The translations under genes and the position numbers were made by a program. The notes under the pieces are model-generated. The model was not told where the DNA came from and made no database searches. It worked only from the letters and a program-made list of their open reading frames with translations. From positions 1 through 44,017 of the forward strand of contig CAYNAD010000001.1 of the NCBI GenBank assembly GCA_964395215.1: a stretch of 44,017 nucleotides of DNA. The letters are read 5' to 3'. Origin of the DNA: an uncultured Candidatus Saccharibacteria bacterium. Lineage in GTDB: Bacteria; Patescibacteriota; Minisyncoccia; Minisyncoccales; PEYH01. Position 1 is the first letter of the stretch; every line of letters begins with the position of its first letter. Below are positions 1-44,017 of this stretch, in pieces.

Positions 1-342
1 AAACAAACATTTAATCTTTTTCAGTCAGCAAAACTTTTTGTATTACCGTCAATTTTTCACTCGGAGGCCTTTGGTATTGTTCTTATTGAGGCAATGGCTT
101 GTGGCACGCCCCTTATCTCTACCGAATTAGGGACTGGAACAAGCTGGGTCAATCAAGATGGTCAAACCGGTCTTGTGGTGCCCCCAAGAGATATCAAGGC
201 CCTAAATATAGCCATTAAGAAGATAATGGAAAATAAAGAATTGGCTCAAAAGATGAGCCAAGCAGGGAGGAATAGAGCAAAAGAGAAATTTGATTTGAAA
301 ACAATGCTTGTTGAGATAGAAAAAATTTATCAAACTATTTAG
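1..342 (+). CDS. Glycosyltransferase (GT-B, family 4/1-like), C-terminal fragment; 5' end outside window
   Basis: Frame 1 is open from the window edge. Translation KQTFNLFQSAKLFVLPSIFHSEAFGIVLIEAMACGTPLISTELGTG... matches the conserved C-terminal EAFG..EAMA.G motif of GT4-type enzymes. Confidence 0.8.
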   Translation, partial: KQTFNLFQSAKLFVLPSIFHSEAFGIVLIEAMACGTPLISTELGTGTSWVNQDGQTGLVVPPRDIKALNIAIKKIMENKELAQKMSQAGRNRAKEKFDLKTMLVEIEKIYQTI

Positions 343-1662
343 TTATTCGTTTCTAAAAAATAATTGGAAAGTTTTTAAGAGGATTATTAGGTCTAAGAGT
401 AAAGACCTATTTTTTATATAATAAAGGTCATATTCAAATTTTTCAAAACCATCGTTTATTGTTCTTCCGTATCTGAATTTAATTTGCGCCCAGCCCGTGA
501 AACCGGGTTTTATGAGATGGCGAAGCTGGTAGTGGGAGATTTTTTCTTCTAATTGATTGACAAAGATAGGGCGTTCCGGTCTTGGGCCGACAAGAGAAAT
601 ATCTCCTTTGATAATATTTAGCATCTGTGGTAATTCGTCCAGATGGATTCTTCTTAATATTTTCCCTATTCTCGTGGCGCGTGGATCTTGTTTTTCAGCC
701 CAAACAGCTCCGTTGCTCTCTGCCTTTTCTCGCATAGAGCGGAATTTAATTAGTTGAAAGTTCTGTCTGTTTTTGCCTACTCGTGTTTGTCTGTAAAAAA
801 TTGGTCCCGTACTGTCCATTTTTATTAGTAGAGCAATAATGAGCCAGAATGGAGATGTTATAATCAGAATTAAGCACGACAGGACTATGTCTGTCACTCT
901 TTTCATTTTATCTTGAAGCCCTCTTTTCCCTTCTTTTAGGTTTTCCAGGAACCACATATAGTCCAAATTGTTGATAGGTATTTTTTGAAAAATAATTTCA
1001 TGAGCTCTCGCGATATCTAGGATATTGACTTGATGGATAAGACAATCGTACAGATATTTTTTAAGTTCCTTATTGGAAGACATTTCTTTAGTAGCGACAA
1101 TAATCGTATTTATGCGGGAGCTCTTAATCTTTTCAGATAAATTAGCAATTGCTTGAATGGGAATAATTTCTATTAGCTCATATCCAAGATGAGGATTATC
1201 TTTAAGAGCAAGGGCGAGATTTTCTGATTCTTGAGTTAGCTCTATAATGGCGACTCTGTTCTTGAAAAATGAGCTGAATAGTTGTAGAAATATTTTACGC
1301 CAAAGAAATAGAAATACTCCTGATAATAAAATTACAATAAGGAGATTTGTTTTTGGTGCTATCGTGGGGATGGTATAAAAGAAGACAATTCCTATAACAA
1401 GGCACGAAAGCATAGCTAAAAGTATTCTTACTGCAAAGGACACGCCTCTCTTGAGCAGGTCAAGTTCATATAGATCAAAAACAAAGAATACAAATAGCCA
1501 TATCAGGTATAGAAGAGAAAAAGGAAGTAGGTGTTTTAGAAGATTTTCTTGGGAAAAGCTTTGACCATAACGTAAAATTAAGGTTATAATCAAACAAATA
1601 TAGAGAATAGCTATATCTCCTGAGAGAAGAATCATTTTTCTAAAAACAAGTTTATTAAACAT
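343..1662 (-). CDS. Polyprenyl (undecaprenyl-phosphate) glycosylphosphotransferase, bacterial sugar transferase family
   Basis: 439-aa ORF with N-terminal TM helices. C-terminal sugar-transferase signature: RVGKNRQNFQLIKFRSM, DELPQMLNIIKGDISLVGPRPERP. Confidence 0.85.
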   Translation of the reverse strand: MFNKLVFRKMILLSGDIAILYICLIITLILRYGQSFSQENLLKHLLPFSLLYLIWLFVFFVFDLYELDLLKRGVSFAVRILLAMLSCLVIGIVFFYTIPTIAPKTNLLIVILLSGVFLFLWRKIFLQLFSSFFKNRVAIIELTQESENLALALKDNPHLGYELIEIIPIQAIANLSEKIKSSRINTIIVATKEMSSNKELKKYLYDCLIHQVNILDIARAHEIIFQKIPINNLDYMWFLENLKEGKRGLQDKMKRVTDIVLSCLILIITSPFWLIIALLIKMDSTGPIFYRQTRVGKNRQNFQLIKFRSMREKAESNGAVWAEKQDPRATRIGKILRRIHLDELPQMLNIIKGDISLVGPRPERPIFVNQLEEKISHYQLRHLIKPGFTGWAQIKFRYGRTINDGFEKFEYDLYYIKNRSLLLDLIILLKTFQLFFRNE

Positions 1663-1682
1663 TAATCTATTCTAATCAGTTT

Positions 1683-3785
1683 ATGGGTAAAAAATCAAGA
1701 GCAAAAAGAGAAAGACAGGAAAAAGGGGGAAAGAGCCCTTCTTGTAAAGCAATAGTTTCTCAACCAAAAACTATTGGAGAAGCGATATTACTTTTCTTAG
1801 TTTATGGGGCGACTTATCTGATGGCTCTTACTCCGTTTATCGTTAGATCCCGCTATTTTTTTCCTTACGTAGGGCCAAAAGGCCTGTATTTAATGGGTTT
1901 GATAGAAATAGCGTTTTTTGCTTGGGTGGTTTTGGCATTCTTAAGCCCGAAATATAGGCCCAAAAAGAACGCAGTACTGTTGGCATTGGTTGGCTATATA
2001 ACAATTTTGATTTTAGCTACCTTATTCGGGGCAGATCCTTTACGTAGCTTTTGGTCTAAATTTGAAAGAATGTCTGGCCTTCTAATGTGGCTTCATCTTT
2101 TTGGTTTTTTTATTGTGTCCAGTTCTGTGTTTAAGAGGAAGCATTGGGAAAGGATTTTCCTAACATCTCTTGGGGTCGCAGTATTTATTTGTATTCTCTT
2201 TTTTACAGACACAGACAGCGCGCTTACTGCCAAAGGTGGCTCTACTCTTGGAAATAGCTCTTTCCTAGCCACATATCTTCTTTTTAATATTTATTTTGCC
2301 ATTTATCTTTTTTGCAGTTTTTTGCCGGAAGCAATAAGGAAAATTAAAGCAAAGGAAGAAGCCCTGTCACTTGTGCTGAAAGTAACGCTTGTTGTTACCT
2401 CATTTATTTTTATGCTTGTTGTGTTGGGTTTAAGTAACGGAGACGCAGCCATAATTTCCTGTATCGGAGGATTTGGATTAATTTTTCTTTTTTGGTTTGC
2501 TTTTCAAATTAAAAAATTATGGATTAGAAAGATCGGGAAGATATTGGTGGCTTTAGGATTTATTGTTTATTTCTCAACAGTTTTTCTTTTGCTTTATCCG
2601 GGTAGTTTTCTTCAAACATATTATCTTAATTTCAGAACCGAAGCTCGTCCGATTGTTTGGCAAAATGCTTGGCAGGGCTTTGAAGAAAGACCAATTCTTG
2701 GCTGGGGGCCACAGAATTTTGGTTTTGTGTTTGAGAAAAATTTTGACCCCTGGATTGTTGCCAATGGGAAGCCTAATTTTGACCAAGCTCATAATGTTGT
2801 AATGGATAATTTAGTTGACGCGGGCGCCCTGGGATTTATTGGGTACTTATCTCTTTTTGGTTCTGTTTTCTGGGTTTTGTGGAAAAGGTATCGCAAGAGC
2901 AAACTCGCATTCTGGGCAGCAGCGATTTTCTCTGCTCTCTTGGTTGCTCATTTCACCCAAAACCTTACTGTTTTTGATATGCCTGCCAGTTTCTTGATGC
3001 TATTCTTTGTAATTGGGTTTTCTGGTTCTCTTGCAAGTAGCGATGAAGAGCAGGACGATAAGATTCAGAAAAAACGCATATCTCCTGTAGTGGTAATTTT
3101 GTGTGTTGTACTATTTATGTTTTCTTTTACTTATTTTGTTCGTAAGCCAACCTTGGCTGGACAAGGAGTGGTTCAAACTCTTATTTCGCAGACACACGAC
3201 CAGAGAATGCAGGCATATGAACAGGCACTACATTCTTCACCAACGGGAATATATCAGATTAGAAATCATTTAGCTGGTAGCTTACTTAAGAGAGCTGGAA
3301 AAGGAGATGCTATTGAGGAAGAATTTAGATTTATAAGTCAGGAATTAGAGAAGAGTTTACAATCGTCTCAGTTAGATTATGATAGTCGTCTTGCCTTAGC
3401 CAAACTTTATAACGAATATGGTGTGCGTTATGACCAAACGAAACTTCTACGAGCCGAAGAGATTTTGAGTGAGGCCATTAAATTAAGTTCGACTAACCAG
3501 AGGGCTTATTGGGAAATGTCAAAGACCTATTTTATACTAAATATGCCCGATGAATCAATTTCCTATGCAGAGCAAGCGATTGCCATTGATCCTAATTTAG
3601 CATATTCTCATCTTCTTTATGTTAATGTTTTGAATATTCAAAATAAACATGAATTAGCAATAGAAAAAGCCAAAGAAGCTCTGATGATTGTGCCAGAAAA
3701 TCAAGCGAAAAAAATCCAACCAAGCTTTAAGGAAAATTTAGAAAATATTTTAGGGATTGAAGACTTAGGGGTTGACAAGCAATGA
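1683..3785 (+). CDS. O-antigen ligase (Wzy_C)-like polytopic membrane protein with C-terminal TPR-like repeats
   Basis: 700-aa ORF with many hydrophobic helices. Has the loop motif NFDQAHNVVMDNLVDAGALGFIGY typical of O-antigen ligase-like proteins. The C-terminal ~200 aa is helical-repeat (TPR-like). Confidence 0.7.
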   Translation: MGKKSRAKRERQEKGGKSPSCKAIVSQPKTIGEAILLFLVYGATYLMALTPFIVRSRYFFPYVGPKGLYLMGLIEIAFFAWVVLAFLSPKYRPKKNAVLLALVGYITILILATLFGADPLRSFWSKFERMSGLLMWLHLFGFFIVSSSVFKRKHWERIFLTSLGVAVFICILFFTDTDSALTAKGGSTLGNSSFLATYLLFNIYFAIYLFCSFLPEAIRKIKAKEEALSLVLKVTLVVTSFIFMLVVLGLSNGDAAIISCIGGFGLIFLFWFAFQIKKLWIRKIGKILVALGFIVYFSTVFLLLYPGSFLQTYYLNFRTEARPIVWQNAWQGFEERPILGWGPQNFGFVFEKNFDPWIVANGKPNFDQAHNVVMDNLVDAGALGFIGYLSLFGSVFWVLWKRYRKSKLAFWAAAIFSALLVAHFTQNLTVFDMPASFLMLFFVIGFSGSLASSDEEQDDKIQKKRISPVVVILCVVLFMFSFTYFVRKPTLAGQGVVQTLISQTHDQRMQAYEQALHSSPTGIYQIRNHLAGSLLKRAGKGDAIEEEFRFISQELEKSLQSSQLDYDSRLALAKLYNEYGVRYDQTKLLRAEEILSEAIKLSSTNQRAYWEMSKTYFILNMPDESISYAEQAIAIDPNLAYSHLLYVNVLNIQNKHELAIEKAKEALMIVPENQAKKIQPSFKENLENILGIEDLGVDKQ

Positions 3786-3850
3786 TCTTTTTGATAAGAT
3801 ATAAGTAATTAGTGAGTGTTCCTAAGCTTTGCTTGGAACTCCATAAATCA

Positions 3851-3880
3851 GCAAAAGCCCCTTCGGGGGTTTTTGCTTTT
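3851..3880 (+). terminator. Rho-independent terminator after the ligase-like gene
   Basis: GCAAAAGCCCC-TTCG-GGGGTTTTTGC hairpin followed by a T-run. Confidence 0.8.
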
Positions 3881-3893
3881 ATTTATCTTATAT

Positions 3894-3918
3894 TATGCCC
3901 TTGCGCTATTTTTGACAT
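3894..3918 (+). promoter_or_regulatory. Conserved 25-nt box, copy 1 (TATGCCCTTGCGCTATTTTTGACAT)
   Basis: 23/25 identical to 5751-5775 in the same orientation. Contains TTGCGC and TTGACA hexamers. Confidence 0.5.
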
Positions 3919-4022
3919 ACCAGACCAACGCGACCCGACCTCTTGAAGAGGTTGGGTCGCGGGAGGGGGTCGGTCGGGTCGCAGAGATGATCATTCGGGT
4001 CTTGTTGTGGGGGCTTTGCGAG
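3919..4022 (+). ncRNA. Candidate GC-rich structured RNA element (unassigned family; strand uncertain)
   Basis: Lies in a convergent intergenic gap. GCGACCCGACCTCT (3930-3943) pairs with AGAGGTTGGGTCGC (3947-3960), or alternatively with GGTCGGGTCGC (3972-3982). No T-run follows, so it is not a terminator. The 120-aa ORF over it looks spurious. Confidence 0.3.
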
Positions 4023-4024
4023 TT

Positions 4025-4408
4025 TTATTTAAAAACTAAATTTGCTTTTATTTTTTTTGCTAATGAAAAATCTTTTAACTTCTTTGGTTTATGTTTGAAT
4101 AAATCAAAACCTTTCTCTTCATGTCTTGGGACAAGATGCCAATGGACATGGTTTGATTCATCCATATATATTAAATAAACTTTATTAAGTCGAAGGGTTT
4201 CAAGAAGCGCATTTCTGACAGCAAAAATTGTATCCATCAAATAGTCATAATCCCTATCAGGCAAAAGGTGCAAATCTTTAACTTCTTTTTTCCAAACTAT
4301 AACAGTGTGTCCCTTTACAATAGAATCTATCGCAAGACAAGCATATAAATGTTCATCTTCATATATGATGGATTCTTTTGGGGCAATAGGTAAACTGCTC
4401 ATATTCAA
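4025..4408 (-). CDS. HIT (histidine triad) family nucleotide hydrolase/transferase
   Basis: 127-aa ORF with the histidine-triad motif HVHWHLVPR near the C-terminus. Confidence 0.8.
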   Translation of the reverse strand: MNMSSLPIAPKESIIYEDEHLYACLAIDSIVKGHTVIVWKKEVKDLHLLPDRDYDYLMDTIFAVRNALLETLRLNKVYLIYMDESNHVHWHLVPRHEEKGFDLFKHKPKKLKDFSLAKKIKANLVFK

Positions 4409-4427
4409 TAATCATAACATGCTTAGG

Positions 4428-4464
4428 TAAAAAAAATAGGGGATGACGATAAATCGCCACCCCC
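4428..4464 (-). terminator. GC-rich hairpin terminator downstream of the 387-aa minus-strand gene
   Basis: Plus strand reads GGGGATGACGA-TAAA-TCGCCACCCCC. It is flanked by an A-run on the left, which is a T-run on the minus strand. Confidence 0.7.
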
Positions 4465-4474
4465 TTTTATTGCA

Positions 4475-5638
4475 TCATTGTGATGCTTCTAGCATCGAGA
4501 GTACCAAATCCAGAACCCTTTGTCCCGCCATGTAGTCAGTCTTGGGGAAGTCAGGATTTTTGAGGGTGCAGGTGAGCGTCCGTCTACGAAAACTTTCGCT
4601 TGTGAGTGCTCTTTTTATCAGACTTCTGCAGCCAAGTTTTGTGTATCCCACAGGAATCAATTTCTTTCTAGTGAGAATGAATTTGTCCTGCTCTGCCGAA
4701 AAACCGGGTTGAAGACTGAGACTTGGGCGATTCATATAGATCGCTTCTAAGCCAACAGTACTTCCAGTCATGAACACCGTAGAGCAAAAAGGGATTAATT
4801 CAATAGTGTTTATTTCTTCAGCCAAAACCATTTCTGGGCAGCCTTGAAGAAATCCCCTTATTTCTTTCTTTTCTTGTTTCGGCATTCTGGGATGTAAGGT
4901 TACTATTACTCTGGCAACCTCTTTTTGCTGTGTGGGTAATAAACCCAGAAGCTCAAGGCAAATTAGCCGGATGATGTCCATATCCCAAAATGGTAAGTTC
5001 TGTTCTGACTCTCTGAAGGCGTTGCCAGCATAGAGTGTGATAACTCCGCTGCCCAAGTCTAGTTTTCTTCGGATATCTGCTTCTTGATGACTACTCGCAG
5101 AACGGGCCTTCTCGAGATGGTTATCAAAATAGGGATTTCCTGTAATTACCAACTTGTTTCGAGGAAAACCCTGTTCAACCATTTCTCTTATAGCCAGAAC
5201 ATCCATTACCGCTATCTTGTCGGGCAAGTACTGAAAGCGCTCGCTGGAAAAGATGTCCGAAAATCTCTCAGTGTAGTTGCCCCAGAAATCCAGTACAGCC
5301 AAGGACTGAATTCTTAATTCCTTAGCAGCAAGCGTCAGGGTTTGCTCAATTACTTCCTTTTGGCTTTCTGCCTGTGAACTAGTGCCCGTGAGCACTAAGT
5401 CAGGTTCAACTTTTTGTAGAAGTTGTTTCATCGCAGACAAAGAAACGTCAGAGAGTCCGTAGTCGGCAAGTTCTTTATACACAATTCCGGCTTTAGCAAA
5501 GATAATTTTCGCCGGTGAATTATGTGCAACCACTGTGATTTCGGGTAGCTTTGGGTCTTGCTGAATTTTCCGCAAAACAGGGGCAATAGCATTTGCTGCG
5601 CCCGGATGGCACGCCGTCGCTAGTATCTTCTGGCTCAT
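4475..5638 (-). CDS. Hypothetical protein, GC-richer than its neighbours; possibly a two-Rossmann (GT-B-like) fold enzyme
   Basis: 387-aa ORF with AGGAGG 5 nt upstream of the ATG, plus its own promoter and terminator. Alternating beta-alpha patterns (ILATACHPGAANAIAPV, DLVLTGTS, FMTGSTVGLEAIY) suggest a GT-B/epimerase-like fold. I do not recognise a family. Confidence 0.6.
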   Translation of the reverse strand: MSQKILATACHPGAANAIAPVLRKIQQDPKLPEITVVAHNSPAKIIFAKAGIVYKELADYGLSDVSLSAMKQLLQKVEPDLVLTGTSSQAESQKEVIEQTLTLAAKELRIQSLAVLDFWGNYTERFSDIFSSERFQYLPDKIAVMDVLAIREMVEQGFPRNKLVITGNPYFDNHLEKARSASSHQEADIRRKLDLGSGVITLYAGNAFRESEQNLPFWDMDIIRLICLELLGLLPTQQKEVARVIVTLHPRMPKQEKKEIRGFLQGCPEMVLAEEINTIELIPFCSTVFMTGSTVGLEAIYMNRPSLSLQPGFSAEQDKFILTRKKLIPVGYTKLGCRSLIKRALTSESFRRRTLTCTLKNPDFPKTDYMAGQRVLDLVLSMLEASQ

Positions 5639-5700
5639 CGGTTCCTCCTTTTGGTTTGATATATTTGGTTATTATAGGGTACAGATTGGAATTTAAATTC

Positions 5701-5728
5701 ATTATACTATAATTCTTTATAAAGTCAA
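5701..5728 (-). promoter_or_regulatory. Sigma-70-type promoter for the 4475-5638 gene
   Basis: Minus strand reads TTGACT-16 nt-TATAAT, about 60 nt upstream of the ATG. Confidence 0.65.
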
Positions 5729-5750
5729 ATACGAAAAGAAATTAATAAAA

Positions 5751-5775
5751 TATACCCTTGCGCTATGTTTGACAT
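5751..5775 (+). promoter_or_regulatory. Conserved 25-nt box, copy 2 (TATACCCTTGCGCTATGTTTGACAT)
   Basis: 23/25 identical to 3894-3918. Located about 100 nt upstream of murB. Confidence 0.5.
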
Positions 5776-5791
5776 TTGTTATCATATAAGT

Positions 5792-5847
5792 GGGTCTCCG
5801 TGCTGCACTCGCTAATTAGATTTATCGGAGTTTAACGGCGGAGGCCC
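5792..5847 (+). promoter_or_regulatory. Structured GC-rich segment in the murB upstream region (candidate leader or small RNA)
   Basis: GGGTCTCCG (5792-5800) pairs with CGGAGGCCC (5839-5847). CTCCG can alternatively pair with CGGAG at 5826-5830. Confidence 0.3.
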
Positions 5848-5878
5848 GTAAGGGAAGAATTATCAATAATTAATTTCA

Positions 5879-6829
5879 ATGGTAGATATAAAAGTATTAT
5901 TACCAAAAATAAAAGAAAATGTACCCTTGGCTGGATATGCCAGTTTCAAGATAGGAGGATGGGCAAAATATTTCCTTGAAGCAAACACCAAGGAGGAATT
6001 AATTAGTGCCCTAAAGATAGTAGAGCAGGAAAATCTGCATTTTTTTATTTTAGCTGGCGGGAGCAATATTTTGTTTCCTGATAATGGTTTTGACGGTTTA
6101 GTGATTAAAATTCAGTTTTCAGATTTTAAATGTCTTGATTCTGGAATTTATGCCGAAGCAGGCGCTAAATTATCAGACATCGTAGATTTAGCAGCAGAGT
6201 CAGGGCTATCAGGTTTAGAGTGGGCAGCAGGCATCTATGGTACTGTAGGAGGCGCTGTGAGGGGTAATGCAGGGGCTTTTGACGGTTCTATGTCTTCTGC
6301 TATAGGAAAGGTAGAGGCCTTTGATATTGAAGACAAAGATATAAAGAGTTTTAATAATCAAGATTGTGAATTTGTTTATAGAGAAAGTATTTTTAAGAAG
6401 AATAAAAATTTAATTATTCTTTCAGCAGAGCTGAATTTTGTGAAGGGAGATAAAGAAAAGATAGAAGAACAGATGTGTAAAAATATTGAATATCGCAAGG
6501 AGAACCAACCTCTTGATAAACCTTCTGCTGGTTCAATTTTTAAAAATCCTGAATTTAAGATTATAAACAAGGAACTTTTAAAAGATTATCCTGATTTAAA
6601 AAAGTTTTCATCAAAAGGCATTGTTCCAGCTGGTTTTTTAATCGATAAAGCCGGGCTTGGAGGACAAAGAATAGGTAATGCCAGGATTTCTGAAAAACAC
6701 AGTAATTTTATAGTCAATCTTGGCAGAGCCAGAGCAGAAGATGTGATTAATTTGATAGATTTGGTTAAAGAGAAAATAGGAGCTCTTTTTGGCATTGAGC
6801 TTGATCATGAAATTAAAATTGTTAAATAG
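5879..6829 (+). CDS. murB: UDP-N-acetylenolpyruvoylglucosamine reductase
   Basis: 316-aa ORF with an FAD-binding PCMH-type N-terminal domain (NVPLAGYASFKIGGWAKYF, ILAGGSNILF) and a MurB C-terminal domain (PSAGSIFKNP, GNARISEKHSNFIVN). Confidence 0.9.
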   Translation: MVDIKVLLPKIKENVPLAGYASFKIGGWAKYFLEANTKEELISALKIVEQENLHFFILAGGSNILFPDNGFDGLVIKIQFSDFKCLDSGIYAEAGAKLSDIVDLAAESGLSGLEWAAGIYGTVGGAVRGNAGAFDGSMSSAIGKVEAFDIEDKDIKSFNNQDCEFVYRESIFKKNKNLIILSAELNFVKGDKEKIEEQMCKNIEYRKENQPLDKPSAGSIFKNPEFKIINKELLKDYPDLKKFSSKGIVPAGFLIDKAGLGGQRIGNARISEKHSNFIVNLGRARAEDVINLIDLVKEKIGALFGIELDHEIKIVK

Positions 6830-6834
6830 CTATT

Positions 6835-7233
6835 ATGATTATTCAAATTAAGGCCACGAATATTGAATTAAATGAATCACTCCGTATTTTTGTTGAAGAA
6901 AAGGTGAGCGAGCTTAAGAAAAATTTAGTTAAGTTTGAGGAAGTGCCCCAAATAGGAAGAGAGAAGATAGATGTTCGAGTAGAAATAGGCAGAACCACTC
7001 ATCATCATAAAAAAGGAGATATTTTTAGGGCAGAAATTCAGGTTTATCTGCCCAAGCAACTTTTAAGAGCAGTGGTAAAGAATATTGATTTAAGAAGTGC
7101 CATTATTGAAGCCAGAGATGAATTGGACAGGGAAATTCGGAAATACAAGGGCAAAAGATTGGGTCGGGCCAGAGGATGGGCAAGAAAGGTAAAAATGACT
7201 AGCAGGAATATGAGTCTTTTCAAAAGAAAATAG
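6835..7233 (+). CDS. hpf: Ribosome hibernation promoting factor / RaiA (YfiA) family protein
   Basis: 132-aa ORF. The N-terminus MIIQIKATNIELNESLRIFVEEKV is typical of the sigma-54-modulation/HPF family. Confidence 0.75.
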   Translation: MIIQIKATNIELNESLRIFVEEKVSELKKNLVKFEEVPQIGREKIDVRVEIGRTTHHHKKGDIFRAEIQVYLPKQLLRAVVKNIDLRSAIIEARDELDREIRKYKGKRLGRARGWARKVKMTSRNMSLFKRK

Positions 7234-7259
7234 CGTAAAATATTATATTTATTTTAATT

Positions 7260-7300
7260 AAGCCATTGCTCAAAGGGGCAGTGGCTTGACTTTTTATATT
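7260..7300 (+). terminator. Terminator after hpf
   Basis: AGCCATTGC ... GCAGTGGCT hairpin followed by T-rich sequence. Confidence 0.55.
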
Positions 7301-7346
7301 TTTATGTTATTTTAAATATAATCTCAAGTTAGCCAGGAGGTGGCTG

Positions 7347-8006
7347 ATGAAAGAACAAGAGCTTTTAGCAATATTGGCAACAGTAGTCGGAGCAGTACTT
7401 TTGGCTATTGCGGTTATACTTTCGGGAGGCGAAGTTGTAGTTCAAGGAGAATTTGTTTTACCTGTGGTGCTGGTTCAGTCCAACATTCTACCAGTTGCCG
7501 AGTTCATTTTTTCCTCGGACACTAATGCCGACGACGGTGTTGTCCGTTTCTCTGGAATTTCGTATGACCCGGACGGTTATATTGTGGACAGCACATGGAG
7601 CCTTGGAGACGGAACCCGAGGCGTCAAGGGTGACAGAATCGGTCATACCTATGCCGTAAGTGGCGTTTACACAGTGACTTTGACTGTTACCGACAATATG
7701 GGCGCTACAGATTCCAAGAGTAAACAAGTGGGTGCCTTCGTCAACCGCGGTCCGCATGCTCAGTTTACTGGAACGGTTAGTCGTTGCACCGGAGCCTATG
7801 CGTTATTGGAACTTGATGCGTCATCGTCATGGGACGATGGTTATATCGTGGGTTATCGTTGGTTCCAAAACGGCGAGGAATTGCCACGGTCCGGCGCACA
7901 AAAATCAATCTGGGTAACGTGTCGATCCACTTACAATATTGTCTTGATTGTGACGGACAATAATGGACGGCAAGATGATGCCTGCAGATTGATCTATGCA
8001 CCATGA
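7347..8006 (+). CDS. Secreted or membrane-anchored protein with two PKD-like Ig-fold domains
   Basis: 219-aa ORF with AGGAGG 7 nt upstream and an N-terminal hydrophobic helix. PKD signature WSLGDGTRG..HTYAVSGVYTVTLTVTDNMGATD, and a second degenerate PKD-like repeat. GC-richer than the core genes. Confidence 0.75.
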   Translation: MKEQELLAILATVVGAVLLAIAVILSGGEVVVQGEFVLPVVLVQSNILPVAEFIFSSDTNADDGVVRFSGISYDPDGYIVDSTWSLGDGTRGVKGDRIGHTYAVSGVYTVTLTVTDNMGATDSKSKQVGAFVNRGPHAQFTGTVSRCTGAYALLELDASSSWDDGYIVGYRWFQNGEELPRSGAQKSIWVTCRSTYNIVLIVTDNNGRQDDACRLIYAP

Positions 8007-8022
8007 GACCTATATCGTCCCG

Positions 8023-8070
8023 CCCCCCCCGCCCCCTGTTCTGTTTCTAGAACAGCGGGGCTTTCTTTTA
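8023..8070 (+). terminator. Terminator, copy 1 of a duplicated ~37-nt element (C8 tract + GCCCCCTGTTCTGTTTCTAGAACAGCGGGGC)
   Basis: The hairpin at 8031-8061 is identical to 8863-8893. A T-rich run follows. Confidence 0.8.
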
Positions 8071-8076
8071 TTATGC

Positions 8077-8105
8077 TTGACTGATTGTCATTTTAATGAT
8101 ATAAT
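8077..8105 (+). promoter_or_regulatory. Sigma-70-type promoter for the second PKD gene
   Basis: TTGACT-17 nt-TATAAT. Confidence 0.7.
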
Positions 8106-8134
8106 ATTAGTGAACGAAAGGAGAGGATTTCGAT

Positions 8135-8851
8135 ATGACTAAGAGAATTGTAGTAGCGGTAGCTGTGTCGGCTATGTTGATGATTTTTCTTTGTGGTTGT
8201 GAATTGATTCAGGGCTTTTTGCCCGGGCTTGTCCCAGAAGCTGTCATCAACATTACAGAAACACACCTTCAGCCAGGCAAGTCCGTCCCAGTGTCGGCAG
8301 AAGGATCAATGAGCCCCAGTGGGAATGCATTAACGAAGTTTATTTGGAACTTCGGCGATGGAACAGGCGAGATGGTTTCCCCTAACCCTTCCCATTCCTA
8401 TCAGAGAGGTGGTAGCTATACTATCACATTGGTAGTAGTAGACGATTTGGGATTACGCAGTAATCCAGCCACTATTCTGGTTACTGTCAACCATCGTCCT
8501 GTCCTTATAGGATTTCTAGAGGAGCTCACTGATTTTCCGAGTGGACAGGGATTCTATTGCATTCTAGATGGGCAAGTGATTTATCCCAATGCTAAGACTG
8601 GACCACTAGGGATTATCTCAGCAGTGCGTTACACATACTGGAAAATTGACTCTTCGTCTTCTTCTGATCCTGATGGATGGATTGTCTCTCGATACTTGAG
8701 TTGGTCAGGTCGTGACTTCGAAATCGGTCAAATTGATTATTTCGCGGTTCCAGCAGATGGAGATATTTATAGGAACCTGGGACTTACCCTGATCGACAAC
8801 GAAGGATTGAAGAACACTATATACTACGACGTAACCAGTCCTATTGGTTAG
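8135..8851 (+). CDS. Putative lipoprotein with PKD-like domains
   Basis: 238-aa ORF with a GGAGAGG SD. Signal peptide with a lipobox-like LCGC. PKD signature WNFGDGTGE..HSYQRGGSYTITLVVVDDLGL. Confidence 0.75.
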   Translation: MTKRIVVAVAVSAMLMIFLCGCELIQGFLPGLVPEAVINITETHLQPGKSVPVSAEGSMSPSGNALTKFIWNFGDGTGEMVSPNPSHSYQRGGSYTITLVVVDDLGLRSNPATILVTVNHRPVLIGFLEELTDFPSGQGFYCILDGQVIYPNAKTGPLGIISAVRYTYWKIDSSSSSDPDGWIVSRYLSWSGRDFEIGQIDYFAVPADGDIYRNLGLTLIDNEGLKNTIYYDVTSPIG

Positions 8852-8855
8852 GTCA

Positions 8856-8905
8856 CCCCCCCGCCCCCTGTTCTGTTTCTAGAACAGCGGGGCGCTTCTT
8901 TTTTT
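8856..8905 (+). terminator. Terminator, copy 2 of the duplicated element (C7 tract + identical hairpin)
   Basis: 8863-8893 is identical to 8031-8061 and is followed by a T-run. Confidence 0.8.
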
Positions 8906-8930
8906 GTTTTTAGTATGTTAGATTTAGAAT

Positions 8931-11423
8931 ATGTCTATACTCAAAAAAATCTTTGGGGACGAGAATGAAAAATATCTAAAGAAGATTCAGCCCTTGGCTG
9001 ATGAGATTAATAAGCTTGAAACAGAATTTGAGCGGTTTTCAGTTGAAGAGCTGAAAAGTAAAACAAAAGAGTTTAAAGAACAAATTAAAACAGGAACAAG
9101 TATAGATGCTCTTTTACCACGAGCATATGCTTTAGTGCGGGAAGCAGCTAAAAAAACATTAAATCAAAGACACTTTGATGTTCAACTGATTGGCGGTATT
9201 GCCCTGCATCAAGCCAAAGTGAATGAAATGAAAACAGGAGAAGGAAAAACTCTTGCCTCAACTCTGCCAACTTATCTAAATGCTTTAGAAGGAAAAGGAG
9301 TTCATGTTGTTACAGTAAATGAATACCTAGCAAAAAGAGATACTGTTTGGATGGGCCAAATATATCATGCCTTGGGCTTAACAGTTAGCTGTTTAGTTCA
9401 TCAAGGAGCTTTAATGTATGATCCTGATTATAAACCGGGCGAAGGGACGGAAGAACCGGAGGATTCAGAAGCACGGGATAAACAAAGGGATGAGCTTGGA
9501 GGATTTAAGGTCGTAGAAAGCTACTTAAGGCCTGTATCTAGAAAAGAGGCATATTTAGCAGACATTACTTATGGCATTAATCATGAATTTGGTTTTGATT
9601 ATTTGCGGGATAATATGGTCCATAATCCAGAGCAAAGAGTTCAGAGAGGGCTTAATTTTGCCATAATTGACGAAGTTGATTCTGTTTTAATAGATGAAGC
9701 TCGAACTCCTCTGATTATCTCCGCTCCTGACATGGAAAGTTCTGGACTTTATAAAGAGTTTTCTCAATTGATACCAAAATTGAGCAAGGATACTGATTAT
9801 GAACTTCACGAGAAAGAAAAAGCCGCTACTCTTACAGAGGAAGGTATTGAAAAAGTTGAAAAGATTCTTGGGCTTGAAAATATTTATCAAGAAAAAGGCA
9901 TTAGATATCTTCATTATTTAGAGCAGGCATTGAGGGCAAATGTTTTATTTCAAAAAGACAGGGATTATGTTTCTAAAAACGGCGAGATTATTATTGTTGA
10001 TGAGTTTACTGGTCGGTTAATGCCTGGCAGAAGATGGTCAGGGGGTTTACATCAGGCAATAGAGGCAAAAGAAGGACTTGATGTTAAACCAGAATCATTA
10101 ACCTTGGCTTCTATTTCTATTCAAAATTATTTTAGAATGTACGACAAGCTCGCTGGAATGACTGGTACTGCCGTTAGTTCTGCGGAAGAGTTTGAAAAAG
10201 TTTATAAACTTAATGTGGTTGTGATGCCGACTAACGAACCAGTTGCAAGAAAAGATTTATCAGATGTTGTTTATCAAACCAATAAAGAAAAATTAAAAGC
10301 ATTAGTGGAAAGAGTAAAACAAGCCCACGAAAAGGGTCAGCCGGTTTTGATTGGTACTCGGTCTATTGAAAAGAATGAGCTTTTGGGGGAAATGCTTAAA
10401 ATAGAGGGCGTTCCTCGTGAAATTTTGAATGCTAAACATCATCAGCGTGAAGGTGAAATTATTGCCCAAGCAGGTCGGTTCAAGGCAGTTACAGTTGCTA
10501 CCAATATGGCTGGCAGGGGAGTAGATATCGTGTTCGGGGGTAATCCGCCAAATCCCGAAGAGGCTAAAAAAGTAAAAGAATTGGGTGGGCTTTTAGTTTT
10601 GTGTACTGAAAGACATGAGGCAAGAAGAATTGATAATCAGTTAAGAGGTCGTTCTGGCAGACAAGGAGACCCGGGCGAGAGTCAATTTTTCCTGTCCATG
10701 GAGGATGACTTGATGAGGATTTTTGGCGGAGATAGAATAAAAGTTATGATGGAACGGCTCAAATTGCCGGAAGGCCAACCGATTCAGTCAAAGATAATAT
10801 CTAATGCAGTAGAGTCAGCTCAGGCGAAAATTGAAGGGATGAACTTTGATGCACGAAAACATCTTCTAGAATATGATGATGTAATGAATATTCACAGAAC
10901 TTCTTTTTATAAAAAGAGAAATATGATTGTTGATTCAAATGATGGAGAGATAAAAGAATTGGTCTTAGAATATTTTAATAATCAAAAAGCTGATAAAAAT
11001 AATCTCGATAAAAAAGAAAAAGAATTCGGCAACGAATTTGGTAATGTTTTGCGATATGTTTGTCTAAAAATTTATGATTCACTCTGGCTTAATCATTTAA
11101 CAGAAATGGATTATTTGCGGGACAGGGTTCGCTTGCGCGCCTATGGGCAAATGGACCCATTAGTGGAGTACAAAACTGAAGGTTATAACATGTTTAAACA
11201 ATTATTCGACACATTAGAGAAAAACATTGTAGAAGCAATAACTAATGTAGCGTTAAAACCCCAAGGATCAATGCTTGGAAAATCAACTTCAAAAACATTG
11301 GAACAGGTTGAAAACAGGAGTTCTGCACAGGGTGAAACTATACAAGGCAAGAAAAAGCCAGGCAGGAATGATTCCTGTCCTTGTGGCTCGGGCAAAAAGT
11401 ATAAAAAATGTTGTGGAAAATAA
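8931..11423 (+). CDS. secA: Preprotein translocase ATPase SecA
   Basis: 830-aa ORF with SecA DEAD motor motifs (MKTGEGKTL, DEVDSVLIDEARTPLIIS) and the C-terminal zinc-binding CPCGSGKKYKKCCG. Confidence 0.97.
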   Translation: MSILKKIFGDENEKYLKKIQPLADEINKLETEFERFSVEELKSKTKEFKEQIKTGTSIDALLPRAYALVREAAKKTLNQRHFDVQLIGGIALHQAKVNEMKTGEGKTLASTLPTYLNALEGKGVHVVTVNEYLAKRDTVWMGQIYHALGLTVSCLVHQGALMYDPDYKPGEGTEEPEDSEARDKQRDELGGFKVVESYLRPVSRKEAYLADITYGINHEFGFDYLRDNMVHNPEQRVQRGLNFAIIDEVDSVLIDEARTPLIISAPDMESSGLYKEFSQLIPKLSKDTDYELHEKEKAATLTEEGIEKVEKILGLENIYQEKGIRYLHYLEQALRANVLFQKDRDYVSKNGEIIIVDEFTGRLMPGRRWSGGLHQAIEAKEGLDVKPESLTLASISIQNYFRMYDKLAGMTGTAVSSAEEFEKVYKLNVVVMPTNEPVARKDLSDVVYQTNKEKLKALVERVKQAHEKGQPVLIGTRSIEKNELLGEMLKIEGVPREILNAKHHQREGEIIAQAGRFKAVTVATNMAGRGVDIVFGGNPPNPEEAKKVKELGGLLVLCTERHEARRIDNQLRGRSGRQGDPGESQFFLSMEDDLMRIFGGDRIKVMMERLKLPEGQPIQSKIISNAVESAQAKIEGMNFDARKHLLEYDDVMNIHRTSFYKKRNMIVDSNDGEIKELVLEYFNNQKADKNNLDKKEKEFGNEFGNVLRYVCLKIYDSLWLNHLTEMDYLRDRVRLRAYGQMDPLVEYKTEGYNMFKQLFDTLEKNIVEAITNVALKPQGSMLGKSTSKTLEQVENRSSAQGETIQGKKKPGRNDSCPCGSGKKYKKCCGK

Positions 11424-11424
11424 T

Positions 11425-11916
11425 ATGAAAGATAAAATTATAATCGTTGATGAACGGGATAATGAAATCGATTGCAAGGATCGGAAGACTCTGCCAGAGG
11501 AATGTATATATAGGGTGTCAGCGTTATGGATTAAAAATAATAAAGGCGAAATTCTTTTAGCTAAAAGAGCTCTAAGTAAATCTCATAGTCCGGGGAAATG
11601 GGGGCCGGCGGTAGCTGGCACTGTCGATGAGGGAGAAAATTATAGAGTGAATATTTTGAAAGAAGCCAAAGAAGAAATAGGTCTTGAAAATGTTGATCCG
11701 AGGATAGGACCGAAAGAAAGGGTTTCAGGACGTTATAATTATTTTGTTCAGTGGTATTTATTAACAATTGACAAACCTTTAAGTGAATTCGCTATTAATC
11801 ATAAGGAGGTTGATGAAGTAAAGTGGTTTTCTAAAGATGAGCTGTTAGGGGAGCTTGAAGATAATCCTGATAATTTTTTAAGAACAATGGAACGCTGGGT
11901 GGAATTATTTTGTTAG
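11425..11916 (+). CDS. Nudix hydrolase
   Basis: Nudix box GTVDEGENYRVNILKEAKEEIGL. I prefer the ATG at 11425, 2 nt after the secA stop, over the track start at 11275, which overlaps secA. Confidence 0.8.
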   Translation: MKDKIIIVDERDNEIDCKDRKTLPEECIYRVSALWIKNNKGEILLAKRALSKSHSPGKWGPAVAGTVDEGENYRVNILKEAKEEIGLENVDPRIGPKERVSGRYNYFVQWYLLTIDKPLSEFAINHKEVDEVKWFSKDELLGELEDNPDNFLRTMERWVELFC

Positions 11917-12037
11917 AAGTTAAGCAATGAGAGTATAAGATTGTGGTGTCTTCGACTGGAAGTGAAACTTAAAAATTTGCCGAGATCGTTTTGGCAATTT
12001 TTTTTCGGCAATTTATCAGCACAGATATTAAATTAAA

Positions 12038-12059
12038 ATGGAAACCAGGTTTCCACGAG
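12038..12059 (+). repeat. REP-like palindrome, copy 1 (ATGGAAACCAGGTTTCCACGAG)
   Basis: Perfect palindrome TGGAAACC-A-GGTTTCCA, 43 nt upstream of the RAYT-like gene. Confidence 0.8.
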
Positions 12060-12101
12060 TTTTGTTTTTACAGATTGGATTTTAAGATATAAAATAGAAG
12101 C

Positions 12102-12755
12102 ATGAGGAAAATCAAATTCGTAAATGGAGAATATTATCATATATTAAATCGCGGAGTAGATAAGCGGAATATTTTTCTTGATAAAGAAGACTTAAGAAGA
12201 TTTATTCAAGGATTGCAGGAATTTAATACACTTGATCCAATTGGTAGTATTTACGAATCTCAACTTCGTAAAAAGCATAACGAAAATGGAAACCTGGTTT
12301 CCACGAGAGATGATTCAAAGATTGTAGATTTCATCTGCTATTGTATAAATCCGAATCATTATCATTTTATCTTAGTGCAACTTTCAGATAATGGAATAAG
12401 AAAATTTATGCAACGGATAGCACTTGGGTATTCAAAATATTTTAATCTGAAATATAAAAGAAGTGGAACTTTATTTCAGGGTCCATATAAGGCAACTCAT
12501 ATTGATTCAAATGATTATTTGCTTCATGCGAGCGCTTATATAAATTTAAACAACAAAGTTCATGGATTAGAAAATGTACTTTATAAATCTAGTTGGGGAG
12601 AATATTGTCAAGATAATTATAAGGGGATAGCTTTTTGTAAGAAAGATATTATACTAAAACAATTTTTAAATTCGGATGAATATAAGAGTTTTGCAGAAGA
12701 ATCATTGAAATCTATTCACGAAAGAAAGGAATTAGAAAAATTATTGTTAGATTAA
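12102..12755 (+). CDS. IS200/IS605-type HUH (Y1) transposase-like protein, REP-associated tyrosine transposase (RAYT)-like
   Basis: 217-aa ORF with N-terminal YHILNRGVDKRNIF, the HUH motif NHYHFIL, and a C-terminal catalytic-Tyr region SAYINLNN. Confidence 0.75.
   Translation: MRKIKFVNGEYYHILNRGVDKRNIFLDKEDLRRFIQGLQEFNTLDPIGSIYESQLRKKHNENGNLVSTRDDSKIVDFICYCINPNHYHFILVQLSDNGIRKFMQRIALGYSKYFNLKYKRSGTLFQGPYKATHIDSNDYLLHASAYINLNNKVHGLENVLYKSSWGEYCQDNYKGIAFCKKDIILKQFLNSDEYKSFAEESLKSIHERKELEKLLLD
12285..12309 (+). repeat. REP-like palindrome, copy 2, inside the RAYT-like CDS
   Basis: AATGGAAACCTGGTTTCCACGAGAG, read in frame as ENGNLVSTR. Confidence 0.8.
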
Positions 12756-12762
12756 TAAAAGA

Positions 12763-12785
12763 AATGGAAGCCAGGTTTCCACGGA
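12763..12785 (+). repeat. REP-like palindrome, copy 3
   Basis: AATGGAAGCCAGGTTTCCACGGA, 8 nt after the RAYT stop codon. Confidence 0.8.
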
Positions 12786-12806
12786 TTTCTACGGGCTAAT
12801 TTTTGT

Positions 12807-12834
12807 TTGACTTCCTGGATTTTTATGTTAGATT
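12807..12834 (+). promoter_or_regulatory. Sigma-70-type promoter
   Basis: TTGACT-16 nt-TAGATT. Confidence 0.5.
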
Positions 12835-12840
12835 TAAGTA

Positions 12841-12984
12841 TCTATAGCACCTTACAATTAGTAAGGTTGTGGCTCTTAGGGTAGTAGTTTTGTTGCCACT
12901 TTAAGAGTCGCAACCTTAGGTTGAGGCAAATCCACCAATAGGCGCGTCGCCAAAAGGCGGCTTGTCACAAAAAAGGAGTATGTC
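12841..12984 (+). promoter_or_regulatory. Long structured 5' leader (candidate cis-regulatory RNA) of the 12985 ORF
   Basis: Two mutually exclusive helices. ACCTTAC/GTAAGGT (12849-12867) competes with the 14-bp helix GGTTGTGGCTCTTA (12865-12878)/TAAGAGTCGCAACC (12902-12915). A further GTCGCC/GGCGGC hairpin precedes the SD. Confidence 0.35.
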
Positions 12985-13611
12985 ATGTTCAGAGTGGCGG
13001 GTTCCGAAGGGTTTGGGAAAGAAGTTGGGCTTGTTGAAGAGATGATTAAGACAGGTAGGAGAGTGGGGGCGAGTAGATCTTTTTATGCTGCTCTTGCTCA
13101 CGATAATGATCTTTTTCAAAGAATGGTTGCCCTTGTTGCCCTAGAGAAGGGAGTAACAATAACTACTATTGGTGCGGAATGTTCGTTCGGGGTGATGATT
13201 TCTATCGCTTCAAATCAGAGGAACTACAGTTACGATGGCGCTCTTGGTCGGCTTCACCCAGGACTTATTGGGCCAGACCATTTTGAAATCACGGAGTTCG
13301 GATTCGTTGGCACAGAGACACGACTCTACTGCAACGATGCCTTAAGGGCTCTTGTTGATGAGGGTTTGTCTATATGCAAGCTTCGAGACATTCCAGCTCT
13401 TGTGGCTTCGTGCCCGCGTTTACCAGATTTTAAGCCCATCATCGTGCTTTCTGACGAATTGCCCATAGAGGGATCCGTTGTGGTTATCAGTCGTGATCAT
13501 CGCGGGCGTGGCAATATGAGTATTGAAAAGCCTATTTCAGACAGACACTGGGCTCATCATCCCATGTTCGTTGGACGGCGTGAATCGAAAGTGAAACCCC
13601 TTCATTCCTAA
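12985..13611 (+). CDS. Hypothetical protein (no recognisable family), GC-rich orphan
   Basis: 208-aa ORF with an AGGAG SD 6 nt upstream. A hand count of line 13261-13320 gives 29/60 GC. It has its own GC-rich terminator. Confidence 0.6.
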   Translation: MFRVAGSEGFGKEVGLVEEMIKTGRRVGASRSFYAALAHDNDLFQRMVALVALEKGVTITTIGAECSFGVMISIASNQRNYSYDGALGRLHPGLIGPDHFEITEFGFVGTETRLYCNDALRALVDEGLSICKLRDIPALVASCPRLPDFKPIIVLSDELPIEGSVVVISRDHRGRGNMSIEKPISDRHWAHHPMFVGRRESKVKPLHS

Positions 13612-13626
13612 TCCTCAACCGAGATT

Positions 13627-13660
13627 GGCTCCTGCCCGCTGTTAGCAGGAGCCTTTTAAT
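13627..13660 (+). terminator. Rho-independent terminator
   Basis: GGCTCCTGC-9 nt-GCAGGAGCC followed by TTTTAATTT. Confidence 0.75.
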
Positions 13661-13689
13661 TTGACTTTTGTGCGTTTTGTGAATATAAT
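13661..13689 (+). promoter_or_regulatory. Sigma-70-type promoter of the secD operon
   Basis: TTGACT-17 nt-TATAAT. Confidence 0.7.
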
Positions 13690-13755
13690 CTAAAAATCTA
13701 CTTTTTAATCAAAGTTAGAAATACAAAAGCAATATTATAAATAAAGAAGCAAGAA

Positions 13756-15114
13756 ATGCAAAAGCAATATTATAAATTAATAAGTATTGGGGTGATAATC
13801 TTAGCCATAGTAGCGGCTGTTTTTGTTCAGCCGAGTTTTTTTAATAAAGGGATTGATTTTGTTAATCAGAAACTTAGTTGGGGAGTGCCTCATATTCAGG
13901 GAAAGGAATTTATGCTCGGTCTAGATTTACAGGGAGGAGTAGAACTCTTATACGAGGCAGACTTATCTGATCTTGATCCAGAAGCGCATAGCCAAGCAAT
14001 GAATGGTTTAAGAGATGTAATAGAGAGGAGAATTAATACTTTAGGGGTGCGTGAACCAGAGGTGGAAGCAGTTATATCTGGCGATACCTATCGCTTAAAA
14101 GTAAGAATCCCCGGTATTACCGACCCCCAGGAAGCGATTAAAGAAATAGGCAGAACTCCCTATCTAGAGTTTCAGGAATTAAAAAAAGATTATGAAGAAA
14201 TTCAAGAGAGAAATCAAGAAGTAGAAGTAACAGGAGAAGGTGAGATTGAAGCATTGTTTCAACCGACAGAACTTACTGGTCGCTATTTGAAAGGAGCAGG
14301 AATTGCCTTTGATCAGACCACTAATCAGCCATATATTACTCTTGAATTTAATGAGCAGGGAGCAATAATTTTTGAAGAAATAACAGGAAGGAATATTGAG
14401 AAGCCCATAGCCATATTTATAGATGGAGAGGTTTTGTCTGCTCCTAATGTTAGTCAAAGGATAACTGGTGGCACTGCTCAAATTACAGGAGAATTTACTA
14501 CCGAAGAGGCAAAATTTTTAGCCCGCAACCTTAACGCTGGCGCTTTGCCAGTACCTATTGGCGAACCAATATCTATGGTCACAGTAGGTCCGACTCTGGG
14601 AATGATTTCTCTGCAAAAGAGCTTAAAAGCCGGATTTTTCGGCTTTTTAGCAGTCATTATTTTTTTAATAATTATTTACCGTTTGCCTGGGCTATTAGCT
14701 TCTATCGCTCTCTTAATTTACGGAGTTTTACTTTTAGCATTATTTAAGCTCGGCTCTTTCACTCTCACCTTATCAGGGATTGGTGGTTTCATATTATCCT
14801 TAGGCATGGCTGTAGATGCTAATATTTTGATATTCTCTAGAATGAGAGAAGAGATTAGAAGCGGAAAAGATCTCGCCTCATCAGTTGACGAGGGCTTTAA
14901 AAGGGCTTGGCCTTCTATAAGGGACGGTAATCTTACTACCCTAATTGTGGGTTTGATTCTTTTTGGTGTGGGCACGAGTTTTGTCCAGGGCTTTGCTATT
15001 ACTTTATGTTTAGGTATTTTAATAAGTATGTTTTCTGCAGTGTTTATCAGCAGGAGCTTTCTTGTTGTCTTGGCTCAAACCAGATTAAGTAAAATTAATA
15101 AACTTTGGCTTTAA
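13756..15114 (+). CDS. secD: Protein translocase subunit SecD
   Basis: 452-aa ORF with the periplasmic domain motif LGLDLQGGVELLYEAD and a C-terminal 6-TM SecD/F domain. Confidence 0.9.
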   Translation: MQKQYYKLISIGVIILAIVAAVFVQPSFFNKGIDFVNQKLSWGVPHIQGKEFMLGLDLQGGVELLYEADLSDLDPEAHSQAMNGLRDVIERRINTLGVREPEVEAVISGDTYRLKVRIPGITDPQEAIKEIGRTPYLEFQELKKDYEEIQERNQEVEVTGEGEIEALFQPTELTGRYLKGAGIAFDQTTNQPYITLEFNEQGAIIFEEITGRNIEKPIAIFIDGEVLSAPNVSQRITGGTAQITGEFTTEEAKFLARNLNAGALPVPIGEPISMVTVGPTLGMISLQKSLKAGFFGFLAVIIFLIIIYRLPGLLASIALLIYGVLLLALFKLGSFTLTLSGIGGFILSLGMAVDANILIFSRMREEIRSGKDLASSVDEGFKRAWPSIRDGNLTTLIVGLILFGVGTSFVQGFAITLCLGILISMFSAVFISRSFLVVLAQTRLSKINKLWL

Positions 15115-16268
15115 TGATGGAAAATTATTATCTCACAGCTGAATCGGTAACCCCCGGCCATCCTGACAAAGTAGCAGATGCAATTTCAGATGCTGTTTTA
15201 GATAAAGTTTTGGAGCAAGATAAGTCCGGCAGAGTGGCTTGCGAGGTTTTAGTTGGCAGGGGCTATGTTGTGGTTAGCGGAGAAATTACTACTACTGGAT
15301 ATGTTGATATTCAGGAGATATCAAGGGAAACGATTAAGAAGATTGGATACACAAAACCAGAATACGGATTTGATTTCAGGACTGTAGCTGTTTTTAATGT
15401 AATAAATGAACAGTCTCCGGATATTGCTCAAGGAGTGAAAGAAACAGGAGCCCAGGAGCAGGGCGCAGGTGACCAAGGATCTATGATTGGATATGCGAGC
15501 AAAGAGACAAAGGAATTAATGCCTCTTCCTATAAGTTTAGCTCATAAATTAGTAAAACAGCTTGTGAAAGTAAGAGAAGAAAAAGTTATTCCTTATTTAA
15601 GGCCTGATGGGAAATCCCAAGTCATTATTGAGTATCAGGATAATAAGCCAAAAAGATTGGATTCCGTGATTATCGCAGCCCAGCATGATCCTGATGTGGA
15701 AGCAGAAAAAATTCAGCAAGATATTATTGCTGAAGTTATCAAACCGATCTGCTCATCCCTACTGGATAATGACACAAAATATTATATCAATAACACTGGC
15801 CGTTTTGTAATCGGTGGCCCTGTGTCTGATACTGGTATGACTGGCAGGAAAAATGTGGTTGACGCTTATGGTCCACAGATACCAACCGGCGGAGGAGCTT
15901 TTTCCGGAAAAGATCCAACTAAAGTAGACAGGTCTGCCGCTTATATGGCAAGATATATTGCTAAAAATATTGTAGCCACTGATTTGGTTGAGAATTGTAA
16001 AGTAGAATTATCTTATGCAATTGGAAGCTCGGAGCCTGTTTCAATCAATATTCAGACCAATAAGCCCGAATTAGACGAGAAATTTATTAAGATAGTGCCA
16101 CAAGTATTTGATTTAACTCCAGCCGGCATTATTAAAGAATTAAACCTTTTAGAGCCGATTTATTCAAAAACGACTTGCTTTGGGCATTTCGGAAGAGAAG
16201 ATAATGGTTTTAACTGGGAGAAGAAGGATAAAACAGAAAAATTAATTCAGGCATTAAATTCAGTATGA
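15114..16268 (+). CDS. metK: S-adenosylmethionine synthetase
   Basis: Motifs ESVTPGHPDKVADAISDAVLD, GAGDQGSMIGYA and GGGAFSGKDPTKVDRSAAY. I prefer the ATG at 15114, which overlaps the secD stop (TAATG), over the TTG at 15105 used by the track. Confidence 0.95.
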   Translation: MMENYYLTAESVTPGHPDKVADAISDAVLDKVLEQDKSGRVACEVLVGRGYVVVSGEITTTGYVDIQEISRETIKKIGYTKPEYGFDFRTVAVFNVINEQSPDIAQGVKETGAQEQGAGDQGSMIGYASKETKELMPLPISLAHKLVKQLVKVREEKVIPYLRPDGKSQVIIEYQDNKPKRLDSVIIAAQHDPDVEAEKIQQDIIAEVIKPICSSLLDNDTKYYINNTGRFVIGGPVSDTGMTGRKNVVDAYGPQIPTGGGAFSGKDPTKVDRSAAYMARYIAKNIVATDLVENCKVELSYAIGSSEPVSINIQTNKPELDEKFIKIVPQVFDLTPAGIIKELNLLEPIYSKTTCFGHFGREDNGFNWEKKDKTEKLIQALNSV

Positions 16269-17170
16269 AATTTCCATTTTTAAAATACAGTAAAGTTTAT
16301 TTTTCTTTTTCCCTGATTTTGGCTGTTTTAAGTATTGCAGCTGTATTGGTTTTTGGCTTGAACTGGGGGATTGAGTTTGTGGGTGGCAGTGTTTTAGATG
16401 TTTCATATAGTACAACAGAGATTCGCCCAAGCCAGCAGGAAATAATTTCTGAATTAGAGAAAATCGGTTTAGACAATTTTTCAGTTCGCTTAAGCGGAGA
16501 TTATGGTATAGCGATGAGAATACCAGAAGTGTCTCAAGATATGAAAGACAAGGTATTATATTATTTTTATAATGCCGAGGGGGTAGAAAAAGAGAAGATC
16601 GGGCTTGAGTCCGTGAGTCCGGTTATTGGAGGAGAGACCAAAACTAAAGCCATAAACGCTATATTATATGCTGTGATTGCCATTGTTATTTATGTTGCTG
16701 TTGTTTTTAGGAAGGTTTCTAAACCTATAAAATCCTGGCAATATGGTATTGCGACCGTAATTGCTCTTATGCATGATGTTTTAATTCCAGTCGGGGCGTT
16801 GGCTATACTTGGTCATTTCGCCGGTGTGGAATTTTCTATTCCTATTTTAACCGCGCTTTTAACAATTTTTGGCTATTCAGTAAACGACACAGTTGTTGTT
16901 TTTGATAGAATCAGGGAGAATCTTATAATAGGGAAAGGAGAAACTTTTGATCAAGTTATTGACGAAAGCTTAAATCAAACTGTTGTTCGTTCTATTAATA
17001 CCTCTTTAACAACTCTTTTCGTGCTTTTAGCTCTATTTTTCTTTGGCGGGCAGAGCTTAAACTGGTTTTCTTTTGCTCTAATTATCGGAACTATTGCCGG
17101 TACCTATTCTTCAATATTCTTAGCAAGCACTTTATTGGCAAAGTGGTTGGCATTTTCCCACAGATCTTAA
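16265..17170 (+). CDS. secF: Protein translocase subunit SecF
   Basis: 301-aa ORF with motifs GIEFVGGSVL and SVNDTVVVFDRIREN. Its ATG overlaps the metK stop (ATGA). Confidence 0.9.
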   Translation: MKFPFLKYSKVYFSFSLILAVLSIAAVLVFGLNWGIEFVGGSVLDVSYSTTEIRPSQQEIISELEKIGLDNFSVRLSGDYGIAMRIPEVSQDMKDKVLYYFYNAEGVEKEKIGLESVSPVIGGETKTKAINAILYAVIAIVIYVAVVFRKVSKPIKSWQYGIATVIALMHDVLIPVGALAILGHFAGVEFSIPILTALLTIFGYSVNDTVVVFDRIRENLIIGKGETFDQVIDESLNQTVVRSINTSLTTLFVLLALFFFGGQSLNWFSFALIIGTIAGTYSSIFLASTLLAKWLAFSHRS

Positions 17171-17171
17171 C

Positions 17172-17200
17172 TTGACATAGAAATGGTTAAGTGCTTTAAT
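17172..17200 (+). promoter_or_regulatory. Sigma-70-type promoter
   Basis: TTGACA-17 nt-TTTAAT, immediately after the secF stop. Confidence 0.6.
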
Positions 17201-17235
17201 AGATAAACTTGTGAAAATTATTAAATTTTAGGAAA

Positions 17236-18237
17236 ATGTTGAATTATCAAACAATTTGTCAAGAAATCTTACAAGACCTTGAACCAAGAAAGCGAGAGGT
17301 TTTAGAAAAAAGATTTGGTTTGATAAATGAAGACCCCTTAACACTTCAAGCAATTGGTGATGAATTGAAAATTACCAGAGAAAGAGTTCGTCAGATAGAA
17401 AATGACGCTCTTTTGTGGTTGAGAAACAAGAAAAGCCAGACACTAGACAAGCCACTTAAGAGCATTTCTGATCATCTTGATGGTTATGGTGGTTTAAGAG
17501 AAGAAACTATGTTACTTCAAGAATTGGGCGAAGATAAATTTCAAAATCATGTCCTACTTTTTCTAAGCTTAGGAGATGATTTTACGAAATTTAAGGAGAC
17601 AGACGATTTTTTCACCCTTTGGGCGGTTCAAGAAGAAAAATTAAATCAAGCTAAGAAAGTGATAGAAAATCTAATCAAAGAATTAGAAAAACGAAATGAT
17701 TTAATAGAACCAAAAGAGCTGGAGAAGAAAACTCCTTCTGAAGTTGGAGAGTCAGTCCTTATTTCCTATATTGATATTTCTAAAAATATTTTCAAATCAC
17801 CTTTTGGTTATTATGGTTTGGCTCATTGGCCCGAAGTAAGACCAAGGGGCTTAAGAGACAATGCTTATTTGGTTCTCAAGAAAGAAGATAAGCCATTGCA
17901 TTTTAGAGATATTACTAAATTAATTGGAGAACTGCCAGATAGCTCAGGCGCGGTTTTATCAGAAAGTGTCCACAACGAGCTTATAAGAAATGATAATTTT
18001 GTTTTAATCGGCAGAGGCATTTATGCTCTGAAAGAATGGGGTTATAATCCAGGCACTGTTAGAGAGGTGATAGCTGATGTTTTAAGAACATCTAAAAGTT
18101 CGCTCACAAAAGATCAAATTCTTAAAAAGGTGCTTAAACAAAGGGATGTCAAAGAAAGCACAGTGTTTTTAAATTTACAGAACAAAGAATATTTCAGCAA
18201 AGACAAGAAGGGGAGATATACAGTAGCTAAAAGCTAG
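17236..18237 (+). CDS. Sigma-70 region-4-only HTH protein with a C-terminal HARE-HTH-like domain
   Basis: N-terminal LEPRKREVLEKRFGLINEDPLTLQAIGDELKITRERVRQIENDALLWLR is a textbook sigma region 4.2, and regions 2/3 are absent. The C-terminus (HFRDITKLIGE...FVLIGRGIYALKEWGY) resembles the HARE-HTH of the RNAP delta subunit. Confidence 0.6.
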   Translation: MLNYQTICQEILQDLEPRKREVLEKRFGLINEDPLTLQAIGDELKITRERVRQIENDALLWLRNKKSQTLDKPLKSISDHLDGYGGLREETMLLQELGEDKFQNHVLLFLSLGDDFTKFKETDDFFTLWAVQEEKLNQAKKVIENLIKELEKRNDLIEPKELEKKTPSEVGESVLISYIDISKNIFKSPFGYYGLAHWPEVRPRGLRDNAYLVLKKEDKPLHFRDITKLIGELPDSSGAVLSESVHNELIRNDNFVLIGRGIYALKEWGYNPGTVREVIADVLRTSKSSLTKDQILKKVLKQRDVKESTVFLNLQNKEYFSKDKKGRYTVAKS

Positions 18238-18292
18238 AGCTTTAGCTAAACTCTAATCTCAATTTTCAATTTTCAATTAGAAACTAGTTTTA

Positions 18293-19594
18293 ATGTCTTT
18301 CATATCCTCAATTCTTATCCCTATATGGGCGATTCTCGAGGTCTGGTGGTGGGCCTTGCTTCCAATTCTATTATGGAGGCCTCTTAAGTTTCTTTGGTAC
18401 TTTTGGGGCAATGACAGGTTTTCAAAAGGGGAAGGCAAAACCATGATTTTGGAGCTCAAGATGCCCGCTGAAGTCGATAGACCCTTTAAGGCAATGGAAC
18501 AAGTTTATGCCGGGCTTTGGATGCTTTATGACCCAGCTGATTTTTATGAAAAATGGGTTGAAGGCAAATATGATGCCTCTATGTCAATAGAGATTGTGAG
18601 CATTGGAGGCAATATCCGTTTTTATTTAAGATTTCCCAAAAAAGCAAGAAATTTAATTGAATCAAGTATTTATTCTCAATATCCAGAAGTAGAAATATCG
18701 GAAGTGGAAGATTATACTAAAGATGTTCCAAAAGATATTCCTAATAAAAAATGGGATTTATGGGGTACTGATTATGAGTTTATTAAAAAGGATATTTATC
18801 CAATAAAGACCTACCCTAAATTTTTTGAAGAAAGAGCTGTTCAAGAAGAAACAGAACGAATAGATCCGCTTGCTGCTTTGCTTGAAGGGCTTAATAAGAC
18901 AGGTCCAGGCGAACAAATATGGGTACAATTTAAGTTCAAACCGATTACTGTTGGAGAAGATGATTACAATAAACGCGCAGAGGCAGAAATCGGTAAGTTG
19001 GCAAATAGGCCAGGTGAAAAGAAAAGACCACTGATGCTCAAAGAGGCAACAGATGTTGTGTTATTGGGCCAATTGCCGGCCGGAAGCGGGGATGACAAAA
19101 AACAAGAATCCTTTTTGCCTCCGGAAATGAAATTAACTCCAGGGGAAAGAGATGTAGTTTCTGCTATTGAGCACAAAGTATCAAAAGTAATGTTTAAGGG
19201 ACATATAAGATTCATTATTTTGGGGGAAAGAGATAAATGGAACAAAGGTAATTTGAGAAATGTGTTAGGATATTTTGCCAATTTTAATACTCAAGATCTT
19301 AATGCATTAAAGCCATGGCCTAAGAGTTTGACTAAGATTCATAAACACGAACGGTTTTTTCTGAATATGTTTGTTCATAAGACATTAGTATTTTATAAAA
19401 AGCGAAAACTTTTAAAAAGATATATTCAACGCTTACGTTATAATTTCCCAAAAAAGGGGGAGGAATTTATATTAAATATTGAAGAGCTGGCTACTATGTT
19501 TCATTTCGTGGGCAGAACCGCTGTTCCTGCACCAAGTATTAAGAGAGTTGAAGCTAAAAAGAGCGAGCCACCAGTTAATTTACCAGGAGAATAA
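18293..19594 (+). CDS. Hypothetical membrane-anchored protein, partner of the downstream ATPase
   Basis: 433-aa ORF with a Trp-rich N-terminal hydrophobic segment (FISSILIPIWAILEVWWWALLPILLW) followed by a soluble domain. Its stop overlaps the next ATG (TAATG). Confidence 0.7.
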   Translation: MSFISSILIPIWAILEVWWWALLPILLWRPLKFLWYFWGNDRFSKGEGKTMILELKMPAEVDRPFKAMEQVYAGLWMLYDPADFYEKWVEGKYDASMSIEIVSIGGNIRFYLRFPKKARNLIESSIYSQYPEVEISEVEDYTKDVPKDIPNKKWDLWGTDYEFIKKDIYPIKTYPKFFEERAVQEETERIDPLAALLEGLNKTGPGEQIWVQFKFKPITVGEDDYNKRAEAEIGKLANRPGEKKRPLMLKEATDVVLLGQLPAGSGDDKKQESFLPPEMKLTPGERDVVSAIEHKVSKVMFKGHIRFIILGERDKWNKGNLRNVLGYFANFNTQDLNALKPWPKSLTKIHKHERFFLNMFVHKTLVFYKKRKLLKRYIQRLRYNFPKKGEEFILNIEELATMFHFVGRTAVPAPSIKRVEAKKSEPPVNLPGE

Positions 19595-21366
19595 TGTCTA
19601 CAAAGGAGGATAATGTTACATTTTTAGGGAGAACTAATTTTAGAAATGTCCAAAAAAAGTTTGGCATTAAATTAGATGATAGAAGAAAACATGTATACAT
19701 TATCGGTAAGACGGGAATGGGCAAGACAACCCTTTTGGCGAATATGGCTGCCCAAGACATTCAGGACGGATTTGGTGTGGCTTTTATTGATCCTCATGGG
19801 GAACAAGCAGAAGCGCTGTTAGACTATGTTCCAAAAGAGAGAGTAAAAGATGTTGTTTATTTTAATCCTTCAGATATTAAATTTCCGATTGGATTTAATA
19901 TTATGGAGGTTAAAGATCCGGACATTCGGCATCTTATTGCCTCTGGATTAATGGGCGTGTTCAAAAAGATTTGGCCTGATGTTTGGTCTGCTAGGATGGA
20001 ATATATTTTAAACAATTCTATTTTAGCTCTACTTGAATATCCTGGCTCTACTTTACTCGGCATCAACAGGATGATGGCGGATGTGGATTACAGGAAGAAA
20101 GTTATTGATAAGGTGATGGATCCCGTTATTAAGGCCTTCTGGACCCAAGAATTTGCTCGCTATACTCAAAGATATGAAGTTGAGGCAACAGCAGCTATTC
20201 AGAATAAAATAGGTCAATTCATTTCCAATCCCCTGATTAGAAATATTCTTGGCCAAACCAATTCCTCAATTAGCATGAGGGATATAATGGACGAGAAAAA
20301 GATTTTGATAGTCAACTTGTCAAAAGGAAGAATGGGCGAAGCGAATTCTATGCTTTTAGGTGCTTTGGTCATTACAAAGCTTTACTTAGCCGCTATGTCC
20401 CGAATTGATATTAAAGAAGAAGAAAGAAAAGATTTTTTTCTTTACGTTGACGAGTTTCAGAATTTTGCTACTGAATCATTCGCCAGTATATTGTCTGAAG
20501 CTAGGAAATACCGACTTTGTTTAATAATGGCTCATCAATATATTACTCAAATGGAAGAGATGGTTAGGGATGCTGTTTTTGGAAATGCAGGCACTATTAT
20601 TAATTTTAGAATTGGAGCTGAAGACGGAGAATATTTAGAGAAAGAATTTGCTCCCGTTTTTGCAGTGGGGGATTTTGTAAATCTTCCAAAGTTTAATATT
20701 TATATAAAGCTTATGATTGACGGGGTGGCAGGCCGACCGTTTTCTGCTGAAACCCTGCCACCGATACCAAAGCAAGAGCATTCTCTAAGAGAGGAAATTA
20801 TTCAAAACTCGCGGGATAAATATGCAGTAAAAAGAGAGCTTATAGAAGAGGAAATTTCAAGATGGGCTACAATGGATACTGCGGGGACAAAACCGAATAA
20901 AAATAATAAAAGAGATAATAATAGATATAGTCAGGATAGTCGAAAGAAAAATAATCAGAATAGTCAGAATAATCAGAATAGTCAGAATAGTCAGAATAGT
21001 CAGAATAGCCAAAATAAAGATAATAGAGACGATCGCAATAGGAATAGCGGAGATAACCGAAGTAAAAGTAATCATGAAGTTAAGATAACTTCTCCGCAGG
21101 AAAAAATTGTTAAAACTATTTCTTTGGAGGATGCCACGAAAAAAGAACCAATATTTTTTAGCGCTCATCATAAGAATAATAAAAATAACCATCATCGTCC
21201 CAAAGAAAAAATTGATACTGGTGGTTTAAAAGAAGCAATCAAAGATGCTTTAGAAAATAGAGAGAATAAGGGTCATAAAATAGAGAATCAGAAAAATGAA
21301 AAAACATTGCAAGAGAAAGGAGAAAAAGGGTATCTAAAGCCGGGACAAAAAATTAGTTTTGATTAA
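19594..21366 (+). CDS. VirD4/TraG/TraD-type or HerA-like (DUF87/AAA_10-like) P-loop NTPase with a low-complexity C-terminal tail
   Basis: 590-aa ORF with Walker A GKTGMGKTT (aa 38-46), FIDPHGE, Walker B FFLYVDEFQNF and SEARKYRLCLIMAHQY. No N-terminal TM helices. The last ~170 aa are N/K/R/D/Q/S-rich. Confidence 0.7.
   Translation: MSTKEDNVTFLGRTNFRNVQKKFGIKLDDRRKHVYIIGKTGMGKTTLLANMAAQDIQDGFGVAFIDPHGEQAEALLDYVPKERVKDVVYFNPSDIKFPIGFNIMEVKDPDIRHLIASGLMGVFKKIWPDVWSARMEYILNNSILALLEYPGSTLLGINRMMADVDYRKKVIDKVMDPVIKAFWTQEFARYTQRYEVEATAAIQNKIGQFISNPLIRNILGQTNSSISMRDIMDEKKILIVNLSKGRMGEANSMLLGALVITKLYLAAMSRIDIKEEERKDFFLYVDEFQNFATESFASILSEARKYRLCLIMAHQYITQMEEMVRDAVFGNAGTIINFRIGAEDGEYLEKEFAPVFAVGDFVNLPKFNIYIKLMIDGVAGRPFSAETLPPIPKQEHSLREEIIQNSRDKYAVKRELIEEEISRWATMDTAGTKPNKNNKRDNNRYSQDSRKKNNQNSQNNQNSQNSQNSQNSQNKDNRDDRNRNSGDNRSKSNHEVKITSPQEKIVKTISLEDATKKEPIFFSAHHKNNKNNHHRPKEKIDTGGLKEAIKDALENRENKGHKIENQKNEKTLQEKGEKGYLKPGQKISFD
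20956..21018 (+). repeat. In-frame 9-bp tandem repeat (CAGAATAGT)n encoding (QNS)n
   Basis: Seven consecutive units (six near-identical plus a degenerate last one, CAAAATAAA) within the ATPase tail. Confidence 0.9.
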
Positions 21367-21386
21367 CAATTTTTAAGAGGTATAAT
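21359..21386 (+). promoter_or_regulatory. Sigma-70-type promoter placed for a leaderless pgk transcript
   Basis: TTGATT-16 nt-TATAAT, with the -10 box ending 7 nt before the pgk ATG. No SD is present. Confidence 0.5.
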
Positions 21387-21393
21387 AATAATA

Positions 21394-22557
21394 ATGAAAG
21401 ATATCAAAGATTTCCAATTTTACGAGAAAAAAGTTCTTGTTAGAGCTGATTTTAATGTACCCATTCATAATGGCAAAATTTTGGATGATTTTAAAATTAT
21501 AAAATCTCTGCCCACAATTAAATATTTAAAAGAACAAGGAGCTAAAATTATTTTGATAAGTCATTTGGGCAGGCCTCAAGAAGGTGAAAAAGTTAGCTTA
21601 AGCCCAATAGCTGTAAAATTAGAAGAATTGCTTGAGTGTAAAGTGAATTTCATTAATGATTGTGTTGGCAGGGGAGCACAAAAGGCAGTAAATAAAATGG
21701 TTTCCGGAGATATCGTTTTACTTGAAAACTTGAGGTTTTTTGCTGGAGAGGAACAGAACGATGAGGTCTTTGCAAAACAACTAGCCAACTTGGCTGAAAT
21801 CTATATCAACGACGCTTTTGCCTGTAGCCATAGGGAACATGCCTCAATTGTAGGCGTTCCAAAGTTATTGCCAAGCGCAGCAGGATTTTTATTGAAAGAG
21901 GAAATTACCACCCTGTCTTCAGTTATAAAGAATCCAAAGCGACCATTAATAGCGATTTTTGGAGGCGCAAAACTTGAAACAAAATTACCCTGCTTATTGA
22001 ATTTTTTAAAAAAATCAGATCATTTGATTATCGGCGGGATGCTAGCACCCGTAATTTTAGCTATTAAAAAGATAGCTATCAGCGGTCAACATTTCAATGA
22101 GGAACTGGAAGAGAAAGTTAGAAGCATTGAGCTGACAAATCCAAAATTTCATATGCCCATTGACGCGCTAGTTGGTTTGAGAGATCACAAGGTAGACTAT
22201 TTAAGACAGTCAGCTGTTGGTAATATTAGAAGCGAAGAGCAAATGTTTGATATTGGGCCTGAAAGTGTGAGGATTTTTTCTGACATTATTAAGGAGGCAG
22301 GTACAATCATTTGGAATGGTCCTCTTGGTTTTATAGAAGATGAAAGATTTGCTAACGGGACATTATCTATAGCAAATGCTATTTTAAGGAATTCTGCTTT
22401 TTCAGTTGTGGGCGGAACTGACACAGATAGTTTTTTAGCTAAAAATAATTTAAGGGAAAAATTTGGATATGTATCCACTGGTGGAGGCGCGATGCTAGAG
22501 TTTTTAAGTGGAGAAGAATTTCCCGGAATAAAGGCATTGGATTCAGAAAATGAATAA
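21394..22557 (+). CDS. pgk: Phosphoglycerate kinase
   Basis: 387-aa ORF with motifs RADFNVP, ISHLGRP and GGGAMLEFL. Confidence 0.95.
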   Translation: MKDIKDFQFYEKKVLVRADFNVPIHNGKILDDFKIIKSLPTIKYLKEQGAKIILISHLGRPQEGEKVSLSPIAVKLEELLECKVNFINDCVGRGAQKAVNKMVSGDIVLLENLRFFAGEEQNDEVFAKQLANLAEIYINDAFACSHREHASIVGVPKLLPSAAGFLLKEEITTLSSVIKNPKRPLIAIFGGAKLETKLPCLLNFLKKSDHLIIGGMLAPVILAIKKIAISGQHFNEELEEKVRSIELTNPKFHMPIDALVGLRDHKVDYLRQSAVGNIRSEEQMFDIGPESVRIFSDIIKEAGTIIWNGPLGFIEDERFANGTLSIANAILRNSAFSVVGGTDTDSFLAKNNLREKFGYVSTGGGAMLEFLSGEEFPGIKALDSENE

Positions 22558-23755
22558 GAAAAAATTTCCCAAAGGCATAAACGAGGTGAGTCAAAGAGTA
22601 ATAAAGGCGGCTGAACATTCTGAACCTGTTGTTATTTTTGGCGATTCCGATTTAGACGGAATCTCTTCTGTCGTTATTCTCCAAGAGCTTTTTGAGTTTC
22701 TAAATCCTTTATATGGAGGAAAAAACTTATCAGTTTATTTCTCAAACAGAGAGATAGAAGGATACGGCTTAAGTTTTTCAGTTCTTGAGTCTATAAAAGA
22801 CAGGGCACCGGCCCTGTTATTTATTTTAGATGCGGGAATAAGTAATTTTGAGGAAATAAAAAAAGCTAAGAAAATGGGATTTGAGGTGATTGTGATTGAT
22901 CATCATCAGATTTTAAAAAAACTGCCAAAAGCAGACTTAATTGTTGACCCTAAGCAGAAAGAAGAGAGCTATCCGTTTAAATATTTCGCTGCAGCAGGCC
23001 TTGTTTATAAGTTGGCGCAAAGGGTTTTAGAAGAGAAAAAACATCCTGATTTTTTAGAAGATCGACTTTCAGAGTTAGCTGCCTTGGCCACTATAGCTGA
23101 TATGGTGCCCATAGAGGAGGATAATGAGGAAATTATTAATCAAGGATTAGAAGCGCTTACCAGTACTCAGCGTACTGGAATTCTGGCTCTGATACAATTA
23201 AATGATATTGACATTAATTCAGACCAGGATATTTCTCAAAAGATTATTGCTCCTTTGAATACTTTTAAAATAAAGGATCATGTTGCAGAAAGTTATACTC
23301 TACTTACGGAATCATCTTTTCCAAAAGCTAAGAAATTGGCTCAAAAATTGATTCGTCAGACCAAAGAAAAAAAGCGGGCAATTAAGATGTTTGTTAATGA
23401 ATTGAAAGAAGAGGTTGAAAAAAGAGACAGTAAGAAATCTGTAATTTTTAAATATAGTAAGGCATGGAATGCGGTTTATCTCGGTATAATTGCCTCTAAG
23501 CTTTTAAATTTCTCTAAAAAGCCGGTTTTTGTTTGTAGACAGGGCGAGAATAAGGAATGTGTTTGTTCTGCTCGTTTGCCTAAGCCTTTAGATGGAGTTA
23601 AAGCAATGGAGGCCTGCAAAAAGCATTTAATAACCTATGGCGGGCATGCTCCTGCTTGTGGTTGTCGGGTTAAAGAGGAAGATTTGGATAAGTTTGGGAA
23701 ATGTTTAGAGAAATATTTTAAACAATTAAAAATTGAAATTAATGATGAGCAATAA
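22550..23755 (+). CDS. DHH/DHHA1 family phosphoesterase (short RecJ-like)
   Basis: 401-aa ORF with motifs IFGDSDLDGISS and VIVIDHHQ, and C-terminal GGHAPACG. It overlaps the pgk stop by 8 nt. Confidence 0.75.
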   Translation: MNKKKFPKGINEVSQRVIKAAEHSEPVVIFGDSDLDGISSVVILQELFEFLNPLYGGKNLSVYFSNREIEGYGLSFSVLESIKDRAPALLFILDAGISNFEEIKKAKKMGFEVIVIDHHQILKKLPKADLIVDPKQKEESYPFKYFAAAGLVYKLAQRVLEEKKHPDFLEDRLSELAALATIADMVPIEEDNEEIINQGLEALTSTQRTGILALIQLNDIDINSDQDISQKIIAPLNTFKIKDHVAESYTLLTESSFPKAKKLAQKLIRQTKEKKRAIKMFVNELKEEVEKRDSKKSVIFKYSKAWNAVYLGIIASKLLNFSKKPVFVCRQGENKECVCSARLPKPLDGVKAMEACKKHLITYGGHAPACGCRVKEEDLDKFGKCLEKYFKQLKIEINDEQ

Positions 23756-24179
23756 TGCGGATTATATAATTTATACAGACGGGGCGTCCAAGGGGAATCC
23801 AGGTCCTTCTTCAGTTGGAGTTGCAATATATGACAGTGCAGGTGTGTCTTTGAAGGATTGTTTTAAAGCAATAGGTAGGGCCACTAATAATGTAGCTGAA
23901 TATCAGGCAGTTATTTTTGCCTTAAAAAAAATAAAGGCCTTGTATGGGAAAAAGAAGGCCAAGGAAAGCGTGGTCTTGATTAACTCAGATTCAAGACTTT
24001 TAGTTAAGCAGTTGAATGGAGAATTCAGATTAAAAGATGAAAAGATAAAAGAGCTTTTTATTGATGTGTGGAATGAGAAAATGGATTTTAAAAAAGTTTT
24101 ATTCAACCAAATTCCAAGAGAAAAAAATGAGAGAGCAGATGCTTTGGCCAATCAAGCGTTTGGAGGAGGATTACTCTAG
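23742..24179 (+). CDS. Ribonuclease H (type 1, RNase HI-like)
   Basis: Motifs YTDGASKGNPGPSSVG, NNVAEYQAVIFAL, NSDSRLLVKQL and REKNERADALANQA. I prefer the ATG at 23742 over the TTG at 23733. Confidence 0.8.
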   Translation: MMSNNADYIIYTDGASKGNPGPSSVGVAIYDSAGVSLKDCFKAIGRATNNVAEYQAVIFALKKIKALYGKKKAKESVVLINSDSRLLVKQLNGEFRLKDEKIKELFIDVWNEKMDFKKVLFNQIPREKNERADALANQAFGGGLL

Positions 24180-24209
24180 GCGTTGTTCTAGAATATAAGG
24201 CATATTATC

Positions 24210-24240
24210 CAAAAAGCCCCTTAAAATGGGGCTTTTTGGA
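24210..24240. terminator. Bidirectional terminator shared by the RNase H gene (+) and rnpB (-)
   Basis: CCAAAAAGCCCC-TTAAAAT-GGGGCTTTTTGG. Confidence 0.8.
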
Positions 24241-24562
24241 TGCCTAAGTAGGCAATAGGCCGAATTCTGTTTTAAGTGATCATCTATCTAGCCCCTCGAT
24301 TACTCTCGGGGTCATGCGAGCTACTATGTTTGCTCTTGCACCCGGGCAAGGATTTAGCCGTTTCACTCTTTAGGTTTTCCTAAAGATTCACCCCTAAGGG
24401 TGCCTTTTAGCTTTCGCTTCAAGGCGTCACTGTTCGCACCTCTATCGTCACCGACGACGGGAGTTACCCGCTGCCTGTGTCAAAAAGACAGGGTGTTCGG
24501 ACCTTCCTCTCCTTATTAATGCAAAGCGTTAACAAAGAGCGATCACTTCGACTACTTAGGCA
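24241..24562 (-). ncRNA. rnpB: RNase P RNA (bacterial type A-like)
   Basis: The reverse complement contains GAGAGGAAGGTCCGAACAC (the P4 5' strand, GAGGAAAGUCCGGGC in E. coli) and ACAGAATTCGGCCTAT (the P4 3' strand). P1 is formed by TGCCTAAGTAG and CTACTTAGGCA at the two ends. Confidence 0.9.
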
Positions 24563-24567
24563 TTTTT

Positions 24568-24595
24568 ATTATATCTAGAATATAGAGTTTGTCAA
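24568..24595 (-). promoter_or_regulatory. Consensus sigma-70 promoter of rnpB
   Basis: Minus strand reads TTGACA-16 nt-TATAAT, ending 5 nt before the P1 5' end. Confidence 0.8.
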
Positions 24596-24660
24596 TAAAA
24601 GTGGTTAATATATACATACATTTGGAGATTTTTAGGAGGATAGCAATATCTTCTAATGTA

Positions 24661-24694
24661 AAAAATCAACGAGGCCCGTCCTCGTTGATTTTAT
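24661..24694. terminator. Bidirectional-looking hairpin terminator
   Basis: ATCAACGAGG-CCCGT-CCTCGTTGAT, flanked by an A-run on the left and a T-run on the right. Confidence 0.6.
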
Positions 24695-24700
24695 TTTATA

Positions 24701-24733
24701 TAAAAAGGCAGGCGTCGCCGAAGCGTCGCCTGC
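24701..24733 (-). terminator. Terminator of the deoxynucleoside kinase gene
   Basis: GCAGGCGTCGC-CGAA-GCGTCGCCTGC with one internal mismatch. A T-run follows on the minus strand. Confidence 0.7.
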
Positions 24734-24739
24734 TCGTTG

Positions 24740-25468
24740 TTAGTTCTGAATAAGAGCAAGTCTCTCATTGATAGCAGAGGTTAACTCTTGAGCTGTCCAT
24801 GATCTTTCGCCGTCGAGAACCAAGACAGGAACCCTTGGAATTTCCTCGAATTCAGTTTCGTTTTGTTCGGGGAGGATTAAGGGAGCGGTTCCGCTGTCAT
24901 CACTGTATAACCAGCGCTCGTGGAGTTCATGAAGATCCATGAGGTACTGGGGCGCGATAGCATTTTCTTCTTGGCGCTCATGGAGAGGGAGTCTGTCGAA
25001 ACAGACTTGAGGAGATACTCGGTAGTAGACAATGAGATCAGGAATTGCGATATGACTTTCTCTAAACTCAAAATTCCACATACGTCGGTAAACATCCCAC
25101 TCTATAGGCTTCATTGATTTGTTGGCCAAGCAGTTCCAGGCGAAGATATTTCGGTCGCAGAAGACAGACCTCTCTAGAGCCATAGTTGAGTGATCATTCA
25201 ACTTCAGCACGTCGGTCCAGTTCTTTGTCCTAGTAGTAAAAGCAGCCATTTGGAAAGTGAAAGCCCAGCGCTTCGGTTTTCTATAGAAGAGATCAAGAAG
25301 ATTGATGTACTTGATTTTACCCTTTACCGTAATCGGCCAGTTCCTCCAGAGTTTTACGGGCTCTTGTATCGTTCCCCATTCTTCTGTAGCGGCTAAAGTT
25401 TCCAGTACAGTCGATTTGCCTGAAGTAATGTTGCCTTCAAATAGTATCATGGTGCGTTCTTCCTCCAT
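24740..25468 (-). CDS. Deoxynucleoside kinase (dAK/dGK/dCK family)
   Basis: 242-aa ORF with AGGAGG upstream. P-loop EGNITSGKST, ERS motif ALERSVFCDRNIF, and a lid region with R residues. GC-richer than the core genes. Confidence 0.8.
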   Translation of the reverse strand: MEEERTMILFEGNITSGKSTVLETLAATEEWGTIQEPVKLWRNWPITVKGKIKYINLLDLFYRKPKRWAFTFQMAAFTTRTKNWTDVLKLNDHSTMALERSVFCDRNIFAWNCLANKSMKPIEWDVYRRMWNFEFRESHIAIPDLIVYYRVSPQVCFDRLPLHERQEENAIAPQYLMDLHELHERWLYSDDSGTAPLILPEQNETEFEEIPRVPVLVLDGERSWTAQELTSAINERLALIQN

Positions 25469-25526
25469 TTAGAGCCTCCTTGTGGGTTGCGTAATCTGTT
25501 AGTGTGCAGCTTGAGAACTTTAAATA

Positions 25527-25586
25527 ATCCTATTTCTTTTCTCTTAAATAGTCAAGATTGACATTCTTATAATCAGGTGTTAATTT
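25527..25586. promoter_or_regulatory. Divergent promoter pair with back-to-back -35 boxes in a palindrome
   Basis: AGTCAA-GA-TTGACA at 25550-25563. The plus strand reads TTGACA-17-TAATTT and the minus strand reads TTGACT-17-TAGGAT. Confidence 0.5.
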
Positions 25587-25619
25587 TATTATAGAAACTT
25601 GTAGTTTAAGGAGGGTAAT

Positions 25620-25877
25620 ATGTCGGGAGTTAGTTTTGAAACAGGAGCAGTATTTGAGAGTATTCCAGGAGACATTTCCGACGTTGTAGTAACTATACGC
25701 CGGGATGCGAATGGGATAGTAATCGGCACTTCTCGGATAAAAGGGAAGCCAGGAATCAATAAGGATGGGGTTCGTTTCTTATTGGAAAAAGGTGGAGCAT
25801 ATTTTATCGGAGATGATCATATGCCCGTTAAGCAAAGAATCGAAATGTTCCAACAGCTCGGAGGGGAACTACAATAG
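25620..25877 (+). CDS. Hypothetical small protein (85 aa)
   Basis: AGGAGG lies 5 nt upstream of the ATG and the gene has its own terminator. I do not recognise a family. Confidence 0.6.
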   Translation: MSGVSFETGAVFESIPGDISDVVVTIRRDANGIVIGTSRIKGKPGINKDGVRFLLEKGGAYFIGDDHMPVKQRIEMFQQLGGELQ

Positions 25878-25886
25878 TAACGTAGC

Positions 25887-25925
25887 GGGGATGGGTGCAA
25901 TCTGTGCCTACCCCCACTTTTTTTT
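25887..25925 (+). terminator. Rho-independent terminator
   Basis: Imperfect GC-rich hairpin GGGGATGGGTGC...GTGCCTACCCCC followed by T8. Confidence 0.65.
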
Positions 25926-25946
25926 GAGATAAAGATATTCGTGTTA

Positions 25947-26136
25947 TAATTAAACTACTTTTAAAAAATATATAACAGTTTAATTTCAAGGTTCTGAGGA
26001 GCAAAGCGACGAGGGTTCTTATAATTAGGTATAATTTAAAGGTTCTGCTGAAAGCAGGTTCTTCTAATTAAACTACTTTGGAAAAATATATGACAAATTT
26101 AATTTCAAGGTTCTACTGAAGGCAGGTTCTTATAAT
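25947..26136 (+). repeat. Tandem repeat array upstream of murJ: two long units plus one short unit, each with a GGTTCT-N-GGTTCT core ending in T(A/C)TAAT
   Basis: Long units at 25947-26025 and 26065-26136 share TAATTAAACTACTTT..AAAAATATAT.ACA..TTTAATTTCAAGGTTCT...GGTTCTTATAAT. A short unit lies at 26030-26068. Six GGTTCT hexamers occur at 25990, 26014, 26041, 26057, 26109 and 26125. Confidence 0.85.
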
Positions 26137-26142
26137 AATCAA

Positions 26143-27828
26143 ATGATTAAGAGAATTTTTAGGAAAACAACTAATACCATCACCGCGGCTGCTTATGTAT
26201 TAGCTGTTTCCAGCATTGTCAGCGCTTTACTCGGCCTATTACGAGATCGAATGCTGGCTGGTAGATTTGGAGCGGGAGAAGAATTGGATATTTATTATGC
26301 AGCCTTTAGAATTCCTAATTTAGTCTATGGGCTTTTAGTATCTGGTGGCGTAATCGCCGCTTTTTTACCTGTTTTTTCGCAATATATGCAAAAGGATAAA
26401 GAGGAGGCATGGAAATTAACAAGTAACAGCTTGAATGTTTTTCTTCTCTTTTCTATTATTGTTTGTGGTTTATTGTTTATCTTTGCTCCATTTTTAGTAA
26501 AACTTGTTGTGCCTGGGTTTGGTCCAGAGAATAGAGAACTTACAGTGCTTTTAACAAGAATAATGTTTCTTAGTCCCATATTTTTTGGGGTTTCTAATAT
26601 TTTTGCCAGTATTCTTCAGTATTATAATCATTTTATTATTTTCGCTTTGTCACCGATTTTTTATAACCTTGGCATTATTTTCGGTATTCTATTCCTAGCT
26701 CCTCGCTTTGGGGTAATCGGCTTGGCAATGGGCGTTGTTATAGGTGCTTTTTTCCATTGGTTGATTCAGATACCGGGTGCTGTAATAAACGGATTTAAAT
26801 ACAGACCGATCTTTAATTTAAAATCCAAGGGTTTAAGAAAAATAATTAGGCTGATGATTCCGCGAACTATCAATTCATTTGCCACTCATTTTAATTTGAT
26901 TGTTGTGACAGCCATTGCTTCAACTATTGGAGTAGGTAATATTTCTATTTTTAACTTTTCTGAACACTTAAGGTCAATGCCTATTCACATTGTTGGTGCT
27001 TCTTTCGCTGTGGCTTCTTATCCTTTCTTAGCAAAAGCCTGGGCTAACAAAGAGAAGGAAAAGTTTTTATCAAGTATCTCCGTCACTTTTAGGCAAACAA
27101 TGTTTTTAGCGATTCCAATAAGTTTTCTTTTGTTTCTTTTAAGGGGCCAGATTGTGAGAATATTTTTGGGAGTGGGCAAATTTAGCTGGACAGACACTCG
27201 CCTAACAGCCGCTTCTTTGGGCTTGTTTGTCATAGGTATTTTTGCCTTTTGTTTAATTCCGTTTTTAGCTAGAGTTTTTTATTCTTTGCATAATACCAAA
27301 ACCCCGCTTTTAATAAGCTTGATTACTTTGCCTATTTCCGTTTTGTTTTCATTTCTATTTGTTTGGCTTTTAAAGTTTGACAATGCTTTTTATAGATTTT
27401 TTGCTAATATTTTAAATTTAAAAGATATAGAGAATATTGCTGTAGTTGGCTTGCCATTAGCTATCTCTTTAGCAGCTATTTTTCAGGCAATATTGCTTTT
27501 GCTATTTTTAAAGAAGAGAATAACCGGTTTTCCTTTGAAAACGATATTCTTGTCTTTTAAGAAGATTCTCTTGGTTAGTGTTTTAATGTCAGTCATTGTT
27601 TATTTAGTTTTGTTTTTAGTTGCTTCAAATCTAAATGTCTTAACGGTTTCAGGTATTTTTATTCAAACTGTAATAGCGGCTATAGTAGGCGTTTTGTCAT
27701 ATTGGTTTTTCGGCTATTTATTCAAGATAGAAGAACTTCAATATTTTCACATAAAGATATGTTCCATTCTAAAAAAGAAAGAACTTATTATTCCAAGTGC
27801 TGACACGATAGACGAAGAGGTGAGTTAG
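26143..27828 (+). CDS. murJ: Lipid II flippase MurJ (MviN family)
   Basis: 561-aa polytopic ORF. The N-terminus SSIVSALLGLLRDRMLAGRFGAGEELDIYYAAFRIPN is typical of MurJ. Confidence 0.9.
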   Translation: MIKRIFRKTTNTITAAAYVLAVSSIVSALLGLLRDRMLAGRFGAGEELDIYYAAFRIPNLVYGLLVSGGVIAAFLPVFSQYMQKDKEEAWKLTSNSLNVFLLFSIIVCGLLFIFAPFLVKLVVPGFGPENRELTVLLTRIMFLSPIFFGVSNIFASILQYYNHFIIFALSPIFYNLGIIFGILFLAPRFGVIGLAMGVVIGAFFHWLIQIPGAVINGFKYRPIFNLKSKGLRKIIRLMIPRTINSFATHFNLIVVTAIASTIGVGNISIFNFSEHLRSMPIHIVGASFAVASYPFLAKAWANKEKEKFLSSISVTFRQTMFLAIPISFLLFLLRGQIVRIFLGVGKFSWTDTRLTAASLGLFVIGIFAFCLIPFLARVFYSLHNTKTPLLISLITLPISVLFSFLFVWLLKFDNAFYRFFANILNLKDIENIAVVGLPLAISLAAIFQAILLLLFLKKRITGFPLKTIFLSFKKILLVSVLMSVIVYLVLFLVASNLNVLTVSGIFIQTVIAAIVGVLSYWFFGYLFKIEELQYFHIKICSILKKKELIIPSADTIDEEVS

Positions 27829-27855
27829 TCTTAGTTTAACTTTAGCTTGTTTTGG

Positions 27856-27883
27856 TACTCATAATTAGTTATGAGTATTTTTT
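27856..27883 (+). terminator. Terminator after murJ
   Basis: TACTCATAA-TTAG-TTATGAGTA followed by T6. Confidence 0.8.
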
Positions 27884-27884
27884 A

Positions 27885-27912
27885 TTGACAAAGATTTATG
27901 ATTTGATACTAT
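27885..27912 (+). promoter_or_regulatory. Sigma-70-type promoter
   Basis: TTGACA-16 nt-TACTAT. Confidence 0.65.
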
Positions 27913-27918
27913 ATGATT

Positions 27919-28100
27919 AATAGAGGATTTCGCCTTTCTCTAAGTTTCAAGATTATGGTTTACATGTAGGGTTCCTGGAATTCGGTGGGGGTTCCTCCTT
28001 CCTCCACCGATCCAGGATTCTCTGGACACAGCACACTATACGCAGCATATTGCTCTTTACCTTGCACATAGCGGACACATTTGTATCCGCTTTTGCTTTT
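27919..28100 (+). promoter_or_regulatory. ~180-nt structured transcript unit (lepA leader/attenuator or independent sRNA)
   Basis: A strong hairpin, CCTGGA..TCGGTGG / CCACCGA-TCCAGG (27974-28016), carries the 15-nt loop GGGTTCCTCCTTCCT. An intrinsic terminator, AGCGGA-10 nt-TCCGCT + TTTTGCTTTT (28070-28100), ends 43 nt before the lepA ATG. Confidence 0.45.
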
Positions 28101-28143
28101 AGGAATCGCAAAAAATTGTATTTTCTGCTAGAATAAATTTATT

Positions 28144-29934
28144 ATGAAAGATAAGATAAGGAATTTTGGAATTATAAGTCATATTGACCACGGAAAATCA
28201 ACTTTAGCTGATAGGCTTTTGGAATTAACCTCAACTATTGAGGCAAAAAAGATGAGACCCCAGTTTTTGGATATGATGGATATAGAAAGAGAGAGGGGGA
28301 TTACTATAAAACTCCAGCCAGTGAGAATGGAATATAAGGGCTATATTCTCAATATGATTGATACTCCCGGGCACGTTGATTTCTCTTACGAAGTTTCTAG
28401 AAGTTTGGCTGCGATTGAAGGCGTTTTGCTTTTAGTAGATGTGTCTAAAGGAATTCAGGCACAAACCTTGGCTAATTTAGAAATGGCAAAAAAGCAAGGA
28501 CTTAAAATTATTCCGATTATAAACAAGGTTGATTTAATGGATAACACACAGGCGGGTTTATCTATTGATGAAGACAGAGCCAATGAAGTGGAGCAGGAAA
28601 TAGTAGGGCTTTTAGATGTCGAGCCAAAAGAAATTTTAAGAATTTCTGCTAAGAGCGGTTTTAATATTGAAAAAGTGCTTGAGCGGATAATTTCAGATAT
28701 TCCATCGCCCGAAGATAAAAGCAATAAGCCGTTAAGCGCGTTGATTTTTGATTTTGAATATGATTCTTATCTTGGAGTGATAGCTTTTATAAGGGTGATT
28801 GACAACGAACTTAAAAAGGACGATAAACTTTATTTATTAAATTCCAAAAGCAAGGCACAGGCAAAAGAAGTTGGCTGTTTTAAGCCTCAAAGGTATAAAA
28901 AGGATATTTTAAAAAGTGGAGAAATCGGGTATGTTGTTTTAGGAATTAAGGAGCCGGAAAAGGTTAAGATTGGAGACACAATTACGAATATGGAAGAAAG
29001 AGCAGAGCCTCTATCTGGATACGAGGTACCAAGTCCGGTGGTTTTTATGGGCGTGTTTCCTGAAAATCCCAATAACTGGAATATGCTGAGAGAAGCACTT
29101 TCAAAATTTAAATTAAACGATCCTTCTTTGATTTTTAAACAGGAATCAAAAATGAGTTTAGGCCAGGGATTCCAATGCGGATTTTTAGGACTTTTACACG
29201 CAGAGATTGTGATAGAAAGGTTAAAAAGAGAATTCAACCTTGAATTGATAACTTCTGCCCCTTCAGTTAGCTATAAGATAATTGATCACAAAGATAAAGT
29301 AAATGTTATTTGCTCTGCAGCTGATTGGCCCGATGGTTCTAAAATTAAAAAAACCCAAGAACAGATATGTGAGTTTAAGATCATTGTGCCACAAGATTAT
29401 CTTGGCCAAGCGCTTGAATTATTGGAGAATAAAAGTCCGGAAATAAGACATTTGAGCAGGGATAAAAAACTCTTAGTTTGTGAAATCCCTTTTAGGGAAA
29501 TAATGGATAATTTTTATGATAAATTAAAAAGTGCCACAAAAGGTTTTGGCTCAATGGAATACAAAATTATCAGCTGGCAGGACGCTGATTTAGCAAAGCT
29601 TGAAATTTTGGTTTTAGGCGAGCTAAGAGAATCTTTTTCTTCAATTGTGCCTAAAGATTGCGCCTACGAGAAAGCTAAGGCGATTCTTGAAAAACTTTTT
29701 TCAGTTTTTCCGCCCCAGCTTTTCGATGTGCCATTGCAGGCAAGAGTAGGAGGTACAATTATTTCCAGGAAAACAGTCAGAGCTAGAAGAAAAGATGTCA
29801 CTGGTGCCTTATATGGAGGCGACTATACAAGAAAGAAAAAACTTTTGGAACAGCAGAAGAAAGGTAAGCAAAAATTAAAACAAAGAGCAAAAATTAAAAT
29901 ACCTCAAGAAGTATTTTGGAAGCTCTATAGATAG
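28144..29934 (+). CDS. lepA: Elongation factor 4 (LepA)
   Basis: 596-aa ORF with GTPase motifs NFGIISHIDHGKSTLADRL, DTPGHVDF and NKVD, plus the LepA C-terminal domain. Confidence 0.95.
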   Translation: MKDKIRNFGIISHIDHGKSTLADRLLELTSTIEAKKMRPQFLDMMDIERERGITIKLQPVRMEYKGYILNMIDTPGHVDFSYEVSRSLAAIEGVLLLVDVSKGIQAQTLANLEMAKKQGLKIIPIINKVDLMDNTQAGLSIDEDRANEVEQEIVGLLDVEPKEILRISAKSGFNIEKVLERIISDIPSPEDKSNKPLSALIFDFEYDSYLGVIAFIRVIDNELKKDDKLYLLNSKSKAQAKEVGCFKPQRYKKDILKSGEIGYVVLGIKEPEKVKIGDTITNMEERAEPLSGYEVPSPVVFMGVFPENPNNWNMLREALSKFKLNDPSLIFKQESKMSLGQGFQCGFLGLLHAEIVIERLKREFNLELITSAPSVSYKIIDHKDKVNVICSAADWPDGSKIKKTQEQICEFKIIVPQDYLGQALELLENKSPEIRHLSRDKKLLVCEIPFREIMDNFYDKLKSATKGFGSMEYKIISWQDADLAKLEILVLGELRESFSSIVPKDCAYEKAKAILEKLFSVFPPQLFDVPLQARVGGTIISRKTVRARRKDVTGALYGGDYTRKKKLLEQQKKGKQKLKQRAKIKIPQEVFWKLYR

Positions 29935-30074
29935 AGTTGAAAAAATCAGAATATGGGGTATCATTTAAACAAAGGAGCAATAGCCCAGCTAACCATGCTT
30001 AGAGCTACTAAGCTAATCATCATTATCCAGATGACCCTTGCGATTTTTTTAGAATTTAATTTCATATTAAATCT

Positions 30075-30482
30075 ATGATAACAAAAAAAACTTCTAAAGC
30101 AAAGCGCTCTCCATCAGATAATTTGTTAATTGCTCTTTTGCTCGTCTTTAATCTCACAATTTTAGGATTTCTTCTGATTGCTAATGTCAGATTATTCTCG
30201 CAAACAGGTGAATCAAAAGACAAGTATTTGGATTTAAATCAAGAGATAAGGGAACTTGAAAAGAAGAATGGCGAGCTAGAAGAACTTTTGGCTATTACAA
30301 ACGATGAGGTAGAGGTAGAAAAGTTTTTACGAGAAAAAGGGCTTTATAAAAAGCCGGGGGAAGAAGTTGTGGTGATTAAAAGAGAAGAAGGAGAGCAGGA
30401 AGTTAATATTGTTCCACAATACAGTGCTTCTTTATTAGATAAAATAACTGATTTTTTCAAAAATATTCTCGGGCGGGATTAG
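30075..30482 (+). CDS. Septum formation initiator (FtsB/DivIC)-like protein
   Basis: 135-aa ORF with a single TM, a coiled coil (LDLNQEIRELEKKNGELEELL) and the EKFLREKGLYKKPGEEVVVI motif. The last 10 nt overlap tRNA-Gly. Confidence 0.6.
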   Translation: MITKKTSKAKRSPSDNLLIALLLVFNLTILGFLLIANVRLFSQTGESKDKYLDLNQEIRELEKKNGELEELLAITNDEVEVEKFLREKGLYKKPGEEVVVIKREEGEQEVNIVPQYSASLLDKITDFFKNILGRD

Positions 30483-30543
30483 TATAGTGGTAGTACATGA
30501 CCTTCCCAAGGTTAGGGCGCCAGTTCGATCCTGGTATCCCGCT
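30473..30543 (+). tRNA. tRNA-Gly (anticodon CCC)
   Basis: Manual cloverleaf: GCGGGAT/ATCCCGC acceptor, anticodon loop TTCCCAA, T-loop TTCGATC. 71 nt, with no encoded CCA. Confidence 0.9.
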
Positions 30544-30569
30544 TGATTTAATTTAATATAAAAATAATC

Positions 30570-30641
30570 GCCGATGTAGCTCAGTGGGAGAGCAACTCTT
30601 TCGTAAAGAGTAGGCCATCGGTTCAAATCCGATCATCGGCT
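30570..30641 (+). tRNA. tRNA-Thr (anticodon CGT)
   Basis: Manual cloverleaf: GCCGATG/CATCGGC acceptor, D-arm GCTC-AGTGGGA-GAGC, anticodon loop TTCGTAA, T-loop TTCAAAT. 72 nt, with no encoded CCA. Confidence 0.9.
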
Positions 30642-30642
30642 T

Positions 30643-31714
30643 ATGAAAGAACAAATTAGTTTAAAAGAAATAAAAGATAAACTCCATCATTTGATGGACT
30701 GTCTTTGATTTAGAGAAGAAGAAAAAAGAATTAAAGGAAATAGAAGTAAAGTTTTCTAAGAGTGATTGGAAAGATAAAGAGAAGATGATTGAATTGAATC
30801 AAAAATTTACTGGGTTGAAAGAAGAATTAGCCGGATGGGAGGAATTAGAAAAAGAAGTAAAGGATTTTGAAGACTTGGTTGCCCTAGAAGAAGATGTTTC
30901 TCTTGATGAAATAGTCAAGAAGATAGAGAAAAAAGAAACAGAAGTATTTTTATCTGGTCAGTATGATAGGAACAATGCAATTTTAACAATTGTTTCAGGC
31001 GCTGGAGGAAAAGATGCCCAGGATTGGGCAGCTATTATTTTAAGAATGTATCAGCGATACTGCGAAAGGGCAGGATTTAAAGCACAAATTCTTTCACAGA
31101 ACTTTGGAGAATCAGGACCTGAATCAAGGATTGGGATTAAGGAAGCTGTGTTGGAGGTAAAAGGCAGATTTGCTTATGGTCTACTCAAGGGAGAGTCGGG
31201 TGTTCATAGATTGGTGCGCTTGTCTCCCTTCTCTGCCAAGAGTTTGAGACACACATCTTTTGCTTTAGTAGATGTTTTGCCTCAATTGTCTGATAAGGAA
31301 GGGGATATAGAGATCAGAGATGAAGATTTGAGAATAGATACTTATAGGGCTAGTGGCCCGGGCGGTCAGTATGTTAATAAGAGGGATAGCGCTGTGCGAA
31401 TTACTCATTTGCCCACCAAGACCATGGTTGCCTGTCAGGCAGAGAGAACTCAAGGAACGAATAGAAAAAAAGCCATAGAAATGTTAAAATCAAAACTGGC
31501 GTTATTGAAAAAGAAAGAAGCCAAAGAAGAGGTAACAAAAATTAAAGGTAATCAAGTGAAAGTGGAATGGGGGAGCCAGATAAGATCATATGTTCTTTAT
31601 CCTTATAAAATGGTGAAAGATCATAGAACTAAAATAGAAACCAGCGATGTAGATGATGTGTTAGATGGCAATTTAGAGGAGTTTATAAAAGCAGAACTTA
31701 AAACATTTAATTAA
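30643..31714 (+). CDS. prfB: Peptide chain release factor 2, requiring a programmed +1 frameshift (30643..30705 joined to 30707..31714)
   Basis: Frame 0 reads MKEQISLKEIKDKLHHLMDCL and then hits CTT TGA (30703-30708). The +1 frame continues DLEKKKKELKE... into the long ORF, which carries SPF (LSPFSAK) and GGQ (GPGGQYVN). Confidence 0.9.
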
Positions 31715-31716
31715 GC

Positions 31717-32397
31717 ATGATAATATTTGAAAATGTTAGTAAAATTTACCCACCTGATAGTGTGGCGCTAAAAGATGTAAGTTTTGAAGTTGAAAAAGGG
31801 GGATTTGTATCTATCGTAGGTAAATCAGGGGCAGGGAAGACCACTTTAGTGAAGCTTCTTTTGAGAGAAGAGGAACCGAGCGAAGGGAAAATCTATTTTA
31901 ATGACTATAATATATTAGACATTAAAACATCTTGTCTCCCGCTTTATCGGCAAAAAATTGGAGCAGTGTTTCAAGATTATCGGCTTTTGAATAATAAGAC
32001 GGTTTATGAAAATGTGGCTTATGCGATGGAAGTAATGGGAGGAAGTGATTATGAGATTGAGAGAGATGTGCCACAGCTTTTGAAGATTGTCGGTTTAGAA
32101 GATAAATTTTGTAATTTTCCAAGAGAAATATCAGGAGGGGAGAAACAAAGAACTGCTATTGCTAGAGCTTTGGCAGTAAGGCCAGATGTCATAATAGCTG
32201 ATGAGCCAACTGGTAACCTGGATCCGTATCACAGCAAAGAGATAATAGATTTGTTGGAAAAAATTAATGAAATGGGAACTACTGTAATTCTTTCCACCCA
32301 CGACAAAGAGGTTATTAATAGTTTGAAAAAAAGGGTTATAACCCTAGAAGATGGCGCATTGGTGCGTGATGAGCAAAAAGGAAGATTTATACTTTAA
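31717..32397 (+). CDS. ftsE: Cell division ABC ATPase FtsE
   Basis: 226-aa ORF with Walker A GKSGAGKTT, signature ISGGEKQR and Walker B IIADEPTGNLD. Confidence 0.9.
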   Translation: MIIFENVSKIYPPDSVALKDVSFEVEKGGFVSIVGKSGAGKTTLVKLLLREEEPSEGKIYFNDYNILDIKTSCLPLYRQKIGAVFQDYRLLNNKTVYENVAYAMEVMGGSDYEIERDVPQLLKIVGLEDKFCNFPREISGGEKQRTAIARALAVRPDVIIADEPTGNLDPYHSKEIIDLLEKINEMGTTVILSTHDKEVINSLKKRVITLEDGALVRDEQKGRFIL

Positions 32398-32401
32398 AAT
32401 T

Positions 32402-33310
32402 ATGTTTACTTACATTAGAAGAATAACTCGTTTCGGCTGGCAAAGCTTTTTAAGAGAAGGCAGTTTAAATCTGGCAACAGTTTTTGTTATTATTGTTACT
32501 ATCAGCTTATTTACCTTTCTTTTTGCTAGCCAGGGAATTGTTGAGTATTTGATTGATGGGATCAAGGACAAAATTGATATAAGCGTATATATTAATCCTG
32601 AATCAAGTCAAAAAGACATTATTGATGCAAGAGATCGATTAGAAGAACTGCCCACGGTTCAAAGCGTAACTTTTTTGTCAAAAGAAGAGGTATTAGAAGA
32701 ATTTAGAAATAGGCACATCAATGACCCAGTGATTTTAGAATCATTGGAAGTGGTTGGGACTAATCCTTTTTACGCTTCTCTGAATATCAGGGCGCAGGAT
32801 ACCAATGAGTATGCCTCAATCCTTACACTTCTTAATTCTACTACTTTTGAAGATGTTGTTCATAAAGTTGATTATTTGGAAAAGAAAACTGTTATTGATA
32901 AGCTTTCCAGTTTTATAGCTAACATCAACAGTATTGGCCTTGTTTCAGCGATTGTTCTTGCCATTGTAGCGATTTTGGTTGCTTTTAATACTATTAGGGT
33001 GGCAATTTATGATGCCAGCAAAGAGATTTCTATAATGCGGTTGGTTGGTTCGCCCAATAAGTTTATCAGAGGGCCTTTTATGGTGCAGGGGATTATCAAT
33101 GGTACTATTGCGGCAATTATTTCTTGTTTATTATTCCTGTTATTCGTTAATATTTTCGGGCCAAAAATAGAGGGCGTGACCAATGGTTTTGATTTGGGTC
33201 AATGGTGGACATCTAATCTCGGTGTCATCATCATTATTCAATTATTCTCAGGAATTGCTCTAGGAGCTATTTCTAGCTTGATTGCTATAAGAAAATATCT
33301 TAAGGTGTAG
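32402..33310 (+). CDS. ftsX: Cell division permease-like protein FtsX
   Basis: 4-TM topology with a periplasmic loop. Adjacent to ftsE. I prefer the ATG at 32402 over the track start at 32351, which overlaps ftsE. Confidence 0.85.
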   Translation: MFTYIRRITRFGWQSFLREGSLNLATVFVIIVTISLFTFLFASQGIVEYLIDGIKDKIDISVYINPESSQKDIIDARDRLEELPTVQSVTFLSKEEVLEEFRNRHINDPVILESLEVVGTNPFYASLNIRAQDTNEYASILTLLNSTTFEDVVHKVDYLEKKTVIDKLSSFIANINSIGLVSAIVLAIVAILVAFNTIRVAIYDASKEISIMRLVGSPNKFIRGPFMVQGIINGTIAAIISCLLFLLFVNIFGPKIEGVTNGFDLGQWWTSNLGVIIIIQLFSGIALGAISSLIAIRKYLKV

Positions 33311-33322
33311 ATTACACCACTT

Positions 33323-33393
33323 TGCCGGGTCGGCTAACGGTAGGCCAATGGATTCTGGATCCATTAATCTAGGTTCGAATCCTAGCCCGGCAA
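33323..33393 (+). tRNA. tRNA-Gln (anticodon CTG)
   Basis: Manual cloverleaf: TGCCGGG/CCCGGCA acceptor, anticodon stem ATGGA/TCCAT with loop TTCTGGA, T-loop TTCGAAT. 71 nt. Confidence 0.85.
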
Positions 33394-33402
33394 CACGCTA
33401 GT

Positions 33403-33445
33403 GCGACCGAGAGGGGGTCAAAAATCGCTTTTTAAGCGGTTTTTT
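33403..33445 (+). repeat. Dispersed repeat copy A (GCGACCGAGAGGGGGTCAAAAATCGCTTTTTAAGCGGTTTTTT); the 3' part is also a terminator-like hairpin
   Basis: Similar to 34171-34195 (5' half) and 36956-36996 (whole length, ~80% by eye). Confidence 0.6.
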
Positions 33446-33464
33446 GTTAGAATGAATTAATAAT

Positions 33465-34007
33465 ATGATAAAAAAAGATAATAATTTTGCCTATATTGAC
33501 GGGGCTAATTTGTATGAAGCGCTTAAAGATTTAGAGTGGGCACTAGATTACAAAAGGTTTAGGATATGGCTATCTGAAAAATATGGTGTGAAGAAAGCAT
33601 ATATTTTTATAGGTTTGATTCCCAAAAACAAAAAACTTTATACTTATCTTCAAGAGTGCGGTTTTACTCTTATATTTAAGGAGGTTATTTATGACGGAGT
33701 TGGAAAACCAAAAGGCAATTGTGATGCGGATTTAGTTTTGCAAGTGACCAAAGATTGTTATGAGAATAATTTCGATAAATCACTAATAGTAAGCAGCGAT
33801 GGTGATTATTCTAGTTTAGTAAGGTTTTTATATGAAAAAAATAAATTATTAGGCGTATTATCTCCAGCACCTAAGGAAAAATGTTCAATATTACTCAAGA
33901 GAACCGACGCCAAGATATCATATATAAACGATCAAAGGTCTATTTTAGAAAAACTAAATGAAAAAACCCCCAATACGGACGGAACCGTATCAGGGTCTTT
34001 TTCGTAA
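33465..34007 (+). CDS. NYN/LabA-like (DUF88) domain protein, predicted RNase
   Basis: 180-aa ORF with motifs FAYIDGANLY, KGNCDADLVLQV and IVSSDGDYSSLV. Confidence 0.75.
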   Translation: MIKKDNNFAYIDGANLYEALKDLEWALDYKRFRIWLSEKYGVKKAYIFIGLIPKNKKLYTYLQECGFTLIFKEVIYDGVGKPKGNCDADLVLQVTKDCYENNFDKSLIVSSDGDYSSLVRFLYEKNKLLGVLSPAPKEKCSILLKRTDAKISYINDQRSILEKLNEKTPNTDGTVSGSFS

Positions 34008-34170
34008 TGATATGTTAATATTATGTGAAAGAAGTTAATTTGTCAATAGTTTGGTTATACGCAAGAGAATAAATAGAGAGAATAAAACAAGGACGTTTCT
34101 GACTTTTATAGCGTTTCATTTGTAACGAAAAACAATGGTGTCAACTCTGATTTTTGTTAAAAGAGCATAG

Positions 34171-34195
34171 GCGACCGAAGGAAAGTAAATAATTT
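34171..34195 (+). repeat. Dispersed repeat copy B (GCGACCGAAGGAAAGTAAATAATTT)
   Basis: Shares GCGACCGA.(A/G)G...GT.AA.AAT with copy A. Confidence 0.45.
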
Positions 34196-34204
34196 TTTTA
34201 GTAT

Positions 34205-35482
34205 ATGGAAATAGACAGCTTTGAACAACACATATCAAAAACAGAAAAAGTATTATCAATTTCTGATTATTTAAAGGTTTTAAATGTCGGCCTTAAAAAT
34301 TATAAAGCGAAGATTATCGGAGAGGTAAGCGACATTAGTTTTGGTCCTACTGGGCATGTTTATTTTAAATTAAAAGACAAAAAGGACGAAAGCACGATAA
34401 AATGTATCATTTGGAAAAATAAATATGAACTTTACGGAGTCAAGCTAAAAGAGGGAGTTGAAATTATTTCTTTTGGGTGTCCGAGTATGCATCCTAAATA
34501 TGGATTTAGCTTTATAGCAGATACAATTGAATATGTCGGAGAGGGGATATTAAAAGCGGAGTACGATAAACTAAAGAAGCAATTAATTCAAGAAGGTATT
34601 TTTGCTGAAGAGAAGAAGAGAGCAATACCAGAATATGCTGAAAATATAGGTGTAATTACTTCTAAATCAGGAGCTGTTATACACGATTTCACTACTAATC
34701 TTGGCAAACATGGTTTTAGAATTAAATTAATTGATTCTAGGGTTGAAGGACAAGACGCAGTAGAGGATTTGCTTTTTTCCATTAATTTGTTTAAAAAACA
34801 AAATATTGATGTTTTAATAATTATGCGAGGCGGTGGCTCTTTGGAATCGCTGTTGGCTTTTAATAATGGAAAGATAGTTAGAGAGGTCTCGGGTTTTCCA
34901 GTTCCCGTTATAGCAGCGATAGGTCATGAAAAAAATGTTCCACTTATGTCTATGGCTGCTGATGCTATGGTTTCCACCCCTACGGCTGCCGCTAATTTTT
35001 TGAATAAACCGTGGGAACAAGCACAATCAAAAATAGAAAAATACGAGAGAGATATTGTAGATCTATATGGTCATCATTTATCTGAACTTGGTAAGGCGCT
35101 AGACGGATTTTATTATAAGCTGAAAGAGGGGTTTGATTTAATTTTAGGGGGATACAAAGAATTTGAGAATAAGCTAAAAGGATTTTTATCTGTGATTAAT
35201 AATCAATTGATATTGAAAAAAAATAATATTATTGATGATTCAAAATCAATTTCAAGATATTTTGTTTCTAATCTTCAAAATATCAAGGAAGCTATTTTAA
35301 ACATGGAAAATATTGTTCGGTCAAATAATCCGGAAAGACAACTTAAACTAGGATATAGTATCGCCAGACACAAGGGGTCGCTTATTAAAAGCGTGAAAGA
35401 TGTTAAAATAGAGAGCGATATAGATATTCGTGTTTTTGATGGAATTATAAAATCAAAGGTCAAGGATATAAATAATAAATAA
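34205..35482 (+). CDS. xseA: Exodeoxyribonuclease VII large subunit
   Basis: 425-aa ORF with an N-terminal OB fold (GEVSDISFGPTGHVYFKLKD) and a catalytic region (IIMRGGGSLESLLAFN, AIGHE). Confidence 0.9.
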   Translation: MEIDSFEQHISKTEKVLSISDYLKVLNVGLKNYKAKIIGEVSDISFGPTGHVYFKLKDKKDESTIKCIIWKNKYELYGVKLKEGVEIISFGCPSMHPKYGFSFIADTIEYVGEGILKAEYDKLKKQLIQEGIFAEEKKRAIPEYAENIGVITSKSGAVIHDFTTNLGKHGFRIKLIDSRVEGQDAVEDLLFSINLFKKQNIDVLIIMRGGGSLESLLAFNNGKIVREVSGFPVPVIAAIGHEKNVPLMSMAADAMVSTPTAAANFLNKPWEQAQSKIEKYERDIVDLYGHHLSELGKALDGFYYKLKEGFDLILGGYKEFENKLKGFLSVINNQLILKKNNIIDDSKSISRYFVSNLQNIKEAILNMENIVRSNNPERQLKLGYSIARHKGSLIKSVKDVKIESDIDIRVFDGIIKSKVKDINNK

Positions 35483-35486
35483 AAAT

Positions 35487-35759
35487 ATGTCAAAAGAAGA
35501 AATAAAAAAAACAGACCTTAGCCATGATTTAAAACGACTTTCTGAAATAGTGGATTGGTTTGAGGAACAGCAAGATATTGATATTGAGAAAGGGCTAGAG
35601 AAAGTAAAAGAGGCGTCCATTCTTATTAAAGGTAGTAAAAAGAGGCTCACAGAAATAGAAAACGAATTTGAGGAAATAAAGAAGGAAATTGATACTGAAG
35701 AAGGCGAGAACAAAGAAAGGGGAAATGGCGATAGTATTGGGAACGAGGGCGATATTTGA
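35487..35759 (+). CDS. xseB: Exodeoxyribonuclease VII small subunit
   Basis: 90-aa helical ORF immediately after xseA, with the LKRLSEIVDWFE...LEKVKEA pattern. Confidence 0.8.
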   Translation: MSKEEIKKTDLSHDLKRLSEIVDWFEEQQDIDIEKGLEKVKEASILIKGSKKRLTEIENEFEEIKKEIDTEEGENKERGNGDSIGNEGDI

Positions 35760-35840
35760 GTCTTGACGAGATATTCTATTAATATGTAAAGATGGTGTTC
35801 ATGTAAAATGGCGTTAATTCTATTTTAATAGAATTTTAAT

Positions 35841-36845
35841 ATGGACTTAATACAATTCCAAAAATTATTTGAGGAAGAACCAAGATATCGTTTGGTTCAA
35901 GCTAAAAAAGCCCTTTTTCACGACTTAATCCAAAATTGGTCAGAGGCGGCGGTTTTGCCTTTGATTCTAAGAGAAAAATTAAACAAAGAATGTCCGATTG
36001 AGATATCTGGGGAAACTCTTGTTTCAAGAGACAAAAATACACTAAAGACCCTTCTTTTTCTAAAAGACGGCTTGAAAGTTGAGACAATTTTGATACGTCA
36101 CAAAGATAAAAGAAATACCGTTTGTGTTTCTTCTCAAGTCGGTTGTGCTCTAAATTGTTCTTTTTGCGCTACAGGGAAGATGGGACTCAAGAGAAGCCTC
36201 GAAACTTGGGAAATAGTTGCACAGGTTTTGTTTTTCGCTCGTTATCTTAAAAAAAATAAAGAGAGGGTTACTAATGTTGTCTTTATGGGAATGGGGGAGC
36301 CATTTTTAAATTACCAGAATGTTATAGAGTCAATAAAGATTCTGAACGATAAAGATGGGTTTAATCTTGGAGCAAGACATTTTTCAATTTCTACCGTTGG
36401 GATTGTAGAAGGGATCAAAAAATTGGCTAATGAGAAATTACAAATAAATTTAGCCGTTTCTCTTCATGCGCCCGATAATGAGCTTCGTTCAGAGTTGATG
36501 CCAATAAACAAAGAATATCCTATCCAGAAGGTTTTAAACGCAGTTGATGATTATATAAAGAAAACACGGCGGCGGGTGATGTTTGAGTACGTGATGATAA
36601 AGGATTTAAACGATTCCATAGAACATGCTAAGGCATTAGCCAGATTGATAAAAAAGCCTCTTTGTTTCGTGAATCTAATCTCTTATAACCCAACAGGTAC
36701 ACTTAAGTCTTCTTCGTCCTTAAGAATTAAAAAGTTCAAAGAGATTTTGGAGAAAAGAGGAGTGGTGGTTACTCAAAGATACCGTTTCGGTCAAGATATT
36801 AAGGGCGCTTGCGGTCAGTTGGCAACAGAAAATGAAAGAAAATAA
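35841..36845 (+). CDS. rlmN: 23S rRNA/tRNA A-C2 methyltransferase RlmN (radical SAM)
   Basis: 334-aa ORF with the CALNCSFCATG cluster, GMGEPFLNY, and a C-terminal GACGQL. Confidence 0.9.
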   Translation: MDLIQFQKLFEEEPRYRLVQAKKALFHDLIQNWSEAAVLPLILREKLNKECPIEISGETLVSRDKNTLKTLLFLKDGLKVETILIRHKDKRNTVCVSSQVGCALNCSFCATGKMGLKRSLETWEIVAQVLFFARYLKKNKERVTNVVFMGMGEPFLNYQNVIESIKILNDKDGFNLGARHFSISTVGIVEGIKKLANEKLQINLAVSLHAPDNELRSELMPINKEYPIQKVLNAVDDYIKKTRRRVMFEYVMIKDLNDSIEHAKALARLIKKPLCFVNLISYNPTGTLKSSSSLRIKKFKEILEKRGVVVTQRYRFGQDIKGACGQLATENERK

Positions 36846-36955
36846 AAAAATATTAATTTGAAAACGCATTGAATAAGATGTGTTGGAGTCGTTAAATCCT
36901 GATTTTAAAAGATTTTTATAGACGATTTTTAGAATAAGATAACCTAAGATATTCT

Positions 36956-36996
36956 GACCAAGGGAGTTAAAAATCGCTTTTTGAGTGTTTGTTTGG
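36956..36996 (+). repeat. Dispersed repeat copy C (GACCAAGGGAGTTAAAAATCGCTTTTTGAGTGTTTGTTTGG)
   Basis: Aligns with copy A over ~43 nt. Confidence 0.55.
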
Positions 36997-37040
36997 TAAG
37001 CTAGGATTGATAATTAGAAATAAATAAAACCGAAAATAAA

Positions 37041-37631
37041 ATGAAACAGGAAAAACCCACGAGAGAGGATTCTTATTCTAAAAGAGCTAAGGAAGAGAAC
37101 TATCCGGCTCGTTCTGTTTATAAACTAAAAGAGATTGATAAAAAACACCGACTTATTAAACAGGGCGATTTTATTTTGGATATTGGTTGTTCTCCTGGTT
37201 CTTGGATGCTTTATCTTAGTAAAAAAGTCGGTAGAAGAGGAAGAATAACAGGGATTGACCTTGAGGAGCCAAAAATTGTACTTAAAGACAATATGAGGTT
37301 TATTAAAGGAGATATAAGAGAATGTGTTGATCTTTTTCAAAAAAAGCTTGATGTTATTGTTTCTGACGCAGCGCCAGGAACCACAGGCATTCATTTTGTT
37401 GATGTGGCTAAGTCTTTAGAATTAGCTAAAGTTTCTTTAGATATTGTCAAAAAAGTATTAAAGCCAAATGGAAATTTTCTTTGTAAAATATTTGAAGGAG
37501 AGGGGACAGAAGAATTTTTAAAAGAAATAAAAACATTATTTTCTTTTGTTAAACCTTTTCGACCAAATGCAGTTAGAAAGCATAGTAGAGAGTTTTATCT
37601 AATTGCCAAAAATTTTGGGAAGGAAAAATAA
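37041..37631 (+). CDS. rlmE: FtsJ/RlmE-type ribosomal RNA 2'-O-methyltransferase
   Basis: 196-aa ORF with motifs RSVYKLKEIDKKHRLIK, LDIGCSPGSW, VVSDAAP and CKIFEG. Confidence 0.85.
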   Translation: MKQEKPTREDSYSKRAKEENYPARSVYKLKEIDKKHRLIKQGDFILDIGCSPGSWMLYLSKKVGRRGRITGIDLEEPKIVLKDNMRFIKGDIRECVDLFQKKLDVIVSDAAPGTTGIHFVDVAKSLELAKVSLDIVKKVLKPNGNFLCKIFEGEGTEEFLKEIKTLFSFVKPFRPNAVRKHSREFYLIAKNFGKEK

Positions 37632-37649
37632 AATTATTGAAATATATTT

Positions 37650-38072
37650 ATGCATGAAATTGTTCACATAGCATTTGCGCTTTTTTTGTTAAAGATTTTC
37701 GGAAATCCTGTTTTAGTATTTCCGCTTGTCTTTGTGAGTCATTTTGTTTTGGACATAGTGCCTCATTATAAAGTTAAGTACTCTACCAGAAAGAGTTACG
37801 TCATTGAAATGTTTATTGATGCTCTGATTTCCACAGCTTTTGTTGTGCTTTATTTGTTTTATGCGCCGGATGCGCCGGGGATTTTTATAGTTTTAGCCAC
37901 TTGCTTTTTCGCGACATTGCCAGATTTTTTTCTGTTGCTAAGATTTTTATGGAAAATAGAGATATTCAAACCTTTGATGCTTGATTTCCATACGAAGATT
38001 CAGCACGAATATCAATGGGCATGGATTGTAGAGCTCAGTTTTTTAGTCGGTTTGTCTTTGTTTTTGTTTTAG
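37650..38072 (+). CDS. Hypothetical integral membrane protein (His-rich TM helices)
   Basis: 140-aa ORF with four hydrophobic segments. I do not recognise a family. Confidence 0.55.
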   Translation: MHEIVHIAFALFLLKIFGNPVLVFPLVFVSHFVLDIVPHYKVKYSTRKSYVIEMFIDALISTAFVVLYLFYAPDAPGIFIVLATCFFATLPDFFLLLRFLWKIEIFKPLMLDFHTKIQHEYQWAWIVELSFLVGLSLFLF

Positions 38073-38095
38073 TTTCAATTATTGAAATATTTATT

Positions 38096-38536
38096 ATGTC
38101 TAATACAAATAGAACTCTTATTTTCTTAGCTTTCGTTATGATAGTCATTATTTTGATCTGGTATTTTTTGCCTAAAAATACAGAAGAAGAGCAGGACAAA
38201 ATTCCTAGTCCAACAGAGGATATAATAATCACAAGCCCTGAGCCAAATACATATATCAGCTCGCCACTTTTGATTGAGGGCGAAGCCAGGGGAACTTGGT
38301 TTTTTGAAGGCGATTTTCCGATTATTCTTACTGACTGGGATGGCAAGATTATTGCAGAATCTTATGCCACAGCAAAGGGAGAATGGATGACAGAGGATTT
38401 TGTATCTTTTTCAGGACAGCTTGAGTTTGAAAAGCCGAAATACGGGGAAAGGGGCTCTCTTATACTTCAGAAAGATAACCCATCAGGACTTTCAGAATTC
38501 GATGATGCCAAAGAAATAACTATTTTTTTCAAATAA
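38096..38536 (+). CDS. Signal-anchored protein with a Gmad2-like immunoglobulin-like domain
   Basis: I prefer the ATG at 38096 (MSNTNRTLIFLAF...). The C-terminal ISSPLLIEGEARGTWFFEGDFPIILTDWDGKII...SFSGQLEF pattern resembles Gmad2 domains. Confidence 0.55.
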   Translation: MSNTNRTLIFLAFVMIVIILIWYFLPKNTEEEQDKIPSPTEDIIITSPEPNTYISSPLLIEGEARGTWFFEGDFPIILTDWDGKIIAESYATAKGEWMTEDFVSFSGQLEFEKPKYGERGSLILQKDNPSGLSEFDDAKEITIFFK

Positions 38537-38537
38537 T

Positions 38538-39524
38538 ATGAAAGAAAATTTTAATTTACCATTAGTAAATACTCATTGCCACGCAGCAATGTTCCCCTTC
38601 AGAGGTAGAGCAGAGGATATCCCTCTGCAAGAATGGCTGGAAAAGCATATTTGGCCGATGGAAGGGAAAGAGGTTAATCCTGAAATGGTTTATAGCGAAA
38701 CTAAAAAGGCGATTAGAGAAATGAAAGCAAACAGAATTGCTTTTTTTGTTGATATGTATATGTTTCAGGAAGAAGTAGCAAAGGCTTCAATAGAAGAGAA
38801 TATGCCTGTTATGATTGGCAAGGCCTTGGTTGACAATCCAACCAGTTGTAAGGATTTTGATGAGAGTTTAAAAATTACAGAGCAATTATTAAAAAAATAT
38901 CAAAATCACAATTTAGTTAAAGTTTCTGTGGCTCCTCATTCTATTTACACTGTTTGCAAAGAAAATTTAATCAAAGCAAAGGACTTGGCAAGAGAATATG
39001 ATACTATCTATCAGATTCATTGTGCTGAAACCAAGCAGGAGCTTGATGATTGTTTAAGAGAGCATAGTAAGACCCCGGTTCAGTACTTGGACGACTTAGG
39101 CGTTTTAGATGAAAAAACTTTGCTTGCCCATTGCGTTTGGCTCGATGACGACGATATAGAGATATTGAGTAAGAGACAAACAAGCGTTGCTCATTGCCCA
39201 TTGAGCAATTTAAAACTTGGTTCAGGTATTGCTCCGATTGCCAAAATGATTGAAAAAAATGTTTTAGTTTGTTTAGGAACAGATGGGCCTGCCAGCTCAA
39301 ACCGGTTGGATATTTGGGAGGCAGGCAAATTCGCTGGCCTGCTTCAGAAAGGGATTAACTATGACCCAGCTCTTTTGCCTGCCAGAGAAGTTGTCAAAAT
39401 GATGACTGTTAACGGAATGAAAGCACTTGGTATAAGAGAGTTAAACAACAAAACAATTGAGCAGTGGCAGGAAGAGATCGAGGATCAGGATTTTTCTTAT
39501 TTGTATCATCAGAACTTTTCTTAA
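38538..39524 (+). CDS. Amidohydrolase superfamily protein (MtaD/nucleoside-deaminase-like, short form)
   Basis: 328-aa ORF with the metal-binding motif NTHCHAAM, plus HCAET, HCVWL and CLGTDGPASSN. Confidence 0.7.
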   Translation: MKENFNLPLVNTHCHAAMFPFRGRAEDIPLQEWLEKHIWPMEGKEVNPEMVYSETKKAIREMKANRIAFFVDMYMFQEEVAKASIEENMPVMIGKALVDNPTSCKDFDESLKITEQLLKKYQNHNLVKVSVAPHSIYTVCKENLIKAKDLAREYDTIYQIHCAETKQELDDCLREHSKTPVQYLDDLGVLDEKTLLAHCVWLDDDDIEILSKRQTSVAHCPLSNLKLGSGIAPIAKMIEKNVLVCLGTDGPASSNRLDIWEAGKFAGLLQKGINYDPALLPAREVVKMMTVNGMKALGIRELNNKTIEQWQEEIEDQDFSYLYHQNFS

Positions 39525-39547
39525 CTTGTTTTAAGAAAAGACTTTTT
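39515..39547 (+). terminator. Terminator overlapping the amidohydrolase stop codon
   Basis: Perfect 10-bp hairpin CTTTTCTTAA-CTTGTT-TTAAGAAAAG followed by ACTTTTT. Confidence 0.7.
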
Positions 39548-39630
39548 AATTGACCATATATTATTATAGAAATTGTTTCGTTTTTGGTGTTTCATCGTAT
39601 TTATATTAAAGAGTAATTATTCTAAAGCAT

Positions 39631-40185
39631 ATGCAAGAAATTAACCAATTGGTTAAAAAGTGCCAGGAAGGAAATTCACAAGAGTTTGGAGGTCTGTATG
39701 AGATGTATTTTGGAAAGATTTATCGTTTTGTTTATTACAAAACAATGTGTAAGCAGATTGCCGAGGACTTAGTGAGTAAGACTTTTCTTAAGGCATTTGA
39801 AAATATTGGACAGTTTAACGCCGATAAAGGGAGTTTTTCTGCCTGGATTTATAGGATTGCCAGGAATAATGTGATTGATTATTATCGCGTCCAGAAAAAA
39901 GATATTGATATTTCAGATATTTGGGATTTAAAAACGCACGAGAACATAGAAATAGATGTGGAAAATCAGGAAAAAATATATGAACTTAAGGAAAGCATAC
40001 AAGAATTAACGCCCAAACAGAGAGAAATTTTAATTTTAAGAATTTGGGACAATTTGTCTTATAGCGAAATTGCAGAGATTACAGGAAAAACAGAAGAAAA
40101 TTGTCGAGTTATATTTTCGCGAACCATCAGAGGTTTAAGAAAAAATGTTGTCGTCTGTTTGTTCGCCTTATCATTAACATTGTAG
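39631..40185 (+). CDS. ECF-type sigma-70 family sigma factor
   Basis: 184-aa ORF. Region 2: IYRFVYYK...AEDLVSKTFLKAF...WIYRIARNNVIDYYR. Region 4: LTPKQREILILRIWDNLSYSEIAEITG. Confidence 0.85.
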   Translation: MQEINQLVKKCQEGNSQEFGGLYEMYFGKIYRFVYYKTMCKQIAEDLVSKTFLKAFENIGQFNADKGSFSAWIYRIARNNVIDYYRVQKKDIDISDIWDLKTHENIEIDVENQEKIYELKESIQELTPKQREILILRIWDNLSYSEIAEITGKTEENCRVIFSRTIRGLRKNVVVCLFALSLTL

Positions 40186-40188
40186 ATT

Positions 40189-41712
40189 ATGAATGAAGAA
40201 ATGATAAAAGAGATTCTCCAAGATATTTACAAAATTGATAAAAATTTTAAAAAATACGAGCTCGAGCTAAAACATGTTGTTGTAAGGCTTTTAGCTCAAA
40301 AACCAGAGGTTAAAATAAGTGAGCAGTTTAAAAATGATTTAAAAGTTCATTTGTTAGAGACCATCGAACAATTAAAAACAAAAAATATGATTCAAGGGAA
40401 AAGATTTAATTTAAGAGATTATTTCGCTTTACCTAAATTGGCATATGCTTTTAGTGGAGCGCTGTTATTGGGTTTGATTCTCCTTCCGGTTATGCTTCAG
40501 CTTGGGAGAGGAGGAGTAATTCCTCAAACACAGATTGAAACAACGCCTTCTTTCGTGGAAAAAGGAGATAATGCTTTTGGTCCATTAGTAATGCAACAGG
40601 GCATAAGTGACGCAAATTTAGAGGCCACGGTTTTGCCTGGGATTGGAGAAGAAGGATTCTTTAGCACAGAGGAGCAAAGACTATCCATGTCCGTATCTGA
40701 CACTACCGTCGGAGTAAAAGTTATTGCTCCAAATTATTATCAGACATATAAATATGTTTATGCTGGAGATGATTTTCTTTTAGAACAAGAAAAAGTAGAA
40801 GTGTTTAGAAGAGTAAATCAGGGTTTTGATTCAGGAGTTAATTCTTTATTTAGCAGAATGAACTTTGGTTTGATTAATCTTTCAAAATTATCTAATTTAA
40901 AGATTGATTATTTAAGTCTAAGTCAGGATAGCGATGAGGGGTATAAATTATACATAGATTTAGTAAACGGAAGCATTAGCATAAGTAAAATTAATAAAGT
41001 CAACGAAATGCTTGAAAAAAGCTGTATTTCTGGTAAGTGTTGGCATCCGCAAGAACCCCTAGTGCCATCTGATGTTCCTTCTGATGAGAAACTAATAGAA
41101 ATTAGTAATAGTTTTTTAACGAAATATGGCATTAATAGAAGCGGTTATGGGGAGCCGATTATTAAAAAGGATTCTCCAGTTTTCAGAGTCTTAGAATCAA
41201 CTGGTAAGCAGGAGCCATATATTTCAGACTCTGTGCAAATTATTTATCCCTTGGAGTTCGATGGTAAATTGGTTTATGACGAATCGGGCAGAGCATTCGG
41301 TTTAATAGTGAATATTAATATTCGTGACAAAGAGGTTTCAGGGCTTTACAATCTTAACACACGTAATTACGAAAGATCTATGTACGAAGGAGAAATTGAT
41401 GCAGGCAAGATATTAGAGGTAGCAGAGAAAAGAGGGACACACAGCTGGCCTTCTCTCTCAAGTCAGCAACCACTTGAAGTTGAGCTAGGCACACCTTCGG
41501 TAGTTTATATGAGGATTACAAATTATCAGAACAATGAGAGAAATGAATTATATGTCCCTGCCTTGCTTTTCCCGATTCAAGAAGTGCCAGAAGGAGTATA
41601 TATATACCAAGAGAATATAGTTGTACCATTGGCAAAGGATTTATTAAATTCAACACGATTAGAATACATGAGGCCAGTGCCTGCTGTTGAGGTTATAGAG
41701 ATAGAAGAATAA
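40189..41712 (+). CDS. Single-pass membrane protein, putative anti-sigma/sensor partner of the ECF sigma
   Basis: 507-aa ORF starting 3 nt after the sigma stop. It has an ~85-aa cytoplasmic N-terminus, one TM (LAYAFSGALLLGLILLPVMLQL) and a large external domain. No zinc anti-sigma motif was seen. Confidence 0.5.
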   Translation: MNEEMIKEILQDIYKIDKNFKKYELELKHVVVRLLAQKPEVKISEQFKNDLKVHLLETIEQLKTKNMIQGKRFNLRDYFALPKLAYAFSGALLLGLILLPVMLQLGRGGVIPQTQIETTPSFVEKGDNAFGPLVMQQGISDANLEATVLPGIGEEGFFSTEEQRLSMSVSDTTVGVKVIAPNYYQTYKYVYAGDDFLLEQEKVEVFRRVNQGFDSGVNSLFSRMNFGLINLSKLSNLKIDYLSLSQDSDEGYKLYIDLVNGSISISKINKVNEMLEKSCISGKCWHPQEPLVPSDVPSDEKLIEISNSFLTKYGINRSGYGEPIIKKDSPVFRVLESTGKQEPYISDSVQIIYPLEFDGKLVYDESGRAFGLIVNINIRDKEVSGLYNLNTRNYERSMYEGEIDAGKILEVAEKRGTHSWPSLSSQQPLEVELGTPSVVYMRITNYQNNERNELYVPALLFPIQEVPEGVYIYQENIVVPLAKDLLNSTRLEYMRPVPAVEVIEIEE

Positions 41713-41731
41713 TTTTTTATATAACTAAAAG

Positions 41732-41752
41732 CAGGGCGGATGCCCTGTTTTT
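41732..41752 (+). terminator. Rho-independent terminator
   Basis: CAGGGC-GGAT-GCCCTG followed by T5. Confidence 0.8.
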
Positions 41753-41806
41753 GGTTTAAATTGATTATGCTAAAATTAAGGTATATAAAATATTTGAGGA
41801 AAAAAT

Positions 41807-42505
41807 ATGTCTAAGATAAATGAGGTTAGAAATAAATTAAAAAAATTGTCTGACAAGAAAAGAGCAAAAGCTTCTCAACGGTTTTTTAAAACTGGCAAAG
41901 GAGAGTATGGAGAAGGAGATGTTTTTATCGGTATTAAATTACTAGACCAAAAAGCATTGGCAATTGAGTATAAAGATATTTCTTTAGAAGATATAAAAAA
42001 GCTTTTAAAAAGCAAGGTTCACGAAGAGCGATCATTGGCATTGGGAATATTAAAGAAGCAATATGTAAAAGCCAAGAATAAGAGAACAGTAGATTTTTAT
42101 TTAAAACACACTAAATTTATTAATAATTGGGACTTGGTTGATATGTCGGCTTATTATATTCTAGGAGATTGGTTGATTGGAAGGAATAGAAAAATTCTTT
42201 ATAAGTTGGCGATATCAGAGGATCTTTGGGAAAAAAGAATTTCAATAATTACTACTTTCGCTTTTATTAGAAACAGTGATTTTAAAGATTGCTTGAAAAT
42301 TGCTAAAATTTTATTAAAAGATGAGCATGACTTAATCCATAAGGCAGTAGGGTGGATGTTAAGAGAAGTTGGGAAAAGGGATTTGAAAATAGAAGAAAGT
42401 TTTTTGAAAAAACATTATAAATATATGTCGAGAACCACGCTCCGCTATGCGATTGAAAGATTTCCAGAAACAAAAAGACAGGCATATTTAAAGGGGAGAA
42501 TATAA
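41807..42505 (+). CDS. DNA alkylation repair protein (AlkD/AlkC-like HEAT-repeat family)
   Basis: 232-aa ORF with motifs ASQRFFKTGKGEYGEGDVFIGI, NNWDLVD and HKAVGWMLRE. Confidence 0.75.
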   Translation: MSKINEVRNKLKKLSDKKRAKASQRFFKTGKGEYGEGDVFIGIKLLDQKALAIEYKDISLEDIKKLLKSKVHEERSLALGILKKQYVKAKNKRTVDFYLKHTKFINNWDLVDMSAYYILGDWLIGRNRKILYKLAISEDLWEKRISIITTFAFIRNSDFKDCLKIAKILLKDEHDLIHKAVGWMLREVGKRDLKIEESFLKKHYKYMSRTTLRYAIERFPETKRQAYLKGRI

Positions 42506-42581
42506 AATATAGAGAAAAGACAGAATAAAGATTCCGCATATTAGGGGATTTTTGTTTTCAATTTTCATATCTGCATATATA

Positions 42582-43679
42582 ATGAAACAAACAAGATATA
42601 TGAATTTTAGAATAAAAATATTTATTATATTATTGGGTTTTTGCTTAATTTTAAGTATTGGGTTTTTAATAATAAAAGGCACGAATAAAGATATATTATT
42701 TTTAGAAAATAGAGATATCAGCTTTCTAAAAGCTAATATCTCGGGTATTGTTTCAAAGACTATGGAGAGTATCAAACAAGAATATTGTCCCTTAAGTTTA
42801 TTTTTCGTCGGGGATATGATGTTTGATAGAGGAGTTGAGCATTATTCCAAGCAAAATGAAAATATTTATTATCCTTTGGAAAAAGTTAGTAATCTTTTGA
42901 GAACAGCAGACATAACTTTTGGTAATTTAGAAGGGCCTATTGTTGCCTATCCTAAAAGTTTCTCAAGTAAATCATTAAAGTTTGCTTTCAGCACGACTAC
43001 TTTGAAAACTCTTACAAGTGCTGGATTTGATGTTCTATCCGTGGCTAATAATCATACTCTTAATATGGGAAATTTTGGCCTAGGGCACACAAGAAGTTTT
43101 TTGAAGAGCTCAGGCATTTTCCCGGCAGGGGATCCGATAACCTGCTCGCAAGAATTTGTAGCTGAAAAAAATGATGTGATTTTTTTCGCTGTTAATAAGA
43201 CATTTACATTTAATTGTTCTGACCAAGATGTTATAGATAGTCTAAATTTCGTTAGGCAAGAGTTTCCTAATAAGTTTTTGATTGCGAGTATCCATTGGGG
43301 CATTGAGTATAAGCCAGAAAATTCTTTTGCCCAGCAAGAGCTTGCTCACAAGCTAGTTGACGAAGGGGCCGATTTAATTATCGGGCACCATCCTCATGTG
43401 GTTCAAAATATTGAGGAATATAAGGGAAAATTGATTTTTTATTCGCTTGGTAATTTTGTTTTTGACCAGCATTTTTCAGAAGAAACTCAGACAGGTCTGG
43501 TGGTTAAATTATGTCTTGGGAAAACTCAAAATATTTTTCAGCTCTTTGTCGTAAAAATAAACTTAGGTCAGCCGAAATGGATCGTAAACAAAAATAGGGA
43601 AATCTTTTTGGAAGAGTTAGCTGAAAAATCTAGTCAAATATTGAAAAAAGAAATTAAAAATGGCATAATAGTAAGATAA
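42582..43679 (+). CDS. CapA/PgsA-family metallophosphatase-like protein
   Basis: Motifs FVGDMMFDRGV, GNLEGP, ANNHTLNMG, HWGIEY, GHHPHVVQ and YSLGNFVFDQ. I prefer the ATG at 42582 over the TTG at 42552. Confidence 0.75.
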   Translation: MKQTRYMNFRIKIFIILLGFCLILSIGFLIIKGTNKDILFLENRDISFLKANISGIVSKTMESIKQEYCPLSLFFVGDMMFDRGVEHYSKQNENIYYPLEKVSNLLRTADITFGNLEGPIVAYPKSFSSKSLKFAFSTTTLKTLTSAGFDVLSVANNHTLNMGNFGLGHTRSFLKSSGIFPAGDPITCSQEFVAEKNDVIFFAVNKTFTFNCSDQDVIDSLNFVRQEFPNKFLIASIHWGIEYKPENSFAQQELAHKLVDEGADLIIGHHPHVVQNIEEYKGKLIFYSLGNFVFDQHFSEETQTGLVVKLCLGKTQNIFQLFVVKINLGQPKWIVNKNREIFLEELAEKSSQILKKEIKNGIIVR

Positions 43680-43695
43680 CAATTAAGGAATATTT

Positions 43696-44017
43696 ATGTG
43701 GAATAAAAATATTATTATTACAGCTATTATAATCTTAATTTTAATTGGTATTGGTTTGGCTTTTTATTTTTTTCAAAGCAAGGGAGTAGATGAGCCATAT
43801 ACAGAAATTGAGAAAAATATTTTAACCAAAGAATATTTTTCGATTGAAATTCCAGAAGGCTGGGAAGAGACAAGAGGAATTTCAGGTATTTCCGCTATGA
43901 TTGCCAAGTTGGACGAAGAAAATGAAGAAGAAGCTATACAAGACATGGGCTTTAAAAGTTATTTTGCAGTTGCTTATGAGAGCGCTTCAGATAGAAATAT
44001 GGGAGAATTTATTGAAT
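43696..44017 (+). CDS. Hypothetical signal-anchored protein, 3' end outside window
   Basis: The ATG is preceded by AAGGAA. The frame is open to the window edge. Starts MWNKNIIITAIIILILIGIGLAFYFF (one TM) and continues as an acidic domain. Confidence 0.5.
   Translation, partial: MWNKNIIITAIIILILIGIGLAFYFFQSKGVDEPYTEIEKNILTKEYFSIEIPEGWEETRGISGISAMIAKLDEENEEEAIQDMGFKSYFAVAYESASDRNMGEFIE

Follow-up and report, generated by a model that had tools for sequence, protein, structure and literature searches.

The genome from which the 44,017-nt stretch of DNA analysed here (the window) derives contains two classes of gene, a low-GC majority that mostly lacks a Shine-Dalgarno (SD) box and a GC-richer minority preceded by a correctly spaced AGGAGG-type box. 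The source organism is a uL1-less Parcubacterium with a tiny genome of 616 kb. Our overall explanation, which we consider probable, is that an anti-SD-less Parcubacterium carries an imported, box-bearing, GC-rich gene set and has retained the box. Under this explanation, a foreign and flexible set of genes would have been imported from G+C-richer, SD-using bacteria, with their boxes coming along; the thymidine kinase (TK) and deoxynucleoside kinase (dNK) would have Bipolaricaulota as their source, and the remaining class genes would come from other Parcubacteria or further sources. Most would now have AT-rich sigma-70 promoters of native appearance upstream and strong hairpin terminators downstream, with thyA, embedded in the conserved operon nusG-L11-dcd-thyA-folA-gatB, as the exception. 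The box would have been retained by selection, acting without 16S rRNA pairing.

Two gene classes in the window and the genome

The initial annotation had listed six genes of the window as bearing strong SD sites and as GC-richer than their neighbours, and both statements hold: in each, an AGGAGG-type box precedes the start codon by 4-9 nt, and GC is 0.43-0.48 and GC3 0.36-0.49. The remaining window genes have no box (GC 0.28-0.39, GC3 0.20-0.42), and their duplex energies with ACCUCCUUA are mostly above -4. The accompanying hand counts of G+C in 60-nt lines (29/60, 15/60 and 20/60) were all exact. The genes and elements concerned are as follows.

4438-4465 (-): terminator hairpin of the 4475-5638 gene
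4475-5638 (-): cassette gene, 387 aa; GC 0.447; upstream AAAAGGAGGAACCG-ATG
5644-5648 (-): GGAGG, 5 nt from the ATG of the 4475-5638 gene
5701-5728 (-): promoter-like TTGACT-16-TATAAT (11/12) of the 4475-5638 gene
7336-7340 (+): GGAGG of the 7347-8006 gene
7347-8006 (+): PKD-domain membrane-anchored protein, 219 aa; GC 0.480; upstream CCAGGAGGTGGCTG-ATG
8024-8061 (+): poly-C and hairpin terminator, 38 nt; identical copy at 8856-8893 after the second PKD gene
8077-8105: promoter-like site (11/12) of the 8135-8851 gene
8120-8126 (+): GGAGAGG of the 8135-8851 gene
8135-8851 (+): PKD-domain protein, 238 aa, lipobox-like N-terminus; GC 0.450; upstream AAAGGAGAGGATTTCGAT-ATG
8931-11423 (+): secA, representing the core class; GC 0.374, boxless, 85% identical to the congener (G001)
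12102-12755: RAYT gene, low-GC, adjoining the 12985-13611 cassette; absent in G001
12807-12834: promoter-like site of the 12985-13611 gene
12974-12978 (+): AGGAG of the 12985-13611 gene
12985-13611 (+): orphan protein, 208 aa; GC 0.475; upstream AAAAGGAGTATGTC-ATG
24240-24559 (-): RNase P RNA gene, outside the class
24740-25468 (-): deoxynucleoside kinase dNK (PF01712); GC 0.453; upstream CAAGGAGGCTCTAA-ATG
25475-25479 (-): GGAGG of the dNK gene
25610-25614 (+): GGAGG of the 25620-25877 gene
25620-25877 (+): orphan protein, 85 aa; GC 0.434; upstream TTAAGGAGGGTAAT-ATG

Near-consensus promoters, which had also been noted, were recovered with 11/12 matches before the 4475-5638 and 8135-8851 genes and 9/12 before the 7347, 12985 and dNK genes; such promoters are not class-specific, because core genes such as secD also have them at 11/12. 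The claim that every cassette has its own hairpin terminator stands for the 4475, 7347 and 8135 genes, after which a hairpin followed by T residues was found. The 387-aa protein itself has no Pfam match, and its homologs match PF02350/PF04464, suggesting a TagB/F-like CDP-glycerol glycerophosphotransferase fold; the 208-aa protein has neither a Pfam nor a PHROG match. The RNase P RNA gene makes up part of a GC rise at 24.0-24.6 kb.

The same association extends across the genome. Using our own, crude ORF caller, on which the gene starts depend, we counted 619 ORFs, and a strong box precedes 33/60 of those with GC of at least 0.42 compared to 16/559 of the others (Fisher p = 2e-26). At a spacer of 4-9 nt, GGAGG is present in 27/58 GC-rich ORFs, and the rest of their 60-nt upstream regions contain it a single time, while its position is scattered across 535 low-GC ORFs. 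The 60 nt downstream of class genes fold at -17.9 kcal/mol, compared to -7.6 for other genes. The link between GC and box is also present in G001, G022 and G029; the apparent SD of one low-GC core gene, rplM in G001, proved to be the KEE-stop end of rplQ and not a box. We estimate the class at about 35-45 genes, or about 6% of the source genome's genes. The GC histogram, which we checked for bimodality, displays a shoulder and no clean second mode. By every compositional measure taken the class looks foreign: GC at codon positions 1/2/3 is.535/.398/.433 compared to.44/.326/.291 in the rest, lysine is used at 0.47x, arginine at 1.4x and cysteine at 2.1x the level of other genes, TGA accounts for 39% of stops compared to 15%, and the tetranucleotide distance is 0.043 where random core-gene subsets reach at most 0.016.

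That the pattern is an artefact, with sequence of a co-occurring organism of higher GC joined in during assembly or binning, is very improbable. Short contigs and the vicinity of contig ends do harbour many class genes, 48% of which have an end no more than 1.5 kb away compared to 35% of others, a difference that is not significant (p=0.13). However, the six window genes are embedded between core genes of a 44-kb contig, the association holds on contigs of at least 20 kb (p=9e-12), G001 and other genera have orthologous cassettes at matching positions, and the promoters of the cassettes are AT-rich and resemble native ones. Assembly breakpoints at the cassette borders, which would have told against the initial annotation, were not seen for dNK: independent ENA and JGI assemblies of other samples have this cassette contiguous with its flanks, joined to both the RNase P RNA and the murJ sides.

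Distribution, relatives and origin of the boxed genes

Between the two congeners the presence of cassettes varies, and those that are shared have diverged more quickly than core genes. At the corresponding sites, G001 lacks three of the window's six cassettes (4475-5638, 7347-8006 and 12985-13611). The syntenic ortholog of 8135-8851 in that genome is 58% identical, also GC-rich and preceded by AAGGAGG, and that of 25620-25877 is 35% identical and has AAGGAG; this range of 35-58% compares with 71-92% for core genes. The 38-nt poly-C and hairpin terminator is also kept after the G001 ortholog of 8135-8851. Conserved flanks around a faster-diverging ORF were seen for this second PKD gene only, and not for dNK. 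The dNK of the source genome (G000) is 46% identical to that of G001 and 48-51% identical to those of other genera.

Two kinds of vehicle were considered and rejected. The window cassettes are flanked by secA, murB, secD and murJ, with no prophage context; neither dNK nor the 387-aa protein had relatives in viral contigs, and PHROGs gave only a weak kinase match, offering nothing for a phage origin. For integron-like cassettes, we found no 3' repeat common to the flanks of the class, only local pairs such as the 38-nt PKD terminator.

Comparisons of sequence place Bipolaricaulota nearest to both kinases. The best database matches to TK are 63-69% identical, all named ones are Bipolaricaulota or Acetothermia, and one close match lies on a contig of GC 0.60; Bipolaricaulota have GC of 52-66% and use SD sites, and the composition of their TK genes is native. 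The nearest non-CPR relatives of dNK are from Bipolaricaulota and Anaerolineae, where the gene is at native GC, and Parcubacterial copies are 5-18 GC points above their flanks. TK occurs in 18/24 genomes of the family and 2/16 of other families, and dNK in 5/24 and 0/16, respectively. We infer that transfer ran into the Parcubacteria and that the elevated GC represents incomplete amelioration. Neither kinase can be a recent arrival, since they occupy the same loci across several genera (dNK sits between RNase H and murJ in three), and simple amelioration fails for the G000 dNK, because its GC is still 0.45 although its branch is very long, at 2.25 changes per site. In the trees, two dNKs are nested inside Bipolaricaulota and dNK monophyly is not rejected (p=0.365), while Parcubacterial TKs are scattered among Bipolaricaulota and their monophyly is borderline (AU p=0.053). 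Most class members are orphans, and the tracing by database matches and trees covered TK, dNK and ThyA.

The initial annotation had proposed self-contained cassettes acquired horizontally from a higher-GC donor. Acquisition of this kind is supported for TK and dNK, which have Bipolaricaulota relatives and are compositional outliers in Parcubacteria, and fits the three window cassettes missing from G001, but the proposal does not extend to thyA. This gene is no self-contained foreign cassette, because it groups with Parcubacterial ThyAs and lies in an operon conserved across the order; its divergence rate is the same as that of its operon neighbours. In most relatives thyA has native GC and no box, while in G000 and two close relatives it has a box and 8-10 additional GC points. 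Were thyA foreign, a copy from within the phylum would have had to replace the resident gene in place.

It is the combination seen in thyA, a Parcubacterial gene in a conserved operon, with neighbour-like divergence and yet with box and raised GC, that speaks for the idea that the class consists of the lineage's own genes, with a separate expression mode selecting both box and GC-rich codons and no transfer. The GC maintained on very long dNK branches and the recurrence of the pattern across the order are also consistent with it. Against this, TK and dNK have clear Bipolaricaulota affinity, the amino-acid and stop-codon shifts are of the kind typically seen in foreign genes, close relatives lack many class genes, TK GC3 decays to native in some lineages, and there is no anti-SD in the cell to serve such an expression mode. 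We regard this idea as improbable.

A 16S rRNA without an anti-SD, and conservation of the box

The source 16S rRNA ends ...GUAGAUUAUUUAAUUU and lacks the CCUCC anti-SD. The G000 assembly lacks this 3' end, which was read from metagenome contig L186 (100% identical to the G000 16S over 940 nt; tail ...GTAGATTATTTAATTT). The 16S of the congener ends ...GTAGATCATTTAATTT and that of a same-order genome ...GGAACAATTAATAT; CCTCC was absent from the 16S 3' tail of G001 and nine other relatives. Nor is an anti-SD hidden 3' of the 16S gene, as no CCTCC was found within 600 nt downstream in the congener or the same-order genome. Loss of the anti-SD in uL1-less Parcubacteria has already been published (Tsurumaki, Saito, Tomita and Kanai 2022, RNA 28:1041, PMC9297842), and uL1 was not found in G000, which fits that group. 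In keeping with this loss, core genes start without a box; pairing of the AU-rich tail with core leaders is enriched only 1.4-fold, a weak signal. The initial annotation had offered an SD-dependent translation class as an alternative to transfer, and in its canonical form this is ruled out, since the 16S rRNA of the organism itself lacks an anti-SD.

The box is nevertheless conserved among orthologs from different genera. Pairwise identity of the AGGAGG core is 0.89 for TK (12 genomes) and 0.92 for dNK (7 genomes), compared to 0.36 and 0.27 in the 8 nt upstream of it, and in genus g6 TK genes whose GC3 is at native level (.25-.31) still have AAGGAGG. Persistence of the box where GC3 has fallen to native level makes it look selected and not a passive relic. 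These alignments suggest that the box is kept by selection and hence may do something in a cell without 16S pairing.

Alternatively, box and GC could be marks of the donor with no role in the recipient, carried by a travelling pool of single genes that is re-seeded from SD-using reservoirs (Bipolaricaulota and anti-SD-bearing Parcubacteria); they would appear conserved because replacement of copies outpaces their decay. The presence or absence of cassettes between congeners, dNK alleles that differ as much within the genus as they do between genera and the two dNKs nested inside Bipolaricaulota would all fit, and with TKs scattered and their monophyly borderline, SD-using donors could have supplied the gene again and again and so renewed an unused box. 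However, TK and dNK lie at the same loci across genera, and in-place swapping by approximately 50%-identical alleles has no obvious mechanism; dNK monophyly is not rejected; the g6 TK clade combines native GC3 and long branches with an intact box; and the leader bases next to the box have been randomised while the box has not. We therefore think this alternative unlikely, although it deserves more weight than the two considered above.

We put forward only tentatively, as a doubtful proposition, that the AGGAGG box is really used, either via a reader other than 16S rRNA or via a partner cell whose ribosomes use SD sites. Such a reader could be a protein or a trans-acting RNA, for example the hairpin RNA at 27915-28105 with loop UUCCUCCUU, detected in G000 and its congener only. 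As a family-wide reader, an RNA with an anti-SD loop was rejected, the strict hairpin pattern being absent in genera with SD-led TK and dNK; CsrA, as a reader of GGA boxes, was likewise set aside, PF02599 not being found in G000 (90% complete). Were a partner cell involved, the genes might be expressed by, for example, a Bipolaricaulota host, by analogy with T-DNA genes, which likewise carry host-type signals.

Significance and comparison with known systems

Loss of the anti-SD is usually read as meaning that SD initiation has been given up, and a conserved, correctly spaced box on a subset of genes challenges this. One option is that foreign genes stay labelled for a very long time by a simple sequence mark, which would be useful for tracing transfer and the partners of uncultured CPR bacteria; the other is that something besides the 16S tail reads the box, which, if true, would constitute a second, gated translation route for imported genes. 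The two nucleotide-salvage kinases, if they came from Bipolaricaulota, would make that phylum a candidate partner or host of this Parcubacteria family, and show how a cell without nucleotide synthesis got its salvage enzymes.

Phage morons, a concept associated with Hendrix and Juhala, are reportedly autonomous promoter-gene-terminator units of composition unlike their surroundings. The cassettes here are likewise promoter-gene-terminator units of deviant composition, but their neighbours are chromosomal core genes, and the loci at which they are inherited are fixed. Work on Flavobacterium johnsoniae is said to show that Bacteroidia keep an SD on rpsU and that their anti-SD exists but is sequestered. 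As in Bacteroidia, most genes here have no SD, a few have strong ones, and core starts lie in an A-rich context; unlike in Bacteroidia, the anti-SD is missing from the rRNA and not sequestered.

Horizontally transferred genes and islands in Patescibacteria have been described by Gios et al. (2025, mSystems, PMC12455944). Our results are similar in that several per cent of the genome consists of imports, with exchange mostly within the phylum and occasional donors from other phyla. That study did not analyse translation signals, and Bipolaricaulota are not among its listed donors; here the imports appear to consist largely of individual genes, recognisable by an SD box to which the recipient's 16S rRNA offers no complement. 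The lineage of Tsurumaki et al. (PMC9297842), in which SD helices are thought not to form in anti-SD-less, uL1-less Parcubacteria, is like ours in having a 16S tail without CCUCCU, no uL1 and a tiny genome, but that paper does not report a minority of genes keeping a positioned, conserved AGGAGG, which is present here. Wider surveys (Lim 2012; Amin 2018, PMC6107228; Nikolaeva 2020, PMC7782861) found that loss of the anti-SD accompanies loss of SD boxes at most genes, and concluded that anti-SD-less organisms make no use of SD sites at all, whereas in this lineage a conserved, SD-led minority persists.

A GC-rich gene class led by Shine-Dalgarno boxes

In the 40 nt upstream of every long open reading frame (ORF) of the window, an AGGAGG-type Shine-Dalgarno (SD) box lies a few bases before the ATG in all six genes that the initial annotation had singled out as cassettes. 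Their GC content is 0.43–0.48 compared to 0.28–0.39 for the other window genes, whose leaders are AT-rich and box-less as claimed, and three 60-nt hand counts of GC proved exact on recount. Promoters and terminators had also been ascribed to the cassettes; promoter-like and terminator-like sites are present as described, but the promoters of secD and other core genes are just as good and therefore cannot tell the two classes apart. An RNase P RNA gene accounts for part of the GC increase near 24.3 kb.

Window genes and their state in the congener G001, whose contig C16 is syntenic with the window
4475–5638 (-), cassette: absent
7347–8006, cassette: absent
8135–8851, PKD-domain gene PKD2: same site, 58% identical
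12985–13611, GC-rich orphan: absent
24740–25468 (-), deoxynucleoside kinase (dNK): same site, 46% identical
25620–25877, 85-aa gene: same site, 35% identical
Core genes: 71–92% identical

The three cassettes common to both genomes are still GC-rich and box-led in the congener. Between congeners, PKD2 is 73% identical over its ORF at the nucleotide level but 86–90% over its promoter and terminator flanks; a 38-nt poly-C plus hairpin terminator, present as identical copies at 8024–8061 and 8856–8893, 3' of both divergent PKD genes, is also kept 3' of the congener's PKD2 ortholog. The orphan at 12985–13611 adjoins an IS200/RAYT-like gene (12102–12755, +) that is very rich in AT (GC 0.28) and bordered by palindromes; the congener lacks both genes. 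Downstream of dNK, a palindromic element of ~31 nt (24662–24692, AAAATCAACGAGG...CCTCGTTGATTTT), with further copies on contigs C7, C52, C11 and C9, resembles a REP-type repeat. A candidate cis-regulatory RNA is the leader upstream of murB (~5700–5878, +), which has a TTGACA promoter to itself and is conserved in the congener (C16 2140–2355).

The association of GC content with the box holds across the genome (616 kb in 64 contigs, ~90% complete, GC 0.36), of which the window makes up the entire contig C1. A simple caller gave 619 ORFs with a minimum length of 70 aa, and the 18 nt before each were scored by their duplex energy with ACCUCCUUA. A strong box (<= -8 kcal/mol) was found in 33 of 60 ORFs with GC of at least 0.42 and in 16 of the 559 others (Fisher p = 2e-26). 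The 27 box-less GC-rich ORFs include false ones that overlie RNA genes and others whose start was wrongly assigned. The association persists on contigs of at least 10 kb (p = 3e-20) and at least 20 kb (p = 9e-12) and is thus not produced by short, possibly mis-binned contigs. Of 58 GC-rich ORFs, 27 have GGAGG at 4–9 nt before the start, and elsewhere in their 60 nt it occurs only once, while its position is scattered in 535 low-GC ORFs. Partial genomes of the same genus (p = 0.0015), family (p = 3e-5) and order (p = 0.015) show the same association. Core genes have T at -1 (55%), A at -3 (53%) and A-rich leaders, a context missing from the SD-led class.

The comparison of codon and tetranucleotide usage that had been proposed, run on the genome-wide class, separates it from the rest by every measure taken.

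Composition of the SD-led class and the rest
GC1 / GC2 / GC3: class.535 /.398 /.433; rest.44 /.326 /.291
Lysine: class 0.47x; rest 1x
Cys, Trp, His, Arg: raised in class (Cys 2.1x, Arg 1.4x); rest 1x
TGA stops: class 39%; rest 15%
Tetranucleotide distance to core set: class 0.043; random same-size subsets of rest <= 0.016
Fold energy, 60 nt downstream: class -17.9 kcal/mol; rest -7.6 kcal/mol

Many class members are orphans. By Pfam the others include dNK, thymidine kinase (TK), thymidylate synthase (ThyA), thymidylate kinase with an adjoining histidine phosphatase, an HD hydrolase, DUF218, a CDP-alcohol phosphatidyltransferase, a WG-repeat protein and four PKD-domain surface proteins, two of them in the window. 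TagB/F-like glycerophosphotransferase domains are seen in homologs of a 387-aa window protein, whose family is rare (49 database matches).

Origin of the cassettes and retention of the box

Horizontal acquisition, proposed initially for the six cassettes, is supported in part: TK and dNK favour it, and ThyA is a counter-example. The best 120 database matches of TK are 63–69% identical, and all organism-named ones are Bipolaricaulota or Acetothermia, one of them on a contig of GC 0.60 where the gene's GC is native; TK was found in 18 of the 24 genomes from the family and in 2 of the 16 from other families. The closest relatives of dNK outside the CPR are from Bipolaricaulota and Anaerolineae (40–46% identity), where gene GC (0.52–0.66) equals that of the flanks, whereas Parcubacterial copies lie 5–18 points above theirs. 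In the dNK tree two Parcubacterial copies nest within Bipolaricaulota and five fall in a long-branch group; the AU test does not reject a single Parcubacterial clade (p = 0.365). Because composition is native and distribution broad in Bipolaricaulota, against aberrant composition and a restricted distribution in Parcubacteria, we favour transfer into Parcubacteria. Records of both partners in the LacPavin and MM_PC sample series offer only a hint of co-occurrence. Breakpoints at the cassette borders had been a concern, but dNK is joined to its flanks in independent ENA and JGI assemblies; orthologous cassettes occupy the same sites in other genomes.

ThyA clusters with Parcubacterial ThyAs, at a divergence comparable to its neighbours, and thyA lies in a nusG-L11-dcd-thyA-folA-gatB arrangement kept across the order. 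In most families it has native GC and no box; the copies of this genome and of two close relatives from metagenomes carry AAAGGAGG and are 8–10 points higher in GC. It was therefore either replaced in place from within the phylum or changed in place.

Across 12 family genomes TK has GC 0.41–0.53 against flanks of 0.30–0.39, with a strong AAGGAGG in 10 and a box weakened by one or two bases in 2; in genus g6 its GC3 has fallen to the native level (0.25–0.31) and the box is still there. Compared in pairs, the six-base cores are 0.89 identical for TK and 0.92 for dNK (7 genomes), against 0.36 and 0.27 for the eight bases directly upstream. With terminal protein branches of 0.3–2.2 changes per site and an AT-biased genome, a neutral G-rich hexamer would be expected to have eroded. 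The main escape from this argument is repeated re-seeding from SD-using donors, which would keep the box looking conserved; the scattered TK tree permits it (one clade, AU p = 0.053), but the ameliorated g6 clade and the fixed loci (dNK flanked by RNase H and murJ in three genera, TK at a distance of ~9.5 kb to the 16S gene in both congeners) argue against it.

Candidate readers and the 16S rRNA 3' end

No reader of the box was found among the candidates examined. CsrA (PF02599) was not found in the ~90% complete genome. Between murJ and lepA, a well-folding promoter-to-terminator RNA of ~190 nt (27915–28105, +; z = -3.9) displays an anti-SD-like loop UUCCUCCUU on a 10-bp hairpin; in the congener the stem carries a compensatory change, and the loop, UGACCUUCUU, is predicted still to pair with AGGAGG. 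This RNA has no Rfam match, and a strict hairpin pattern matched nothing beyond the genus. Six-mers complementary to the AU-rich 16S tail (GAUUAUUUAAUUU-3') are enriched only 1.4-fold at -25..-7 of core genes relative to six-mers of matched composition (none of 200 controls reached this level), with no enrichment farther upstream, and this could reflect a weak AU-rich replacement pairing.

The 16S rRNA of the congener ends ...GTAGATCATTTAATTT and that of a same-order genome ...GGAACAATTAATAT, with no CCTCC in the following 600 nt of either. As the 3' half of the gene is missing from our assembly, its end was taken from metagenome contig L186, where it terminates ...GTAGATTATTTAATTT; L186 matches the genome's 16S at 100% over 940 nt, and its sample also yielded a contig identical to the window. 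The anti-SD is also absent in eight further relatives (78–97% 16S identity). An SD-dependent translation class, the alternative first offered, is thereby excluded in its canonical form. In a same-family genome (G022:C15, ~30060 onward) the 16S has a long insertion directly after ...GAAGTCGT, position ~1500.

We found no description in the literature of an SD-led gene minority in an anti-SD-less organism; surveys of such organisms report SD boxes to be wholly missing (PMC6107228, PMC7782861). The relatives all have genomes of 0.3–1.5 Mb, and the named records among them point to Parcubacteria / Paceibacterota; a search for uL1 did not find it. The lineage, with neither anti-SD nor uL1, fits the Parcubacteria reported by Tsurumaki et al. 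2022 (PMC9297842) to lack both.

Follow-up and report, generated by a model that had tools for sequence, protein, structure and literature searches.

Type IV coupling proteins (T4CPs) such as TrwB of R388, VirD4, DotL/IcmO and Cag-beta carry an all-alpha domain inserted into their P-loop nucleotide-binding domain. The second of the two adjacent genes described here encodes an ATPase of the same construction (B), which matches the Pfam families TrwB_AAD_bind and TraG-D_C and resembles TrwB and DotL best in a Foldseek search with its AF2 model (E 2e-11, TM ~0.6). In contrast to the T4CPs, B has no N-terminal transmembrane domain on its own chain. Its partner, the upstream protein (A), contributes a DUF8128 domain that is missing from canonical T4CPs. 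Furthermore, the B gene is chromosomal, near-universal in its phylum, the Patescibacteria (very small bacteria that depend on a host), and not located beside relaxase or T4SS genes.

The layout of A plus B also resembles VirB3-VirB4 (TrwK of R388), where a membrane helix is followed by an alpha/beta domain of ~350 aa and a RecA-like ATPase; fused forms of A and B, with about 820-900 aa, share this layout. B additionally matches the C-terminal domain of VirB4 (4ag5, 1.5e-8). However, sequence profiles detected no similarity of A to TrwK or CagE_TrbE_VirB, and the ATPase of B scores as T4CP-type rather than as one of the VirB4 types AAA_10 and P-loop_TraG. A and B are, in addition, encoded by two genes, and on a B. 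subtilis plasmid a bona fide VirB4 gene is present in addition to the gene of the fused homologue.

For pIP501, it was proposed that the separately encoded TraI keeps the TM-less T4CP TraJ at the membrane (PMC12857230). A soluble coupling ATPase with a separate membrane protein is the logic common to both pairs, but TraI, a small protein with two TM segments, contains neither a DUF8128 nor a VirB4-like domain, and the pIP501 genes are plasmid-borne inside a tra operon. B also exceeds the Pfam threshold for DUF87 and matches structures of HerA translocases (8e-11). It differs from these by the missing HAS-barrel N-terminal domain and by the missing NurA, Sir2 or DUF4297 partner, and HerA fits B worse than TrwB does (TM 0.52 vs 0.61-0.63).

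The closest relatives found outside Patescibacteria are fused DUF8128-ATPase proteins of Bacillota, in which both halves are homologous to and collinear with A and B. These proteins are single polypeptides in contrast to the two genes found here, they lack the membrane helix at the N-terminus (in phage G gp156 a hydrophobic segment is located internally instead), and they are encoded on plasmids or phages beside a Replic_Relax nickase or relaxase. Their identity to B is only ~26%, and the PHROGs function entry of the fused family phrog_5156 reads "unknown".

The gene pair and its genomic surroundings

An earlier note on this DNA, made from the sequence alone, had described a two-gene module with overlapping ORFs. 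This overlap was confirmed: in the junction GAGAATAATGTCT the stop codon TAA of A (19592-19594) and the start codon ATG of B (19594-19596) have one base in common. The four ATPase motifs reported for B are likewise all present, among them FIDPHGE (residues 64-70), and are invariant across 63 homologues. This applies to G38, K39, T40, G41, G43 and K44 of Walker A and to D286, E287, R304, K305, Y306, R307, H314 and Q315 in the region of Walker B and ARKYRL..AHQ.

Features of the A-B locus (positions in the analysed stretch of DNA) and fused homologues
Feature	Position	Strand	Size or residues	Description
SigH gene, directly upstream of A	17236..18237	+	333 aa	sigma-70 region 4 HTH and HARE-HTH
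ORF A	18293..19594	+	433 aa	DUF8128 protein, membrane-anchored adaptor half
N-terminal helix of A	18293..18427	+	residues 1-45	Trp-rich, hydrophobic; membrane anchor
DUF8128 globular domain of A	18440..19510	+	residues ~50-406	two alpha/beta subdomains
C-terminal tail of A	19511..19591	+	residues 407-433	ends P-P-x-N-L-P
TAATG stop/start overlap	19592..19596	+		base 19594 common to A stop and B start
ORF B	19594..21366	+	590 aa	TM-less T4CP-like (TrwB/VirD4-type) P-loop ATPase, motor half
Walker A of B	19705..19731	+	residues 38-46	GKTGMGKTT
All-alpha insertion in nucleotide-binding domain of B	19918..20292	+	residues ~109-233	
Walker B and ARKYRL..AHQ of B	20437..20538	+	residues 282-291 and 303-315	Walker B FLYVDEFQNF
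C-terminal tail of B	20869..21363	+	residues 426-590	variable N/K/Q/S-rich linker, then three motifs
Conserved tail motif 1 of B	21118-21162	+		ISLEDATKKEPIFFS
Conserved tail motif 2 of B	21208-21252	+		KIDTGGLKEAIKDAL
Conserved tail motif 3 of B	21328-21363	+		GYLKPGQKISFD
Fused homologues, phages				phrog_5156, phage G gp156, CP-51 gp91, other SPO1-like phages
Fused homologues, plasmids				B. subtilis NZ_CP154917 WP_345805471.1; C. botulinum pCLJ WP_012720238.1

The pair is embedded in the conserved housekeeping gene order secA-secD-secF-SigH-A-B-pgk. The direct upstream neighbour of the pair is not secF, as had been assumed, but the gene that we call SigH. Its product matches Sigma70_r4 (1.5e-15, residues 12-63) and HARE-HTH (3.3e-6, residues 208-268), while sigma region 2 is absent and no similarity to Replic_Relax relaxases was found. 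Among 80 related loci, 76 have the SigH gene directly 5' of A, and this arrangement also occurs where secDF has been lost upstream. The A-B unit was recognized correctly, but a module of two genes only overlooks SigH, which may be a third member and is a putative conserved partner or regulator of A-B.

The wider neighbourhood comprises housekeeping genes (secA, secD, metK, secF, pgk, a DHH-family gene, rnhA, RNase P RNA, murJ, lepA, prfB, ftsEX and xseA), in agreement with the former impression that core genes surround the pair. No Pfam match to VirB4, VirB6, relaxase, pilin or integrase was found among the scanned ORFs of the window, i.e. the whole analysed stretch of 44,017 nt. This bears out the corresponding claim for the ORFs scanned, seven further ORFs of at least 100 aa lying outside the scan (3816-4178, 4025-4408, 37650-38072, 38015-38536, 39631-40185, 41807-42505 and 42552-43679). 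The annotated neighbour genes in 80 related loci contain no T4SS genes either. The window seems to cover its contig completely, as an identical database protein is listed on a contig of 44,017 bases.

Conserved adjacency in related genomes had been proposed as a check. Of 79 related species-level genomes, 75 have B directly downstream of A, with a median spacing of 14 nt, and the two genes stay side by side also in loci that have lost secDF or pgk from the flanks; B is not directly downstream of A in the other 4/79 loci. In each of the loci compared, B shows the highest conservation of all proteins, with a median core identity of 68% vs 40-52% for A, SecD, SecF, PGK and DHH.

Domains of A and B and their fused homologues

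The Trp-rich hydrophobic N-terminus noted for A reaches a Kyte-Doolittle maximum of 1.85 (19 aa) and forms a helix at residues 2-45 in the AF2 model. On the Wimley-White octanol scale, all 83 of 83 A-family members have a hydrophobic segment that scores like SecD/F controls. This segment is followed by K/R residues, and A is probably oriented with the N-terminus outside and the C-terminus inside. Since the fused homologues have no N-terminal helix, their DUF8128 domain lies on one chain with a cytoplasmic ATPase. A motif check of the A sequence found no P-loop.

The large domain of A, which is indeed present, had been regarded as unassignable. However, a database protein identical to A carries PF26449, i.e. 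DUF8128, and A has 1,754 homologues at 90% clustering (1,683 clusters at 50%). In a Foldseek search of the PDB with the AF2 model of A (pLDDT 87.7, pTM 0.83), the top 10 matches consisted exclusively of TrwK/VirB4 chains of full length (E 1e-6 to 2e-4), with TM-scores to VirB4 of 0.32-0.40 for a structure that is predicted only. VirB4 structures restricted to the C-terminal domain, TrwB and HerA were not matched in this search. Because only full-length chains were found, the N-terminal domain of VirB4 is implied as the matching part, and the predicted fold of the DUF8128 domain thus appears to resemble this non-ATPase domain. Within BFVD, the model matched Gp156 of phage G (5e-17) and the VirB4-like Gp155 of the same phage (1.4e-7).

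The C-terminal tail of A is modelled with low confidence (pLDDT 52-56). Nevertheless, its invariant or near-invariant residues include G407, R408, A413, P414, R418, E420, K422, E425, P427, L430 and P431, and P-P-x-N-L-P still forms the very end of the protein in those homologues that have acquired long linkers. In the fused B. subtilis protein, DPNLTIP is located immediately before the first ATPase strand. Presumably, the tail tethers A to B and is a remnant of an interdomain linker.

Profile HMM searches had been suggested earlier for both proteins. For B, the Pfam scan gave matches to TrwB_AAD_bind (1.9e-13, 50.5 bits at a cut-off of 20.5, residues 28-323), DUF87 (1e-9) and TraG-D_C (1.7e-5). 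A sequence search against the PDB also matched DotL and TrwB. The lack of TM helices in B was verified: the best 19-aa Kyte-Doolittle window reaches only 1.57 and lies within the ATPase core, and 67 of 68 B-family proteins stay below a Wimley-White threshold that every SecD/F control passes. In the AF2 model of B (pLDDT 87.1) eight helices are predicted between strands 87-90 and 237-241, which places this insertion where T4CPs have their all-alpha domain. B represents a coupling-type ATPase in split form.

The tail of B, described before as a stretch of ~170 aa with biased composition and a putative binder of nucleic acid, contains a linker in which a 9-bp tandem repeat of 10.3 copies (20927-21016) encodes an N-S-Q run. 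It is, however, not purely of low complexity, as three short motifs are conserved. Most relatives have a CxxC-x17-CxxC zinc finger (PF23477) in place of the linker and retain the three motifs in the alignment. By this comparison of sequences, the N/K/Q/S linker is a lineage-specific replacement of the zinc finger.

Single-chain fusions of A-like and B-like halves in the same order (800-911 aa) occur in Bacillus phages and on Bacillus and Clostridium plasmids. A matches positions 78-307 and B positions 406-813 of the phrog_5156 profile (824 positions). With hhalign, residues 17-322 of phage G gp156 (825 aa) aligned to the profile of A (probability 98.3%, E 1.8e-14), and residues ~372-755 match B (26% identity, E 2e-37). 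The B. subtilis plasmid protein (885 aa) gave corresponding values for residues 54-305 with A (hhalign probability 98.4%, E 4e-15) and residues 326-721 with B (E 1e-38). The fusions are backed by the structure search, which besides Gp156 found a 913-aa protein of phage JL (6e-14).

On the B. subtilis plasmid NZ_CP154917, genes for a Replic_Relax relaxase, a TcpC/VirB8-like protein and an AAA_10 VirB4 lie downstream of the fused gene, and additional genes annotated as "conjugal transfer" and one for a cell-wall hydrolase come next. Directly upstream of the relaxase gene, the fused gene thereby holds the usual position of a coupling protein in a complete Gram-positive T4SS set, and no other candidate T4CP ATPase is annotated among the features listed in the incomplete PLSDB gene table. 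In phage CP-51 the fused gene likewise precedes a Replic_Relax gene.

Possible roles of the split motor

We consider it fairly probable that A and B together make up one ATPase machine of the VirB4/VirD4 (type IV secretion) superfamily, each gene of the split pair encoding one half, with a T4SS as the leading channel candidate. A and B can be regarded as one unit because of their adjacency despite altered flanks and the collinear single-chain fusions, although the loci without B directly downstream of A count against this. The split anchor plus motor of the earlier note is supported as one unit with a TM-less VirD4/TrwB-like motor. A coupling role at a T4SS is supported by the position of the fused homologue upstream of the relaxase on the B. 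subtilis plasmid. Against this role we count the absence of T4SS genes from the scanned ORFs of the window and the annotated neighbours, as well as the occurrence of T4CP-like genes in more Patescibacteria genomes (2,918/3,035, 96%) than VirB4 (2,417/3,035, 80%) (PMC12102498).

A third point against it comes from Southlakia epibionticum, in which SEML1_0294 (Sigma70_r4 and HARE-HTH) is located directly 5' of SEML1_0293, an ATPase with TrwB_AAD_bind/TraG-D_C/DUF87. This order corresponds to SigH followed by A-B, but SEML1_0293 is one protein of 921 aa, in which the ATPase domain begins only around residue 361-402. The offset of ~374 aa suggests a fused A-like DUF8128 N-terminus and, judged from such domain offsets, Saccharimonadia seem to carry both halves as one polypeptide. 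Tn-seq in a relative, recommended previously, exists for S. epibionticum in co-culture. SEML1_0294 is essential, but SEML1_0293, the apparent fused homologue, is non-essential, unlike the T4SS genes, which are essential. A second T4CP-type protein, the FtsK-like SEML1_0142, is essential too.

Alternatively, the membrane-anchored A-B motor could import nucleic acid without a T4SS, pulling in DNA (or host RNA) via ComEC or a different conduit and so taking the place of the ComFA-type motor of Gram-positive competence. ComEC, DprA and ComFC are core com genes conserved across CPR phyla, ComFA being unmentioned in PMC10633639, and com genes share with SEML1_0293 the non-essential Tn-seq result. 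In addition, dprA (SEML1_0298) is five genes away from SEML1_0293, ComEC is found four genes 3' of B in three related loci, the surplus of T4CP-like genes over VirB4 would be accommodated, and host RNA uptake by a cultivated Patescibacterium was described as unresolved (bioRxiv 10.64898/2026.06.21.733656). Nevertheless, import seems unlikely to us: the ties to com genes are loose and small in number, the known T4CPs work in the outward direction, and the best characterised setting close to this system, that of the fused homologue beside a relaxase, is export by conjugation.

A, B and SigH might also be fully exapted from conjugation for membrane-bound housekeeping on the cell's own DNA, for example chromosome segregation, dimer clearance or the anchoring of transcribed DNA. 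The embedding in the conserved sec-to-pgk order, the conservation of B above PGK, SecD and SecF, and the conserved linkage to a protein of DNA- or RNAP-binding type that is essential in S. epibionticum point in this direction, and exaptation was noted as possible for T4CP-like genes of Patescibacteria (PMC12102498). However, the apparent homologue SEML1_0293 is dispensable. With ftsK annotated in TM7x and the essential SEML1_0142 in S. epibionticum there is no missing FtsK to replace, and B has neither an FtsK gamma domain nor an FtsK_SpoIIIE Pfam match. We therefore regard such a role as improbable.

That A-B is what is left of a decaying prophage or integrated conjugative element and has no present function, as the plasmid and phage homologues and an IS200-like transposase ORF 5.5 kb upstream could suggest, is highly improbable and contradicted by the conservation data, since the pair keeps the same genomic position in dozens of species-level genomes, its catalytic residues are all invariant, B tops the conservation of the neighbourhood, the GC content matches the surroundings and no integrase or repeats flank the genes. 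Hardly credible at all is a functionally unrelated A and B whose adjacency reflects general synteny of the lineage; the order from secA to murJ is largely conserved too in closer relatives, but the pair persists with both flanks changed, and this reading is contradicted by the fusions, in which both halves are joined in the same order on unrelated replicons from a different phylum.

For the favoured split coupling-type machine, A would reside in the cytoplasmic membrane with its DUF8128 domain on the cytoplasmic side and would hold B through this domain and the conserved C-terminal P-x-N-L-P tail. B may form a ring, as its relatives TrwB, HerA and VirB4 do, and would, driven by ATP, recruit a substrate, most likely nucleic acid or nucleoprotein, and push it toward a membrane channel. 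The orphan, stand-alone minimal device envisaged at first is not supported. Only 148 of 5,713 T4CP-like copies in Patescibacteria lie near virB4 (PMC12102498); given the number of genomes with VirB4, a distant T4CP-like gene is the rule in this group, and the leading candidate for the channel would be the VirB4-based T4SS encoded elsewhere in most Patescibacteria genomes.

Gene pair and its chromosomal setting

Gene A encodes a DUF8128 protein and gene B an ATPase resembling type IV coupling proteins (T4CPs). They are separate ORFs in different frames, and both were found on the + strand at the location given in the earlier note. The TAATG overlap described there was reproduced: the stop codon of A and the start codon of B share one base, and the sequence across the junction is GAGAATAATGTCT. 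A promoter and terminator scan of positions 17100-21500 yielded no operon boundaries; the signals were not above shuffled expectation.

Features of the A-B gene pair, its upstream neighbour and the ATPase motifs of B
Feature	Position	Strand	Description
SigH	17236-18237	+	333 aa; sigma-70 region 4 HTH and HARE-HTH, no sigma region 2
Gene A	18293..19594	+	ORF, 433 aa
A/B junction	TAA stop 19592-19594, ATG start 19594-19596	+	one base in common
Gene B	19594..21366	+	ORF, 590 aa
GKTGMGKTT	B residues 38-46	+	Walker A
FIDPHGE	B residues 64-70	+	motif match
FLYVDEFQNF	B residues 282-291	+	Walker B
ARKYRL..AHQ	B residues 303-315	+	motif match

The window is a Patescibacteria chromosomal contig with even GC content. 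In agreement with the core-gene neighbours already named, the pair is surrounded by secA, secD, metK, secF, pgk, a DHH-family gene, rnhA, RNase P RNA, murJ, lepA, prfB, ftsEX and xseA. The reported lack of VirB4, VirB6, relaxase, pilin and integrase genes in the 44 kb is matched by the Pfam scan, in which no family of type IV secretion systems (T4SS), relaxases, pilins or integrases was hit among the scanned ORFs (all but seven of those of at least 100 aa). Nor was any relaxase or T4SS linkage of A-B detected among the annotated neighbours at 80 related loci.

Several other features of the window were recorded. An ORF of 217 aa with an IS200-like Y1 transposase domain (12102-12755) lies between a NUDIX gene and secD. 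Its homologues at two related loci (L012 and L043) belong to the same syntenic block but are located between pgk and the DHH gene, and this different position suggests a mobile or recently moved element. The S-adenosylmethionine synthetase gene metK (15105-16268) stands between secD and secF, sharing bases with the end of secD; this insertion is seen in only part of the related loci (L007, L008, L012, L025, L026 and L043). Two adjacent small PKD-domain proteins (7347-8006 and 8135-8851), likely surface proteins, are encoded upstream of secA.

The ATPase B and the DUF8128 protein A

All four motifs listed for B in the earlier note are present, and their residues are invariant among 63 homologues. 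TrwB_AAD_bind was matched with 50.5 bits (cut-off 20.5), and DUF87 and TraG-D_C also scored above threshold. AAA_10 and P-loop_TraG gave no Pfam match, the T4CP profiles scoring best, and FtsK_SpoIIIE gave none at E up to 0.1. The only sequence relatives in the PDB are DotL/IcmO and TrwB. The AF2 model of B (pLDDT 87.1) begins directly with the ATPase strands, and the absence of a membrane-type segment claimed previously was borne out. TrwB and DotL are the best structural matches (Foldseek E 2e-11, TM about 0.6); HerA, Cag-beta and the VirB4 C-terminal domain rank behind them, and FtsK does not occur within the top 50. A helical insertion is predicted at residues ~109-233, within the TrwB_AAD_bind match and where T4CPs have their all-alpha domain. 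Judged by these domain criteria, B is largely a T4CP-type ATPase and would presumably work like the T4CPs.

Related motor families differ from B. HerA carries an N-terminal HAS-barrel, which is absent from the B model, and none of its nuclease or effector partners (NurA, Sir2, DUF4297) is encoded in the window. The motor domain, gamma domain and multi-TM N-terminus of FtsK/SpoIIIE are likewise lacking. We rejected A-B as an FtsK replacement, since an ftsK is annotated in TM7x and Southlakia epibionticum has a separate essential FtsK-like protein.

Behind the ATPase core, most relatives of B carry a CxxC-x17-CxxC treble-clef zinc finger (PF23477). In the window protein and its closest relatives an N/K/Q/S-rich linker takes its place, and the single Cys of B is located in the core. 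Part of this tail, an N-S-Q run, is encoded by 10.3 tandem copies of the 9-bp repeat ATAGTCAGA (20927-21016), which could be a length-variable linker made by slippage. Three short C-terminal motifs, ISLEDATKKEPIFFS, KIDTGGLKEAIKDAL and the terminal GYLKPGQKISFD, are kept in relatives, and they more likely serve partner docking than constitute a generic nucleic-acid-binding tail. A family of ~570-aa proteins also carries the PF23477 finger at its C-terminus, without a Pfam ATPase domain. Its gene lies downstream of B at one compared locus (L051, 9499-11211) and directly after A at another (L053), where B was not found.

The earlier note described A as a Trp-rich hydrophobic N-terminus followed by a large domain that could not be assigned. 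The hydrophobic N-terminus was found again (Kyte-Doolittle maximum 1.85; a helix in the model), but the domain can be assigned. PF26449 (DUF8128) is a precomputed match in the database protein identical to A and in most of its 1,754 homologues, which places A in this family. Scans against our Pfam and NCBIfam copies gave no match for A; for Pfam this is due to the lack of PF26449 in the copy used, and not to A being an orphan. The family comprises 1,683 clusters at 50% identity, with relatives in at least 580 species-representative genomes. Apart from a few apparently mislabelled bins, the named matches are Patescibacteria lineages (Parcubacteria, Nealsonbacteria, Moranbacteria and others).

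A has no P-loop. Its AF2 model (pLDDT 87.7, pTM 0.83) has a long N-terminal helix (residues 2-45) and two alpha/beta subdomains, and its C-terminal tail is poorly ordered. The ten best PDB matches are all full-length TrwK/VirB4 of plasmid R388 (Foldseek E 1e-6 to 2e-4, probability 1.0, TMq 0.32-0.40), and the match after VirB4 is weaker by three orders of magnitude. VirB4 structures restricted to the C-terminal domain (4ag5), TrwB and HerA are absent from the matches. Since only full-length VirB4 was matched, the model of A appears to correspond to the non-ATPase N-terminal domain of VirB4. Among predicted viral structures, A matched Gp155 of phage G (1.4e-7), which is VirB4-like by sequence (AAA_10, P-loop_TraG). 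Sequence comparisons did not reproduce this likeness. The A sequence, alone or as a 73-sequence profile, found nothing relevant in the PDB; the profile against R388 TrwK was not significant (hhalign E 0.14); and the 73 diverse members searched against Pfam at E up to 10 revealed no recurring family. Thus, the predicted resemblance of A to the VirB4 N-terminal domain is one of structure only. The PDB match at rank 11, 6umm_A (E 2e-3, 217 columns), is a chain of 285 residues from the ESX-3 (type VII) translocon of mycobacteria and may be a further membrane-anchored protein that assists an FtsK-like ATPase.

A hydrophobic N-terminal segment is present in 83 of 83 A homologues and equals control segments of SecD/F in strength. 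Among the soluble controls (PGK, DHH, SigH and B), one of 68 B-family proteins reaches a SecD/F-like strength and no other control does.

A and B are two halves of one protein architecture

We compared 83 related loci by tblastn and ORF clustering. B lies directly 3' of A in 75 of the 79 loci with enough downstream sequence (median spacing 14 nt), so that the adjacency in related genomes proposed as a check in the earlier note is established. The pair is kept even where the downstream pgk/DHH or the upstream secDF genes are replaced, for example by efp, mnmA or alaS. In every locus compared, no protein of the neighbourhood is as conserved as the B core, which has a median identity of 68% versus 40-52% for A, SigH, SecD, SecF, PGK and DHH. 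In three loci (L060, L074 and L076) ComEC (Competence and DUF4131) is encoded by the fourth gene downstream of B, behind efp, mnmA and an unknown gene. Many of the loci L004-L083 are titled Candidatus Saccharibacteria (TPA_asm bins) and show a Paceibacteria-type gene order with split A/B genes; one is titled Gammaproteobacteria and one Pacearchaeota, and these labels look unreliable.

Outside the Patescibacteria both proteins occur fused in a single polypeptide, in contrast to the two ORFs of the window. In the phage protein family phrog_5156 (824 profile positions), A aligns at 78-307 (1.3e-7) and B at 406-813 (8e-61), collinear with the gene order of the pair. Residues 17-322 of Bacillus phage G gp156 (825 aa) match the A-family profile (hhalign probability 98.3%, E 1.8e-14), and residues ~372-755 match B (26% identity, E 2e-37). 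On a 27.5-kb plasmid of B. subtilis (NZ_CP154917), the 885-aa protein WP_345805471.1 resembles A at residues 54-305 (probability 98.4%, E 4e-15) and B at residues 326-721 (E 1e-38). The structure search with A agrees (Gp156, 5e-17; a 913-aa protein of phage JL, 6e-14), and similar fused genes occur in SPO1-like phages, Geobacillus phages and C. botulinum plasmids. These uncharacterised fused proteins of Bacillota plasmids and phages are the closest true relatives of A-B. In phage G, gp155 and gp156 (1223-2869 and 2888-5362 of locus L085) are adjacent ATPases with a common DUF8128/VirB4-N-terminal-like fold, the former VirB4-like (AAA_10, P-loop_TraG) and the latter a fused T4CP-like protein with an internal hydrophobic segment near residue 183.

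The fusions also bear on the topology and the junction of the pair. They lack an N-terminal membrane helix and put DUF8128 in the same chain as the cytoplasmic ATPase; hence, the DUF8128 domain of A must be cytoplasmic. This placement agrees with the K/R residues that follow the hydrophobic helix of A. The tail of A ends with P-x-N-L-P, a motif that stays at the extreme C-terminus even behind long inserted low-complexity linkers, and in the B. subtilis fusion DPNLTIP directly precedes the first ATPase strand. We infer that the interdomain linker is the place where one gene was split or, conversely, where the fusions arose, and that A is probably tethered to B by this tail.

The fused gene of the B. 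subtilis plasmid heads an operon and is followed by genes for a Replic_Relax relaxase, TcpC (VirB8-like) and a bona fide VirB4 (AAA_10, 847 aa), then by further conjugal-transfer genes and a lytic transglycosylase/peptidase. No other candidate coupling-protein ATPase is annotated among the plasmid features listed in the incomplete PLSDB gene table. This gene order, together with the lack of another candidate among the listed features, puts the fused family where a Gram-positive conjugation system has its coupling protein. The fused gene of phage CP-51 likewise precedes a Replic_Relax gene. Plasmid pLS20 was discarded as a model for the Bacillus plasmid, as its VirD4 (gene 48) is a canonical two-TM protein and does not adjoin its relaxase.

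Relation to known systems and possible role

B shares with the T4CPs (VirD4/TrwB/TraG/TraD) the P-loop domain with Walker A and Walker B and, in the model, the all-alpha insertion in the nucleotide-binding domain. Canonical T4CPs carry a TM domain at the N-terminus of the same chain, whereas B has none and the anchor lies on the separate protein A. They are also linked to relaxase and/or T4SS genes, which applies to the fused B. subtilis plasmid homologue but, among the scanned ORFs of the window and the annotated neighbours at the related loci, not to A-B. The N-terminal domain of VirB4 (CagE_TrbE_VirB) is likened to A by the predicted fold, though not by sequence. VirB4 has an AAA_10/P-loop_TraG ATPase in its C-terminal part, which is absent from B, and A and B are two genes. 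The layout of A and B together is that of VirB3-VirB4, yet the sequence of B does not place it among the VirB4-type ATPases. As a functional precedent for an anchor with a gene of its own, TraI with TraJ of pIP501 comes closest (PMC12857230).

In a survey of Patescibacteria, T4CP-like genes were reported in 2,918 of 3,035 genomes and VirB4 in 2,417; only 148 of 5,713 T4CP-like copies lie near virB4, and the authors regard exaptation of these genes as possible (PMC12102498). The survey table contains two T4CP profile classes, t4cp1 and t4cp2 (PMC12102498), hence there is likely roughly one B-type copy per genome.

We identified SigH as a conserved sigma-like partner gene of the pair: it lies directly upstream of A at 76 of 80 loci, also at some that lack secDF. 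A disguised Replic_Relax relaxase was discarded for SigH, with no similarity found by hhalign. The same arrangement exists in S. epibionticum (class Saccharimonadia), where SEML1_0294 is followed by SEML1_0293 on the same strand (PMC10633639, supplementary tables). SEML1_0294, annotated as 'RpoS', contains Sigma70_r4 (residues 27-72) and HARE-HTH (residues 225-283); SEML1_0293 (921 aa) contains TrwB_AAD_bind (residues 402-719) within a P-loop domain (residues 361-795) (PMC10633639). The latter ATPase domain is offset by ~374 aa relative to B, and this offset fits a fusion of an A-like N-terminus with the ATPase. Tn-seq in a culturable relative, suggested in the earlier note, is available for this species: SEML1_0294 is essential and the apparent homologue SEML1_0293 non-essential (PMC10633639). 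A second T4CP-type protein annotated for 'TraM recognition', SEML1_0142 (1,019 aa, FtsK-like P-loop at residues 381-800), is essential, in contrast to the B-type homologue, and so is the small preceding gene SEML1_0141 (PMC10633639). The dprA gene is located five genes from SEML1_0293.

We propose that B is held by A at the cytoplasmic face of the membrane, would assemble as a ring like TrwB, HerA and VirB4, and would drive its substrate, nucleic acid or nucleoprotein, towards a channel. The Patescibacteria T4SS is the foremost candidate for this channel, owing to the conjugative setting in which fused relatives occur and to the predicted fold of A, which resembles VirB4 and could dock to the T4SS inner-membrane complex. 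Against a T4SS role stand the missing linkage of the pair to T4SS genes, the wider distribution of T4CP-like genes than of VirB4, and the dispensability of the S. epibionticum homologue while the T4SS is essential. The last point might be no conflict if what makes the T4SS essential, for example pilus assembly, needs no coupling ATPase. In Agrobacterium, VirD4 is dispensable for pilus biogenesis. The split membrane anchor plus motor of the earlier note stands as a two-part architecture with a conserved hydrophobic N-terminus of A, and it may act as a device for moving cargo.

Instead of serving the T4SS, A-B may act as a T4SS-independent import motor together with ComEC. The com genes are non-essential like SEML1_0293, dprA and comEC are loosely nearby in some genomes, and ComFA is absent from the CPR com genes as described (PMC10633639); even so, we consider such a motor unlikely. 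That the pair and the sigma-like protein jointly serve a DNA-related housekeeping function is improbable to a similar degree. A mobile-element remnant is very improbable and a chance adjacency of A and B still more so; the conservation data and the fusions contradict both.

It was already public that Patescibacteria have T4CP homologues and that DUF8128 exists as an entry in Pfam. The literature searched contained no mention of DUF8128, and neither its pairing with a T4CP-like ATPase, its VirB4-N-terminal-like fold, the fusions and their coupling-protein position, nor the conserved sigma-like neighbour was found there.

Patescibacteria, which depend on host cells, make up a large part of bacterial diversity. 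The T4SS is essential in the single species tested, and its gene cluster has no recognised coupling protein; the 2025 survey gave no role for the near-universal 'T4CP homologues' of the phylum. The homologue in the window is now seen to be a two-gene unit with a DUF8128 partner, for which the predicted VirB4 N-terminal-like fold is a first structural assignment. The unit is tied to proteins of SPO1-like phages and to fused relatives that occupy the coupling-protein place in a Gram-positive conjugation cluster, and SEML1_0293/0294 of S. epibionticum offer a testable target in a genetically tractable relative. If the hybrid of a VirB4 N-terminus and a VirD4 motor is real, it bears on the divergence of the two T4SS ATPase families. 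A further-reaching reading, which we regard as quite unlikely, is that DUF8128 and the T4CP-like ATPase form a third, separate branch among the type IV secretion ATPases, with a VirB4-type N-terminal domain and a VirD4-type motor, fixed in Patescibacteria as a core T4SS-independent membrane motor importing host or environmental nucleic acid. Such a branch, if true, may record an origin of coupling proteins from VirB4, and import would supply the missing engine for competence, or for the feeding on host RNA that was recently described in Patescibacteria.
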